DNA of 47,207 nucleotides, from contig CANJVS010000001.1 of assembly GCA_947477755.1 (NCBI GenBank), positions 1 to 47,207 on the forward strand. Reading direction: 5' to 3'. The notes below the pieces were generated by a model that did no database searches, had not been told where the DNA came from, and was given only the letters and a program-made list of their open reading frames with translations. Positions within the stretch are counted from its first letter, which is position 1. Every line of letters starts with the position of its first letter. The DNA comes from Verrucomicrobiaceae bacterium (GTDB taxonomy: Bacteria > Verrucomicrobiota > Verrucomicrobiia > Verrucomicrobiales > Verrucomicrobiaceae). The translations under genes and the position numbers were made by a program. Of the stretch, positions 1 to 47,207 are shown one piece after another.

Positions 1-873
1 GCCTATCTCGGAGAGAAAGCGGCGGATGCAAAATCCGGCAAACCATTCTTTCTCTATCTGCCCCTGACCGCGCCGCATACGCCCATCCTGCCGAATCCCG
101 AATGGCGCGGCAAAAGCGGACTCAATCAATATGGCGACTTTGTCATGGAAACCGACGCCAATATCGGCCGTGTCCTGAAGGCGCTCGATGACCATGGCCT
201 AACCGAAAATACCGTCGTCATCATGACCAGTGACAACGGATGCTCACCCAGTGCCGATTATCCGGCCCTGCTCGCCAAGGGTCACAATCCCAGCGGCAAG
301 TACCGCGGTCACAAGGCCGACATCTACGAAGGCGGCCACCGTGTGCCATTTCTCGTGCGCTGGCCAGCCAGGGTCAAAGCAGGCCAGACATCCGCGCAAC
401 TCACCTGCCTTGCCGATTTCACCGCCACCGCCGCCGAGATTGTGGGCGCCAAACTGCCTGATAACGCTGCTGAAGACAGTTTCAGCTTCCTGCCCGCCCT
501 GCTCGGTCAGACGGACAAGGCAATGCGTCAAAGCCTGGTTCATCACAGCATCGGCGGATTCTTCGCCATCCGCGAAGGCAAGTGGAAGCTCGCCCTCTGC
601 CCCGGCAGCGGCGGATGGAGCGAACCGCGCCCCGGAAAAGAGCCGGCCGGTTCACCACCGGTGCAGCTTTTCGATCTCGACGCCGATCTCGGAGAGACCA
701 AAAACGCGCAGGCCGATCATCCCGAGATCGTTACCAGCCTAACCAAGAAGCTGGAAACAATCATCGCCAATGGCCGCAGCACGCCGGGTGAGAATCAAGC
801 CAATGCCGTGCCGATTGATCTCTGGAAGAAGGGTGCCAAATCGAAGGCGAAGGCCAAGGCGAAGAAGAAGTGA
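1..873 (+). CDS. Arylsulfatase/sulfatase family protein, 5'-truncated by the window edge
   Basis: Frame 1 is open from base 1 (AYLGEK...KPFFLYLPLTAPHTP). It contains the sulfatase motifs TSDNG, RGHKADIYEGGHRVPF and QLFDLDADLGE, and ends in a Lys-rich tail. Confidence 0.9.
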   Translation, partial: AYLGEKAADAKSGKPFFLYLPLTAPHTPILPNPEWRGKSGLNQYGDFVMETDANIGRVLKALDDHGLTENTVVIMTSDNGCSPSADYPALLAKGHNPSGKYRGHKADIYEGGHRVPFLVRWPARVKAGQTSAQLTCLADFTATAAEIVGAKLPDNAAEDSFSFLPALLGQTDKAMRQSLVHHSIGGFFAIREGKWKLALCPGSGGWSEPRPGKEPAGSPPVQLFDLDADLGETKNAQADHPEIVTSLTKKLETIIANGRSTPGENQANAVPIDLWKKGAKSKAKAKAKKK

Positions 874-879
874 GCCTGC

Positions 880-1353
880 TTACTTTTCCAAACAAGCCAC
901 CGCCATCGCTGCAATGCCTTCTTCTCTTCCAACGAATCCCATTCGCTCATTGGTGGTGGCTTTGATGCCGACCTGATCGGGTTGGATGCCGAGGGCGGAG
1001 CCGATCTTCTCCTTCATCAGGGGCGCGTGCTTCATCACGCGCGGGGCTTCAGCGATGAGTGTGGAGTCCACATTCTGGATCAGGTATCCTTTTTCAGCGG
1101 CGAGTGCGGCGCACTTTTCGAGAATGCGCAGGCTACAGATGCCTTCAATACTCGCATCATTCGGCGGGAAGTAATAACCGATGTCTGGCAGGCCCATGGC
1201 ACCGAGCAGGGCATCGGCGATGGCATGGCAGAGCACGTCGGCATCGGAATGTCCCTGAAGTCCCCGGGTATGGGCGATCTCCACGCCGCCCAGAATCAGG
1301 GGGCGGCCGTCTTCAAAGGGATGAACGTCATAACCAATGCCAACGCGTGTCAT
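880..1353 (-). CDS. ispF: 2-C-methyl-D-erythritol 2,4-cyclodiphosphate synthase
   Basis: Motifs RVGIGYDVH, GHSDADVLCHAIADALLGA and KATTNERMGFVGREEGIAA. Confidence 0.97.
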   Translation of the reverse strand: MTRVGIGYDVHPFEDGRPLILGGVEIAHTRGLQGHSDADVLCHAIADALLGAMGLPDIGYYFPPNDASIEGICSLRILEKCAALAAEKGYLIQNVDSTLIAEAPRVMKHAPLMKEKIGSALGIQPDQVGIKATTNERMGFVGREEGIAAMAVACLEK

Positions 1354-1400
1354 GTCGTCATGTAGAGTGCGCTGCGAAATTTGCCACCGCGAACTCGAGT

Positions 1401-2267
1401 TTACCTGCCGCTGCCAAGCGTCCGCATCTGGGCACGGTACTCGCGCGGTGTGCTGCCGACCACTTCGCGGAACCGGCGGTTGAAGTTGGCCAGGTTCCGG
1501 TAACCGCAGTCGAGGGCGATGTCGGTGATGTTTTGCTGGTCTTCACCGATCATACGGCAGGCACGGCCGATGCGGACTTCATTGATGTATTCGGGCACCG
1601 TTTTCCCGGTGCGTGAGCGGAAAAAGCGGCTGAAGGCACCCTCGCTCAAATGCGCCAGCTTGGCGAGTTGGGCTCGGTCGATGTCGTCCATCAGGTGCTG
1701 GTTGATATGGTCGCAGACGCGTTGCATCCGGTCCTGATCTCCGGCATGCAGGGTTGGCTCGTAGCTTGCACTGGCCAGGGGACGAAGATCTTTGGAGCGC
1801 GACAGAACATCCAGAATAGCGAGCAACTCGACCACGCGGGTCAGCCCGTCGACCTCTGCAAGACGTCGCATCCGCTGGCTGATGTCGGTGCGTGCGGCTC
1901 CCCGCACTTCCAGGCCGCGCGCCGAGCGCCGCAGCATGCGCTGCACGGCCTCCATCTCCGGCAGTTGCAGGAAATCCTTACCGAGGAAACCATCAGTGAA
2001 ACGCACGATCACCGCATCCACCGAGGCACCGACGCCCTCGTCCTGATGCCAGACATGCGGAAGGTTGGAGCCCAGCAAAACAAGATCGCCATCCGTCAGC
2101 GGTGAGATGTTGTCACCCACGACGCGGTGCCCGCGGCTGCGGACTGCCAGAGTCATCTGATACTCAGGATGGAAATGCCAGCGCGTTCCATAGTCCGGGC
2201 CATGCACGACCTCGCAGTGGAAGGATTCCCAGTCACGCCGGGGCACTTTTTCAAAGACAGGTTTCAT
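1401..2267 (-). CDS. AraC family transcriptional regulator (cupin sensor plus double HTH)
   Basis: N-terminal WHFHPEY...GSNLPH cupin; C-terminal HLSEGAFSRFFR and ITDIALDCGYRNLANFNRRF AraC signature. Confidence 0.93.
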   Translation of the reverse strand: MKPVFEKVPRRDWESFHCEVVHGPDYGTRWHFHPEYQMTLAVRSRGHRVVGDNISPLTDGDLVLLGSNLPHVWHQDEGVGASVDAVIVRFTDGFLGKDFLQLPEMEAVQRMLRRSARGLEVRGAARTDISQRMRRLAEVDGLTRVVELLAILDVLSRSKDLRPLASASYEPTLHAGDQDRMQRVCDHINQHLMDDIDRAQLAKLAHLSEGAFSRFFRSRTGKTVPEYINEVRIGRACRMIGEDQQNITDIALDCGYRNLANFNRRFREVVGSTPREYRAQMRTLGSGR

Positions 2268-2319
2268 AAACTGCTATTAAACCGCAAACAGCGTCCGGAA
2301 CACAAAGGAAAACACTATT

Positions 2320-2796
2320 TTAGCGGCTCAGGTCACCCTGGCAAATCACACGAAACCCGGCGCGGTGCAGCACATTGGCAGCGATCTCGATATCGTCACA
2401 ATGCAGGGCCAGCAGCGGATGTATTCCGGGGCGGACAAGCAGGGGATAACAGAATTCGATATTGAGCTCTGCGGCCAGCAGTGTGGAAAGACACTCGGTG
2501 AGACGGCGACCGGATTCGCTCAATTCCACGACTACGATGGGGCAGTCCGTGTATGGAATGCCTTTCTCGATAAAGAGCATCGCCGCACCGTCCGGATCAC
2601 TCAGGATGAGGCGCACGAGCGTCATTTCCGTGGTGTCCTGCATGGACAGACCGAGCACTTCGATGAAGTGGTCATGCAGCAGTTTGGTCAGCGCCATGAG
2701 CGAGCCGACACGGTTCTGGAGAAAGACTGAGAGCTGGCGGATGGCGGTGCCGTCCGGTGTCTTGGTGGGTGTTTCTTGAAGGGCGGAGTTCTCCAT
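2320..2796 (-). CDS. ACT-domain (amino-acid-binding) protein
   Basis: IRQLSVFLQNRVGSL and LLAAELNIEFCY indicate a tandem ACT-domain family protein. Confidence 0.8.
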   Translation of the reverse strand: MENSALQETPTKTPDGTAIRQLSVFLQNRVGSLMALTKLLHDHFIEVLGLSMQDTTEMTLVRLILSDPDGAAMLFIEKGIPYTDCPIVVVELSESGRRLTECLSTLLAAELNIEFCYPLLVRPGIHPLLALHCDDIEIAANVLHRAGFRVICQGDLSR

Positions 2797-2840
2797 GGAG
2801 TGCGGTGTGTTCTTTCCCTGTCAGTGAGGATGAAATGGAA

Positions 2841-3272
2841 TTAACCCCCGGGACCGGTGGCGGAGCGTGACTCGTCAAACAAGGTCACGCGAAGGGGGAT
2901 GCGGGCCACCACGGTGTCCTTGGAGGCCACCACCCAGGTGAAAAGACCGGCGCGCTCAAAGCGGATGCGCTGAAGATTGAGCACGATGTTGCGCGTAACA
3001 AAAGGGATGAAATTACCAGGAAAAGAAACCTCGATGGCCGGTTCCAGGGGCAGTGCCGGCATGATGTCCTTCCCTGCGGAATCGATGCAACGGACGGTGA
3101 ACTGGTAGCGGCCCGCGTCGGCAGGCTCAAAGATCATCCGCATCACCATCGCGCAGGCCGGATGCACCACGGGGAACTCGCGTGAGCATAGCGTGTCAAA
3201 GGCACCCAGAATGCAGAGTTTCCCGTTATAGTCCGAGGCGGAGTCACAAAGTGTGGCGACTTGAATGGTCAT
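2841..3272 (-). CDS. Conserved hypothetical protein, DUF6941-like
   Basis: N-terminal LCDSA...GKLCILGAFD pattern; start lies 2 bp downstream of the PBP stop codon. Confidence 0.65.
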   Translation of the reverse strand: MTIQVATLCDSASDYNGKLCILGAFDTLCSREFPVVHPACAMVMRMIFEPADAGRYQFTVRCIDSAGKDIMPALPLEPAIEVSFPGNFIPFVTRNIVLNLQRIRFERAGLFTWVVASKDTVVARIPLRVTLFDESRSATGPGG

Positions 3273-3274
3273 GA

Positions 3275-5302
3275 TTATCTCCTGAAGAGTTTCCGGAAAA
3301 AGCCGCCAAAGGTCCGCTGTTCCGGTTGCTGTGGTCTGGGTGGGGGAGGAAAATTGGCGCGCTGTATCTCCTCCGGCAGGTTTTCGGATGGATTGTTAGT
3401 CTCGGAATCTTCGAGCGAGAGCGCCTGCGGTACATCCTTCATGGCGGCTACCAGCGGATCGTCGGCAGGTGCGCCTTCGTAGTATTTGGTGAAGACCTCG
3501 TTCACGATCGGTGCGGCAAGACCACCACCGCTGACTTTTTCACCCGGCCGACCCTCATAAATGACGGAAAAGGCCAGGACCGGTTGACTGGCGGGGAGGA
3601 AGCCAGTGAACCACGCGAGATTCTGCTCTTTGGCGATCCTCCACTGCGCCGTTCCCGTCTTGCCGGCGATCTGCGCCTGCTTGATCCCTGCCGCGTGACC
3701 GGTGCCGCCACTGCCGGAGACGACCGCCACCATGCCTTTGACGACTGAGTCGCGCGCGATGGGATTGAGATTCACCTGACGCCGCACCCTTGGTTCATAG
3801 GCATCCACGATCACTTCGCCAATGGTTTGCACCTGTTTCACGAGCCTCGGTTGGTACATTTTGTTGCCGTCTCCCAGCGCCGACATGCATTGGCAGACCT
3901 GAAGGGGTGTCGCCAGCACGGCCCCTTGGCCGATGGCGATGTTGGCAAGTTCGCCACTTAGAATTTTGTGATCGGCGTTGGTGGGCACATTGCCCTTGCC
4001 CTCAGCTTTGAGCGGGATGCCTGTGCGTTCTCCGAATCCCATGCGCGAGGCCATGCTTGTCACATAATCCGCGCCGGTGGCCAGTGCGGCCTGATAGAAC
4101 CAGGTGTTGCAGGAGCGCTTGATGGCGGTGACCACATTCATGTCTCCCTCATCGGTCTTCACGTTGTGATTGTGAAAGTAGCGGTCACCGATCAGCAGTG
4201 AGATGCCGCAGTAGAAAGAGGTGGTCGGCGTGACTCTGCCGCTTTCCAGCGCGCTGAGTGCCGTCACGATTTTGAAGGTCGAGGCCGGCGGATACTCACC
4301 GCGGAAGGCGCGCGCCAGCAGCGGCATTCTTGGGTCGCTGCTCAGTTCCTCCCAGCGTTTGCCGCGGATGCCGAAGACGAATTCATTGGGATTGAATGTC
4401 GGATTTGAGGCCAGTGCCAGGATATCGCCATTGCGCACATCCATGATCACCATGGCACCGCCGTTGCGTGCATTCTTTTTCAGCGCGTTCTCCGCATACT
4501 TCTGCAGATTGTAGTCCAGCGTTGTTACCACCGTGCGGCCAGGAGTTGGACGCCTCAGCACTTCGTCGGAGAGCAGTTTGCCATCGGCATCAAAGAGCAG
4601 ATTGATCTCTCCGGGCGTGCCTTTTAAGACCGAGTCAAAGGTGATCTCCAGGCCATCACGGCCCTCGATCTCTTCAAACAGTGGATCGCCATCCACAATC
4701 GGCCCTTCAGGCAGGCGGCGTGTTTTTCCCGTGTAGCCAAGGACGTGACAGGCGGTGTCTTCCTTGGGGTAGTAGCGGATGTAGGCGGGTTGCAGCAGGA
4801 GCGAACCCTGATCCAGCAATGGGGCCAGTTTCTTTTGCTCCTCGAGTGAGAGCTCCACATTGATGCCTTCCTCGATGGAAAAAAGCAGCGGCAGCCAGCG
4901 CCGGTTTTGATAGTGGTTGATCAGCTTGTCATCCGGCAGTCCCCACGATTTGCCGAGAGTTTTATTGGCCAGTGCAATTTTGTCCTTGGCAAAGTTCAGG
5001 ATCATTCCTGGAGTCGCCTTGTCCATGAAGGGGAAATTCAGCGCCAGGTAATGCACCACCCGGTTCTGGGCCAGGGCGACACCATTGCGATCCACGATTT
5101 GTCCGCGTGGTGCCGGGATACTCAGGCGCATGGTGCGCGCTTCCTTTTGCGTGCTCAGGGTCGCGGCCAAGTCCTTATTCTTCGTCTCTTTGACCGGTGC
5201 CGTGGTGTCGATCACGGGCTCTGCCTTCGGCGCATCCTGGGCAGAAGCCAGAACGCTTGCCAGGGAAATGAGAAGAAGGCTTCGCCAAAAGCGGTCAGAC
5301 AT
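3275..5302 (-). CDS. mrdA: Class B penicillin-binding protein (PBP2-like transpeptidase)
   Basis: PAPRGQIVDRNG dimerisation motif; catalytic STFK, SCN and KTGT motifs. Start moved from 5488 to ATG 5302 (MSDRFW), which follows a sigma70-like promoter. Confidence 0.88.
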   Translation of the reverse strand: MSDRFWRSLLLISLASVLASAQDAPKAEPVIDTTAPVKETKNKDLAATLSTQKEARTMRLSIPAPRGQIVDRNGVALAQNRVVHYLALNFPFMDKATPGMILNFAKDKIALANKTLGKSWGLPDDKLINHYQNRRWLPLLFSIEEGINVELSLEEQKKLAPLLDQGSLLLQPAYIRYYPKEDTACHVLGYTGKTRRLPEGPIVDGDPLFEEIEGRDGLEITFDSVLKGTPGEINLLFDADGKLLSDEVLRRPTPGRTVVTTLDYNLQKYAENALKKNARNGGAMVIMDVRNGDILALASNPTFNPNEFVFGIRGKRWEELSSDPRMPLLARAFRGEYPPASTFKIVTALSALESGRVTPTTSFYCGISLLIGDRYFHNHNVKTDEGDMNVVTAIKRSCNTWFYQAALATGADYVTSMASRMGFGERTGIPLKAEGKGNVPTNADHKILSGELANIAIGQGAVLATPLQVCQCMSALGDGNKMYQPRLVKQVQTIGEVIVDAYEPRVRRQVNLNPIARDSVVKGMVAVVSGSGGTGHAAGIKQAQIAGKTGTAQWRIAKEQNLAWFTGFLPASQPVLAFSVIYEGRPGEKVSGGGLAAPIVNEVFTKYYEGAPADDPLVAAMKDVPQALSLEDSETNNPSENLPEEIQRANFPPPPRPQQPEQRTFGGFFRKLFRR

Positions 5303-5353
5303 GGTCGGATGAGATGGGGGAGTGCCCGGAGTGCGTCCAGGGGCAGCGCTCGT

Positions 5354-5382
5354 AAGATGATGGCGACGGCTTTCCCCGTCAA
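5354..5382 (-). promoter_or_regulatory. Putative sigma70 promoter of the PBP gene
   Basis: Minus strand TTGACG-N17-CATCTT, about 50 bp upstream of ATG 5302. Confidence 0.4.
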
Positions 5383-5553
5383 GACGCAGGTCAGACGATA
5401 CTGACAATGTCGAGTCCTGCACAATGCTTCGCTGTCTGGGGCTGTTGCGTGCAGAACTCGAACTTCTGCTCCCGCAGCAAAGGCACACAATCAGGCAAAA
5501 CTGGGCTGATTTATCAGTTCGCTAAAAAGGGGCACCCCAATGAGGATGAATCG

Positions 5554-5570
5554 TTGGCACGGAATCAGCG
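5554..5570 (+). promoter_or_regulatory. Putative sigma54 (-24/-12) promoter of PEPCK
   Basis: TTGGCACGGAATCAGCG has exact GG-N10-GC spacing with TGGCACG, 32 bp upstream of ATG 5603. Confidence 0.5.
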
Positions 5571-5602
5571 TGACCATTCAATCTCTTCCTCTTCTTCCGA
5601 TC

Positions 5603-7429
5603 ATGAGCAAAACCGACCCCTCCAAACCACTCGGCAAAAACATTCACCTTCTCCGCTGGGTTAAAAAAATGGCAGCACTCTGCAAGCCTGACCGCATTCA
5701 CTGGGTCGATGGATCCAAGGCTGAATACGACCGTCTGTGTGACGAAATGGTGGAGTCAGGAACACTGACACGGCTGAATCAAAAACAGTGGCCTGGCTGC
5801 TTTTATTCGCGCTCCGATCCCAGTGATGTGGCGCGTGTCGAGGAGCGCACATTCATTTGCAGCAACTCCAAAGATGGTGCCGGCCCAACCAACAATTGGA
5901 TGGAGCCTTTTGAGATGAAGCAGAAGCTGCGCGGCCTCTTCAACGGCTGCATGAAGGGTCGCACCATGTATGTGCTGGCCTTCAGCATGGGGCCCCTGAA
6001 CTCGCCCATGTCGCAGATCGGCGTGCAACTCACCGACTCGCCTTATGTCGTGGTAAACATGCGCATCATGGCCCGCATCGGCAAAAAGGTGTTCCAGCTG
6101 ATCGACACGACGAAAAAGCGCGTGGTGCCCTGCATGCACAGCGTTGGCGCGCCCCTGAGAAAAGGCCAAAAGGACGTGCCTTGGCCCTGCAACAAGGAGA
6201 AGTACATCGTGCACTTCCCCGAATCGCGCGAGATCTGGAGCTACGGTTCCGGTTATGGCGGCAATGCCCTGCTCGGGAAAAAATGCTTCGCACTACGCAT
6301 CGCCTCGGCCATGGCGCGTGATGAAGGCTGGATGGCCGAGCACATGCTTATTCTTGGTGTGGAAGATCCGAAGGGACAGAAGACCTACGTTGCCGCCGCC
6401 TTCCCAAGCGCCTGTGGAAAAACCAATTTTGCCATGCTCATTCCACCGGAACATTTCGCCAAAAAGGGCTGGAAAGTCTGGACCGTCGGGGATGACATCG
6501 CCTGGATCAAACCCGGCGCGGATGGCCGTCTTCACGCGATCAATCCGGAGGCTGGCTTCTTCGGGGTGGCACCCGGCACGAGTGACAAGACGAACCCGAA
6601 TGCGATGGCTTCCCTGCGGAAGAACACGATCTTTACCAACGTCGCCCTCACGTCTGATGGCGGTGTGTGGTGGGAAGGCATGACGGATGAACCGCCCGCC
6701 AAGGCGACCGACTGGCAGGGCAACCAATGGACTCCGGAAATTGCCAAGGAGAAGGGCACCAAAGCAGCGCATCCGAATTCCCGTTTCACCGCGCCCGCTT
6801 CGCAGTGCCCCACCGTCGATCCTGATTGGGAAAAACCTGAAGGTGTGCCCATCAGTGCCATCATCTTTGGCGGCCGCCGCGCGACGACGATGCCGCTCGT
6901 TTATCAGGCTTTCAACTGGAGTGGCGGCGTGTACTCGGGTGCCACAATGGGCAGTGAAATGACCGCGGCCGCCGCAGGGACAATTGGCAAAGTGCGCCGC
7001 GATCCGATGGCTATGCTGCCCTTCTGCGGTTACAACATGGGCGACTACTTCCGCCACTGGATTTCCATGCAGCGCACGCTGTCTGAGACGCCGCGTATCT
7101 TCCATGTGAACTGGTTCCGCAAAGATGCCGCAGGCAAGTTCCTCTGGCCCGGTTTCAGCGAAAACATGCGCGTGCTCAAATGGATCGTTGACCGCGCCAA
7201 TGGTCACGGCATGTCAAAAGAAACACCCATTGGCTGGGTGCCGCATTACAAGGACATCGACTGGACTGGTCTCGACTTTCCTGAGGCGAGGTTTGATGAG
7301 TTGCAGCATTTTGACCGCAGCGCGTGGCGTCAGGAGATTCTCTCACATGAGGAGCTCTTCCTCGACCTGAAAAGTCATCTGCCGAAGGAATTGATCTATG
7401 AGCGTGAATTGCTGATCTGCCGGATGTAG
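5603..7429 (+). CDS. pckG: Phosphoenolpyruvate carboxykinase (GTP)
   Basis: Motifs [38 protein letters not shown] and [14 protein letters not shown]. Likely start is ATG 5603 (MSKTDP) rather than 5540. Confidence 0.96.
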
Positions 7430-7748
7430 AAAATGCCAATCCCACCTGGGTTCGCGATCAGACCCTCGGGGGGGATGTGATTCCCGCCGGGGGGGCATGA
7501 CATTCGTATTCCCGTTAGGCGTGTTTAAAAGTTTTCTCGATGACATGACACACATCACTCTAGATTGATCTTGAGCGTTTTAGGCTCCGCGGAACGACCC
7601 TGTTCTAAGATTATGTTTCGGCCCTGCTGCGTTCTTCAAAGCATGTTTCGCACTTTTTTCGGAGCGGGCATCCCTCATTGTTACCGTTAAAAAATGCTGA
7701 CAACCGTCAGACGAACGCGGATAACTGCCCGCAGGCAATGAAGAGACC

Positions 7749-10700
7749 ATGAATGCAGCCGAGAACCCACCACCAGCCACTGAGCAGAGCAGACTGATGG
7801 AAGAAGTCAGTCTCCTCAAAAGCCAGATTCTTGCACTCCAAGAGAGCGAGAGTTTCTACTGCGGCATCGTGCAAACGGCAGAAGAAGGTATCTGGAGAAT
7901 CAATGCAGCATCCCTGACCGAATACGTCAATCCCAAGATGGCGCAGATGATGGGTTACACGGCAGAGGAAATGATCGGGCACCCGATCGACGACTTTCTT
8001 GACGATGAAGGGCGCAGCATGCTGGCCAGCCTCATCGAACGCCGCAAGGGAGGGATCGCCGAGCAATTCAAATTTAAATATATACGCAAGGATGGCTCTG
8101 AATTATGGGCCTTCGTTTCGACCAATCCCATTACCAATGACAATGGCGTCTATGTTGGAGCGGTGGCACTGCCGACAGACATCACTGCGCACAAACGGGC
8201 TGAAGACGCCCTGAAGGCCTCGGCTGAATTTAGGGATCGTTTGATTCGCTCCATGCAGGATGGTTTTTCCGTGCTCGACGCGACCGGAGTTCAATTGGAG
8301 GTTAATCCGGCATTTTGCCGAATGACCGGCTTTTCCAAAGAAGAACTCGTCGGCAGATCCTCTCCATTTCCCTACTGGCCGCCGGAAGAGTATGAGAAAA
8401 TCGGCGCGGCTTTCAGGGAAACTCTCAATGGTGACTTGGGTGATTTTGAATTGATATTCCTGCGCAAAAACGGGGAGCGCTTCCCGGTCATTGTCAGTCC
8501 GTCAGCGGTCAAGAACTCGAATGGCGAGCCGCTCAATTACCTCGCAACGGTGAAAGACATCACGGTGCGCAAGCAGGCGGAAAAGGCACTGCATGAAAGC
8601 GAGGAGCGCTACAAACTGTTGGCTGATCACACGGACGATCTCGTGGGCCTTCATGACACTGTGGGAAATAGCCTTTACTTAAGCCCATCCTATTACCGGA
8701 AGACTGGCTGGACGCCCGGAGATCTGCAGAGCAGTGACTGGCGGTCACGGATCCATCCTGACGATCATGAAACCATTGAACGCGCCCGCTCAGAGAATCT
8801 GGATGGCAGGGCAACCAAGATAGAGCATCGCAACCGTTGTAAGGACGGTTCCTGGCTCTGGTTTGAAACAAACTGCAAACCACTTTTCGACAGCAACGGT
8901 AAAGTCTGGCGCCTGCTCTTCTGGTCCCACGACATCACCAAACGCAAACAAACGGAGGCAGCTCTAAGAAAGAGTGAAGACCGCTACGCCCGGGCGCTGC
9001 TCGGGACCAGCGAGGGACTTTGGGATTGGGACCTGCTGACGGGCGAAACCTACTTGTCTCCGCGCTGGAAGGAGCTTCTCGGTTTCGCGGACAATGAATT
9101 GCCGGGAGATCTTGAAACCAGCTTCATTTCACGGATTCATCCCGACGATCTTGCCGCAGTCGAGATCGCGCGCCGGGGGCATCTGGAGCGCGGTGTGCCT
9201 TATGACGTCGAAATGCGGCTGCGCTGCAAGAACGGCGATTACCGCTGGTTTCGTGTCCGAGGGCAGGCGGAGCGAAATAAGGATGGAGAGCCTGTGCGCA
9301 TGGCGGGAGCGCTGGCTGATATTACCGGGCACAAGAATGCCGAGGCGGCATTGCGGGAAAGTGAAGAAAAGTTCCGCTCCCTCTTCGAGAATGCAGGCGA
9401 CGCTATTTTTCTGATGCGGGGCTCCCGATTTATTGACTGCAACGTCCGCACTTTGGAGATGTTTGGCTGCAAGTGGCGCAATCAGATCGTGGGACGTGAG
9501 CCACATGAATTTTCACCGCCATTTCAGCCAAATGGCCGGAACTCCAGCGAGCTTGCGATCGAAAAAATCAATGCTGCTCTAGCTGGCAAGCCTCAGTTCT
9601 TCGAGTGGACACACTCGAAGCTCGATGGCACGTCATTTCCTGCTGAAGTGAGCTTGAACATAGTGAAGTTGGGAGGCTCGGTACTGCTGCAGGCCATTGT
9701 TCGCGATATCACCGATCGCAAGCAGGCGCAGCAACTGCTGGCATGGGAAAAGGACGCCATGGAGCTGATCAGCAGTGATGCGTCTCTGCATGAAGTGATG
9801 GGCAAGTTGATGCTCGGCATGGAGAAGCAGATGCCTAGTGCCTTGTGCTCCGTCCTCTTACTCGACGAGGACGGAATCCACATGCGGAATGGCGCAGCTC
9901 CCAGCCTGCCGGAAGCTTTCAATCGCGCCATCGATGGCGCTCCCATTGGTCCGGTGGCGGGTTCATGTGGAACGGCGGCATTCACTCGGCGTCAGGTCAT
10001 CGTGACGGATATCGACACCGATCCACTCTGGGCCGATTACCGCGAACTGGCTATGGGCCACGGTTTGCGCGCCTGCTGGTCCACCCCGATCAGCGGTCAC
10101 GAGGGGAAGATTCTGGGTACCTTCGCCATCTACTATCGCGAGCCGCGCAGTCCCCTGCTGATGGAGTTGGAGCAGGTTGCGCGGGCGGTCCACGTCACTC
10201 GAATCGCTATCGAGAGGAAGCAGGCCGAGCAGGCTCTGCGAGAGAGAGAGACGCAGTTCCGAGCCATCTTTGAACAGGCCGCCGTGGGTGTGGCAATGAT
10301 CGACAGCAATACAGGAAGGTTCCTCAAAGTGAACCAGCGGGCTTGTGAGATCGCCCGTCACACGCGGGAGCAGATGCTCAATGAGACATTCATGGATGTC
10401 ACTCATCCGGACGACTTGCAGGCTGATCTGGACCTCATGGAGAAACTCAGGGTGGGCCTGATCTCGACCTTCACCATGGAGAAGCGTTACCTTCACCCGG
10501 ATGGAGTGATCACCTGGATCAATCTCACGGTCTCGCCGATGTGGCAGCCGGGAGAAGTGCCGACCCGGCACATTGCCGTGGTGGAGGACATCACCCATCG
10601 AAAGCAGGCGGAACTGGAATTGGCCCACACTTCCGATCTGCTGCAGCGCACCGGTGCAGTGGCAAAAATTGGCGGATGGGAACTGGACTTGAAGACCGGT

Positions 10701-12029
10701 CAACTCTTCTGGTCACTGGAGACTTGCCGCCTTTTCGAGATCGATGTTCCTGTGGCCCCCGCTCTCGAAGAAGCCATTTCCTTCTATGCCCCGGAGGCGC
10801 GACCACGGATTCAATCGGCAGTGCATGCAGCGATTGATCAAGGCACGCCCTATGATTTGGAGTTACGCGCGATATCGGCCAAAGGGCGGTCTTTTTGGGC
10901 GCGTTCCCAAGGTGTCCCGGTGCTGGAAGGGAATAAGGTGGTCAAATTGATTGGCACCTTTCAGGACATCACTGAACGCAAGATTGCGGAGGCTAGCTAC
11001 CGGCGGGAGCAGGAGTTCAATCAAACCCTGGCCAATCACACCTCCGCCATCATTCTGCTGCTGGATGCCCAAGGAAACATCGTGCACGTGAATGATGCCA
11101 CGGTGAAGATCCTGGGCTATAGCCGGAAGGAACTGCTCGGACGCAAGCCCTGGGATGTTCTCGTGAGCAGAACGGAGATGCCCGGCGCGGACGTCAGAAT
11201 GCAGCGGTTGCTCAATGGCAAATCCAATCCACCACGAGAGGTGACCCTGGTGGGCAAGAAAGGTGCGCAGCACACCGTCTCCATGTCCAGTGTTTCGACG
11301 CGCCTACCGGATGGCACGCTTGACCGCATCATCGTAACCGCAACCGACCTCACGGAGCGCAATCAGCTGCAAAGGGAGATCCTGAAAATCTCCGAGCAGG
11401 AGCAGGCGCGTATTGGCCACAATCTCCACGACGGCATCGGTCAGACCATGACTGGAGTTGCCAGTCTCATGGAGTCTTTGGAAAGTGAACTCAGCGGCAC
11501 CCAGCGAGCCAGTGCGGGACGCATCCGGGAGATCCTTCAGGACGCGCTTCATGAAGTGCGTCGGATGTCTCATGGTTTGTCGCCGGCTTCCGTGAAAAAT
11601 CGCGGTCTCGACGGTGCTCTGCAATTGCTCGCCGAGACCATCCGCCTCAATCACCGCACTGCCTGCACCTGTGAGGTGGACCCTTCAATCCAGATTGAGG
11701 ACACGGAAAAGGAGTCGCATATTTTCCGCATTGCTCAGGAAGCTGCGAACAATGCCATTCGGCATGGTCACCCCAAAAAGGTCGCGATTTCACTCCGTCG
11801 TATTGGGGCTGACGAAGGCGTTTTGATGATCGAAAACGACGGGGTCGGGATCACCAAAAAGAACGGTAAAACCAGCAACGGGATCGGTCTGCAAGTCATG
11901 GACTACCGCGCCAACCTCATCGGGGGCACTCTGAAAATTGTGTCCAAACCACGCCACGGCGTCAGTGTGAGCTGCCGCTTCCCCTGCGCGAATGCGGTGG
12001 TGAAAAAGTCGGGAAAAGCCGGCTCCTGA
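7749..12029 (+). CDS. Cytoplasmic multi-PAS/GAF sensor histidine kinase (HisKA_3/NarX-like class)
   Basis: About 8 PAS/PAC repeats ending in DITxRK, one GAF domain (GSCGTAAF...ACWSTPI), H-box [12 protein letters not shown]-box [10 protein letters not shown] and G-box GIGL. No TM helix is evident. Confidence 0.92.
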
Positions 12030-12055
12030 TTCCTGCACGGCACCCTGCCTGCCAG

Positions 12056-12817
12056 TCAGGCTTTGCGCTCGGTTGTCGTCGTTGATGAATCATCCCGGTT
12101 TGAGCCTGCAAGCAGCGTCACGATCAGGATGAAGAAACACATGACAACGGAGAAGAGGGGAAACTGCAAGGCCGCCGGCAGGCTGTAAACCAGGGCCAGA
12201 GCGGGAATCCAAACAAGCCAGTTCGTGACCAGCACGGTCGGGCAGGTGCGCGTCCAAAATTCCCGGTTGAGCGAGGCGCGCGTGCGCGACCAGGAAGCGC
12301 CGACTTCAATCCAGCGCAGCACGATGAGGTAGGTGGGCACGAACCACAGTGGACTGAAGACAAACTGATCTAGGGCAACTTTGGTGGTGAGTGTAGTGGC
12401 ATCGCTGCCGTGGCCAAACAGAAATCCCTGAAAGCGGTAGAACAGGTCAATCTCCATGCCGCGATAACCCCAGAACAGCATCAGAAGCCCGAGTCGTTTC
12501 CAGCGCCCGTTTGCAGGCAATTTGCCCATCATTGCCTGAATACAAAAGGGCATCACTGCCGCAGCAAAGACGGTGGAAGTCAGCGAGAAAGCATAAGACC
12601 AGCGTATCTTGAACGCGCCGACAGCCTCCCACACTCCCGCCACTGCAGGCACTTGGTAGTAGCTCGTCACCAGAGCGATCACCAGAACGTTGAGCAGCAG
12701 GCAGGCCGTCCGGTTTTGTCGGAACACCACGGCGATCGTGGCGAAGATGCCGGGTGCTGGAGAAGGAGAAGCGGACATGAAGCGTGGTACTCCATGTTCT
12801 TGAATCAATGCGAGCAC
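12056..12817 (-). CDS. Mpv17/PMP22-like membrane protein
   Basis: Several hydrophobic helices; TKVALDQFVFSPL and NWLVWIPA resemble the Mpv17/PMP22 pattern. The start may instead be 12778. Confidence 0.65.
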   Translation of the reverse strand: MLALIQEHGVPRFMSASPSPAPGIFATIAVVFRQNRTACLLLNVLVIALVTSYYQVPAVAGVWEAVGAFKIRWSYAFSLTSTVFAAAVMPFCIQAMMGKLPANGRWKRLGLLMLFWGYRGMEIDLFYRFQGFLFGHGSDATTLTTKVALDQFVFSPLWFVPTYLIVLRWIEVGASWSRTRASLNREFWTRTCPTVLVTNWLVWIPALALVYSLPAALQFPLFSVVMCFFILIVTLLAGSNRDDSSTTTTERKA

Positions 12818-12836
12818 AAAGGGATTCTTAACTCAC

Positions 12837-14132
12837 TCAAGAACTCTGCTGCCGCGCAGCCAGAAGCACGGCTTCAAAAGCCTCGGCCATTTTGGTGGTG
12901 CTGAACTCGCTGCGCACGCGTGCCATGCCATCAGTGATCAGGCTTTCTCGGAGCTGGTCATCGAGCAGGGTGCTCTCCAGCGCATCTGCCAGCGCTTTGA
13001 CATCATCAGGCGCGCAGAGCACGCCACCCTGGCTGATCTCAATGAGTTCGGGGAAGGCTCCATGTCTGGGCTGCACCACGGGAACGCCGCTGGCGATGGC
13101 TTCGAGTATGTAAAGACCAAAGGCCTCGCCATACGTTGCGGGCACTGAAAAAACGGTCAGGTCCCGGAAGAATTTCACTTTGTCGCCAAAGCTCACATTC
13201 GGGTGCCACTCCACGCGCCGGTCATAGCCAGCCGCCTTGAGCTTGGCTTGCAGTCCGGCCAGATACTTCTCGTCACCTGACGTTTTGGCGCCGCCGATTT
13301 TGAGCTTCAGACGCGGCACGCTGCCGCGCTGGCAGAGTTCGATGAAGGCATCCACCAATGTGGTCAGGCCTTTGCCGTGAATCATGCGCGCGAAATAGCC
13401 GATGGTGGGCCAGTTGGGGTCCGGTTTGGCCGTGGAGAAGGGGGTGAGTTCAAGCCCGTTGTAGACGACCGAGATTTTTCCGGCGGGCAGACCGAGTCGC
13501 TCGCTCATGTTATCGGCGTAGAAGTGGCTGGCGGCGACGAAGTGCGTGACATGCTGGGCATTGGCGCGCATTTCGGCCCAGCATTGCTCCCGATATGGCT
13601 CCACCAACGTGTCGAGAAAGGAGTCCTCCCCCTGCAGCGAGGCCACCACCGGGATGCCAAGATCGCGCTCGATCACTGGGCAGAGTCCAATGAGCAGGCC
13701 GTTAGAAAGTGAGATGACATCCGGTTTTACTTCCGTCTTGATCCATTCGAGCACGCGCTGCCATTCGGCCCACTGATTTCCACGCTCGCCTTCCAGGGCG
13801 CCGAGCGCCATCCGGCCGAGATCCCGCGCACTGGTCATGCTCATGTAGCGCGCGGCGAAGCGCAGCAGGGCGGGACGATTCAACCAATCATGCACAAAGC
13901 GCGGCATGTGGCGCAGAAGTGGCATTTTTTGCTGGAGATAAAGGGAGATTCCGCCTGCCTGCACTGGAATCTCAGGATTGGTCACCTCACGGTCTGTGAC
14001 CAGCGGCAGATAAAGCGGTGCCATTAGCGCATCATGACCACGCGAACGCAGTGCCCTGATCAGGGCATGGTCACGCAGGCAGCTGCCGCAGTGGAAGCTG
14101 CCCGTGCCGGGCGTCAGGTGAAGAATTCTCAT
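12837..14132 (-). CDS. Glycosyltransferase family 4 (GT-B) protein
   Basis: Starts MRILHLTPGTG at 14132; contains the EAFGLYILEAIASGVPVV EX7E motif and KGL motif. The ORF extension to 14477 overlaps the divergent gene and was rejected. Confidence 0.9.
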   Translation of the reverse strand: MRILHLTPGTGSFHCGSCLRDHALIRALRSRGHDALMAPLYLPLVTDREVTNPEIPVQAGGISLYLQQKMPLLRHMPRFVHDWLNRPALLRFAARYMSMTSARDLGRMALGALEGERGNQWAEWQRVLEWIKTEVKPDVISLSNGLLIGLCPVIERDLGIPVVASLQGEDSFLDTLVEPYREQCWAEMRANAQHVTHFVAASHFYADNMSERLGLPAGKISVVYNGLELTPFSTAKPDPNWPTIGYFARMIHGKGLTTLVDAFIELCQRGSVPRLKLKIGGAKTSGDEKYLAGLQAKLKAAGYDRRVEWHPNVSFGDKVKFFRDLTVFSVPATYGEAFGLYILEAIASGVPVVQPRHGAFPELIEISQGGVLCAPDDVKALADALESTLLDDQLRESLITDGMARVRSEFSTTKMAEAFEAVLLAARQQSS

Positions 14133-14183
14133 GGGAGAGGACGAGGGGGACGACGAGTAACGCATCTCTTTCGCTCCGGCAAG

Positions 14184-14275
14184 CCGATGTGGGATGATCG
14201 GGCATTCAAGACCACCCGTGACGGGGCTGAACTCGCCGCCTTTTGATGGGTGGGATGAAGCCCATCTCACATCGG
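14184..14275. repeat. REP/REPIN-like palindromic element in a divergent intergenic region
   Basis: CCGATGTGGGATG (14184-14196) and CATCTCACATCGG (14263-14275) are inverted with 1 mismatch. An inner GTGGGATG-aagcc-CATCTCAC palindrome is also present. Confidence 0.45.
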
Positions 14276-14339
14276 GACCACACCATCGCGGCGTTGCTCC
14301 TGAAAGGCACGCCCTATGGATGTCGTTCACGGCTTGTTC

Positions 14340-16688
14340 ATGCGCTTCTTCCTTCTCCTGTTTCCAGTGGCTGCTTCGGCGGCGGTGGATTTTTCCGCCG
14401 ACGTGTATCCCGTGCTTCAGCGGGCCTGCTTTGAGTGCCATGGTGCGGAGCATGGGAAAGGCGGGCAGCGTCTGCATTCACGTGAGGTTTTCGCCAAGGC
14501 CGATCATCAGGAAATCCTGCGCCGCGTGGCCCTGCCGCGCAGCGACAAGGAGGCGATGCCCAAACGCGGCGCTCTGCTCAGCATGCATGACATCCAAAAC
14601 CTGAGCGAGTGGATCGCGGCGGGAGCCCGATGGCCTGAAAAGGTGCAATTGGCGGTGCATTGGTCCTATGTGCCGCCCGTGCGTCCCGCATTGCCCGATG
14701 TTAAAGACAGCTACTGGGCCAGGAATCCCGTGGATCGTTTCATTCTCGCACGTCTTGAGAAAGATGGACTGACACACTCGCCCGAAGCCGACCCTGCTGC
14801 GCAGTATCGGCGGTTGTCGCTGGATCTTACAGGTCTGCCGCCATCCATCGCTGACGTTGATGCCTTTGTGAAAGCTTACTCCATCGATCCTGACAAGGCT
14901 GTGTCCTTGGCTGCTGACAAACTGATGGCCTCACGCGAGTTCGGCGTGCGCTGGGCTCGGCCCTGGCTTGACCTGGCGCGCTATGCGGACTCACACGGCT
15001 TTCAGCGCGATGATTTGCGCGAGATTTGGGCCTTCCGCGATTGGGTGGTCGATGCGTTGAATGCGGACATGCCGTTTGACCAGTTCACCATCGAGCAGGT
15101 GGCTGGCGATCTCCTCCTGGAGAAGAGGATGAAGGATGAAGGTGGGAGAATGAAGGACAATCCCGGCTTCTTCGGCTCAGGCATTCATTCGGCATCTTTC
15201 GTCACTCAGACATCCAATGCCCTGCTCATCGCCACCGGTTTCCACCGTTGCACGCCGACCAATGTCGAGGCCGGTTCCGAGCCTGAAGAGACGCGCATCA
15301 ATCAGGTCATCGATCGCGTGAACACCACGGGTGCCGTCTGGCTCGGCTCCACGCTTGAATGTGCGCAGTGCCATAACCACAAGTTTGATCCATTCACCCA
15401 GCGCGACTTCTACAGCCTGCTCGCCTATTTCAACAACACCGAGAAGGAGGCTGAGCGCACCAATCCGAAAACACCCGGCAGCATCCAGTTCAAAGGCGTG
15501 CCGCTCGTGCTGGAGGGCGGTGCCGCGGGGGACGTGAAGAAGCAGCAGGATCTCACACAGAAGGTCGCCGCTCTCGAGTTCAAGATCGGCGAGTCGGATG
15601 ACAAGCGCGAAATCGTGCGCCTCAAGAAGCAGATGCAGGCTCTCCAAAAGCAGCTCGCCGCCATCCAGGTGCCAACCACCGAGATCATGCGTGAGCTACC
15701 CGAGCCGCGCATGAGCACCATCTTCAAGCGCGGTGTTTACACCGATCCGACTGATCCTGTAACCGCCGCCACGCCCGCCTTCTTTGAGCAAAAAGCCAGT
15801 GGCCCTCCAAACCGGCTGACACTTGCTAAATGGTTGGTTAGTCGCGGCAATCCCCTCGTCGCGCGTGTCACGGTGAATCGCTGGTGGGCGGAGCTGTTCG
15901 GGCGCGGCATTGTCAGCACCGTGGAGGACTTTGGCATCAAAGGCTCGCCACCGACGCACCCTGGACTGCTCGACTGGCTTGCGGTGGAGTTCGTGGAGCA
16001 GGGCTGGAGCATGAAGCATCTTTTGAAGCTGATCGTCACGTCACGCGCTTACCGGCAGAGTTCCATCATGACTGCCGAGACTGCGGGTACGCTGAGCGAT
16101 CCTGAAAACACCCTTCTCTGGCGCGGTCCGCGCCAGCGTCTTGATGCCGAGGCGATCCGTGACAATGCACTCGCCATCTCCGGATTGATTAATCTCAAGC
16201 AAAGCGGCGCACCCATCCGCCCGCCGCAGCCGGATGGCCTGTGGGCCAAGGTCGGCGGGCAGCAATACAAATACGAGGTCAGCCCGGGTGCCGAACAGTA
16301 TCGCCGCGGATTGTATGTCGTTCTCAAGCGCGGAGCGCCCTACCCGAGTTTTGTCAATTTCGATGCAAGTGCACGCATGGCCTGCGTGGTGAAGCGCAGC
16401 CGCTCAAACACACCCTTGCAGGCCCTGACACTGCTCAATGATCCCGTCTATGTCGAGGCTGCCCAGGCCTTTGCCAAACGAATCACCACCGAGTCTGCTG
16501 ACGCGAGCGTCGATGGCCGCCTCCGTTATGCCGTGCGTCTCGCAGTCGCCCGTGAGCCGCGTGCGCAGGAGATGACCGTGCTGCGTCAGCTTCACGCCAG
16601 CCAGTCTTCCTTAAAAGATGAAGTCTCCGCCTGGAGCGCCATCGCAACCGCCATCCTGAATTTGGACGAGACGATCACCAAAGGGTGA
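14340..16688 (+). CDS. Planctomycete-type cytochrome c / DUF1549 (PSCyt2) / DUF1553 (PSD1) protein
   Basis: Signal peptide MRFFLLLFPVAASAA; heme motifs CFECH and CAQCHNHKFDP; WLDLARYADS, ARVTVNRWW, PTHPGLLDWLA and NTPLQALTLLND. Confidence 0.9.
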   Translation: MRFFLLLFPVAASAAVDFSADVYPVLQRACFECHGAEHGKGGQRLHSREVFAKADHQEILRRVALPRSDKEAMPKRGALLSMHDIQNLSEWIAAGARWPEKVQLAVHWSYVPPVRPALPDVKDSYWARNPVDRFILARLEKDGLTHSPEADPAAQYRRLSLDLTGLPPSIADVDAFVKAYSIDPDKAVSLAADKLMASREFGVRWARPWLDLARYADSHGFQRDDLREIWAFRDWVVDALNADMPFDQFTIEQVAGDLLLEKRMKDEGGRMKDNPGFFGSGIHSASFVTQTSNALLIATGFHRCTPTNVEAGSEPEETRINQVIDRVNTTGAVWLGSTLECAQCHNHKFDPFTQRDFYSLLAYFNNTEKEAERTNPKTPGSIQFKGVPLVLEGGAAGDVKKQQDLTQKVAALEFKIGESDDKREIVRLKKQMQALQKQLAAIQVPTTEIMRELPEPRMSTIFKRGVYTDPTDPVTAATPAFFEQKASGPPNRLTLAKWLVSRGNPLVARVTVNRWWAELFGRGIVSTVEDFGIKGSPPTHPGLLDWLAVEFVEQGWSMKHLLKLIVTSRAYRQSSIMTAETAGTLSDPENTLLWRGPRQRLDAEAIRDNALAISGLINLKQSGAPIRPPQPDGLWAKVGGQQYKYEVSPGAEQYRRGLYVVLKRGAPYPSFVNFDASARMACVVKRSRSNTPLQALTLLNDPVYVEAAQAFAKRITTESADASVDGRLRYAVRLAVAREPRAQEMTVLRQLHASQSSLKDEVSAWSAIATAILNLDETITKG
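15121..15215. repeat. Degenerate heptamer (GATGAAG)n / (CTTCATC)n inverted-repeat element inserted in frame
   Basis: AGAAGAG GATGAAG GATGAAG GTGGGAG AATGAAG, then a spacer, then ATTCATT CGGCATC TTTCGTC ACTCAGA. Confidence 0.55.
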
Positions 16689-16714
16689 GACCGGGTAGGA
16701 AAACTGGCAAACGG

Positions 16715-17644
16715 CTATGACAGTTCCGCAACGGCCGCATCGAGACTGGCGATGTCTTTGATGGAGATCACTTTGGCTCCCTTGTCGATCTTGCCAAAAA
16801 GACCGGCAAGGGTGGCATCGGGACCGAGTTCAATGAAAAGTTCGTGACCTTGCGCTCTGAGTTCCTGCATTGACTCAACCCAGCGGACGCTGCCGGTGAC
16901 CTGCGCGGTCAGCGTGGCGCGGATATCTTCAGGAGTTTTGACGCTGCGCGCCTCAACGTTGCAGATGACCGGCAGGGTGGGCTCGCAGATGGTTGAGGAG
17001 GCAAGCACGGCGGCGAGCTTTTCCTGGGCACTCTTCATGAGTCGGCTGTGATAGGCTCCGGCGACGGGCAGCGGGATGGCGCGTTTGATGCCTTTATTCT
17101 TGGCATTGGCAGCAGCTGCCTCAATGCCTTCGACACTGCCGCTGAGCACAATTTGGCCGGGAGCATTGAGATTGGCGACATCGATCCCGCTTTCGGCGGC
17201 GAGTTCCCGGATGGCAGCTTCTTCCCCTCCGAGCATGGCGAGCATGGCTCCCTGCGTTTGCTGGCAGGCTTCCTCCATGAAACTGCCGCGCTTGAAGACG
17301 AGATTCAGTCCGGTGGCAAAATCAAATGACCCTGCTGCGGCGTGGGCGGTGAACTCACCGAGTGATAGACCGGCAGTGGCGGCAATCTGAAGGTTGGGCA
17401 CGCGCGCTTTGAGCACTTCAAGAAGGGCAAGCCCGTGGGTGTACAAAGCAGGCTGGCAGCGGCTTGTTTTGGTGAGTTCCTCCATGGGCCCCTCAAACAT
17501 GATCCGACTCAGTGAATAACCAAGTGTGGCGTCAGCCTGGTCGAGCATGGAGCGCACAGCCGGGTAGGCCTCGGCAAGATCTTTGCCCATGCCGACTTTT
17601 TGAGCACCCTGACCGGCGAAGAGGAGAACAACTGATTTGGACAT
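16715..17644 (-). CDS. fabD: Malonyl-CoA:ACP transacylase
   Basis: Motifs LFAGQGAQKVGMG, GLSLGE (catalytic Ser), NAPGQIVLSG, VAGAYHS and VRW. Confidence 0.96.
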   Translation of the reverse strand: MSKSVVLLFAGQGAQKVGMGKDLAEAYPAVRSMLDQADATLGYSLSRIMFEGPMEELTKTSRCQPALYTHGLALLEVLKARVPNLQIAATAGLSLGEFTAHAAAGSFDFATGLNLVFKRGSFMEEACQQTQGAMLAMLGGEEAAIRELAAESGIDVANLNAPGQIVLSGSVEGIEAAAANAKNKGIKRAIPLPVAGAYHSRLMKSAQEKLAAVLASSTICEPTLPVICNVEARSVKTPEDIRATLTAQVTGSVRWVESMQELRAQGHELFIELGPDATLAGLFGKIDKGAKVISIKDIASLDAAVAELS

Positions 17645-17737
17645 GGGAGAATGAATTGGGGAGAGTGGTTGGTTGGAAGTGTCTGGATTTGGTAGAATCA
17701 GGTCAAAACGACATATCCGTTACTGAGCACCTGGCCA

Positions 17738-18859
17738 TTAATGATGCAAGCCCAGCAAGCCGCGAATCTCCGGCACGGCGCGCAGGGCCGCTGCCGAGAG
17801 CAGTTCAGCGGCACGCGTCATAGCCTCGCTTAACGGCATTTCGGTTGGTTTGATGGCATAAGCCAGATCGAAGTGGGCTCGAAGGGCAGGGGAGTCTTCT
17901 ATGGAGCCTGCGAAGGCAACGGTCTTCTTGCCAAGACTGCGCGCCATCATGGCCACGCCGACGGGGCCTTTGCCGTGGAGCGTTTGGGCGTCCAGCCGGC
18001 CTTCTCCCGTGATCACGAGATCTGCTTTGGCCATGCGCTGTTTCAGACCAGTTCGGTCAGCCACGAGATCAAACCCGCCGGTCAAGCGCGCTCCACAAAA
18101 AACCATGAGCCCGTAACCGAGCCCTCCAGCCGCGCCTGAGCCGGGCAGGTTGCGCGGATCGGTGCCGAGATCGCGCGCCACGATATCGGCCAGGTGAGTG
18201 AGTCGGCTCTCAAAGAAGGCGCTGTCGGTGACGCCTTTCTGTGGACCATAGACCCTCGTTGCACCTTTCGTGCCGAGCAGGGGATTGTCCACATCACAGG
18301 CAACAAGAATCTCAGGCATGGCATGAGCGGGTCGTTCAATTCGGCGGAGCCTGTGCAGATCATCCACCACTGCACGAATCGGTTTACCTGATTCATCGAG
18401 AAGTTGATATCCAAGCGCAGCAGCCATTCCTAGCCCTCCGTCGTTCGTGGCGCTGCCACCGATTCCGATGCAGATCCGCTGGGCACCACGCTGAATGGCA
18501 TTTTGTATCATCAAGCCCGTGCCAAAGGTGCTGGCGACTTGAGGTTGCAGCGGTAAATCGTTCACCAAAATCAATCCACTTGCCGCACTCATCTCCATGA
18601 CCGCTTCCGTCTGCCTTGCCATCCACCCATAGCTCGCGGTAATAGGGCGACTTTGTGCATCCAGTGTTTGGGTTTCCACCCATTCACCACCCAGAGCAGT
18701 GATCATTGCTTCCGTTGTACCTTCACCACCATCGGCGATAGGACACAGGTCGATCTCGATCCCGGCAATCTCCCTTGAAAGGACACGTTGTAAAATTTGC
18801 GCCACCTGAGTGGCGGTGAGTGAACCTTTGTATTTGTCGCTGGTGATGAGAATTCGCAT
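17738..18859 (-). CDS. glxK: Glycerate kinase (GlxK/GarK family)
   Basis: Motifs DKYKGSL, PIADGGEGT, GIGGSATNDGG, GSGAAGGLG and ITGEGRLDAQTLHGK. Confidence 0.93.
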   Translation of the reverse strand: MRILITSDKYKGSLTATQVAQILQRVLSREIAGIEIDLCPIADGGEGTTEAMITALGGEWVETQTLDAQSRPITASYGWMARQTEAVMEMSAASGLILVNDLPLQPQVASTFGTGLMIQNAIQRGAQRICIGIGGSATNDGGLGMAAALGYQLLDESGKPIRAVVDDLHRLRRIERPAHAMPEILVACDVDNPLLGTKGATRVYGPQKGVTDSAFFESRLTHLADIVARDLGTDPRNLPGSGAAGGLGYGLMVFCGARLTGGFDLVADRTGLKQRMAKADLVITGEGRLDAQTLHGKGPVGVAMMARSLGKKTVAFAGSIEDSPALRAHFDLAYAIKPTEMPLSEAMTRAAELLSAAALRAVPEIRGLLGLHH

Positions 18860-18865
18860 TGTTAG

Positions 18866-18893
18866 AGGTTACCTTGCGCATCCCGAGCAGCAA
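18866..18893 (-). promoter_or_regulatory. Putative sigma70 promoter giving a leaderless glycerate kinase mRNA
   Basis: Minus strand TTGCTG-N16-TAACCT, then 6 nt to the ATG. Confidence 0.4.
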
Positions 18894-18963
18894 GCACATG
18901 GGACTATCTACGACTTGCGCAAAAATTGGCAGCCATCCCTTTTAATCGACTCCACCTAATAAA

Positions 18964-19043
18964 GTAACTACAAAATACATTCGTAAGTATTTAATACATA
19001 CGAAGTTACAAAATAAATACGTAACCACAAAATGCATACGTAA
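18964..19043 (+). repeat. 19-bp imperfect tandem repeat x4 (plus a partial copy), AT-rich, upstream of the major pilin
   Basis: GTAACTACAAAATACATTC / GTAAGTATTTAATACATAC / GAAGTTACAAAATAAATAC / GTAACCACAAAATGCATAC / GTAA. Confidence 0.8.
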
Positions 19044-19083
19044 AAAATACTCCACTGACATCCAAGGCAACTGAACATCTTTA

Positions 19084-19144
19084 TTGACAATTCGTGCCCT
19101 TTCTCAGAATATTGCCCTAGTTATTTTTAATTATAAAAAATAAC
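19084..19144 (+). promoter_or_regulatory. Candidate pilin promoter and operator
   Basis: Perfect TTGACA at 19084-19089 with only a weak -10; 9-bp inverted repeat GTTATTTTT-N7-AAAAATAAC at 19120-19144. Confidence 0.35.
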
Positions 19145-19160
19145 ATAACCCACACAAAAA

Positions 19161-19574
19161 ATGAAAACTAACATCCCCACAAACCGCTCCCGCCGCTCAG
19201 GCTTCACCCTGATTGAAATTAGTTTGGTCATTGCCCTTCTCTTGGGCCTGATCGCAGTGGCCTTTATCGGCATTGGCAGCTACCGCAAAGGTTCTGACAA
19301 GGCAAAATGCAAGATGCAGCTTGCAGCCGTTCAGAAGGCCGTTCGCGGTCATGCAAACATGACGAATCTGCCTAACGCCGCCCCGCTTCCCTCAGCAGCT
19401 GTTTTTGGTGCTGGATTACTGATGGAAACCGAACCAGCTTGCCCAACCGCACCCACTGGAGGCTACACTTGGGCAGCAGTTGTGCCTGCTGTTGGAACTC
19501 CATATGGAGTTTGCAGTGACACCACCACTGGTTTCACGCACGTGCTGACCGTTGCAGAAACGGAAGGTTGGTAA
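19161..19574 (+). CDS. Type IV prepilin, probable major pilin
   Basis: Class III signal RRSG|FTLIE plus a hydrophobic helix; 123-aa mature protein; first gene of the operon. Confidence 0.88.
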   Translation: MKTNIPTNRSRRSGFTLIEISLVIALLLGLIAVAFIGIGSYRKGSDKAKCKMQLAAVQKAVRGHANMTNLPNAAPLPSAAVFGAGLLMETEPACPTAPTGGYTWAAVVPAVGTPYGVCSDTTTGFTHVLTVAETEGW

Positions 19575-19620
19575 TTTTAAACTATCACATGGATAGATTT
19601 GACTGCTATAAAGTGAAATT

Positions 19621-21489
19621 GTGATCCCCATAGTTGACCCGACCACTCTGACGAAGGCAGATGCTTATAAACAAGCTAAGCTGATCTTCGCCACGAGTGG
19701 TCGGGCATCTCTCGACCCAAATTGGTTCGAGCTTCCTGAAAATCTTCAACATCAGTGGCATATTTGGTTTGATGGAGGCCATGAAGTGCACTCCGCAACC
19801 TATTCTCAGCGAGAAAACATTTGGCGCGAAGGCCCCAAGTTGACGCTTCCAGCCCTGACTACGGGTGAAAACGTCGATCAAGTTTTCCACTCCCTGTTGG
19901 ACTCTGATTATTTCGACGAAAGGCCGAAGGCCATCGGAGTAGTTTATCATGTAGCCGATGAGTTCGCTCAAGCCGAACTAGCGGAATTCACTACAGGACT
20001 GAGTGTCGCTGAAGACATTCAGATGATGCGGTACAATCTGACCGACGAACCGGTTGAGTTTCTGGCTGACAAAAAGATTTCTGAGGAACTGACCACTTGG
20101 AGGTTGCTCTACATGCATGGAGCAATGGCGGGACAGGTTCGTTTTGTTGCTGTCAGTCTGTCACGGTACCGTGAGGCATTTTCAAAAAAACTACTCATTG
20201 CTGGTGAATCTCATCGCATTCCCGTCAGAATAGCGATCACGGCGGCTCCACTTGAGGCTTTGGCTGCAATGCCATTGATCGGATTACCTCAGGATGAGGG
20301 GTATTTACTGGTCATACCATACCTGAAATTCACGGTGGTCTTCGCAATGAACTCATCTGGGGAGCTGGTTAGCATGCGTAGTCTGCCCCACAAAGTTGAA
20401 ATTCCGGTGCCTTCAGGCTTTGGCGATATCCTCTGGAATATGGCGATTCGAGCAGAGATCATGGGTGCCAATGAACCCCTTGTGGTTCTGGCGGCCAAGA
20501 GTTCACTCGAGCTGCAAGACATAACGCGCGAACTCTACACGTATTCAGCCAGACACCACCCACTTCGCCTGCATGGAATAGATTTGTCGGCTCACCCAGC
20601 GATGAAGGCAGTGACCCATCATCATTTGGAATTTTTAATTTATAGCACCAGCGAAATACAGCGCGCCCGCGAAGAAACTCCCGCCTTGGCCAACACAAAG
20701 ACATTTTCCAATCTCTGGGATTGGATGGCTAAGCAAAGTTTTTTCAATATTGGCAAGTTAGATGACCAATACCCCACTCTGGCTGATTTGCGCCTCATGC
20801 ATCTCTCGGTGTGGGTGAACCGATTGTTAGTATGTTCGCTATTTCTGGCTTTTGGCTATGGCGGTTATTCGATCTTCACCGCGATGAATCACCCTTCATG
20901 GGGGCTAACGCCTGATGAAATCAAAATTTCAGAGGAACGGAATGCTCAGCTTTTGCGTGAAAGTCAGGAGATCGCACGGACGAATTTACTGATGCAACCA
21001 CGCTCAAGAGGTTGGGTTAACTTGGAGTTTTTATTCCAGCTCTTTCCTGAAGATTCAGGGGTAAGACTGGACGAATTCAATTATTCGATGGCGTCGGATG
21101 CGCCAACCAAGACAGCGATTAAGGGTGCTGTCGCAGCAAACGGGACCATCGGAGCCGTAATCGGCATGTCTCGAACCTGGAAGATTAAAGGCATGATCAA
21201 GTCCAAAGGTTTGGAATTACTGAGTAACCTAAATAGCCAGCGTGGATTGCGGGTGTTTTTTGAAAAGGTCGAAAAAGCGACAGGGGATTCCAGTTATCAA
21301 CCGGATCCTTCCCGCTTACTCTCAATCACCCTGACGCAGGCGCGAAACTCTCGCTACAATGCCCAAACAACGGCTTCGGAAATCCTGCGTGATCCGGCCG
21401 TCACTTATCCGTTTACTTTCGAGGCAGTCATCACTCAAAACTTTCCGGACAAGGACCCTCTGGCTCTGCCCACCGAGAAACCGTTCTAG
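19621..21489 (+). CDS. GspL-like (PilM+PilN-type) alignment protein, putative
   Basis: GTG start; about 400-aa soluble N-terminal part, one TM helix (WVNRLLVCSLFLAFGYGGYSIF), coiled coil, then a PilN-like LFPEDSGVRLDEF...WKIKG segment. Position in the operon supports this. Confidence 0.55.
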   Translation: MIPIVDPTTLTKADAYKQAKLIFATSGRASLDPNWFELPENLQHQWHIWFDGGHEVHSATYSQRENIWREGPKLTLPALTTGENVDQVFHSLLDSDYFDERPKAIGVVYHVADEFAQAELAEFTTGLSVAEDIQMMRYNLTDEPVEFLADKKISEELTTWRLLYMHGAMAGQVRFVAVSLSRYREAFSKKLLIAGESHRIPVRIAITAAPLEALAAMPLIGLPQDEGYLLVIPYLKFTVVFAMNSSGELVSMRSLPHKVEIPVPSGFGDILWNMAIRAEIMGANEPLVVLAAKSSLELQDITRELYTYSARHHPLRLHGIDLSAHPAMKAVTHHHLEFLIYSTSEIQRAREETPALANTKTFSNLWDWMAKQSFFNIGKLDDQYPTLADLRLMHLSVWVNRLLVCSLFLAFGYGGYSIFTAMNHPSWGLTPDEIKISEERNAQLLRESQEIARTNLLMQPRSRGWVNLEFLFQLFPEDSGVRLDEFNYSMASDAPTKTAIKGAVAANGTIGAVIGMSRTWKIKGMIKSKGLELLSNLNSQRGLRVFFEKVEKATGDSSYQPDPSRLLSITLTQARNSRYNAQTTASEILRDPAVTYPFTFEAVITQNFPDKDPLALPTEKPF

Positions 21490-21492
21490 CGT

Positions 21493-22056
21493 ATGAGCCT
21501 TTACACCCAGCCGATCATTCAACGCGGGCTTGTCAAGCCGGGCGTCGTGAATCTAGCGATCCTGATGCTGGCTCTGTATGGAATTAGCGAAATCGTCACC
21601 ATTCGCGCCAAGAAAACCGAGTTGTATGAAAAACAACTGCTGAGAAATCAGGCAAACAAAAAACTTGAAGAAGCCAATCTGCCTAAGAGACCGACATTTG
21701 AAGATCAAAAGAAAATACTTCGGGCTGACCCAGGATTGACGTACACGAAAGTTCTGGACCGTCCGTTAACAAAATATAAAGAGATTGAACTGGACCGTAG
21801 TAGCCTTGTTTTTCCGATTGATCGCGGCAGCATTGGTCGAAATGTGAAATGCGATTTGGTTCGCGTGAAAAGCGTCTATACAGGTGGTTTAGGCCCTATG
21901 CAGGAAATATTGTTGCAGGTGGAGTCCCTTATGCCGCAATCGGTGTTGGAAGAAATGAAGATCTCGCGTAAACCCAGCTTGCTGATGAATCATCAGGAAA
22001 CGCTCATGCTGGAGACCACACACACTTGCTGGAAGGCAGAGGAAGCAGTGCGATGA
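21493..22056 (+). CDS. PilO/GspM-like bitopic membrane protein, putative
   Basis: N-terminal TM, coiled coil, and a C-terminal YTGGLGPMQEILLQVESLMPQSVLEEMKI segment typical of PilO/GspM folds; synteny agrees. Confidence 0.5.
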   Translation: MSLYTQPIIQRGLVKPGVVNLAILMLALYGISEIVTIRAKKTELYEKQLLRNQANKKLEEANLPKRPTFEDQKKILRADPGLTYTKVLDRPLTKYKEIELDRSSLVFPIDRGSIGRNVKCDLVRVKSVYTGGLGPMQEILLQVESLMPQSVLEEMKISRKPSLLMNHQETLMLETTHTCWKAEEAVR

Positions 22057-22673
22057 AATTGATCATTATAACAGCCTTCGCTGTGCTGATCACTATGATG
22101 GGCACTTTGAACGCACAATCCGCTTCAAAAGCAGCCAAGGTTGTCACTCCCCAGCGAAAAAACCTTTTTGTCGGCAATGATACTCCAGGACTGCTGCCGA
22201 CCAATAAAATCACACCAACCGCAAGTGAGTTGGAAATTAGTGCCCAAAAGCTAAGTGGACGATTACGCAACCAGGACCCGTTCGATCTGGCTACTTTCCC
22301 GAGCGAGGACGCGATTCAACCGATTTTGGATGACGAACTGCCACGAGAAACGGTTCGCATTACTCTAAATCAGGCGTTGCAGACCTTGAAGATTAATGGA
22401 GTTAATCTGGTCGGGAAGGAGTTTCTCATTGGCGGCCGAAACGCTTTCGAGGGGGATGTGATTGAGTTATCCTTCAAGGGCGAACTATTTCAGGCCCAGG
22501 TAATGGAGGTCGGAGCCACGCAAATTGTCTTCCGTGATTTACAAAAAAATGAGACAGGTATACTCTCGCATAAAAGTGTGCCTAATCTTTCGATCGAACC
22601 GATGAAAAGCAAGGCTTCACCGTTGATAGATAGAATGACCCCAATGGAAACCAACACCTCCAGTAAAAAGTAA
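22053..22673 (+). CDS. PilP/GspC-like exported protein, putative
   Basis: ATGA overlap with the upstream gene; signal peptide; RNQDPF motif and LKINGV...EGDVI...VMEVGATQIVF beta domain; directly upstream of the secretin. Confidence 0.5.
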   Translation: MKLIIITAFAVLITMMGTLNAQSASKAAKVVTPQRKNLFVGNDTPGLLPTNKITPTASELEISAQKLSGRLRNQDPFDLATFPSEDAIQPILDDELPRETVRITLNQALQTLKINGVNLVGKEFLIGGRNAFEGDVIELSFKGELFQAQVMEVGATQIVFRDLQKNETGILSHKSVPNLSIEPMKSKASPLIDRMTPMETNTSSKK

Positions 22674-24541
22674 TGAACAGAACAGCCGTCCAATTTTTCA
22701 CTCTGATGACGGCCTGTGCCATGCCTGTTGCCGCACAACAAGTTGGCTTGGAATCAACACCGCCATCAGCAATAAAGCAAATTGTCGAAAGCGCATTGAA
22801 TGAACCAGCACCCACAAAGACAGGGATGACTGGTTTGCCAGTCCTGGCTGAGGATGGTTACTGGATTGAGAAGGCACCCATCAATGAGGTGTTCCAATAT
22901 CTAGCTCGATGCGCCTCTCTCCAGTATTTTCACAACAATGAACTCGACTTGCCTGAGTATGTGGTGACAGGGCATCTTAAGCTCGACAATCCCAGGCAAC
23001 AAATGGAGGAGCTGGCTGTCGTTTATGGGCTTAATGTCTATCAACAAGATACAACCATATCACTTGTAACCGAGCAGCAACAATCTCGGTTGCCGGTCGA
23101 GGTTATGAGTTATCAGTTGAAATACTTGCGGGGAGCCTCACTCAATAGATCAATTAGCGCGTCATCCTCAGGAGCAAGTGGAGCGAAGCCCTCAGGGGGG
23201 GGCGGAGGTAGTGCCAGTGGTGGTGGTGGCAGCGCCTCAGGCGCGGGCTTAGCCGACTTCGAAAAACTTAAATCGATCATTAAACCGATGCTGACTCGTG
23301 AAGTCGGAATGATCGAGTTTGAGGAGAAAACTAACACGCTTCTCGTGACAGATAATAAAGTAAAGCTCGAGCGCGTCAGTAAACTGCTGCTTGAAATCGA
23401 CAAGCCCAAACCGCAGATCATGATCAATGTTAGGGTTCTTAGGGTTAAAAGGGGGCAGGGGCGTTTAACTGGGGTGGATTGGACCGGCGCGTTGGGCGCT
23501 TCTGGAATCAGCGTCAGTGCTACACAGAGTTTGAATGCACTCTTTAATCTACCAAACTCTAGCAGTCTCTCCGTTAGCGGATCGCCTAATTCTCTGACCT
23601 CCGCAATCAAGAAGGAATATACGCCTGGAAGTGGTTTGATTTTCGATTCCGCCAAAGCACAGGTGATACTCCGCGCCTTAGAGTCGTCGAATCTGGTCAG
23701 TCAGGAAGCCTGCCCAACTATCATCACAGAAGATAATGAACAGGGTATCATCTCGATTGTGGATCGCTTCCCCATCCTGATAGCAACCGTGACCACCTCG
23801 GCCGGAGTACAAAATATTAGCGAACAGGTGCGGTATAAAATTGATGAGTCTGATGCAGATTCTACCCAGGCACCGGAAAAAAGCCGAGAGATTGGAGTCA
23901 CTTTATCGGTTACACCGACGCTTCTGCCGGACGGTACGGTGCGTATGAAATTAAGACCTCGAGTGGCGAAAATAATAGAATTTGTTGCCGGGAAAAACAG
24001 CACCGGAAGCGTTGGAAATTCTTATCCACGCGTTAGCGAATCCACCGTGGAGGCAATTAGCCGCATTCCAAGCGGTCAGTCCCTCTTCTTGGGAGGATTT
24101 TATGATTACAACAATACGGGTGATCGCAATAAAGTGCCCATTTTAGGTGATCTGCCATTTATCAAAAAGTTGTTTGGCAACAATTCAAAGCAGATGGAAC
24201 AGCTCAGTCTAGTGTTCGTCATCACGCCCAGCGTCTATGATGCCGGAGATATCGGAGACATCCAATCGATCAATGCGGACGTCGGGGAGTATTCACAAAT
24301 GCCTCGCGATGATGGTGCCGCCAACCCACAATTACTCCCAGAAGCAGATTGGTTAAAAGCTGAGAGAGCCACACCATTCCAGCAAGCACCGGCGGACGCA
24401 ACAGTGACAAACACGAAAAGTTCGGAACCCGGCTGGATTGGGCGTCTATTTTCGCGCAAGCCAAAAATGACCAATGTTCCGGTGGCGGAGTCTCCCAAAA
24501 CCTATCCTGCCTTTTCGCAGGGAACCCGCAGTAAACGCTAG
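22673..24541 (+). CDS. Secretin (PilQ/GspD family outer-membrane channel)
   Basis: Signal peptide; N3-type TNTLLVTD...EIDKPKPQIMINVRV; EIGVTLSVTP; LFLGG; KVPILGDLPFIKKLF; LVFVITP. Confidence 0.92.
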   Translation: MNRTAVQFFTLMTACAMPVAAQQVGLESTPPSAIKQIVESALNEPAPTKTGMTGLPVLAEDGYWIEKAPINEVFQYLARCASLQYFHNNELDLPEYVVTGHLKLDNPRQQMEELAVVYGLNVYQQDTTISLVTEQQQSRLPVEVMSYQLKYLRGASLNRSISASSSGASGAKPSGGGGGSASGGGGSASGAGLADFEKLKSIIKPMLTREVGMIEFEEKTNTLLVTDNKVKLERVSKLLLEIDKPKPQIMINVRVLRVKRGQGRLTGVDWTGALGASGISVSATQSLNALFNLPNSSSLSVSGSPNSLTSAIKKEYTPGSGLIFDSAKAQVILRALESSNLVSQEACPTIITEDNEQGIISIVDRFPILIATVTTSAGVQNISEQVRYKIDESDADSTQAPEKSREIGVTLSVTPTLLPDGTVRMKLRPRVAKIIEFVAGKNSTGSVGNSYPRVSESTVEAISRIPSGQSLFLGGFYDYNNTGDRNKVPILGDLPFIKKLFGNNSKQMEQLSLVFVITPSVYDAGDIGDIQSINADVGEYSQMPRDDGAANPQLLPEADWLKAERATPFQQAPADATVTNTKSSEPGWIGRLFSRKPKMTNVPVAESPKTYPAFSQGTRSKR

Positions 24542-24554
24542 TCATAACATTTCA

Positions 24555-25151
24555 ATGCCTTCGGAAACCATTACAGGCATTCTTTTCCCTCAAAAAGTTG
24601 TTACTTCTGACCATGAAGCTATTGTCGATGTCTTGAAAAGAATCGCCATCTGCTGTTCCGAGTATCTAGTGGAGGGTGGCTATCTGTTAAAAAATGAAAC
24701 CGAGGGCTATCAAAGTGAGTATTTGAGTTATCTAAAAAAAGGTTCAGTGCCGGTGGATTTCATCGCCTTTCTGGCAGAGGCAAAAGTGAAGGATCACTCT
24801 CTGTCATTGGAATCGGAAGTATCAAAAATTCAACAAATACTCAATGAGCGATTAAGCGGATCCGTCTATTGCTGGGATTTTGGTCCAATGCCGGGGAAGC
24901 AATCATTGTTATACGAAACTCATCCTGAGGTGATGAGAATATGCGAGCGCTTAAGATGTACAGCGACGGATGCAGGCGATCCAGGAATCCTTCATATTGC
25001 TTCGATCAATCCGATTTCTGCCTTGGTTGCCAGCGCTTGGATTGCCCACGAAGTGACACAAAACTCGGTGCATGAGCAGCCTTTTGTATTCACCTTCATG
25101 GTTAGTTTTCCAGTTTGGACCATGCTTTTGCATCAACATTTTCTTGCATAA
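24555..25151 (+). CDS. Hypothetical protein, possibly a stand-alone PilB/GspE N-terminal-like domain
   Basis: ATG 14 bp after the secretin stop; TAATG overlap with the ATPase; LHIASINP segment resembles the LxVAxxDP motif of the T2SSE N-domain. Confidence 0.5.
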   Translation: MPSETITGILFPQKVVTSDHEAIVDVLKRIAICCSEYLVEGGYLLKNETEGYQSEYLSYLKKGSVPVDFIAFLAEAKVKDHSLSLESEVSKIQQILNERLSGSVYCWDFGPMPGKQSLLYETHPEVMRICERLRCTATDAGDPGILHIASINPISALVASAWIAHEVTQNSVHEQPFVFTFMVSFPVWTMLLHQHFLA

Positions 25152-26842
25152 TGAACCTGAATCTGGGCATCACCTTCAATGAGACGATCGAAAAGCAGGT
25201 GATCGCAAATCTACGTGCATTTTCATCTGAGGGGAAAACCCTTTCTGATGACAAACTCGTTAAAATTTCCTCTAAAGCTCGTATCCTCGGTGCAGTCGGG
25301 CATACAGCGGGACTGCCAGTTTTTCCGAATGTTCGTGAATTGGCAAATCCAGAGTTTGTTAGCCAATGTGATGCCACGGTTCTTTCGCGAGGAATGTTCG
25401 TTCCGTTGCGCCGTGGTAATAATCGAATCCTTTTAGCTGTAGCGGATCCATGGGACTACCGGGCAGACGATTATTGCTCTTTGAGTTATCCCAACGATGT
25501 CCAACTCAAGGTGGTGACAATGGCCTCGGAAATTTCCGCCATCATTGAGGGGGTTTCAAATTCATCCGGGCCAAGCCAGGCTACACTCGAGGCAGTTCAA
25601 GTGGATGAGTTTGCGGAAGATAATCTCGATTTCGATGTAACCTGCACCTATGAGGAGACAATCGCGCAACTTGTGGCGGGAATGGTTGCGGATGCCATCA
25701 AGCAGCGAGCATCGGACATCCACATAAAGACTGAGAAGAATAACTTTCAATACTGTTACAGAATTGATGGTGACCTGAGGCAGCGTGTGGAAATGCCGCT
25801 AAAACTAAAGGATCGTGTCGATGCCTTTTTGTTAAACATGATGAGTTTGTCTCCCGAGGAGCGCAGCAAGAGGCCTGGGATTTCTGGTCGTTTCACGGCT
25901 CTTTATTATGGGCGCTCCGTTGGTGTGCGTTACGAGAGGCATCGCACTTACCGGGGATATCACATCACCATGCGGTTGCTCGACAAAACGCATTTGGAGG
26001 CGCGCTTGGGAATGGGCACGCTAAAATTTGACAAGGAAACTCTGTTCCAATTGGAAGCGGCGATGGCTATCCCCTCCGGAATCATCGTGATGTCAGGTCC
26101 TACAGGAAGCGGTAAATCTACGACACTTAACGCGATGCTACGGGAATTGAATCATCCGGAAGACAACATTCTGACGCTTGAAAACCCGGTTGAAGATGAA
26201 ATCCCCGGGGTCACTCATTGTGACTTGCGTGACTCCAGCGAGTTCAAGCCGATGATCAGCAGTTTCATGCGCTCAGACCCCAATGTCATTCTGATTGGAG
26301 AGGTCAGGGACCGGGAATCGGCAGAATTGGCCATTGAAGCTGCGATCACTGGACACAAGGTCCTAACCACCATTCATACACCACGAGCCTCGTTAGTGAT
26401 CGAGAGATTTCAACAACTTGGAACCGAGCGCTGGAAAATTGCCCAAACATTGAAAGCGGCATGCGCGCAGCGTCTGGTGAAAGTGCTCTGTCATTCCTGT
26501 CGGGAAAGAACGGATGGTGTTTCCGAACATGACACCAGGCTTTTCCATCTTGATCCATCTTGGATCACCCGGCCGGTTTATGTTCACCGCGATGGTGGAT
26601 GCCATGAGTGCAAGGGTACCGGTTATATTGGCCGTTCGGCAATTTTGGAGATTCTACCCATCAGCCCGAAGGTCGGAGACGAGTTGGCAAAGGGAGATAT
26701 CACGCCGTATGAACTGGAGCAACGCGTGCGCCGTGACAACAATGTGCCATCCATGCGTGAAAGCGGCCTGAAATTGTTGGCTGAGGGCAAAACAGATTTG
26801 GAAGCTTTGCGCAAGCAGTTGGACATGACCTATGAATCGTAA
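25151..26842 (+). CDS. pilB: PilB/GspE family assembly ATPase
   Basis: ASDIHI; Walker A GPTGSGKSTT; Walker B ILIGEVRD; His box GHKVLTTIH; tetracysteine CHSC...CHEC-GTGYIGR. Start taken from the TAATG overlap. Confidence 0.92.
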   Translation: MNLNLGITFNETIEKQVIANLRAFSSEGKTLSDDKLVKISSKARILGAVGHTAGLPVFPNVRELANPEFVSQCDATVLSRGMFVPLRRGNNRILLAVADPWDYRADDYCSLSYPNDVQLKVVTMASEISAIIEGVSNSSGPSQATLEAVQVDEFAEDNLDFDVTCTYEETIAQLVAGMVADAIKQRASDIHIKTEKNNFQYCYRIDGDLRQRVEMPLKLKDRVDAFLLNMMSLSPEERSKRPGISGRFTALYYGRSVGVRYERHRTYRGYHITMRLLDKTHLEARLGMGTLKFDKETLFQLEAAMAIPSGIIVMSGPTGSGKSTTLNAMLRELNHPEDNILTLENPVEDEIPGVTHCDLRDSSEFKPMISSFMRSDPNVILIGEVRDRESAELAIEAAITGHKVLTTIHTPRASLVIERFQQLGTERWKIAQTLKAACAQRLVKVLCHSCRERTDGVSEHDTRLFHLDPSWITRPVYVHRDGGCHECKGTGYIGRSAILEILPISPKVGDELAKGDITPYELEQRVRRDNNVPSMRESGLKLLAEGKTDLEALRKQLDMTYES

Positions 26843-26845
26843 ATC

Positions 26846-28063
26846 ATGAGCCTTTATCTAGTCACTCTGCGAAATATAGATTCCCCTTGGAAATCAGAAA
26901 TCATCGAGATTGATGCACCAAGTCGAGAGCAGGCGGCAAGCAGTGCGTTTCGTCTGGGTTTCCGTGTAGTCTTGGTAAAATCAATTTCTGGAGAAATTAG
27001 AGAAGTTAAATCCAATAAAACAATACCCCGTAAAGAACTCATCAAAATGTTTCGCGGCCTTGCCTCAATGCACAAGGCCAATATCAGCACATCAGATGCT
27101 CTGATGTACTATGCTCAAGGACTGCCTGATTTGAATTTGTGCACGATTTTGAACAATATTCGAAATCGATTGGAGTCAGGTATTCCTGTCCATATCGCCT
27201 TTGCGAAAGAACAAAAATTTGACACAACCATCATCACTCTGATCGAGGCGGGTTCAGATGCCGGGCAACTTGGTCAGGCATTCAGTTCATTAGCGCGGCG
27301 AATTAAAATTGAGATGATATTTGCCGGCAAGTTGCGAAACGCCATTATGGTGCCCGCGATCGTCATTCTCTTCCAAATTGGACTCTTCATTTATTCTCAG
27401 GTCTTTGTGGTGTCACAGGTTGAAGGCACGCTCAAGAGCGTGAAAATGGATCCGGATTCGCTTTCCAAAGTTATTTTTGCTTTCAGTCATTTTGTTCAAG
27501 TTACGTGGCCTGTTTTTGTCATCGCACTCATTGCATTCATCGTAGGCCTGTTTCGATCGGCACTTCTGCGCAGCAGGCTGCTTCTTTTTGGCATGCGCCA
27601 CTGGAACCTGCTGTTGAAGCTCGTCAGGGGAATGCGCCAGAGTGCTTATGTAGGCACCTTGCAGATGCTTTACGCCAATGGTGTTAATCTTGGCAAAGCT
27701 TCGGTTTTGGCTGCGCGCGTTGTCCAGGGAACACCCATGTATGAGGGCTTTATCAAAGCGTCTCACGATTACGAGTCGACTGGCGTGCCATTTGCCGAAT
27801 GTCTCAAACGCCATGCAAACCTTGACCCGCAGGTGACCCACATGATTGGAATCGGTGAGCGTTCTGCGTCATTGCCGCAGCAACTTGAGTTGTTGAGAGA
27901 CATCTATGAAGAGGACACGGACACTGTGATGGCCGACTTCACGCAAGTAATCAACTTTATTACCTTGGCTATAGCTGTGATGATGATAGGATTTGTCTTC
28001 GCTGGCTCAATGCTGCCAATCTTCCTGATGGGGCCACGAATGATGCAATCTGGAAAGACATGA
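26846..28063 (+). CDS. pilC: PilC/GspF inner-membrane platform protein
   Basis: Two GspF repeats (LIEAGSDAGQL and MIGIGERSASL), three TM segments, and C-terminal MLPIF. Confidence 0.9.
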   Translation: MSLYLVTLRNIDSPWKSEIIEIDAPSREQAASSAFRLGFRVVLVKSISGEIREVKSNKTIPRKELIKMFRGLASMHKANISTSDALMYYAQGLPDLNLCTILNNIRNRLESGIPVHIAFAKEQKFDTTIITLIEAGSDAGQLGQAFSSLARRIKIEMIFAGKLRNAIMVPAIVILFQIGLFIYSQVFVVSQVEGTLKSVKMDPDSLSKVIFAFSHFVQVTWPVFVIALIAFIVGLFRSALLRSRLLLFGMRHWNLLLKLVRGMRQSAYVGTLQMLYANGVNLGKASVLAARVVQGTPMYEGFIKASHDYESTGVPFAECLKRHANLDPQVTHMIGIGERSASLPQQLELLRDIYEEDTDTVMADFTQVINFITLAIAVMMIGFVFAGSMLPIFLMGPRMMQSGKT

Positions 28064-28467
28064 TAACTGACGACATTGTGCGCACTTATTTTCTTGGGAG
28101 ATTCTTCTTCAGGATTATACTTATGCTCACTATAGGGAGTTACGCCGCCGATTCGACCAAACTGATGCCAAGACCTGTGCCGGGATTGGCTAAACCGTCG
28201 TCAACCAAGGAAATCTCGGGGGTGAAAATGACTGGTACCAAACCCCCAAGCGCTCAACAACCGGATCAAGCTCGTATTCTTTTTATTTATCGTCGTGATA
28301 AGCTGCCGGCCGAGTTGGCAAAAAAGGCGGTGCAACCAAGCACTTCTGTTACGGTTCCAAGTACTACAGCCACACCGTCTGAACCGGTCATGAGCCAGAA
28401 CCGCATCAAGATCATCCCAAAGGCAGAGCTGTCTGAAATTTTAAAAGCAAAACCACTAAAGCCCTAA
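28060..28467 (+). CDS. Hypothetical Pro/Ser/Thr/Lys-rich exported protein
   Basis: ATGA overlap with the pilC stop; hydrophobic N-terminal stretch ending in YAA-D. Confidence 0.55.
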   Translation: MITDDIVRTYFLGRFFFRIILMLTIGSYAADSTKLMPRPVPGLAKPSSTKEISGVKMTGTKPPSAQQPDQARILFIYRRDKLPAELAKKAVQPSTSVTVPSTTATPSEPVMSQNRIKIIPKAELSEILKAKPLKP

Positions 28468-28484
28468 AACCACTAAAGCCCTAA
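28449..28484 (+). repeat. Perfect 17-bp tandem duplication across a stop codon
   Basis: AAAACCACTAAAGCCCT x2 plus AA. Confidence 0.9.
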
Positions 28485-28497
28485 TTGCTGATTTATT

Positions 28498-28905
28498 ATG
28501 CTTTTAGCGAATTCTCAAAAAAAACTGCAATACGGCTTCAGTCTGATCGAGGTCTCCCTGGTCATCGGGCTGATTATCACGCTTTCTGCATTTGTTGGCA
28601 TCAGCGTCAGCGCCGTACAAAACTGGCAGCTAGGTAAAAATGCCGCGCTTTCCTTGCAGGCCGTCTACACTGCGCAACGCTCGTACATGGCTGATCATCC
28701 GACATCCGATATCAGCACGGTAACTGCCACACAACTTCAGAGCTATCTACCTCAGGGGTGGTCCTCGATACCTGTCTTTGTGGGAACAAAAAATGAACAA
28801 TTAACTCTGAATTTCACGGTCATGCCGCCGCGCCTATTGAACGGTAGTAACGTTTATGACCCCTCGGGAAAGAGTGATGATGGCTTATGGGATTTGGGCA
28901 AATGA
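28498..28905 (+). CDS. Type IV prepilin (minor or second pilin)
   Basis: Class III signal QYG|FSLIE plus a hydrophobic helix; 135 aa; no Cys. Confidence 0.85.
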   Translation: MLLANSQKKLQYGFSLIEVSLVIGLIITLSAFVGISVSAVQNWQLGKNAALSLQAVYTAQRSYMADHPTSDISTVTATQLQSYLPQGWSSIPVFVGTKNEQLTLNFTVMPPRLLNGSNVYDPSGKSDDGLWDLGK

Positions 28906-29615
28906 ACACCATCACCAATCTGCCTGAAACAGGCTCGATTCAGCCATTTGTTCGCATTCCGGCTGGAACTCATTTTGGTTTCCGCTCGGGACTGATTGGG
29001 CGTCAGAAGTCCCGGTGTCTTGTTGAAACTAAAAATGAAACCTTCACCGGGCCGGGATTGCATTTGCTGATAGCTCCAAATGGCGCTGGAAAGAGTACTC
29101 TACTCAGGACTCTGGCTGGATTGACACCTGCGCTCTCCGGAAACATCGAACGAAATGGTCGGGTGGACTATTTTTCGGATGATTTAAGGGTAGGGGCGGA
29201 ACTCAAGCCGGGAACACTGTTTCGATCATGGTTGCGGGGCGCTGCGCTGGCAAAGGCTTATGAATTCGCAGAGCTACTCAAACTCGACGTGCACACTCCA
29301 TTTGGGCGCCTTTCACGTGGCAATAAACAGAAAATGATGCTGATTCTGGCGGAGGTGAAAATTCGATATTCAGGAGGTCCATCTTTGCTACTGATGGACG
29401 AGCCGCTTTCGGGGTTGGACATCGAAACGAGAAAGATTGTGGCTGAGCTCTGGGCATCCGCCGAAAGTACGGCCGTGCGCTGGGTTATTCTTCACGAATT
29501 GGAATCAATCCAACACGCAGATTCATTGCTTACGATTCATCAAGGCGACCTGAAGCAAGCCCGAAATCGCATTGGTAGGACGTGGTCTGAAACTTATCAA
29601 ACTTTGCAACAATGA
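28902..29615 (+). CDS. ABC transporter ATP-binding protein
   Basis: Walker A APNGAGKST, signature LSRGN, Walker B LLLMDEP and H-loop ILHE; ATGA overlap with the pilin stop. Confidence 0.88.
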   Translation: MNTITNLPETGSIQPFVRIPAGTHFGFRSGLIGRQKSRCLVETKNETFTGPGLHLLIAPNGAGKSTLLRTLAGLTPALSGNIERNGRVDYFSDDLRVGAELKPGTLFRSWLRGAALAKAYEFAELLKLDVHTPFGRLSRGNKQKMMLILAEVKIRYSGGPSLLLMDEPLSGLDIETRKIVAELWASAESTAVRWVILHELESIQHADSLLTIHQGDLKQARNRIGRTWSETYQTLQQ

Positions 29616-30391
29616 ATTCCTTGCGCCGATGGCCTTTGTGCCGCTCCTGCATAGCAGAAATGAGTTCACGCGGTAGTTGCTGGCTTGTTTTGTGCGGTGT
29701 TATGCTTTTTGCCTGGCTAATGCCGATGCTTACTCCCTGGGAGGAGAATCCCCAAATTCTTCAGCCGGCGCGAGCGCAGGCATCTTGGGTTTACCTTTGG
29801 TTGATGATGTTTTCTTGGTTGCCGTTTCAGGCCGCCATCTTTGGGCATCGTGTGTGCAGGGATGGTCTGCTCGATCACCTAAGCGCTGCGGGCTCAAAAA
29901 AATTTAGCCTGTGCCTGCAAATCACTGCTGCCGTGGTGATTTGGCTGTTGGTTCTTGTGCTCCTTGGAGTGCTGATCTGTGGCACGGTTTGCCTGCCAAA
30001 ACGACATGAAGAAGCTGTGCTTTGGTGGCAGCTACTGGCGCAGTATGGGTTACTCTATTCCTTGTGTGGCATTCCACTTCTGTGGCTAGCCGTGGCTTTG
30101 GGAACACGAGTATCGGAGATCATTGCGTTTTTAATGCCTGTTGGGTTGCTTTTTATCGGATTATTTGGAGCGGTTTGGTTCGTGCCGCTGCTGGAAGGTT
30201 CGGATAATGGTCTTACTCGGACCTTCTGGATGATGCTCCCTCACTATCATCTGGCCGACTTGACCCCGCGACTGGTTTTCAAATTGGGACCACTCTCCAC
30301 GGCAGATTTTACCACGTCCGTCCTTATTCTGAGTTCGCAGGGGGCTGCGCTAATTTTGTTCGGCTTATGTCTATTTCGAACACGCCCTTAA
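29612..30391 (+). CDS. ABC-2-type permease-like membrane protein
   Basis: About six hydrophobic helices; ATGA overlap with the ABC ATPase. Confidence 0.7.
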   Translation: MNSLRRWPLCRSCIAEMSSRGSCWLVLCGVMLFAWLMPMLTPWEENPQILQPARAQASWVYLWLMMFSWLPFQAAIFGHRVCRDGLLDHLSAAGSKKFSLCLQITAAVVIWLLVLVLLGVLICGTVCLPKRHEEAVLWWQLLAQYGLLYSLCGIPLLWLAVALGTRVSEIIAFLMPVGLLFIGLFGAVWFVPLLEGSDNGLTRTFWMMLPHYHLADLTPRLVFKLGPLSTADFTTSVLILSSQGAALILFGLCLFRTRP

Positions 30392-31248
30392 CACTGCTTT
30401 GCTCCGGATTTTTGTGGTGTCTCGCGGGTTTCGTGGAGAAAGACTGCAGATCGCAAGAGGTCTCATTTTTTGCCGTGCCGGGGAGTGCCTATGGCAGTCT
30501 GGCTGCGCGGCAGATGAAATACTCCCTCTATAGCTACTGGCACCAAGGCGAAAGCGCTTATGCCCCTCCAGCTGCTGCTGTTGATGGGGGGGGCGAGAAG
30601 CTTCCTCCTCCCGGCCGGTTTAAGCGGAGTGGCCCGGAGAAGCCTAATCGGGACTTAATAAAAACCAGTGTTCAAAAGGCAATCTGGTATGAGCGATTAC
30701 TGCAAACTCTTCTGGTTTTGGAATCGCACCGGACTCGCAGCAACACGCAGTTTAAAACTTCGCCGGCGCACCAGCGATATCTGGAGGCCTCCGCTATCTG
30801 GCGTTTGCAACTTGCTTGTGCGCTCGATCCTGGAGATCCAGCCCTCTATGAGATCCTAAACATGGCCTTATCCACTAAGCTGGCGCATTCAGAATCCGTG
30901 CGTTTGCAACTTGTCACTTTGGTGGATCGAGCCATCAAGAAATCCAGTTCGCCTCAGGCAGGGATGTTGGATCAATTGACAGCGATCGGGGCGGCTATTG
31001 ACCGCTTGAATGAGCTTCTGTCTCCTGATTTAAAAACAAAGGATGAGACTGCCATCAGGTATTACTGGGATGTTGTTCAAACGGGTCAGGTGCGCTACGA
31101 GACGATTAGAAAACAGGCCGGCGACGAAGGGTGGTGGGGTGGCATTTCAATGGTCCGACAGCAGGAAATAGAGAGTCACGCAGGATTCCTAAAGCGCATT
31201 GCCAACGGACTTGGCAAAGTGGTGGATTCAGGAAAGTCCAAAAAGTAG
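30367..31248 (+). CDS. Hypothetical exported or membrane-anchored helical (possibly TPR-like) protein
   Basis: Hydrophobic N-terminus; TPR-like ACALDPGD turn; last gene of the plus-strand operon. Confidence 0.55.
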   Translation: MSISNTPLTLLCSGFLWCLAGFVEKDCRSQEVSFFAVPGSAYGSLAARQMKYSLYSYWHQGESAYAPPAAAVDGGGEKLPPPGRFKRSGPEKPNRDLIKTSVQKAIWYERLLQTLLVLESHRTRSNTQFKTSPAHQRYLEASAIWRLQLACALDPGDPALYEILNMALSTKLAHSESVRLQLVTLVDRAIKKSSSPQAGMLDQLTAIGAAIDRLNELLSPDLKTKDETAIRYYWDVVQTGQVRYETIRKQAGDEGWWGGISMVRQQEIESHAGFLKRIANGLGKVVDSGKSKK

Positions 31249-31267
31249 GGGGCTGCCATTTAACTGG

Positions 31268-32428
31268 TTAGCTGATCAAATTGGAATTGAAAACATCCTC
31301 ACTAATTTGACCTTCCCGATACAGCTTCATCAAGGATTGATCCCAGCGCTGATTGCCTTTGTACTTCAAGGCATCGGCTAAACAAGTGGCGGTACCATCA
31401 TAAACCCTGATGCCTGCGGACACGGCATCGCTGGTGTTTTGAAGATACTCCGTGACCAGAACACGGCCCTTAAAGCCTGTGAGCAAGCCTTGGGACAAGA
31501 CAAATGTCATGGTTTCCCCCAAGCGTTGAAGAATTCCTGCATGCTGGTCCTGCGGGAAAAATTCCAGAATACGGCCAATTGTTTTTACGGCTCCGCGCGT
31601 ATGCAGGGTGGAGAGGACGAAGTGGCCCGTTTGGGCTGCCTCGATGCAGGTTTCCATTGTCTGCCTGTCTCGTATTTCTCCAATAAGGATGATGTGTGGT
31701 GCCTTGCGCAAAACCTCCTTGAGGCCGCTTTGGTAGGAATTGGTGTCTCGTCCAACTTCCTGCTGAGTGATGAGCGAGGGACTGTATATTCGGGAGCCAG
31801 GATGATTGGGATCATCCATCATTGAGTCGTAGCGGTATTCGATCGGGTCTTCGATGGTGACGATGTGTTTTTGAAAATTACGTCGAACCCAATCAAGCAG
31901 AGCCGCCAGTGTGGTGGATTTTCCGGAACCGGTAGGACCGGTGATCAGGCCAAGGCCAAAGCGTCTCTGAATGAGTTCGCGCAGGCTGTCTGACACCAAT
32001 GGATCAATGCCCAGTGTTTCCAACTGACTGATTTGGGAGCGGAGCCAGCGAGAGGTAATGCCCAAGCCATTCGAACTGAGATGGATCTGAACACGCATTC
32101 TCACAGGAGATCCCAGAACGCCCTGCTCACAACTGATGTCTAGAACACGTTGTTCCTTGAGCAGGCTCCACATTCTTTCAGCCGTGTAGGCGGTGTCCGC
32201 TGCGGACCATAACTCGGTGCTCTGGTTGCAAAACAGGGCCGCTGCTGTGTGGGCAACTTGTTCTGCGGTCTGAATGCCAAGGGACTCGGCTATTACCACG
32301 CCCTGATTGGTGTGGACGTAGATCAGACCTCCCGTGCGTATCTGCACATCAGAGATTTCACGGTCAGGGTAGAGGGCCGCAAGCTGTCCGAGGATATTGA
32401 AAGAGGCAGAATCGTGATCAGGCATCAT
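31268..32428 (-). CDS. pilT: PilT/PilU family retraction ATPase (divergent)
   Basis: Walker A GPTGSGKSTT; TIEDPIEY; QQEVGRDT; LRKAPHIILIGEIRD; GHFVLSTLHT; 386 aa with no tetracysteine motif. Confidence 0.88.
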   Translation of the reverse strand: MMPDHDSASFNILGQLAALYPDREISDVQIRTGGLIYVHTNQGVVIAESLGIQTAEQVAHTAAALFCNQSTELWSAADTAYTAERMWSLLKEQRVLDISCEQGVLGSPVRMRVQIHLSSNGLGITSRWLRSQISQLETLGIDPLVSDSLRELIQRRFGLGLITGPTGSGKSTTLAALLDWVRRNFQKHIVTIEDPIEYRYDSMMDDPNHPGSRIYSPSLITQQEVGRDTNSYQSGLKEVLRKAPHIILIGEIRDRQTMETCIEAAQTGHFVLSTLHTRGAVKTIGRILEFFPQDQHAGILQRLGETMTFVLSQGLLTGFKGRVLVTEYLQNTSDAVSAGIRVYDGTATCLADALKYKGNQRWDQSLMKLYREGQISEDVFNSNLIS

Positions 32429-32449
32429 GTAACTATGGTCAGATTGGCG

Positions 32450-34417
32450 CTAGTCCTGCAAGATTTCCTCAATGACAATCAACCAACTCATTTGATAAAC
32501 CGGCGGTAGTTCGGCCGGACTGCGGACGGGGGAGAGCTGAGCGCTAATCAGGTCGGTATGCACGGATTCGTCAGTTCCGGATTTTAAATCCAGAGGTTTC
32601 CAGTTGGTTGTCCCGCTAGTTGCGCTAGTTGCGCTAGTTGCGCTAGTCCCGAGATTTCCAAGCTGACCAATCACTTCAAGTGGTCTGACGAATGAAGTGG
32701 TCCCGATTCGAGCCTCGGCGGCAAAGATCGACATGGGAGGGTAGAACTCTGCTCCAGTGGGTAGGCCAGAGTCTGCAGGTGCTGCCATCGGTGTAGTGTT
32801 AATATCATCGCCCAGATAAACGCGCAATGGACTTACGATGGACATGCCGGAAGAGAAAGTGGTCAAATCTTTGCCTGAACGAACAATGACACACATGTCT
32901 TCGGTGGCGGGTGGGGAGCTTAAAACACGGACTGTTGAGTTTGCGCCGGTGGTGCCGGGAATAAAGTAAATGCTGTTGTTGACGCTTGTGGAAGCTCCAC
33001 CATTGAGTTCCAGCCAGCCATTAAACAATGCCGAATGAAAAGTAATGCTTGCACGATTGCTGCTAGTCAATTCAGTTTGAAAAGGCATCAGATTCCCTCC
33101 CGTTTCAAAAATAGTGGGCCAATTGTTACCTCTGGTCAGAGAAATTTCGATAGTGCTGCCTGTTGGCGAAAGGAAACGCACACGTATGCGGGTTGGGGTC
33201 TGGTTTGCGTAGCTGACCATTGAAAGAGCCTCCACCGTCACCGCGCATTTTTGTGCGCCGATTGCATAGTTTTGCCATTCGGTGGGTGTGGGTGTGCTTG
33301 GTGGGCGCTGCAGAAACTGGGTGCCGGCCTGAATTGGTAAAAAGGCGAGTCTTCCGGAGTTTGCAGAGAGTGCCACAGGCAGGCTGTCAGACCTGGTGTC
33401 AGCCTGTAGCTGTTCGCGGACCCCCAGGGAATCAAAGGTATTGCTGATATTCAAGCCTCCCATGGTGACACTATCTGTGATGTTGATGCTGTTGCCCCCC
33501 GCAAGACGACTGGCGCCAAAGGTGCCCTCCACAGCCAACTGTTTTGCGTAGATGGTGCCATCAATACTGATCTGGTTGCTCATCCATGCCGTGCCGTCAT
33601 TGAACCTCCCAATGGTGGCGAGGGTTGAGGTTTCGATGGCCATTTGTGAAGGGATCTCATAAAGTGAAAGGATGTAGTTTTTTGCGGTGCTCCGGGTTGA
33701 ATTACCGTAATTGACGGTGAATGCCCACCAGTTACGTTTTGCCACAAAAGGCTGCCCCGGAGTCGTGTAGCCAAAGCGTATGTTCGGGTAGGGAATCAGG
33801 TTGTAGACCGGGTAAGCAGAGATACTTGCCAGCAGGCTTGGATCTTGAGTGGCGTACTGCTTTTGTGTTGAAATAATGGGGCGGATCGCATCTGCATCCT
33901 GCAGTGTTTGGCTCATTTTAAGTGTCGGGGGAACGCGTCCGGTGAAGGTTGATCTCGAGAAAATGGATGAATAAGAGGTGGACCCTGGAGTCACCTGGTT
34001 GGCCACTCCGCTGAGTGAGGTGATCCAGCTGCCAATCTGAGTGTCAGTGCTTCCTCCAACATCAGCGCTACGGGAAGTTCCCAATTTCAGGCTCTCAATG
34101 AGTGCAGGGCTTAACCGTTCAGACACCGTGGATAGAGTGATTGAATCCGAAAAAATCCGTTTCCATGAATACTCTTCAGAGGCCGCGTAATTCGCTTTCA
34201 TGCAGGCGATGGCTTTGGCCGGGAAAATAGCCACGATGGCCCGCATCAGGACATCTTCACGCTGCTGGTAATCCAAATTCAGCTGGAAGCTTGCGGCTTT
34301 ATCCTGATTCAGCAGCATCTGACTGAATAACAAAATCAGGCTCAGCGTAATCAATAGCGCAATAACGGTTACCGCCGGTAATGCGGCGAACCCCGACTGG
34401 TTGCTCCGCTTCTTCAT
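32450..34417 (-). CDS. Large PilX/GspK-like minor pilin with an extended beta-rich domain
   Basis: Leader MKKRSNQSG|FAALP (no Glu5, as in PilX/GspK) plus a hydrophobic helix; 655 aa; coupled to the upstream pilin. Confidence 0.65.
   Translation of the reverse strand: MKKRSNQSGFAALPAVTVIALLITLSLILLFSQMLLNQDKAASFQLNLDYQQREDVLMRAIVAIFPAKAIACMKANYAASEEYSWKRIFSDSITLSTVSERLSPALIESLKLGTSRSADVGGSTDTQIGSWITSLSGVANQVTPGSTSYSSIFSRSTFTGRVPPTLKMSQTLQDADAIRPIISTQKQYATQDPSLLASISAYPVYNLIPYPNIRFGYTTPGQPFVAKRNWWAFTVNYGNSTRSTAKNYILSLYEIPSQMAIETSTLATIGRFNDGTAWMSNQISIDGTIYAKQLAVEGTFGASRLAGGNSINITDSVTMGGLNISNTFDSLGVREQLQADTRSDSLPVALSANSGRLAFLPIQAGTQFLQRPPSTPTPTEWQNYAIGAQKCAVTVEALSMVSYANQTPTRIRVRFLSPTGSTIEISLTRGNNWPTIFETGGNLMPFQTELTSSNRASITFHSALFNGWLELNGGASTSVNNSIYFIPGTTGANSTVRVLSSPPATEDMCVIVRSGKDLTTFSSGMSIVSPLRVYLGDDINTTPMAAPADSGLPTGAEFYPPMSIFAAEARIGTTSFVRPLEVIGQLGNLGTSATSATSATSGTTNWKPLDLKSGTDESVHTDLISAQLSPVRSPAELPPVYQMSWLIVIEEILQD
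32614..32647. repeat. Perfect 9-bp in-frame tandem repeat (encodes TSA TSA TSA TS)
   Basis: CGCTAGTTG x3 plus CGCTAGT. Confidence 0.9.
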
Positions 34418-34950
34418 CGTGATCCTCCGCTGTAGGTGATTTCTTCGCCATACGGCCCATATAGGGTGGCGTTAAGAATTCCCTGATTCGCACTAAACGA
34501 TGCGTCTGCCAGCTTGTCGCTGATAACCCATGAAGTCTCCGAGCCGTCGGGTTGAATTGTGTAGAATTTCAACCGCGTGATCCCTCCACTGGTTTGGACC
34601 CCGATGAGACGCTCCTTGGTAGTCTGGGCGGCAGCGCGGAAGAAAAGGCGCACGGCTTTGCCATTGCTCATGATTGGCTGGCTGCCAGCCCGGGCCGAAT
34701 CATGGTTTGCGTAGACAAAGTAATGATCGGCCTGATTGATGATGCGCCCCAGCAGGGCACCAATACTGGGTGCTTCATTGGTTAGAAAAGTCTGGCGCTT
34801 TGCCATTTCCATAAACGTCAAGTGCTGCTGCAGCATGACCACAAGAATGCTGGACAGCATGAGCATCAAAGAGATCGCGACAGAAAGCTCCACCAGCGTA
34901 AAGCCTGCCGCAGTTCGCAAGGTGTTTGATCGAGGGCACCGCTGTCTCAT
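34414..34950 (-). CDS. PilW/GspJ-like minor prepilin
   Basis: AAG|FTLVELSVA class III signal; 4-bp overlaps with both neighbours. Confidence 0.8.
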   Translation of the reverse strand: MRQRCPRSNTLRTAAGFTLVELSVAISLMLMLSSILVVMLQQHLTFMEMAKRQTFLTNEAPSIGALLGRIINQADHYFVYANHDSARAGSQPIMSNGKAVRLFFRAAAQTTKERLIGVQTSGGITRLKFYTIQPDGSETSWVISDKLADASFSANQGILNATLYGPYGEEITYSGGSR

Positions 34951-35420
34951 TGCATACGGAGGGTTGATCTACTTTTCACGTAGTGCTGGTTACCAATTTC
35001 GTATTTCAGGACAGAGTACAGCCTGATGACGCTGAGGTTGGTTGCAGTGGAGACCTCGCTGGCGATATCGAGACGAAATCGTGTTAATGTTGCCTGGATC
35101 AGGCTGCCTCCGGCTGCTTTGCCCAGAGTCACGGTTTGATCGGCGCTTGCATCTATGCTTGGCCAGAGTGATTCCGCAGCAGTCAGATCAACCCACGGGA
35201 TGCGATTTGAAAGTGCTGTTTCTCTTGTCAGATAGGCGTCAGTCAGGGTTTGCATCACTGTCCATTGATTGCCTGAGATAGCCAGCAGGGAGGCTTTCAT
35301 CATGACAAGCGCCAGCATTACGGTGAGGCCCAAGGCGAGGGAGACTTCAATCAAGAGACTTCCGGGACAGGATCTGCGTCGCAGATGAGTCGCGTTCTGG
35401 CGCATTAGCTTCATAACCAA
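34947..35420 (-). CDS. PilV/GspI-like minor prepilin
   Basis: RRRSCPG|SLLIEVSLALGL, a class III-like signal with Glu5. Confidence 0.65.
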   Translation of the reverse strand: MVMKLMRQNATHLRRRSCPGSLLIEVSLALGLTVMLALVMMKASLLAISGNQWTVMQTLTDAYLTRETALSNRIPWVDLTAAESLWPSIDASADQTVTLGKAAGGSLIQATLTRFRLDIASEVSTATNLSVIRLYSVLKYEIGNQHYVKSRSTLRMQ

Positions 35421-35442
35421 AGCTTACGCTTATGGATCGGTG

Positions 35443-36516
35443 TCAGGGTTTTTCACTTGAGCTGATTCTTCCTCGCGTGGTAATGGTTCGATCCACACTG
35501 AAAGTTATATTGATCAGCCTTTCGGGAGCACGATTAAAAAAAGGAGTTTCTGTAATGACCTCAAGGGTGTAGGTGCCGTCACGATTAGCATAATTAGATA
35601 GGTCCGGAATTGAGAGCGTTCGGCATTGTGGAACGTTTGTGGGTTCGCCTTCAAGATCCGGATTATAGTGGCGTCCAAAGCAATGTTTTGTGCCTTCGAC
35701 GACAGTCCCAACTTTTCCTAAAGCCTCTGTCCCTTTATAGATCTGAACGTGCGTGCATGAGTCTGGGTAGAGATCTTTAAGTTTAACGATGACTGCTGGC
35801 AGGCGATCAATGTAAAGTTTATTATGCTCAATATTTTCAATGGTTGCTGTAGCCACAGGCCAAATTTCCACTTTAGGCTCTGTCAAAATAGTTGCCGGCA
35901 CCCCGTCCGATTCATAGCGGATAAATTTATAGGATTGTTCGCCGCATGCATGACTAGGAGATGCGGAATCAAGTTCGTGATAGACACCGCTTACACTTTT
36001 GTTGCAATTGCCCAGAGTACTTTCATGAAGCAAGCGAGTGGGCTGATTCAGGCTTGAATAGGTTGTGGAATCGTACTTCACGCCAGAACATGCGTAATAG
36101 ACACATTTTTCGGCCAGCTCTTCACCGTCATCTACCAAACCACTGACTCCAATTCGAATGTCGATAGGGCGATCAGCGCGTGTTCGGTACACACAGGAAT
36201 TTCCAGTGCCACGAACATACGAATCCTCACTTGTGATACTGCACCCTGCAGCGGGGGAATAGGTATACAAAAGTTTTGAATCTAAGAGATAAATGTTTGT
36301 ATCCCATGCAGTGCCGCTTGCGAAAAGTTGGAATAGTGATCCTTGGTCACCAATCGGTAACATAGAGTTGAAGGCGTTTTTATTTAGAGTGCCATTTATT
36401 GGAATGTCATAAACTAAAGCAGAACCAAGCACGGTCTGTCTTACCCAAGCCTGAGATTGCGCTGGAAGTTGTTGGCAAATCCAGAGTGCTAAGAATACAA
36501 TTATCGGCTTTTTCAT
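35443..36516 (-). CDS. Hypothetical secreted Cys-containing beta-rich protein
   Basis: Sec signal MKKPIIVFLALWICQQLPA; multiple Cys; co-oriented with the minor pilins. Confidence 0.65.
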   Translation of the reverse strand: MKKPIIVFLALWICQQLPAQSQAWVRQTVLGSALVYDIPINGTLNKNAFNSMLPIGDQGSLFQLFASGTAWDTNIYLLDSKLLYTYSPAAGCSITSEDSYVRGTGNSCVYRTRADRPIDIRIGVSGLVDDGEELAEKCVYYACSGVKYDSTTYSSLNQPTRLLHESTLGNCNKSVSGVYHELDSASPSHACGEQSYKFIRYESDGVPATILTEPKVEIWPVATATIENIEHNKLYIDRLPAVIVKLKDLYPDSCTHVQIYKGTEALGKVGTVVEGTKHCFGRHYNPDLEGEPTNVPQCRTLSIPDLSNYANRDGTYTLEVITETPFFNRAPERLINITFSVDRTITTRGRISSSEKP

Positions 36517-36528
36517 AAGTGAATGATT

Positions 36529-37191
36529 TTATTTGCGGTCGCTTTGAGTTGTGTTTGAAGCCTCTAGAATACAGATGGGGTTACTTCGATAAACAGCCAC
36601 TCGAAGTTTTAAATCACTATCTAATTTCTGCATGATATCAGCAGTGGCATCCTTGTCTCCCAGGGCCATTTCCATCGGCACTTCCTGAGTTGACAGCCAC
36701 TTGGCATTCTGCTTGAGAAATACTGGCCAAAGCAGGAAACTTCCACGAGGGGCACTTACGACATGTTCACGCAAGTTTGCAGGAAGGCGTAGGATGCAAC
36801 CCTGTGGGATGAGTGTGAAATTTGTGCCGTCAAACAGAATGATGGATTTGCTGAAGGCTGAGTCGTCAAGGCTAGGGCGGGCGTCACCGATGGGTTTCCT
36901 GTTTGCAGAGACTAGATCCTTCATCTTTGGAGAGGCGCTTATCAATTCTCGCAATTTTGAATCTGATATGACATCGCGTTCAGCAGGCTTTGGGATACCA
37001 ATGATTTGCTGTTTGACATCGTTTTCCCTGTTTTCGACTGGGGCGAAAATCCCAGGCACACTTTCAGTTGGTGATTTCGTCGGACAGAAATTGTCGGCTC
37101 CTCTTAGTGGCACAAGTTGAGAATACAACACCACAGCGATAACTAAATCGCCTGATTGGCCTAATTTTTGAATGCAGGTATTCAAAATCAT
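36529..37191 (-). CDS. Hypothetical protein (probably exported)
   Basis: 220-aa ORF with a hydrophobic N-terminal stretch; 12-14 bp gaps to both neighbours. Confidence 0.6.
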   Translation of the reverse strand: MILNTCIQKLGQSGDLVIAVVLYSQLVPLRGADNFCPTKSPTESVPGIFAPVENRENDVKQQIIGIPKPAERDVISDSKLRELISASPKMKDLVSANRKPIGDARPSLDDSAFSKSIILFDGTNFTLIPQGCILRLPANLREHVVSAPRGSFLLWPVFLKQNAKWLSTQEVPMEMALGDKDATADIMQKLDSDLKLRVAVYRSNPICILEASNTTQSDRK

Positions 37192-37205
37192 ATTACGGCG
37201 TGCGA

Positions 37206-37781
37206 TTACTCTCGCGTTATAGTTGCGGTGCCTGAAGGCTTGGCGTTGGGATTGTTCAGAACGAATTTTCCGGTGCTGAATATTAGACTGCCAACTGGCT
37301 TGGGCGGATCCTTCTGATACTCACCGAGGATATTAAACGTACCGGAAGCCTTTTTGTCACTTCCTTCTAAAGAATTCCATTTGAGCGAAAATGTAATTGG
37401 AGTATTAGAGGCCTTGAAGATAACCGCTGGAGCAATTGGTAATGAAATCAGTGGGGATGCATTGAAGGTTGCAATATCTTTGAAGATTAGATTAGCTGTC
37501 CGACTATTACCAACGCTGCTTGAAACAGTGGCCACCAATGTGTATTTATTTTTGTCACCTTTAATATAATTAATGACATTTCCTTTGGCCTCCAGTCCCG
37601 TCATCACGAATTTGTAGGAACTCAAGAGACTATACGTTAGCGAGAAGGATGCCCCTGAAGCATACATTTGGCCCACAGGCACACCGGGCCCGCCTAACAT
37701 TACGTCTCCTAGAGCGGCTCTGGTAATGGTCAAGACCAGCAGTGCGTGAATAAGCAATTTTACGTTCGGAGTTTTCATCAT
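37206..37781 (-). CDS. Hypothetical secreted protein
   Basis: Signal peptide ending in RAALG-D; Ser/Thr/Gly-rich beta-like body; first gene of the minus-strand operon. Confidence 0.6.
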   Translation of the reverse strand: MMKTPNVKLLIHALLVLTITRAALGDVMLGGPGVPVGQMYASGASFSLTYSLLSSYKFVMTGLEAKGNVINYIKGDKNKYTLVATVSSSVGNSRTANLIFKDIATFNASPLISLPIAPAVIFKASNTPITFSLKWNSLEGSDKKASGTFNILGEYQKDPPKPVGSLIFSTGKFVLNNPNAKPSGTATITRE

Positions 37782-38153
37782 TTGAATCGGGTGTCGTTGA
37801 TACTAACGCGGTTGAACTCTGAAGGGGCTACGGTCTAGCGCAGCTGATTTATGTTTTAATCATGAGGCGTATGAACAAAAATTACAATACATTTATATCT
37901 TGGTTTCACGCGAGCTCTAAGGGCTTATTCCACAAGCCCGAGATCTGCACGTGCGGTTGCCAATCCTAGCCAGAAGCCTAGATCATCTCCGCTGGAGAAG
38001 TGACCAAGTGTACGATACCCGGCGCTTCAGTCTGAGGGAAGCTTGTAAGGTGAAATCCAAGCGCCTGAGAATAGCAGCAATCAGATGACTGAATGCCGCA
38101 TGTTCGCTTTGGAGGAGCAAGCTCCATTCAATGGATCGTTCCTGCCTTAATCC

Positions 38154-38519
38154 TCAACGTGCCACATAGTCGAGCACGCAGACCTTATCGAGGATCGGCT
38201 TGAGTTGGCTAACGAACTCGGCGTGTGCCGGATGTGGCAGGTAGACATCAACGCCAGCCTTGTCGGCAAAGGTCACGAAGAAGCAGTGGGTGAAACCATC
38301 GTTGAGGTTCTCGGGACTCACATTGGTGCCCCATTCGAAACCCTTCACGGTGTGCACCTTCTTGGCGAGTGCGATGAAGGCCTTCTCGATGCCCTGCACT
38401 TGTTCAGGTGTGGCGCTGTCCTTGAATTTAAAAAACACAACGTGGCGGTAGGGGGCGTCTTCGGCAGGGGAGGAGGTCATGAGGAGAAGGATGGTGGCGA
38501 GGGTGAGGAGGTGTTTCAT
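38154..38519 (-). CDS. Dabb (stress-responsive A/B barrel) protein with signal peptide
   Basis: Motifs RHVVFFKFK, EWGTNVSPE, GFTHCF and YLPHPAH; start MKHLLT at 38519. Confidence 0.88.
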   Translation of the reverse strand: MKHLLTLATILLLMTSSPAEDAPYRHVVFFKFKDSATPEQVQGIEKAFIALAKKVHTVKGFEWGTNVSPENLNDGFTHCFFVTFADKAGVDVYLPHPAHAEFVSQLKPILDKVCVLDYVAR

Positions 38520-38535
38520 TGAAGAGGGCGGGGGA

Positions 38536-38610
38536 GTTGACGGTTGTTGACTGTAGATTCCCAAACCATCGTAAACCACAGTCAACAACTGTAAACCATC
38601 GTAAACACCC
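38536..38610. repeat. Decamer-periodic inverted-repeat element
   Basis: GTTGACGGTT GTTGACTGTA, then CCAAACCATC GTAAACCACA GTCAACAACT GTAAACCATC GTAAACACCC. Confidence 0.7.
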
Positions 38611-38611
38611 A

Positions 38612-39061
38612 TCAGGCCAGCGTTTGGCATTCGACCATGCCCTTGCGCAGACTTGCCCACGGTTCCTGAGTGGAGACATCCTGAGGGTCGGTCATGGCGG
38701 CCAGGTCATCAGGCAATTTGGCTGGTGAGAGGATGGCCAGGAAAACAAGAGGCTCCTGATGTGGATTGAAGGTGCCGTGAATGACGCCGGCCGGGATGTG
38801 CGCCATCTCGCCTGCCTTGAGGATGCGATACTCATTTCCCACCCACTGCTCGGCGCGGCCGTAGATCACATAGATGATCTCCTCGCGATGCGGATGAAAA
38901 TGAAACGGATGGCAGTGCATCGGATCCATGTTGGCACGCACCAGCAGCAATTTTTCAGCCTCGACCAAATCGGGGCGGCAGAGCCATTCATTGTTCGTCC
39001 ACGGATTGGTCTCGCGGGCGGCGTCGTCGATCTGTACAAAACGGGCGTGGGTGTCTGACAT
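38612..39061 (-). CDS. Cupin domain protein
   Basis: HPFHFHPHREEIIYV and GEMAHIPAGVIHGTFN cupin motifs. Confidence 0.9.
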   Translation of the reverse strand: MSDTHARFVQIDDAARETNPWTNNEWLCRPDLVEAEKLLLVRANMDPMHCHPFHFHPHREEIIYVIYGRAEQWVGNEYRILKAGEMAHIPAGVIHGTFNPHQEPLVFLAILSPAKLPDDLAAMTDPQDVSTQEPWASLRKGMVECQTLA

Positions 39062-39068
39062 GGGGCTG

Positions 39069-39096
39069 ATGCTAGCGGGACTCTGTTTTCAGGCAA
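39069..39096 (-). promoter_or_regulatory. Putative sigma70 promoter giving a leaderless cupin mRNA
   Basis: Minus strand TTGCCT-N16-TAGCAT, then 7 nt to the ATG. Confidence 0.4.
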
Positions 39097-39121
39097 TGGG
39101 TGATTGCTGATGGTTGGCGGT

Positions 39122-40495
39122 TCACATTTTCACTTCGCCGCCAGACTTGCCGGTGGCTCCATCCCAGAAATAGACCTTGCCATCGAAGGCTCCGGCAAAG
39201 ACGGTTTTTGAGTCACCAGTGATCACGACGCTGGTTGGTGTTTCGGTGATGCTGGTGAGCTTGCGTTCCTTGGCTCCCTCGCTGCGCTCGCCGCCGGTAT
39301 GGCGGACGAAATCGGTGTAGAGGCTGCCGCCGCCTTTCCCCGTGAGCACCACCAGCGTCTTGCCATCAGGCGACCAGGCGAGGGCGGAGAAGGCATTTTT
39401 TTTATCGCCCAATGAGGCTTCCTGCTCGCCGCTGGTGGTGTTCCAGAGCTTCACTTCACGATCGGCGCCTGCGGTGGCAATCTGTGTGGCGTCCTTGTTG
39501 AAGGCGACGGACAACACATGGCTGGTGTGACCTTCATAAAAAGAAACAAGCTTGTTGTTAGCTGAATCCCACAGCTTAGCCAGCTTGTCCGCGCCGCCGC
39601 TGAGCAGGCGGTCACCCTTGGGGGAAAGGCGCAGGGCAAGGACATTGTCCTCATGCGCTTTCCAGGTGGTGAGCAGCTTGCCTGTGGCGAGGTCAAACTT
39701 GCGGATGAACCCTGCACCGCCGGTCTCGCCATCAGCGGCAAAGACCGCGCTGCCACTGGCATCGAAGACGGCGGCGGTGATGCTGCCAATGAGTGATTCA
39801 TTGAGCTCGCGCACCTGCTTCATGGTGGAGGCATCCCAGACGAACAGGCGCTGGAATCCACCGGACACCAGCCACTTGCCATCGCGACTCCAGGCCAGCG
39901 CTGATACGAGTTCGGTCTGTCCCTCCAGCTTGCCGAGCACGGGCCGCTCGGGTTTTGTCAGATCCACGATCACGACGGTATTTGCCCTGGCGATGGCGAG
40001 ACGTTTTTCATCCGGTGACAAAACCAGCGCGAGTACTGGCTGATAATTTGCAGGCATGGCGGCGAGCTTCACCTGTTTTGGAGCTGGCGCTTCATCGAAG
40101 ACTTTAGCATCCCACACGGCGCCGCTGTCGATCCATGTTTTCAAAGCGGTGATTTCGGCGGCCGTGAGATTCTTCTTCGGCGGCATATGCGGATCAGCAT
40201 CGGCGAGCACCGACTGATAGAGCAGGCTGTCAGCGGCCTTGCCCGGCTTCACCGGCACGCCGTTGTCGCCGCCCTTCATCATCTTCTCCGCCGTGGTCAG
40301 CAGCAGACCACCCTTCGCCTTGCCCGGCTTATGACAGCCCACACACTGATCGCGCAGGACCCTCATGGCAGGTTTTGGATCTGTCGCCGCGCCAGCCGGG
40401 GATGGGCTGATTGGTTTCGTGTCTGTCGCCGCGCCCGCCAGGACGTTACTGATGGCGCAAAGGCTGAAAATGACGAGTTGAAGTCGGGGGGGCAT
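39122..40495 (-). CDS. Planctomycete cytochrome c (PSCyt1) plus WD40-repeat protein
   Basis: Signal peptide; CVGCH...MPP heme domain; several GH...WD repeats. Start taken at MPPRLQ (40495). Confidence 0.88.
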   Translation of the reverse strand: MPPRLQLVIFSLCAISNVLAGAATDTKPISPSPAGAATDPKPAMRVLRDQCVGCHKPGKAKGGLLLTTAEKMMKGGDNGVPVKPGKAADSLLYQSVLADADPHMPPKKNLTAAEITALKTWIDSGAVWDAKVFDEAPAPKQVKLAAMPANYQPVLALVLSPDEKRLAIARANTVVIVDLTKPERPVLGKLEGQTELVSALAWSRDGKWLVSGGFQRLFVWDASTMKQVRELNESLIGSITAAVFDASGSAVFAADGETGGAGFIRKFDLATGKLLTTWKAHEDNVLALRLSPKGDRLLSGGADKLAKLWDSANNKLVSFYEGHTSHVLSVAFNKDATQIATAGADREVKLWNTTSGEQEASLGDKKNAFSALAWSPDGKTLVVLTGKGGGSLYTDFVRHTGGERSEGAKERKLTSITETPTSVVITGDSKTVFAGAFDGKVYFWDGATGKSGGEVKM

Positions 40496-40576
40496 TGGCT
40501 TTGCAGAACATACGTCGCCGGAACGACGCATCCTTGCGCGATCATCGCGCGAAGAGGCAGGGTATTTCGGTTCTCT

Positions 40577-41428
40577 CTATACCCGCGCCAATCCGAGAAG
40601 CTCCCTGACTCTGCTGATTTCTGCGGCGGAGGTTTTGGCGACGAAGCCGCGGGCGTGGGCGAAGTGGACGTCGGGTTGCTTTTCGATGCGGGTGAAATCG
40701 TAGCGAGGGTCGTCGTTGTGTCGGGAGAGGCCGTAGCCGCTGCCACGGCGGTCCGGGTAGATAAGGGCGGCGATGCTGCTGCTCTTGCCAATACTGTCGA
40801 GGTAGCGGCCGATGCCGGCGGAGGGTTCTTCGGGGATGGGATCGGTGCGGGGCAGGAAAAGGATTTCATTTCCATCCACGCTCCAGATTTGTGCATGCTG
40901 CACGACGAAGTCGAGGCGCGTCCGCAACTCACGCAGGTACTCCAGAAGGTCCTGGCCGATGTAGCTGAGAATTTCCCACAGCGGCTCGCCGGGCTCAAGG
41001 CGCTTGGCCTTGGCGAAACGACGCAGGATGGTGACGTCGATGGGCGAGGAGAGCTTGTTCATGGTGTTGCGGTTCACGCCGAGCCATTTGGCCGTGACGT
41101 TGGGACCGCGGGTGTCAAACCATTCGGCCGGCTCCAGCCAATCGCAGAACTGGCGGGCATCCTCATAGACGCCGAGATGCTGCAGCACGAGGCTTAGCGC
41201 GCACACGGGAGGATGATCGGCGGGGAATTGATGATGGTCAAAATTGTTTCGCTCGGGCGCATGTTCACCGCCGACATCGACCACGGCAATATTGGGATCG
41301 GCAAGATCGGCCTCAGTGGGTTCGCGCCGCACGATGGGCACGAGGTTTTCGGCGGCGAGGAGGCTGCAGGCAAGAAGTTCGTCCTTATGGGCGCCGCCGG
41401 GATGAGTGAGGATGAGAGAGATGGGCAT
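40577..41428 (-). CDS. MYG1 family (DHH-like) metal-dependent hydrolase/exonuclease
   Basis: Motifs THPGGAHKDE, VDVGG, FDHHQ and FAHARGF. Confidence 0.85.
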   Translation of the reverse strand: MPISLILTHPGGAHKDELLACSLLAAENLVPIVRREPTEADLADPNIAVVDVGGEHAPERNNFDHHQFPADHPPVCALSLVLQHLGVYEDARQFCDWLEPAEWFDTRGPNVTAKWLGVNRNTMNKLSSPIDVTILRRFAKAKRLEPGEPLWEILSYIGQDLLEYLRELRTRLDFVVQHAQIWSVDGNEILFLPRTDPIPEEPSAGIGRYLDSIGKSSSIAALIYPDRRGSGYGLSRHNDDPRYDFTRIEKQPDVHFAHARGFVAKTSAAEISRVRELLGLARV

Positions 41429-41431
41429 GAG

Positions 41432-41461
41432 CTTGTCCTTCGTAGCCTTGGCGGAGAAGGA
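41432..41461. repeat. Short REP-like palindrome
   Basis: CTTGTCCTTCGTAGCCTTGGCGGAGAAGGA with TCCTTC/GAAGGA arms. Confidence 0.35.
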
Positions 41462-41504
41462 GAGCCAGTAGACTTTCTGACCAGGGCAGGGGAGATTGGC
41501 AGAC

Positions 41505-42950
41505 TCAAGCCAGCAGTTCCGTCACGATCCGGGCCTTTGGGTTCTCCACAAGCACCTGCTCGGTGCCGTTGCGCTTGTAGCTGAGCTTCTTGGCATCGAG
41601 ACCGAAGAGGTGGAGGAGCGTGGCGTGGTAGTCGAAATGGTTGACGACATCTTTGACGGCATGGTGACCGAACTCGTCGGTGGCACCATGGGCGTAACCC
41701 GCTTTGAACCCGCCACCGGCGACCCACATGCTGAAACCGTAGGTGTTGTGGTCACGACCGACGCCGGCCCGGCCCTTGGCTCCGGCACGATTTTGGATGA
41801 CAGGCAGGCGACCCATCTCGCCGCCCCAGTGAACAATGGTGGTGTCGAGCAGGCCGCGCTGCTTGAGGTCCATGACCAGTGCCGCAGCGGGTTGATCGAC
41901 CTGCATGCAGGCGGTGGGCAGACTGGTGAGGATGCTGCTGTGGTGATCCCAGGTCTGATTGCCGGTGAAGATGGAGACGAAACGGACACCGCGCTCGACG
42001 AGGCGGCGGGCGATGAGGCAGCGCTTGCCGAACTCCTCCGTGGCGGGTTTGTCGATGCCGTAGAGTTTCCTCGTGGCCTCACTCTCCTGCATGATGTCGA
42101 GGGCTTCCTTGGCGGAGGTCTGCATCTTCGCGGCGAGTTCAAAGCTCTGGATGCGCGCTTCGAGATCGCTTTCACCAGGGCGGGCGTCGGCGTGCTCGCG
42201 ATTCAGGCGATTCACAAAGTTGAGGTAGCGTTCCTGCGCTTCACCCTTCAGGGACATGGGCGGGTCGAGGTTGAGGATACGCGGTTCTTTGGACCGGATG
42301 ACGGTGCCCTGGTACATGGAGGGCAGCCAGCCGTTGGAAAAATTGTCCACGCCGAGCACGGGCAATCCGCGCGGATCCGTGAGGGCGACGTAGGCTGGCA
42401 GGTCCTGATTTTCACTGCCGAGGCCGTAAGTGAGCCAGCTCCCGAGTGTCGGGCGGCCTCCAACAATCTGGCCGTTGATAAGTGAATAGATGGACTGGCC
42501 GTGATTGTTCACCCCAGTGTGCATGGAGCGGATGAGCGTCATCTCGTCGGCGATGCTGCCCATGTAGGGGACGAGGTCGCTCATCTCGATGCCGCTCTGG
42601 CCGCGCGGCTTGAACTGCCACTGCGGACCCATGACCTCCCGGCTGGCACCGGCGGCGTCGTCATACTTGATGTCGCCGGGGAAATCTTTGCCATCCAGCT
42701 TCATGAGCTCGGGCTTCGGCTCAAAGAGGTCGATGTGGCTGGGGCCGCCCTGCATGAACATGGAGATCATGGCCTTTGCCTGACCGAAGCCGTGAGCAGG
42801 CTTTGGTTTCAGATCGAAATGCTGCGGCCCGCCACCCGCCAGCGCCGGATTGGCCAGCAGGCCCTGCTCACGCAGCAACGTCGCGAGCGCGATGGTGCCC
42901 ATGCCATAGGCACCGGAGAGAAAACGACGTCGATCGAGAGAAAAAGACAT
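41505..42950 (-). CDS. DUF1501 family protein (Tat-like N-terminus)
   Basis: DRRRFL; FMQGGPSHIDLFEPKP; CLIARRLVERGVRFV; WDHH; GEMGRLP; GRDH. Confidence 0.92.
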   Translation of the reverse strand: MSFSLDRRRFLSGAYGMGTIALATLLREQGLLANPALAGGGPQHFDLKPKPAHGFGQAKAMISMFMQGGPSHIDLFEPKPELMKLDGKDFPGDIKYDDAAGASREVMGPQWQFKPRGQSGIEMSDLVPYMGSIADEMTLIRSMHTGVNNHGQSIYSLINGQIVGGRPTLGSWLTYGLGSENQDLPAYVALTDPRGLPVLGVDNFSNGWLPSMYQGTVIRSKEPRILNLDPPMSLKGEAQERYLNFVNRLNREHADARPGESDLEARIQSFELAAKMQTSAKEALDIMQESEATRKLYGIDKPATEEFGKRCLIARRLVERGVRFVSIFTGNQTWDHHSSILTSLPTACMQVDQPAAALVMDLKQRGLLDTTIVHWGGEMGRLPVIQNRAGAKGRAGVGRDHNTYGFSMWVAGGGFKAGYAHGATDEFGHHAVKDVVNHFDYHATLLHLFGLDAKKLSYKRNGTEQVLVENPKARIVTELLA

Positions 42951-43103
42951 GCCCTATCTACGCACGAGCCGGCATGGGTTTAGCGCCCGGCTTTGGAAGT
43001 CGGTCCGGGATGGAGCCCGAGACGCCTCGATGAGTGACTTTCCCTGATGAAAATGAGGCTCCCTTATTTTCGCAAAAACGAAATTTTTCAGTAAGTAAGC
43101 CGT

Positions 43104-45551
43104 ATGGGAATCATCATGTCCCCCCGAAACCACCTCCTCGCCCTTGCCCTCATGCTCAGCGCTCCTGTTGCGCATGCGGCTTATCCCGAATTCTCGTCAA
43201 CCATTCCGAATGGTGGACAGAAGGGAACTGACTGGAAATTGACGGTCACTGGTGCCCGATTGGAAGACTTTGAAAGCATGATCTTTTTCTCGCCTGGATT
43301 CACGCAGAAGAGCGTGGACAAGGTGGAGAAGGGCAAGGTGCAACTGACGATCTCCGTGGCGGCTGATGTGCCCTCGGGCAATCACTTGATGCGCATCCGC
43401 ACGAAGTCGGGCATCTCTCATGCGCGGCAGATTTTTGTGGGACCGTTTCCGAATGTCGAGGAAAAGGAGCCGAACACGGACATTGAGGCCGCCCAACCCA
43501 TCCAGTTCAATCAAACCGTCGAGGGCGTGGTGCTGAATGAGGATGTGGATTATTTCAAACTCACGGCGAAGAAGGGTCAGCGGATCAGTGTGGAGGCGGA
43601 CGGTCTCCGTCTGGGCTACACGCCGTTCGATCCCTACATCGCCATCCTCGACAAGGACCGCTTTGAAAAGTCCTTCTCGGACGACACGATCCTGCATCGC
43701 CAGGATGGCTATTGCTCCTTTGTGGCTGAGTATGATGGCGACTATTACGTGATGATGCGCGAGTCCTCGTATCGCGGTGGCGGTAACAACTACTATCGTC
43801 TGCACGTGGGCAGCTTCCGTCGTCCGGACGTTGTTTATCCTGCCGGTGGCAAGATCGGCTCGAAGACGAAGGTGCGCTTCATTGAGAAGGACACAAGCTT
43901 CGAAGAAGAGGCGCAACTGCCCGCTGAAGTCGATCCCGGCTTCATGATTTATTCAAAGACGCAGGAGGCCGCTCCTTCCGGCAATCCATTCCGACTGGTG
44001 CCCTTTGACAATGCGCTGGAAGTCGAGCCAAACGAAGATCAGGCCAAGGCCACGCCAACAGCCACGGGTGAGCCGATCGCGCTCAATGGGATCATCGAAA
44101 AACCGGGTGATGTGGACTACTTCAAGGTGCCTCTGAAAAAAGATCAGCAGGTTGTGATTCAAGCCTATGCACAGAGCCTGGGATCGCCACTCGACTCCGT
44201 CGTGAACGTGTACAATGAAAAGGGCAGCAGCCTCGGCGGCAATGATGACGGCGGTGGCCGTCGCCGCCTCGATAGCAAGCAGACCCTCAGAGTGCCGGCC
44301 GATGGCAACTACTACGTGCGCGTCACGGATCATCTGGAGCGCGGCGGACCTAACTTTGTTTATCGCATCGAAATGGTGGCCAGCCAGCCGGAGCTGACCT
44401 TTGCCTCACCGAACTATTCGGTGAATGACTCGAACTACCGCCAATTCATGGCCGTGCCACGCGGCGGGCGCATGGCCTTGCTGGAGAATGTCTCCCGCAG
44501 CAACGTCAGCGGTGATTTCAAGTTTGATGCTCCGGGCCTGCCACCCGGTATCAAGATGCTCTCAGACATCTTTCCAAAGGATCAGCCGAGCATGCCACTC
44601 CTGTTTGAAGCCGCGCCGGATGCACCCCTCGGACACAGAACCGTCGCCATGCAGATGAAACCCGTGGACCCGGCTCAGAAAGTGATCGGCAGGATGCGTC
44701 AGGACTTCGATATCGTGCGCTCGGGCAACACGATTTTCCTCACCGACATCGAGGACAAACTGCCAGTTGCCGTCGTCGAGGAGGTTCCTTATTCCCTTGA
44801 GATCGTCAAGCCCGCGGTGCCGCTGGTGAACAACGGGGTCATGAATCTGAAAGTCGTCGCCAAGCGCAAAGAAGGCTTCAAGACAGCCATCCGCGTGCTC
44901 ATGGTCTGGAAGCCCATCGGAGTCAGCGTGCTCGGTGAGCAGACCATCCCGGAAGGCAAGGATGAGTGCACATTCGTTCTGGATGCGAACGCAAATGCAC
45001 CTGCCGGCACTTGGAAATTTGTGGTGCAGGGTGAAGTCGATGCTGGAAATGGCCGCGTTTACAATGCCTCTCCTTTCTGTGAAGTCACCACGACACCAGC
45101 CTATTTGACCGCTCCTGCCATTCCGCTCACGGCCGTGGAGCAGGGAAAAGAAACCATCATGGTGGCGAAACTGGAGCACCTAAAGCCCTTTGATGGCGAA
45201 GCGCTGGCGCAGGTCGTCGGTGTGCCGGACACGATCCCAATTGAGTCGGCAAAGATCACCAAGGATACCAAGGAAGTTAGCTTCAAAGTGATGACTCATG
45301 ACAAATCACCCATCGGCAAGCAGAACAATTTGTTTGTCCAGGTCGATGTGCCCGTCCCCGGTGGAACCACGACACATCGAATTGCCCTCGGTTCAGTTCT
45401 TCGCATCGATGCCCCTCGCAAGGTGGTCGCTCCACCTCCGGCCGCTGCTGTCGTTGCACAAAACAAGCCGAAGGAGGCACCAAAACCTGCCGCTCCGAAA
45501 GTTCTTTCCCGTCTGGAGCAACTGCGCCAGGAAGCCGCCAGCGGCAAGTAA
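43104..45551 (+). CDS. PPC (pre-peptidase C-terminal-like) repeat protein, PVC type
   Basis: Signal peptide; PNGGQKGT; repeated EKEPN/EVEPN and DVDYFK modules; no catalytic protease motif seen. Confidence 0.8.
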   Translation: MGIIMSPRNHLLALALMLSAPVAHAAYPEFSSTIPNGGQKGTDWKLTVTGARLEDFESMIFFSPGFTQKSVDKVEKGKVQLTISVAADVPSGNHLMRIRTKSGISHARQIFVGPFPNVEEKEPNTDIEAAQPIQFNQTVEGVVLNEDVDYFKLTAKKGQRISVEADGLRLGYTPFDPYIAILDKDRFEKSFSDDTILHRQDGYCSFVAEYDGDYYVMMRESSYRGGGNNYYRLHVGSFRRPDVVYPAGGKIGSKTKVRFIEKDTSFEEEAQLPAEVDPGFMIYSKTQEAAPSGNPFRLVPFDNALEVEPNEDQAKATPTATGEPIALNGIIEKPGDVDYFKVPLKKDQQVVIQAYAQSLGSPLDSVVNVYNEKGSSLGGNDDGGGRRRLDSKQTLRVPADGNYYVRVTDHLERGGPNFVYRIEMVASQPELTFASPNYSVNDSNYRQFMAVPRGGRMALLENVSRSNVSGDFKFDAPGLPPGIKMLSDIFPKDQPSMPLLFEAAPDAPLGHRTVAMQMKPVDPAQKVIGRMRQDFDIVRSGNTIFLTDIEDKLPVAVVEEVPYSLEIVKPAVPLVNNGVMNLKVVAKRKEGFKTAIRVLMVWKPIGVSVLGEQTIPEGKDECTFVLDANANAPAGTWKFVVQGEVDAGNGRVYNASPFCEVTTTPAYLTAPAIPLTAVEQGKETIMVAKLEHLKPFDGEALAQVVGVPDTIPIESAKITKDTKEVSFKVMTHDKSPIGKQNNLFVQVDVPVPGGTTTHRIALGSVLRIDAPRKVVAPPPAAAVVAQNKPKEAPKPAAPKVLSRLEQLRQEAASGK

Positions 45552-45616
45552 GCGTGACATTTTGAGAAACCTCTCTGCCAATTTTAGATACTCTAATCCA
45601 AAGGCCCCTCCCCCCA

Positions 45617-47207
45617 ATGAAGCTCACTTCAAAATCATCTCTCCTGCTCAGTCTTGCATTGCTGACTGCGGTCGGTCATGCGCAGGCCAATCCTGCACCT
45701 GCTGCCACACCAGCGGCTGCACCAGCCAAGGCAACGGTGGATTTTGCTCAGGTTCAAGCTGTGCTGGAAACCAAGTGCCTTGAGTGCCATAACCCCTCGA
45801 AAGAGAAGGGCAAGCTGCTCATGCACACCGCAGAGGCATTGCTGAAAGGTGGCGAGTCCGGTCCCTCACTCGTGGTCGGCAAGCCAGCGGAAAGCGAACT
45901 CATCAAGCGTCTTGTTTTGGCTGCGGATCACGATGACATCATGCCTCCCAAGGGTGGGCCGCTCGCGGCCAAGGATGTGGATCTTTTGAAGCGCTGGATT
46001 GCCGAGGGGGCCAAATGGCCACAGGGCATTGTGATGCGTCACAAGTCGGCTGAAGAACTCAAGGCGCTCGCCGATCTGAACACGAAATTGCCCGGACTTA
46101 CCAAGTTGGAGATCTTCCCGGACAAGTTCTCCCTGGAAACTCAGCGCGACTTCCATCGTGTCGTCGTCATGGCTTCCTTCAATGATGCCACGACGCGTGA
46201 TGTTACTCGCTTTTCCAATCTTCGGGTTGCCGACAGCAGCCTCGTGAAGCTTGACGGAGACACGATCAAACCAGCCGCAGATGCCGGTGCCACGGAAATC
46301 GTCGCCACGCTTGGCGGCCAGACGGTGAAGGCACCCATCGCCTTGAAAGATGGAAAGAAGGACCGCCCGGTTTCCTATCACCTCGATGTGATGCCCATCT
46401 TCCTCCGTGGTGGTTGCAACCAGGGCGGGTGCCACGGTGCCGCACGCGGCAAGGACGGTTTCCGCATCAGTCTCTTCGGCATGGATCCGGATGGAGACTA
46501 CATCCGCCTCACGCGTGAACTGGTTGGTCGTCGTGTGAATCTCGCCATTCCTGAAGACAGCACCCTGATTGAAAAAGCCGTCGGTGCCGTGCCGCACTCC
46601 GGCAATCAATGCTACGCGCCGGAGTCGGAGTACAACAAGACCATGCTTGAGTGGATCACCAACGGTGCCGAGAATGACAAGCCGGACATCGCCAAGGTCA
46701 CCGGCATTGAAATTTTCCCGAAACAAATCGTTCTCGAGGGGGCTGGAAACACCCAGCAGATCACCGTGCGCGCCACCTACTCGGATGGCACGGATCGTGA
46801 TGTGACCAAACTCGTGCTCTTCATGTCGAACAACGATCCCACGGCCAGCATCAGCAAGGAAGGCCTTGTCACCAGTGGTGATCGCGGAGCGGCCTTCATG
46901 CTCGCCCGTTTCAATGTGTACAGCGTCACGGCCCAGGCGCTCGTGATCCCAGCCAAACTTCAGTACGAGCGGCCAAAGCTCGTCGAGACCAACTACATCG
47001 ATCAGCTGGTCGATGAAAATCTCCACAAGCTGCGCATCCTGCCCAGCGGCATCTGCACGGATGAAGAATATGTCCGCCGCGCCTACATCGACGTCATCGG
47101 TATGTATCCGCAGACCTCTGACGTCCGCAGTTTCCTCGCTGACGCGAACCCGAAGAAGCGTGAAGCTTTGATCGACACCCTGACGCAGCGCAAGGAGTTC
47201 ACTGAAC
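45617..47207 (+). CDS. Cytochrome c plus Ig-like plus DUF1549 protein, 3'-truncated (absent from the ORF track because it has no stop)
   Basis: My translation from ATG 45617: MKLTSKSSLLLSLALL signal, CLECH...MPP, GGCNQGGCHG...GKDGFR, TYSDGTDRDVT, NYIDQLV and YVRRAYIDVIG. Confidence 0.88.
   Translation, partial: MKLTSKSSLLLSLALLTAVGHAQANPAPAATPAAAPAKATVDFAQVQAVLETKCLECHNPSKEKGKLLMHTAEALLKGGESGPSLVVGKPAESELIKRLVLAADHDDIMPPKGGPLAAKDVDLLKRWIAEGAKWPQGIVMRHKSAEELKALADLNTKLPGLTKLEIFPDKFSLETQRDFHRVVVMASFNDATTRDVTRFSNLRVADSSLVKLDGDTIKPAADAGATEIVATLGGQTVKAPIALKDGKKDRPVSYHLDVMPIFLRGGCNQGGCHGAARGKDGFRISLFGMDPDGDYIRLTRELVGRRVNLAIPEDSTLIEKAVGAVPHSGNQCYAPESEYNKTMLEWITNGAENDKPDIAKVTGIEIFPKQIVLEGAGNTQQITVRATYSDGTDRDVTKLVLFMSNNDPTASISKEGLVTSGDRGAAFMLARFNVYSVTAQALVIPAKLQYERPKLVETNYIDQLVDENLHKLRILPSGICTDEEYVRRAYIDVIGMYPQTSDVRSFLADANPKKREALIDTLTQRKEFTE

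What the first reader, a model, noticed from the sequence alone, without database searches (positions are those of the whole stretch)
19161..37781. Self-contained, atypical type IV filament system: T2SS-like scaffold plus retraction ATPase, ABC transporter and unknown exported subunits
Seen: 20 genes in two convergent operons with many ATGA/TAATG overlaps. They encode five prepilin-type proteins, a secretin, PilB, PilC, PilT, three alignment-like proteins, an ABC trio and several hypotheticals. Known: T2SS uses GspL/M/C and lacks PilT, whereas T4aP uses separate PilM and PilN plus PilT. Inference: this mixed architecture, with divergent motor motifs, fits no canonical model well and may be an uncharacterised Verrucomicrobia-specific retractile filament class (adhesion, surface motility, or substrate or prey capture). 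It is the best candidate for a new system in this window. Function cannot be read from the sequence.
Basis: partly seen in the sequence, partly recalled or inferred. Interest (0 to 1): 0.85.

Follow-up and report, generated by a model that had tools for sequence, protein, structure and literature searches.

The report
Verrucomicrobial retractile pilus with solenoid cap
These 20 genes encode a type IV pilus machine whose marker genes are inherited together in about four in ten sampled Verrucomicrobiales genomes; it likely extends and retracts a filament capped by a protein predicted to resemble the Thermus tip pilin ComZ, likely for attachment, and it is an undescribed variant of a known kind of machine.

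Summary
Observation confirmed: 20 intact genes in two convergent operons, in a Prosthecobacter-type genome. The 'T2SS scaffold plus PilT' reading mostly dissolves. The GspL-like gene folds as a full-size PilM domain fused to a membrane/periplasmic part. PilM-PilN fusion beside PilT also occurs in a Firmicute pilus locus, and pilus-linked ABC trios are known from Myxococcus. The largest hypothetical is a PilX-type pilin whose best solved match is the beta-solenoid tip pilin ComZ. What is distinctive: its extension and retraction ATPases each form their own well-supported, long-stemmed clade and score far below PilB, GspE and PilT family cut-offs. They are co-inherited: all 116 of 301 order genomes with the PilB also have the PilT, and 112 have the cap pilin. 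Placement within T4aP or T2SS is unresolved (AU p 0.051 and 0.113). Best reading: a retractile T4a-like pilus with a FimU/PilV/PilW/PilX-type tip, likely adhesive; DNA uptake is the main rival. Four genes (o6, o9, o13, o19) have no family. Six literature searches found no description. The scan found this system twice before on other DNA. New variant of a known kind.

The parts
19161..19574 (+). o1, likely major pilin (137 aa, G|FTLIE)
   Evidence: TIGR02532 match; best PDB matches are Geobacter pilins, E 1.5e-4; first gene of the operon; 2-3 tandem copies in two distant loci
19621..21489 (+). o2, PilM-like actin-fold domain fused to a membrane helix and a periplasmic domain (PilM-PilN fusion, the PilN half inferred)
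   Evidence: AlphaFold model pLDDT 85.7; Foldseek PilM E 1e-8, cyto-EpsL 3e-7; VIA Z 11.6 PilM, 9.8 GspL
21493..22056 (+). o3, PilO/GspM-family inner-membrane protein
   Evidence: PF10741 T2SSM_b in 8 of 24 orthologues, best E 6.6e-6
22053..22673 (+). o4, likely PilP/MshK-type secretin-linking protein
   Evidence: Signal-peptide-like start and conserved R..DPFG motif; position; no Pfam or PDB match; likeness to PilP is recalled
22673..24541 (+). o5, secretin with a single N3-type repeat
   Evidence: PF00263 and one PF03958; below GspD, PilQ and MshL cut-offs at 129, 124 and 109 bits
24555..25151 (+). o6, conserved 198-aa protein of no known family, directly before PilB; possible motor accessory
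   Evidence: Conserved in 32 aligned rows; no PDB or Atlas hit; hhalign to PilB N-domains only 3.8% probability
25151..26842 (+). o7, PilB/GspE-type extension ATPase of its own clade; Walker A/B, His box and Zn motif intact, Asp box reads TLENPVEDE
26846..28063 (+). o8, PilC/GspF platform protein
   Evidence: two PF00482 stretches
28060..28467 (+). o9, small protein with a hydrophobic N-terminus, no family; another small conserved gene holds this slot in distant families
28498..28905 (+). o10, minor pilin (G|FSLIE)
   Evidence: weak pilin-family matches; conserved after PilC
28887..29615 (+). o11, ABC ATPase (PilH-like; likely start 28902)
   Evidence: PF00005
29612..30391 (+). o12, ABC-2-type permease (PilI-like)
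   Evidence: weak PF12698, E 4e-4
30367..31248 (+). o13, membrane-anchored partner of the ABC pair (PilG slot by position only)
   Evidence: conserved after the permease; no Pfam family in 17 orthologues
31268..32428 (-). o14, PilT-like ATPase of its own clade; catalytic motifs intact, AIRNLIRE replaced by AVSSGIRAY-like
   Evidence: TIGR01420 251 bits, cut-off 319; best PDB matches all PilT
32450..34417 (-). o15, PilX/GspK-type cap pilin with an inserted beta-solenoid, ComZ-like
   Evidence: model pLDDT 85.4, pTM 0.84; the only Foldseek hits at E<=0.001 are three ComZ chains; VIA Z 8.7, 267 aligned, rmsd 4.5
34414..34950 (-). o16, minor pilin (PilW slot)
   Evidence: TIGR02532; directly before o15 in the cassettes seen
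34947..35420 (-). o17, minor pilin (PilV slot, G|SLLIE)
   Evidence: sequence; cassette order o17-o16-o15
35443..36516 (-). o18, exported protein, possibly Ig-like, with a conserved C-terminal tail
   Evidence: Atlas lead only (score 0.87; TM under 0.5 by query); tail conserved in 13 cassettes printed
36529..37191 (-). o19, exported protein of no family, part of the tip cassette
37206..37781 (-). o20, exported basic beta-rich protein (pI 9.6), variable, replaced by another family in some cassettes

Best explanation
The locus encodes a type IV pilus machine with its own lineages of PilB-like and PilT-like motors, which likely extends and retracts a filament whose predicted ComZ-like solenoid cap likely attaches the cell to surfaces or particles. 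Shown by sequence, profile or fold: pilin, secretin, PilC, both ATPases with intact catalytic motifs, a PilM-fold domain fused to a membrane helix, a PilO/GspM-family protein, an ABC pair, and a solenoid-bearing PilX-type pilin. Inferred steps: (1) o15-o16-o17 with o10 prime the filament as a PilX/W/V/FimU-type tip; (2) o7 on o8 adds o1 subunits; (3) o2-o3-o4 link the motor to the secretin o5; (4) o14 retracts the filament; (5) o11-o13 help deliver pilin, as proposed for Myxococcus PilGHI; (6) a prepilin peptidase encoded elsewhere processes the pilins; (7) o18-o20 are exported tip or assembly accessories. I put the retractile-pilus part at about 0.8 and the adhesive role at about 0.6 given that.
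For: A dedicated PilT-like gene is kept in all 116 of 301 order genomes that have this PilB (119 have it); T2SS loses PilT (PMC6668835, passages). Closest solved relatives are the T4aP PilB of the 3jc8 machine model (292 bits; GspE 258; BfpD 136) and PilT (209; DotB 131). o2 matches PilM over 266 of 336 residues. PilM+PilN in one 561-aa protein lies next to PilT, PilC and PilB on an Alkaliphilus plasmid. The cap pilin co-occurs with PilB in 112 of 116 genomes. For adhesion: the solenoid also matches ice-binding DUF3494 domains (Z 5.9-6.6). o15 is acidic (pI 5.4). Some genomes carry 2-3 tip cassettes for one machine. ComEC and DprA are kept whether or not the locus is there (87 of 87 and 86 of 87), and other pilus ATPases are present.
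Against: No functional or expression data. o14 lacks the AIRNLIRE helix, which a review calls critical for retraction (PMC4471445, passage); 0 of 12 orthologues have it. It sits on a long branch near TraJ, though grouping with PilT is not rejected (p 0.324). The best structural match of the cap is a DNA receptor (PMC6561018), and its TM-scores are low (0.16-0.23). The PilM over GspL margin is only 1.8 Z units, and the top hit is an actin-like protein of unknown function. The PilN half of o2, and the PilP and PilG calls, rest on topology and position. No PilY1 was recognised in the locus.
Confidence: 0.5

Rival explanations
1. Same retractile pilus, but dedicated to DNA uptake: the solenoid cap binds DNA as ComZ does and retraction delivers it to ComEA/ComEC.
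For: ComZ is the only significant fold match of o15, and ComZ binds DNA and is needed for uptake (PMC6561018, abstract and Discussion). ComEC, DprA and a ComEA-like repeat are present in this genome. ComZ itself shows no positive patch, so o15's acidity does not exclude this. o16 and o20 are basic. Cyanobacterial competence pili use solenoid PilX caps with redundant paralogues (PMC13759059, passages).
Against: Solenoid PilX caps serve both competence and motility/adhesion pili in cyanobacteria. ComEC and DprA do not track the locus (against 29 of 86 family genomes with it). No com gene was recognised among recurrent neighbours (neighbours were clustered and read by eye, 9 were scanned against Pfam).
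Confidence: 0.27
2. A T2SS-like secretion machine with a short periplasmic pseudopilus that exports o18-o20 or other cargo; o14 resets the piston.
For: Fused cytoplasmic-membrane-periplasmic o2 has the GspL layout; o3 matches the GspM_b family; o1 orthologues match GspG weakly (14 of 25); o7 scores equally on GspE and PilB (291 and 294 bits); grouping with GspE is not rejected (p 0.113).
Against: PilT kept in 116 of 116. One N3-type repeat in the secretin. The cytoplasmic domain of o2 is PilM-sized (about 345 aa, against 224-238 for the GspL chains). A large solenoid cap. The genome has other GspE/PilB-like systems.
Confidence: 0.12
3. A static or slowly retracting fimbria in which o14 is an assembly co-motor and not a retraction motor.
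For: AIRNLIRE absent; o14 below the PilT cut-off and on a long branch beside TraJ.
Against: All best solved matches are PilT or PilU; no Zn motif or N-terminal extension of PilB type; grouping with PilT not rejected.
Confidence: 0.1

Closest known systems
Type IVa pilus of Myxococcus xanthus / Geobacter (PilA,B,C,M,N,O,P,Q,T with pilGHI)
   Same: Best solved PilB matches; dedicated PilT; PilM fold; ABC trio in the pilus cluster (PMC3724824 and PMC6060248, passages); M-N-O-P-Q gene order.
   Different: PilM and the PilN slot are fused; ATPases score far below family cut-offs and form separate clades; Asp-box D to N; no AIRNLIRE; no PilY1, PilD or PilRS recognised in the locus; extra genes o6, o9, o18-o20. 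Homology of o13 to PilG was not tested.
ComZ-PilA2 tip of Thermus thermophilus (PDB 6QVI; PMC6561018) and cyanobacterial solenoid PilX (PMC13759059)
   Same: Pilin helix without E5, beta-solenoid inserted in the pilin domain, encoded with two small minor pilins.
   Different: 8-10% identity, low TM-score, 655 aa; flanked by three exported proteins of no family; ligand unknown.
MSH pilus (Vibrio type)
   Same: Order of alignment genes, secretin, ATPase, platform, pilins (recalled); no prepilin peptidase in the locus (PMC6668835, passage); MSHA uses PilT (PMC9815625, search listing only).
   Different: No MshM AAA ATPase between secretin and ATPase; o7 does not group with the one MshE reference; secretin 109 bits against a 250 cut-off; PilT is in the locus.
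Type II secretion system
   Same: GspL-like fused layout of o2; o3 in the GspM_b family; GspK-class cap.
   Different: Own PilT; single N3-type repeat; o7 outside the proteobacterial GspE clade in the best tree.
Akkermansia Amuc_1098 pilus system (PMC4960237, passages)
   Same: Same order of bacteria; secretin-based type IV pilus.
   Different: A different system: o5 scores 51 bits on NF042912 (cut-off 750); the o7 clade was found in 0 of 37 genomes of genus g2, which I take to be Akkermansia by inference from size and placement.

Membership tests
Type IV filament superfamily | prepilin(s), traffic ATPase, platform protein, secretin in diderms | tested here: met
Type IV filament superfamily | prepilin peptidase available | tested here: met
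   Not in the locus nor found in this 53%-complete genome; present elsewhere in 5 of 5 complete relatives
T4aP | dedicated PilT-type retraction ATPase | tested here: inconclusive
   Best PDB matches PilT and kept in 116 of 116; but below the TIGR01420 cut-off, no AIRNLIRE, own clade; AU p 0.324 for grouping with PilT
T4aP | extension ATPase nests among PilB | tested here: inconclusive
   Own clade 100/97, outside the cut-off-passing PilB clade 91/99; backbone unresolved; AU p 0.051
T4aP | PilM, PilN, PilO, PilP alignment module | tested here: inconclusive
   PilM fold met; PilO/GspM family met weakly; PilN half and PilP by topology and motif only
T4aP | core minor pilin set ending in a PilX/K-type cap | tested here: met
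   o17-o16-o15 cassette plus o10
T4aP | long retractile surface filament | not testable with these tools
   needs microscopy
T2SS | no PilT | tested here: not met
   a PilT-like gene is co-inherited in 116 of 116
T2SS | GspD-type secretin with several N domains (recalled) | tested here: not met
   one PF03958 stretch; 129 bits against a 351 cut-off
T2SS | ATPase nests among GspE | tested here: inconclusive
   outside the proteobacterial GspE clade in the best tree; AU p 0.113
MSH pilus | MshM (mandatory in the published model, PMC6668835) | tested here: not met
   no further AAA protein among the 20 genes
Competence (DNA uptake) pilus | ComEC, DprA, ComEA available and linked | tested here: inconclusive
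   present but near-universal in the family, not tracking the locus
Competence (DNA uptake) pilus | tip pilin binds DNA | not testable with these tools
   needs a binding assay
T4bP | long leader peptide and BfpD/PilQ-type ATPase | tested here: not met
   o1 leader is 14 aa with F+1; BfpD scores 136 bits against 292 for PilB; no T4bP ATPase was in my trees

The most novel reading that the evidence does not exclude
This is a separate, deep branch of the type IV filament family, neither T4aP, T2SS nor MSH, with co-evolved PilB and PilT lineages. It is the dedicated DNA-uptake pilus of free-living Verrucomicrobiales, using a ComZ-like cap and new accessory proteins (o6, o18-o20), and would open natural transformation in an order with few genetic tools.
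Probability: 0.17. Interest if true: 0.78.

Novelty: new variant of a known kind. Interest (0 to 1): 0.5.

Why it matters
Free-living Verrucomicrobiales are common in lakes, soils and seas, and their surface filaments have no assigned genes in the papers I could search. This gives a complete, co-inherited gene set in cultured strains, present in some species of a genus and missing in others, so function is directly testable. It adds a divergent motor pair (Asp-box D to N in PilB, no AIRNLIRE in PilT) for testing which motifs retraction needs, and extends ComZ-type solenoid caps to another phylum. If the pilus takes up DNA it would offer a route to genetics in this group. The parts list itself is largely standard, which limits surprise.

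Tried and rejected
o18 binding o15 through its C-terminal tail (idea from PMC13711793, abstract): complex prediction gave no verdict, score 0.01; not used either way. o6 as a split PilB N-domain: hhalign 0.15% and 3.8% (highest of 12 locus alignments but not significant); left open. ~1000-aa hits to o7 as PilB-PilT fusions of this family: rejected, they are tandem PilB-PilB proteins, one cluster named Paceibacterota, outside the clade. ComEC/DprA co-occurrence: uninformative. 19-bp repeat upstream of o1 as a conserved operator: found only in this genome among 195 loci. RNA evidence: no RNA holder listed. Sequence searches of PDB with o2, o3, o4, o6 profiles: nothing significant. Viral fold library for o15: nothing. 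First metagenome scan found nothing; the second returned one locus of this system (L102) and 78 others at 29-37% identity that I did not analyse further. A mixture-model tree timed out; trees are LG+G4 on 274-276 core columns, the final one with 57 rows, its bootstrap not fully settled, and four intended rows were not recovered by the script. No trees were built for PilC or the secretin. MacSyFinder was not available.
Full report
OBSERVATION. The window is contig C1 of a 53%-complete genome. Its PilB relatives at 62-96% identity are mostly named Prosthecobacter, Brevifollis, Verrucomicrobium or unclassified Verrucomicrobia (32 loci). Twenty ORFs, here o1-o20, fill 19161-37781 in two convergent operons. 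Eight of 18 co-directional junctions are ATGA or TAATG overlaps. Pfam and NCBIfam confirm secretin, two traffic ATPases, PilC, an ABC ATPase and a weak permease match. The block is 49% GC against 58% outside. In most relatives with flanking DNA the locus is within about 0.05 of its flanks, so the gap here may reflect transfer from a lower-GC relative (inference). No tRNA or long flanking repeat marks its ends.

CONSERVATION. All 20 genes are in the same order in 5 of 6 same-genus genomes fetched in full. In other families the ABC trio and o14 usually sit upstream of o1 in one operon, and the tip cassette o19-o18-o17-o16-o15 lies nearby or elsewhere, sometimes in 2-3 copies. ABC genes are adjacent in 17 of 19 long loci examined (two short loci left out). 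In one draw of 301 genomes of the order, 116 have the o7 clade, 119 the o14 clade and 119 an o15 homologue. All 116 have o14 and 112 have o15; 7 have o15 without o7. Kin are not independent, so these are descriptive counts. Presence is patchy within genus g1 (24 of 64) and nil in genus g2 (0 of 37). In phylum draws the only matches were inside the order (2 of 301, 7 of 401). One record named Spartobacteria carries it (L034). About 20 more divergent clade members come from metagenomes; of 17 looked up, one carried an organism name, Verrucomicrobium sp..

THE SCAFFOLD. The o2 model (pLDDT 85.7) has an actin-like domain of about 345 residues, a membrane helix near 387-422, a coiled segment and a C-terminal alpha/beta domain. 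Foldseek ranks an unknown Bacteroides actin-like protein first, then PilM chains (E 1e-8), FtsA and cyto-EpsL (E 3e-7). VIA-align gives PilM Z 11.6 over 266 residues and GspL Z 9.8 over 217. The C-terminal domain was not tested separately. PilM plus PilN is the known counterpart of GspL (PMC4471445, passages), and a natural PilM-PilN fusion lies beside PilT on an Alkaliphilus plasmid. So fusion plus PilT is not a contradiction. o3 belongs weakly to the GspM/PilO group. o4 has no family match but a PilP-like layout (likeness recalled). The secretin has one N3-type repeat and passes no subtype cut-off.

THE MOTORS. o7 scores 294 bits on PilB (cut-off 676) and 291 on GspE (cut-off 630), while two other extension ATPases of the genome reach 599 and 543. 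Its Asp box reads TLENPVEDE in 14 of 14 orthologues; 97 of the 113 next-ranked representatives have D there and 8 have N. Its closest solved relative is T4aP PilB. In a 57-row tree the clade has support 100/97 and stands apart from the PilB clade (91/99) and proteobacterial GspE (100/98) in an unresolved base; an 89-row quick tree agrees. Forcing it with PilB (p 0.051) or GspE (p 0.113) is not rejected. o14 is closest to PilT structures, keeps Walker A/B, Asp and His boxes, lacks AIRNLIRE in 12 of 12 rows, and forms a 100/100 clade near TraJ; grouping with PilT is not rejected (p 0.324). The genome also has a canonical PilT (378 bits).

THE TIP. The o15 model (pLDDT 85.4, pTM 0.84) matches only ComZ at E<=0.001 and at Z 8.7, followed by ice-binding solenoids at Z 5.9-6.6. 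TM-scores are low, so this is shared architecture, not close kinship. ComZ is a tip DNA receptor (PMC6561018, abstract and most of the Discussion). Cyanobacterial PilX proteins carry the same solenoid in both competence and motility pili and are proposed to replace PilY1 (PMC13759059, passages). o17-o16-o15 therefore read as a PilV-PilW-PilX-type priming set. o18 may be Ig-like (lead only) and has a conserved tail. o19 and o20 have no family.

THE ABC TRIO. Myxococcus pilH encodes an ABC homologue needed for pilus biogenesis, and PilGHI are said to be needed for pilin translocation (PMC3724824, passages; PMC6060248, passages). Geobacter XapD is a similar transporter tied to biofilm function (PMC9070056, passages). 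o11-o13 fit this kind by layout; orthology was not tested and o13 has no Pfam family.

MECHANISM AND RIVALS. Most likely a retractile T4a-like pilus. Adhesion is favoured over DNA uptake on weak grounds: solenoids resemble adhesive domains, tip cassettes are multiplied, and ComEC and DprA are kept regardless of the locus while other pilus motors are at hand. DNA uptake remains plausible; T2SS-like secretion and a non-retracting fimbria are less so.

NOVELTY. Searches pairing Verrucomicrobia, Prosthecobacter, Verrucomicrobiales, Verrucomicrobium spinosum, Luteolibacter or Verrucomicrobiota with pilus terms listed no paper on this locus. The library lacks most subscription papers. The main text of the TFF survey (PMC6668835) has no occurrence of 'Verrucomicrobia' or 'PVC'; its supplementary tables, which I did not open, may class these systems as T4aP or generic. 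Homologues of o2, o15 and o18 that carry names are labelled hypothetical. The Akkermansia pilus is a different system. Two earlier notes of this scan describe the same machine in other genomes. Verdict: a new variant of a known kind; interest 0.5.

Noticed in passing
proteins P0203, P0206, P0207, P0209, P0210, P0215-P0219, P0221-P0223, P0225: About 1000-aa proteins with two complete PilB-type ATPase domains in tandem; one cluster is named Candidatus Paceibacterota. A covalent PilB dimer may be worth its own look.
   Followed up: partly
   Followed up: partly
window 18969-19043: AT-rich tandem repeat of period 19 (3-4 copies) upstream of o1; not found in other loci.
   Followed up: yes
L032: A decaying copy: o2 and o5 are split into several ORFs and ABC genes are not detected after o10.
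   Followed up: no
L074 2240-4323: The permease o12 is interrupted by about 1.3 kb, possibly an insertion element.
   Followed up: no
G459:C18 and G521:C87 (L191-L193): Two genus-g1 genomes carry a more divergent copy in which all genes face one way, suggesting a separate acquisition.
   Followed up: no
G408: One complete relative has 14 PF00437 matches, with several PilT-like pairs: many type IV filament systems in one genome.
   Followed up: no
window 32614-32647: A 9-bp repeat gives SAT-SAT-SAT in a low-confidence loop of o15.
   Followed up: no
window 7749-12029: A 1426-aa histidine kinase with about eight PAS domains and a GAF domain; unrelated to the locus as far as seen.
   Followed up: no
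window 14316-16688 and 39122-45551: DUF1549/DUF1553, DUF1501, WD40-cytochrome and PPC proteins typical of planctomycete-like clusters flank the locus.
   Followed up: no
L183, L185, L187, L188, L190: Exported proteins at the head of tip cassettes share an NNGHGNN..GVDSSNPG motif even when otherwise different.
   Followed up: no
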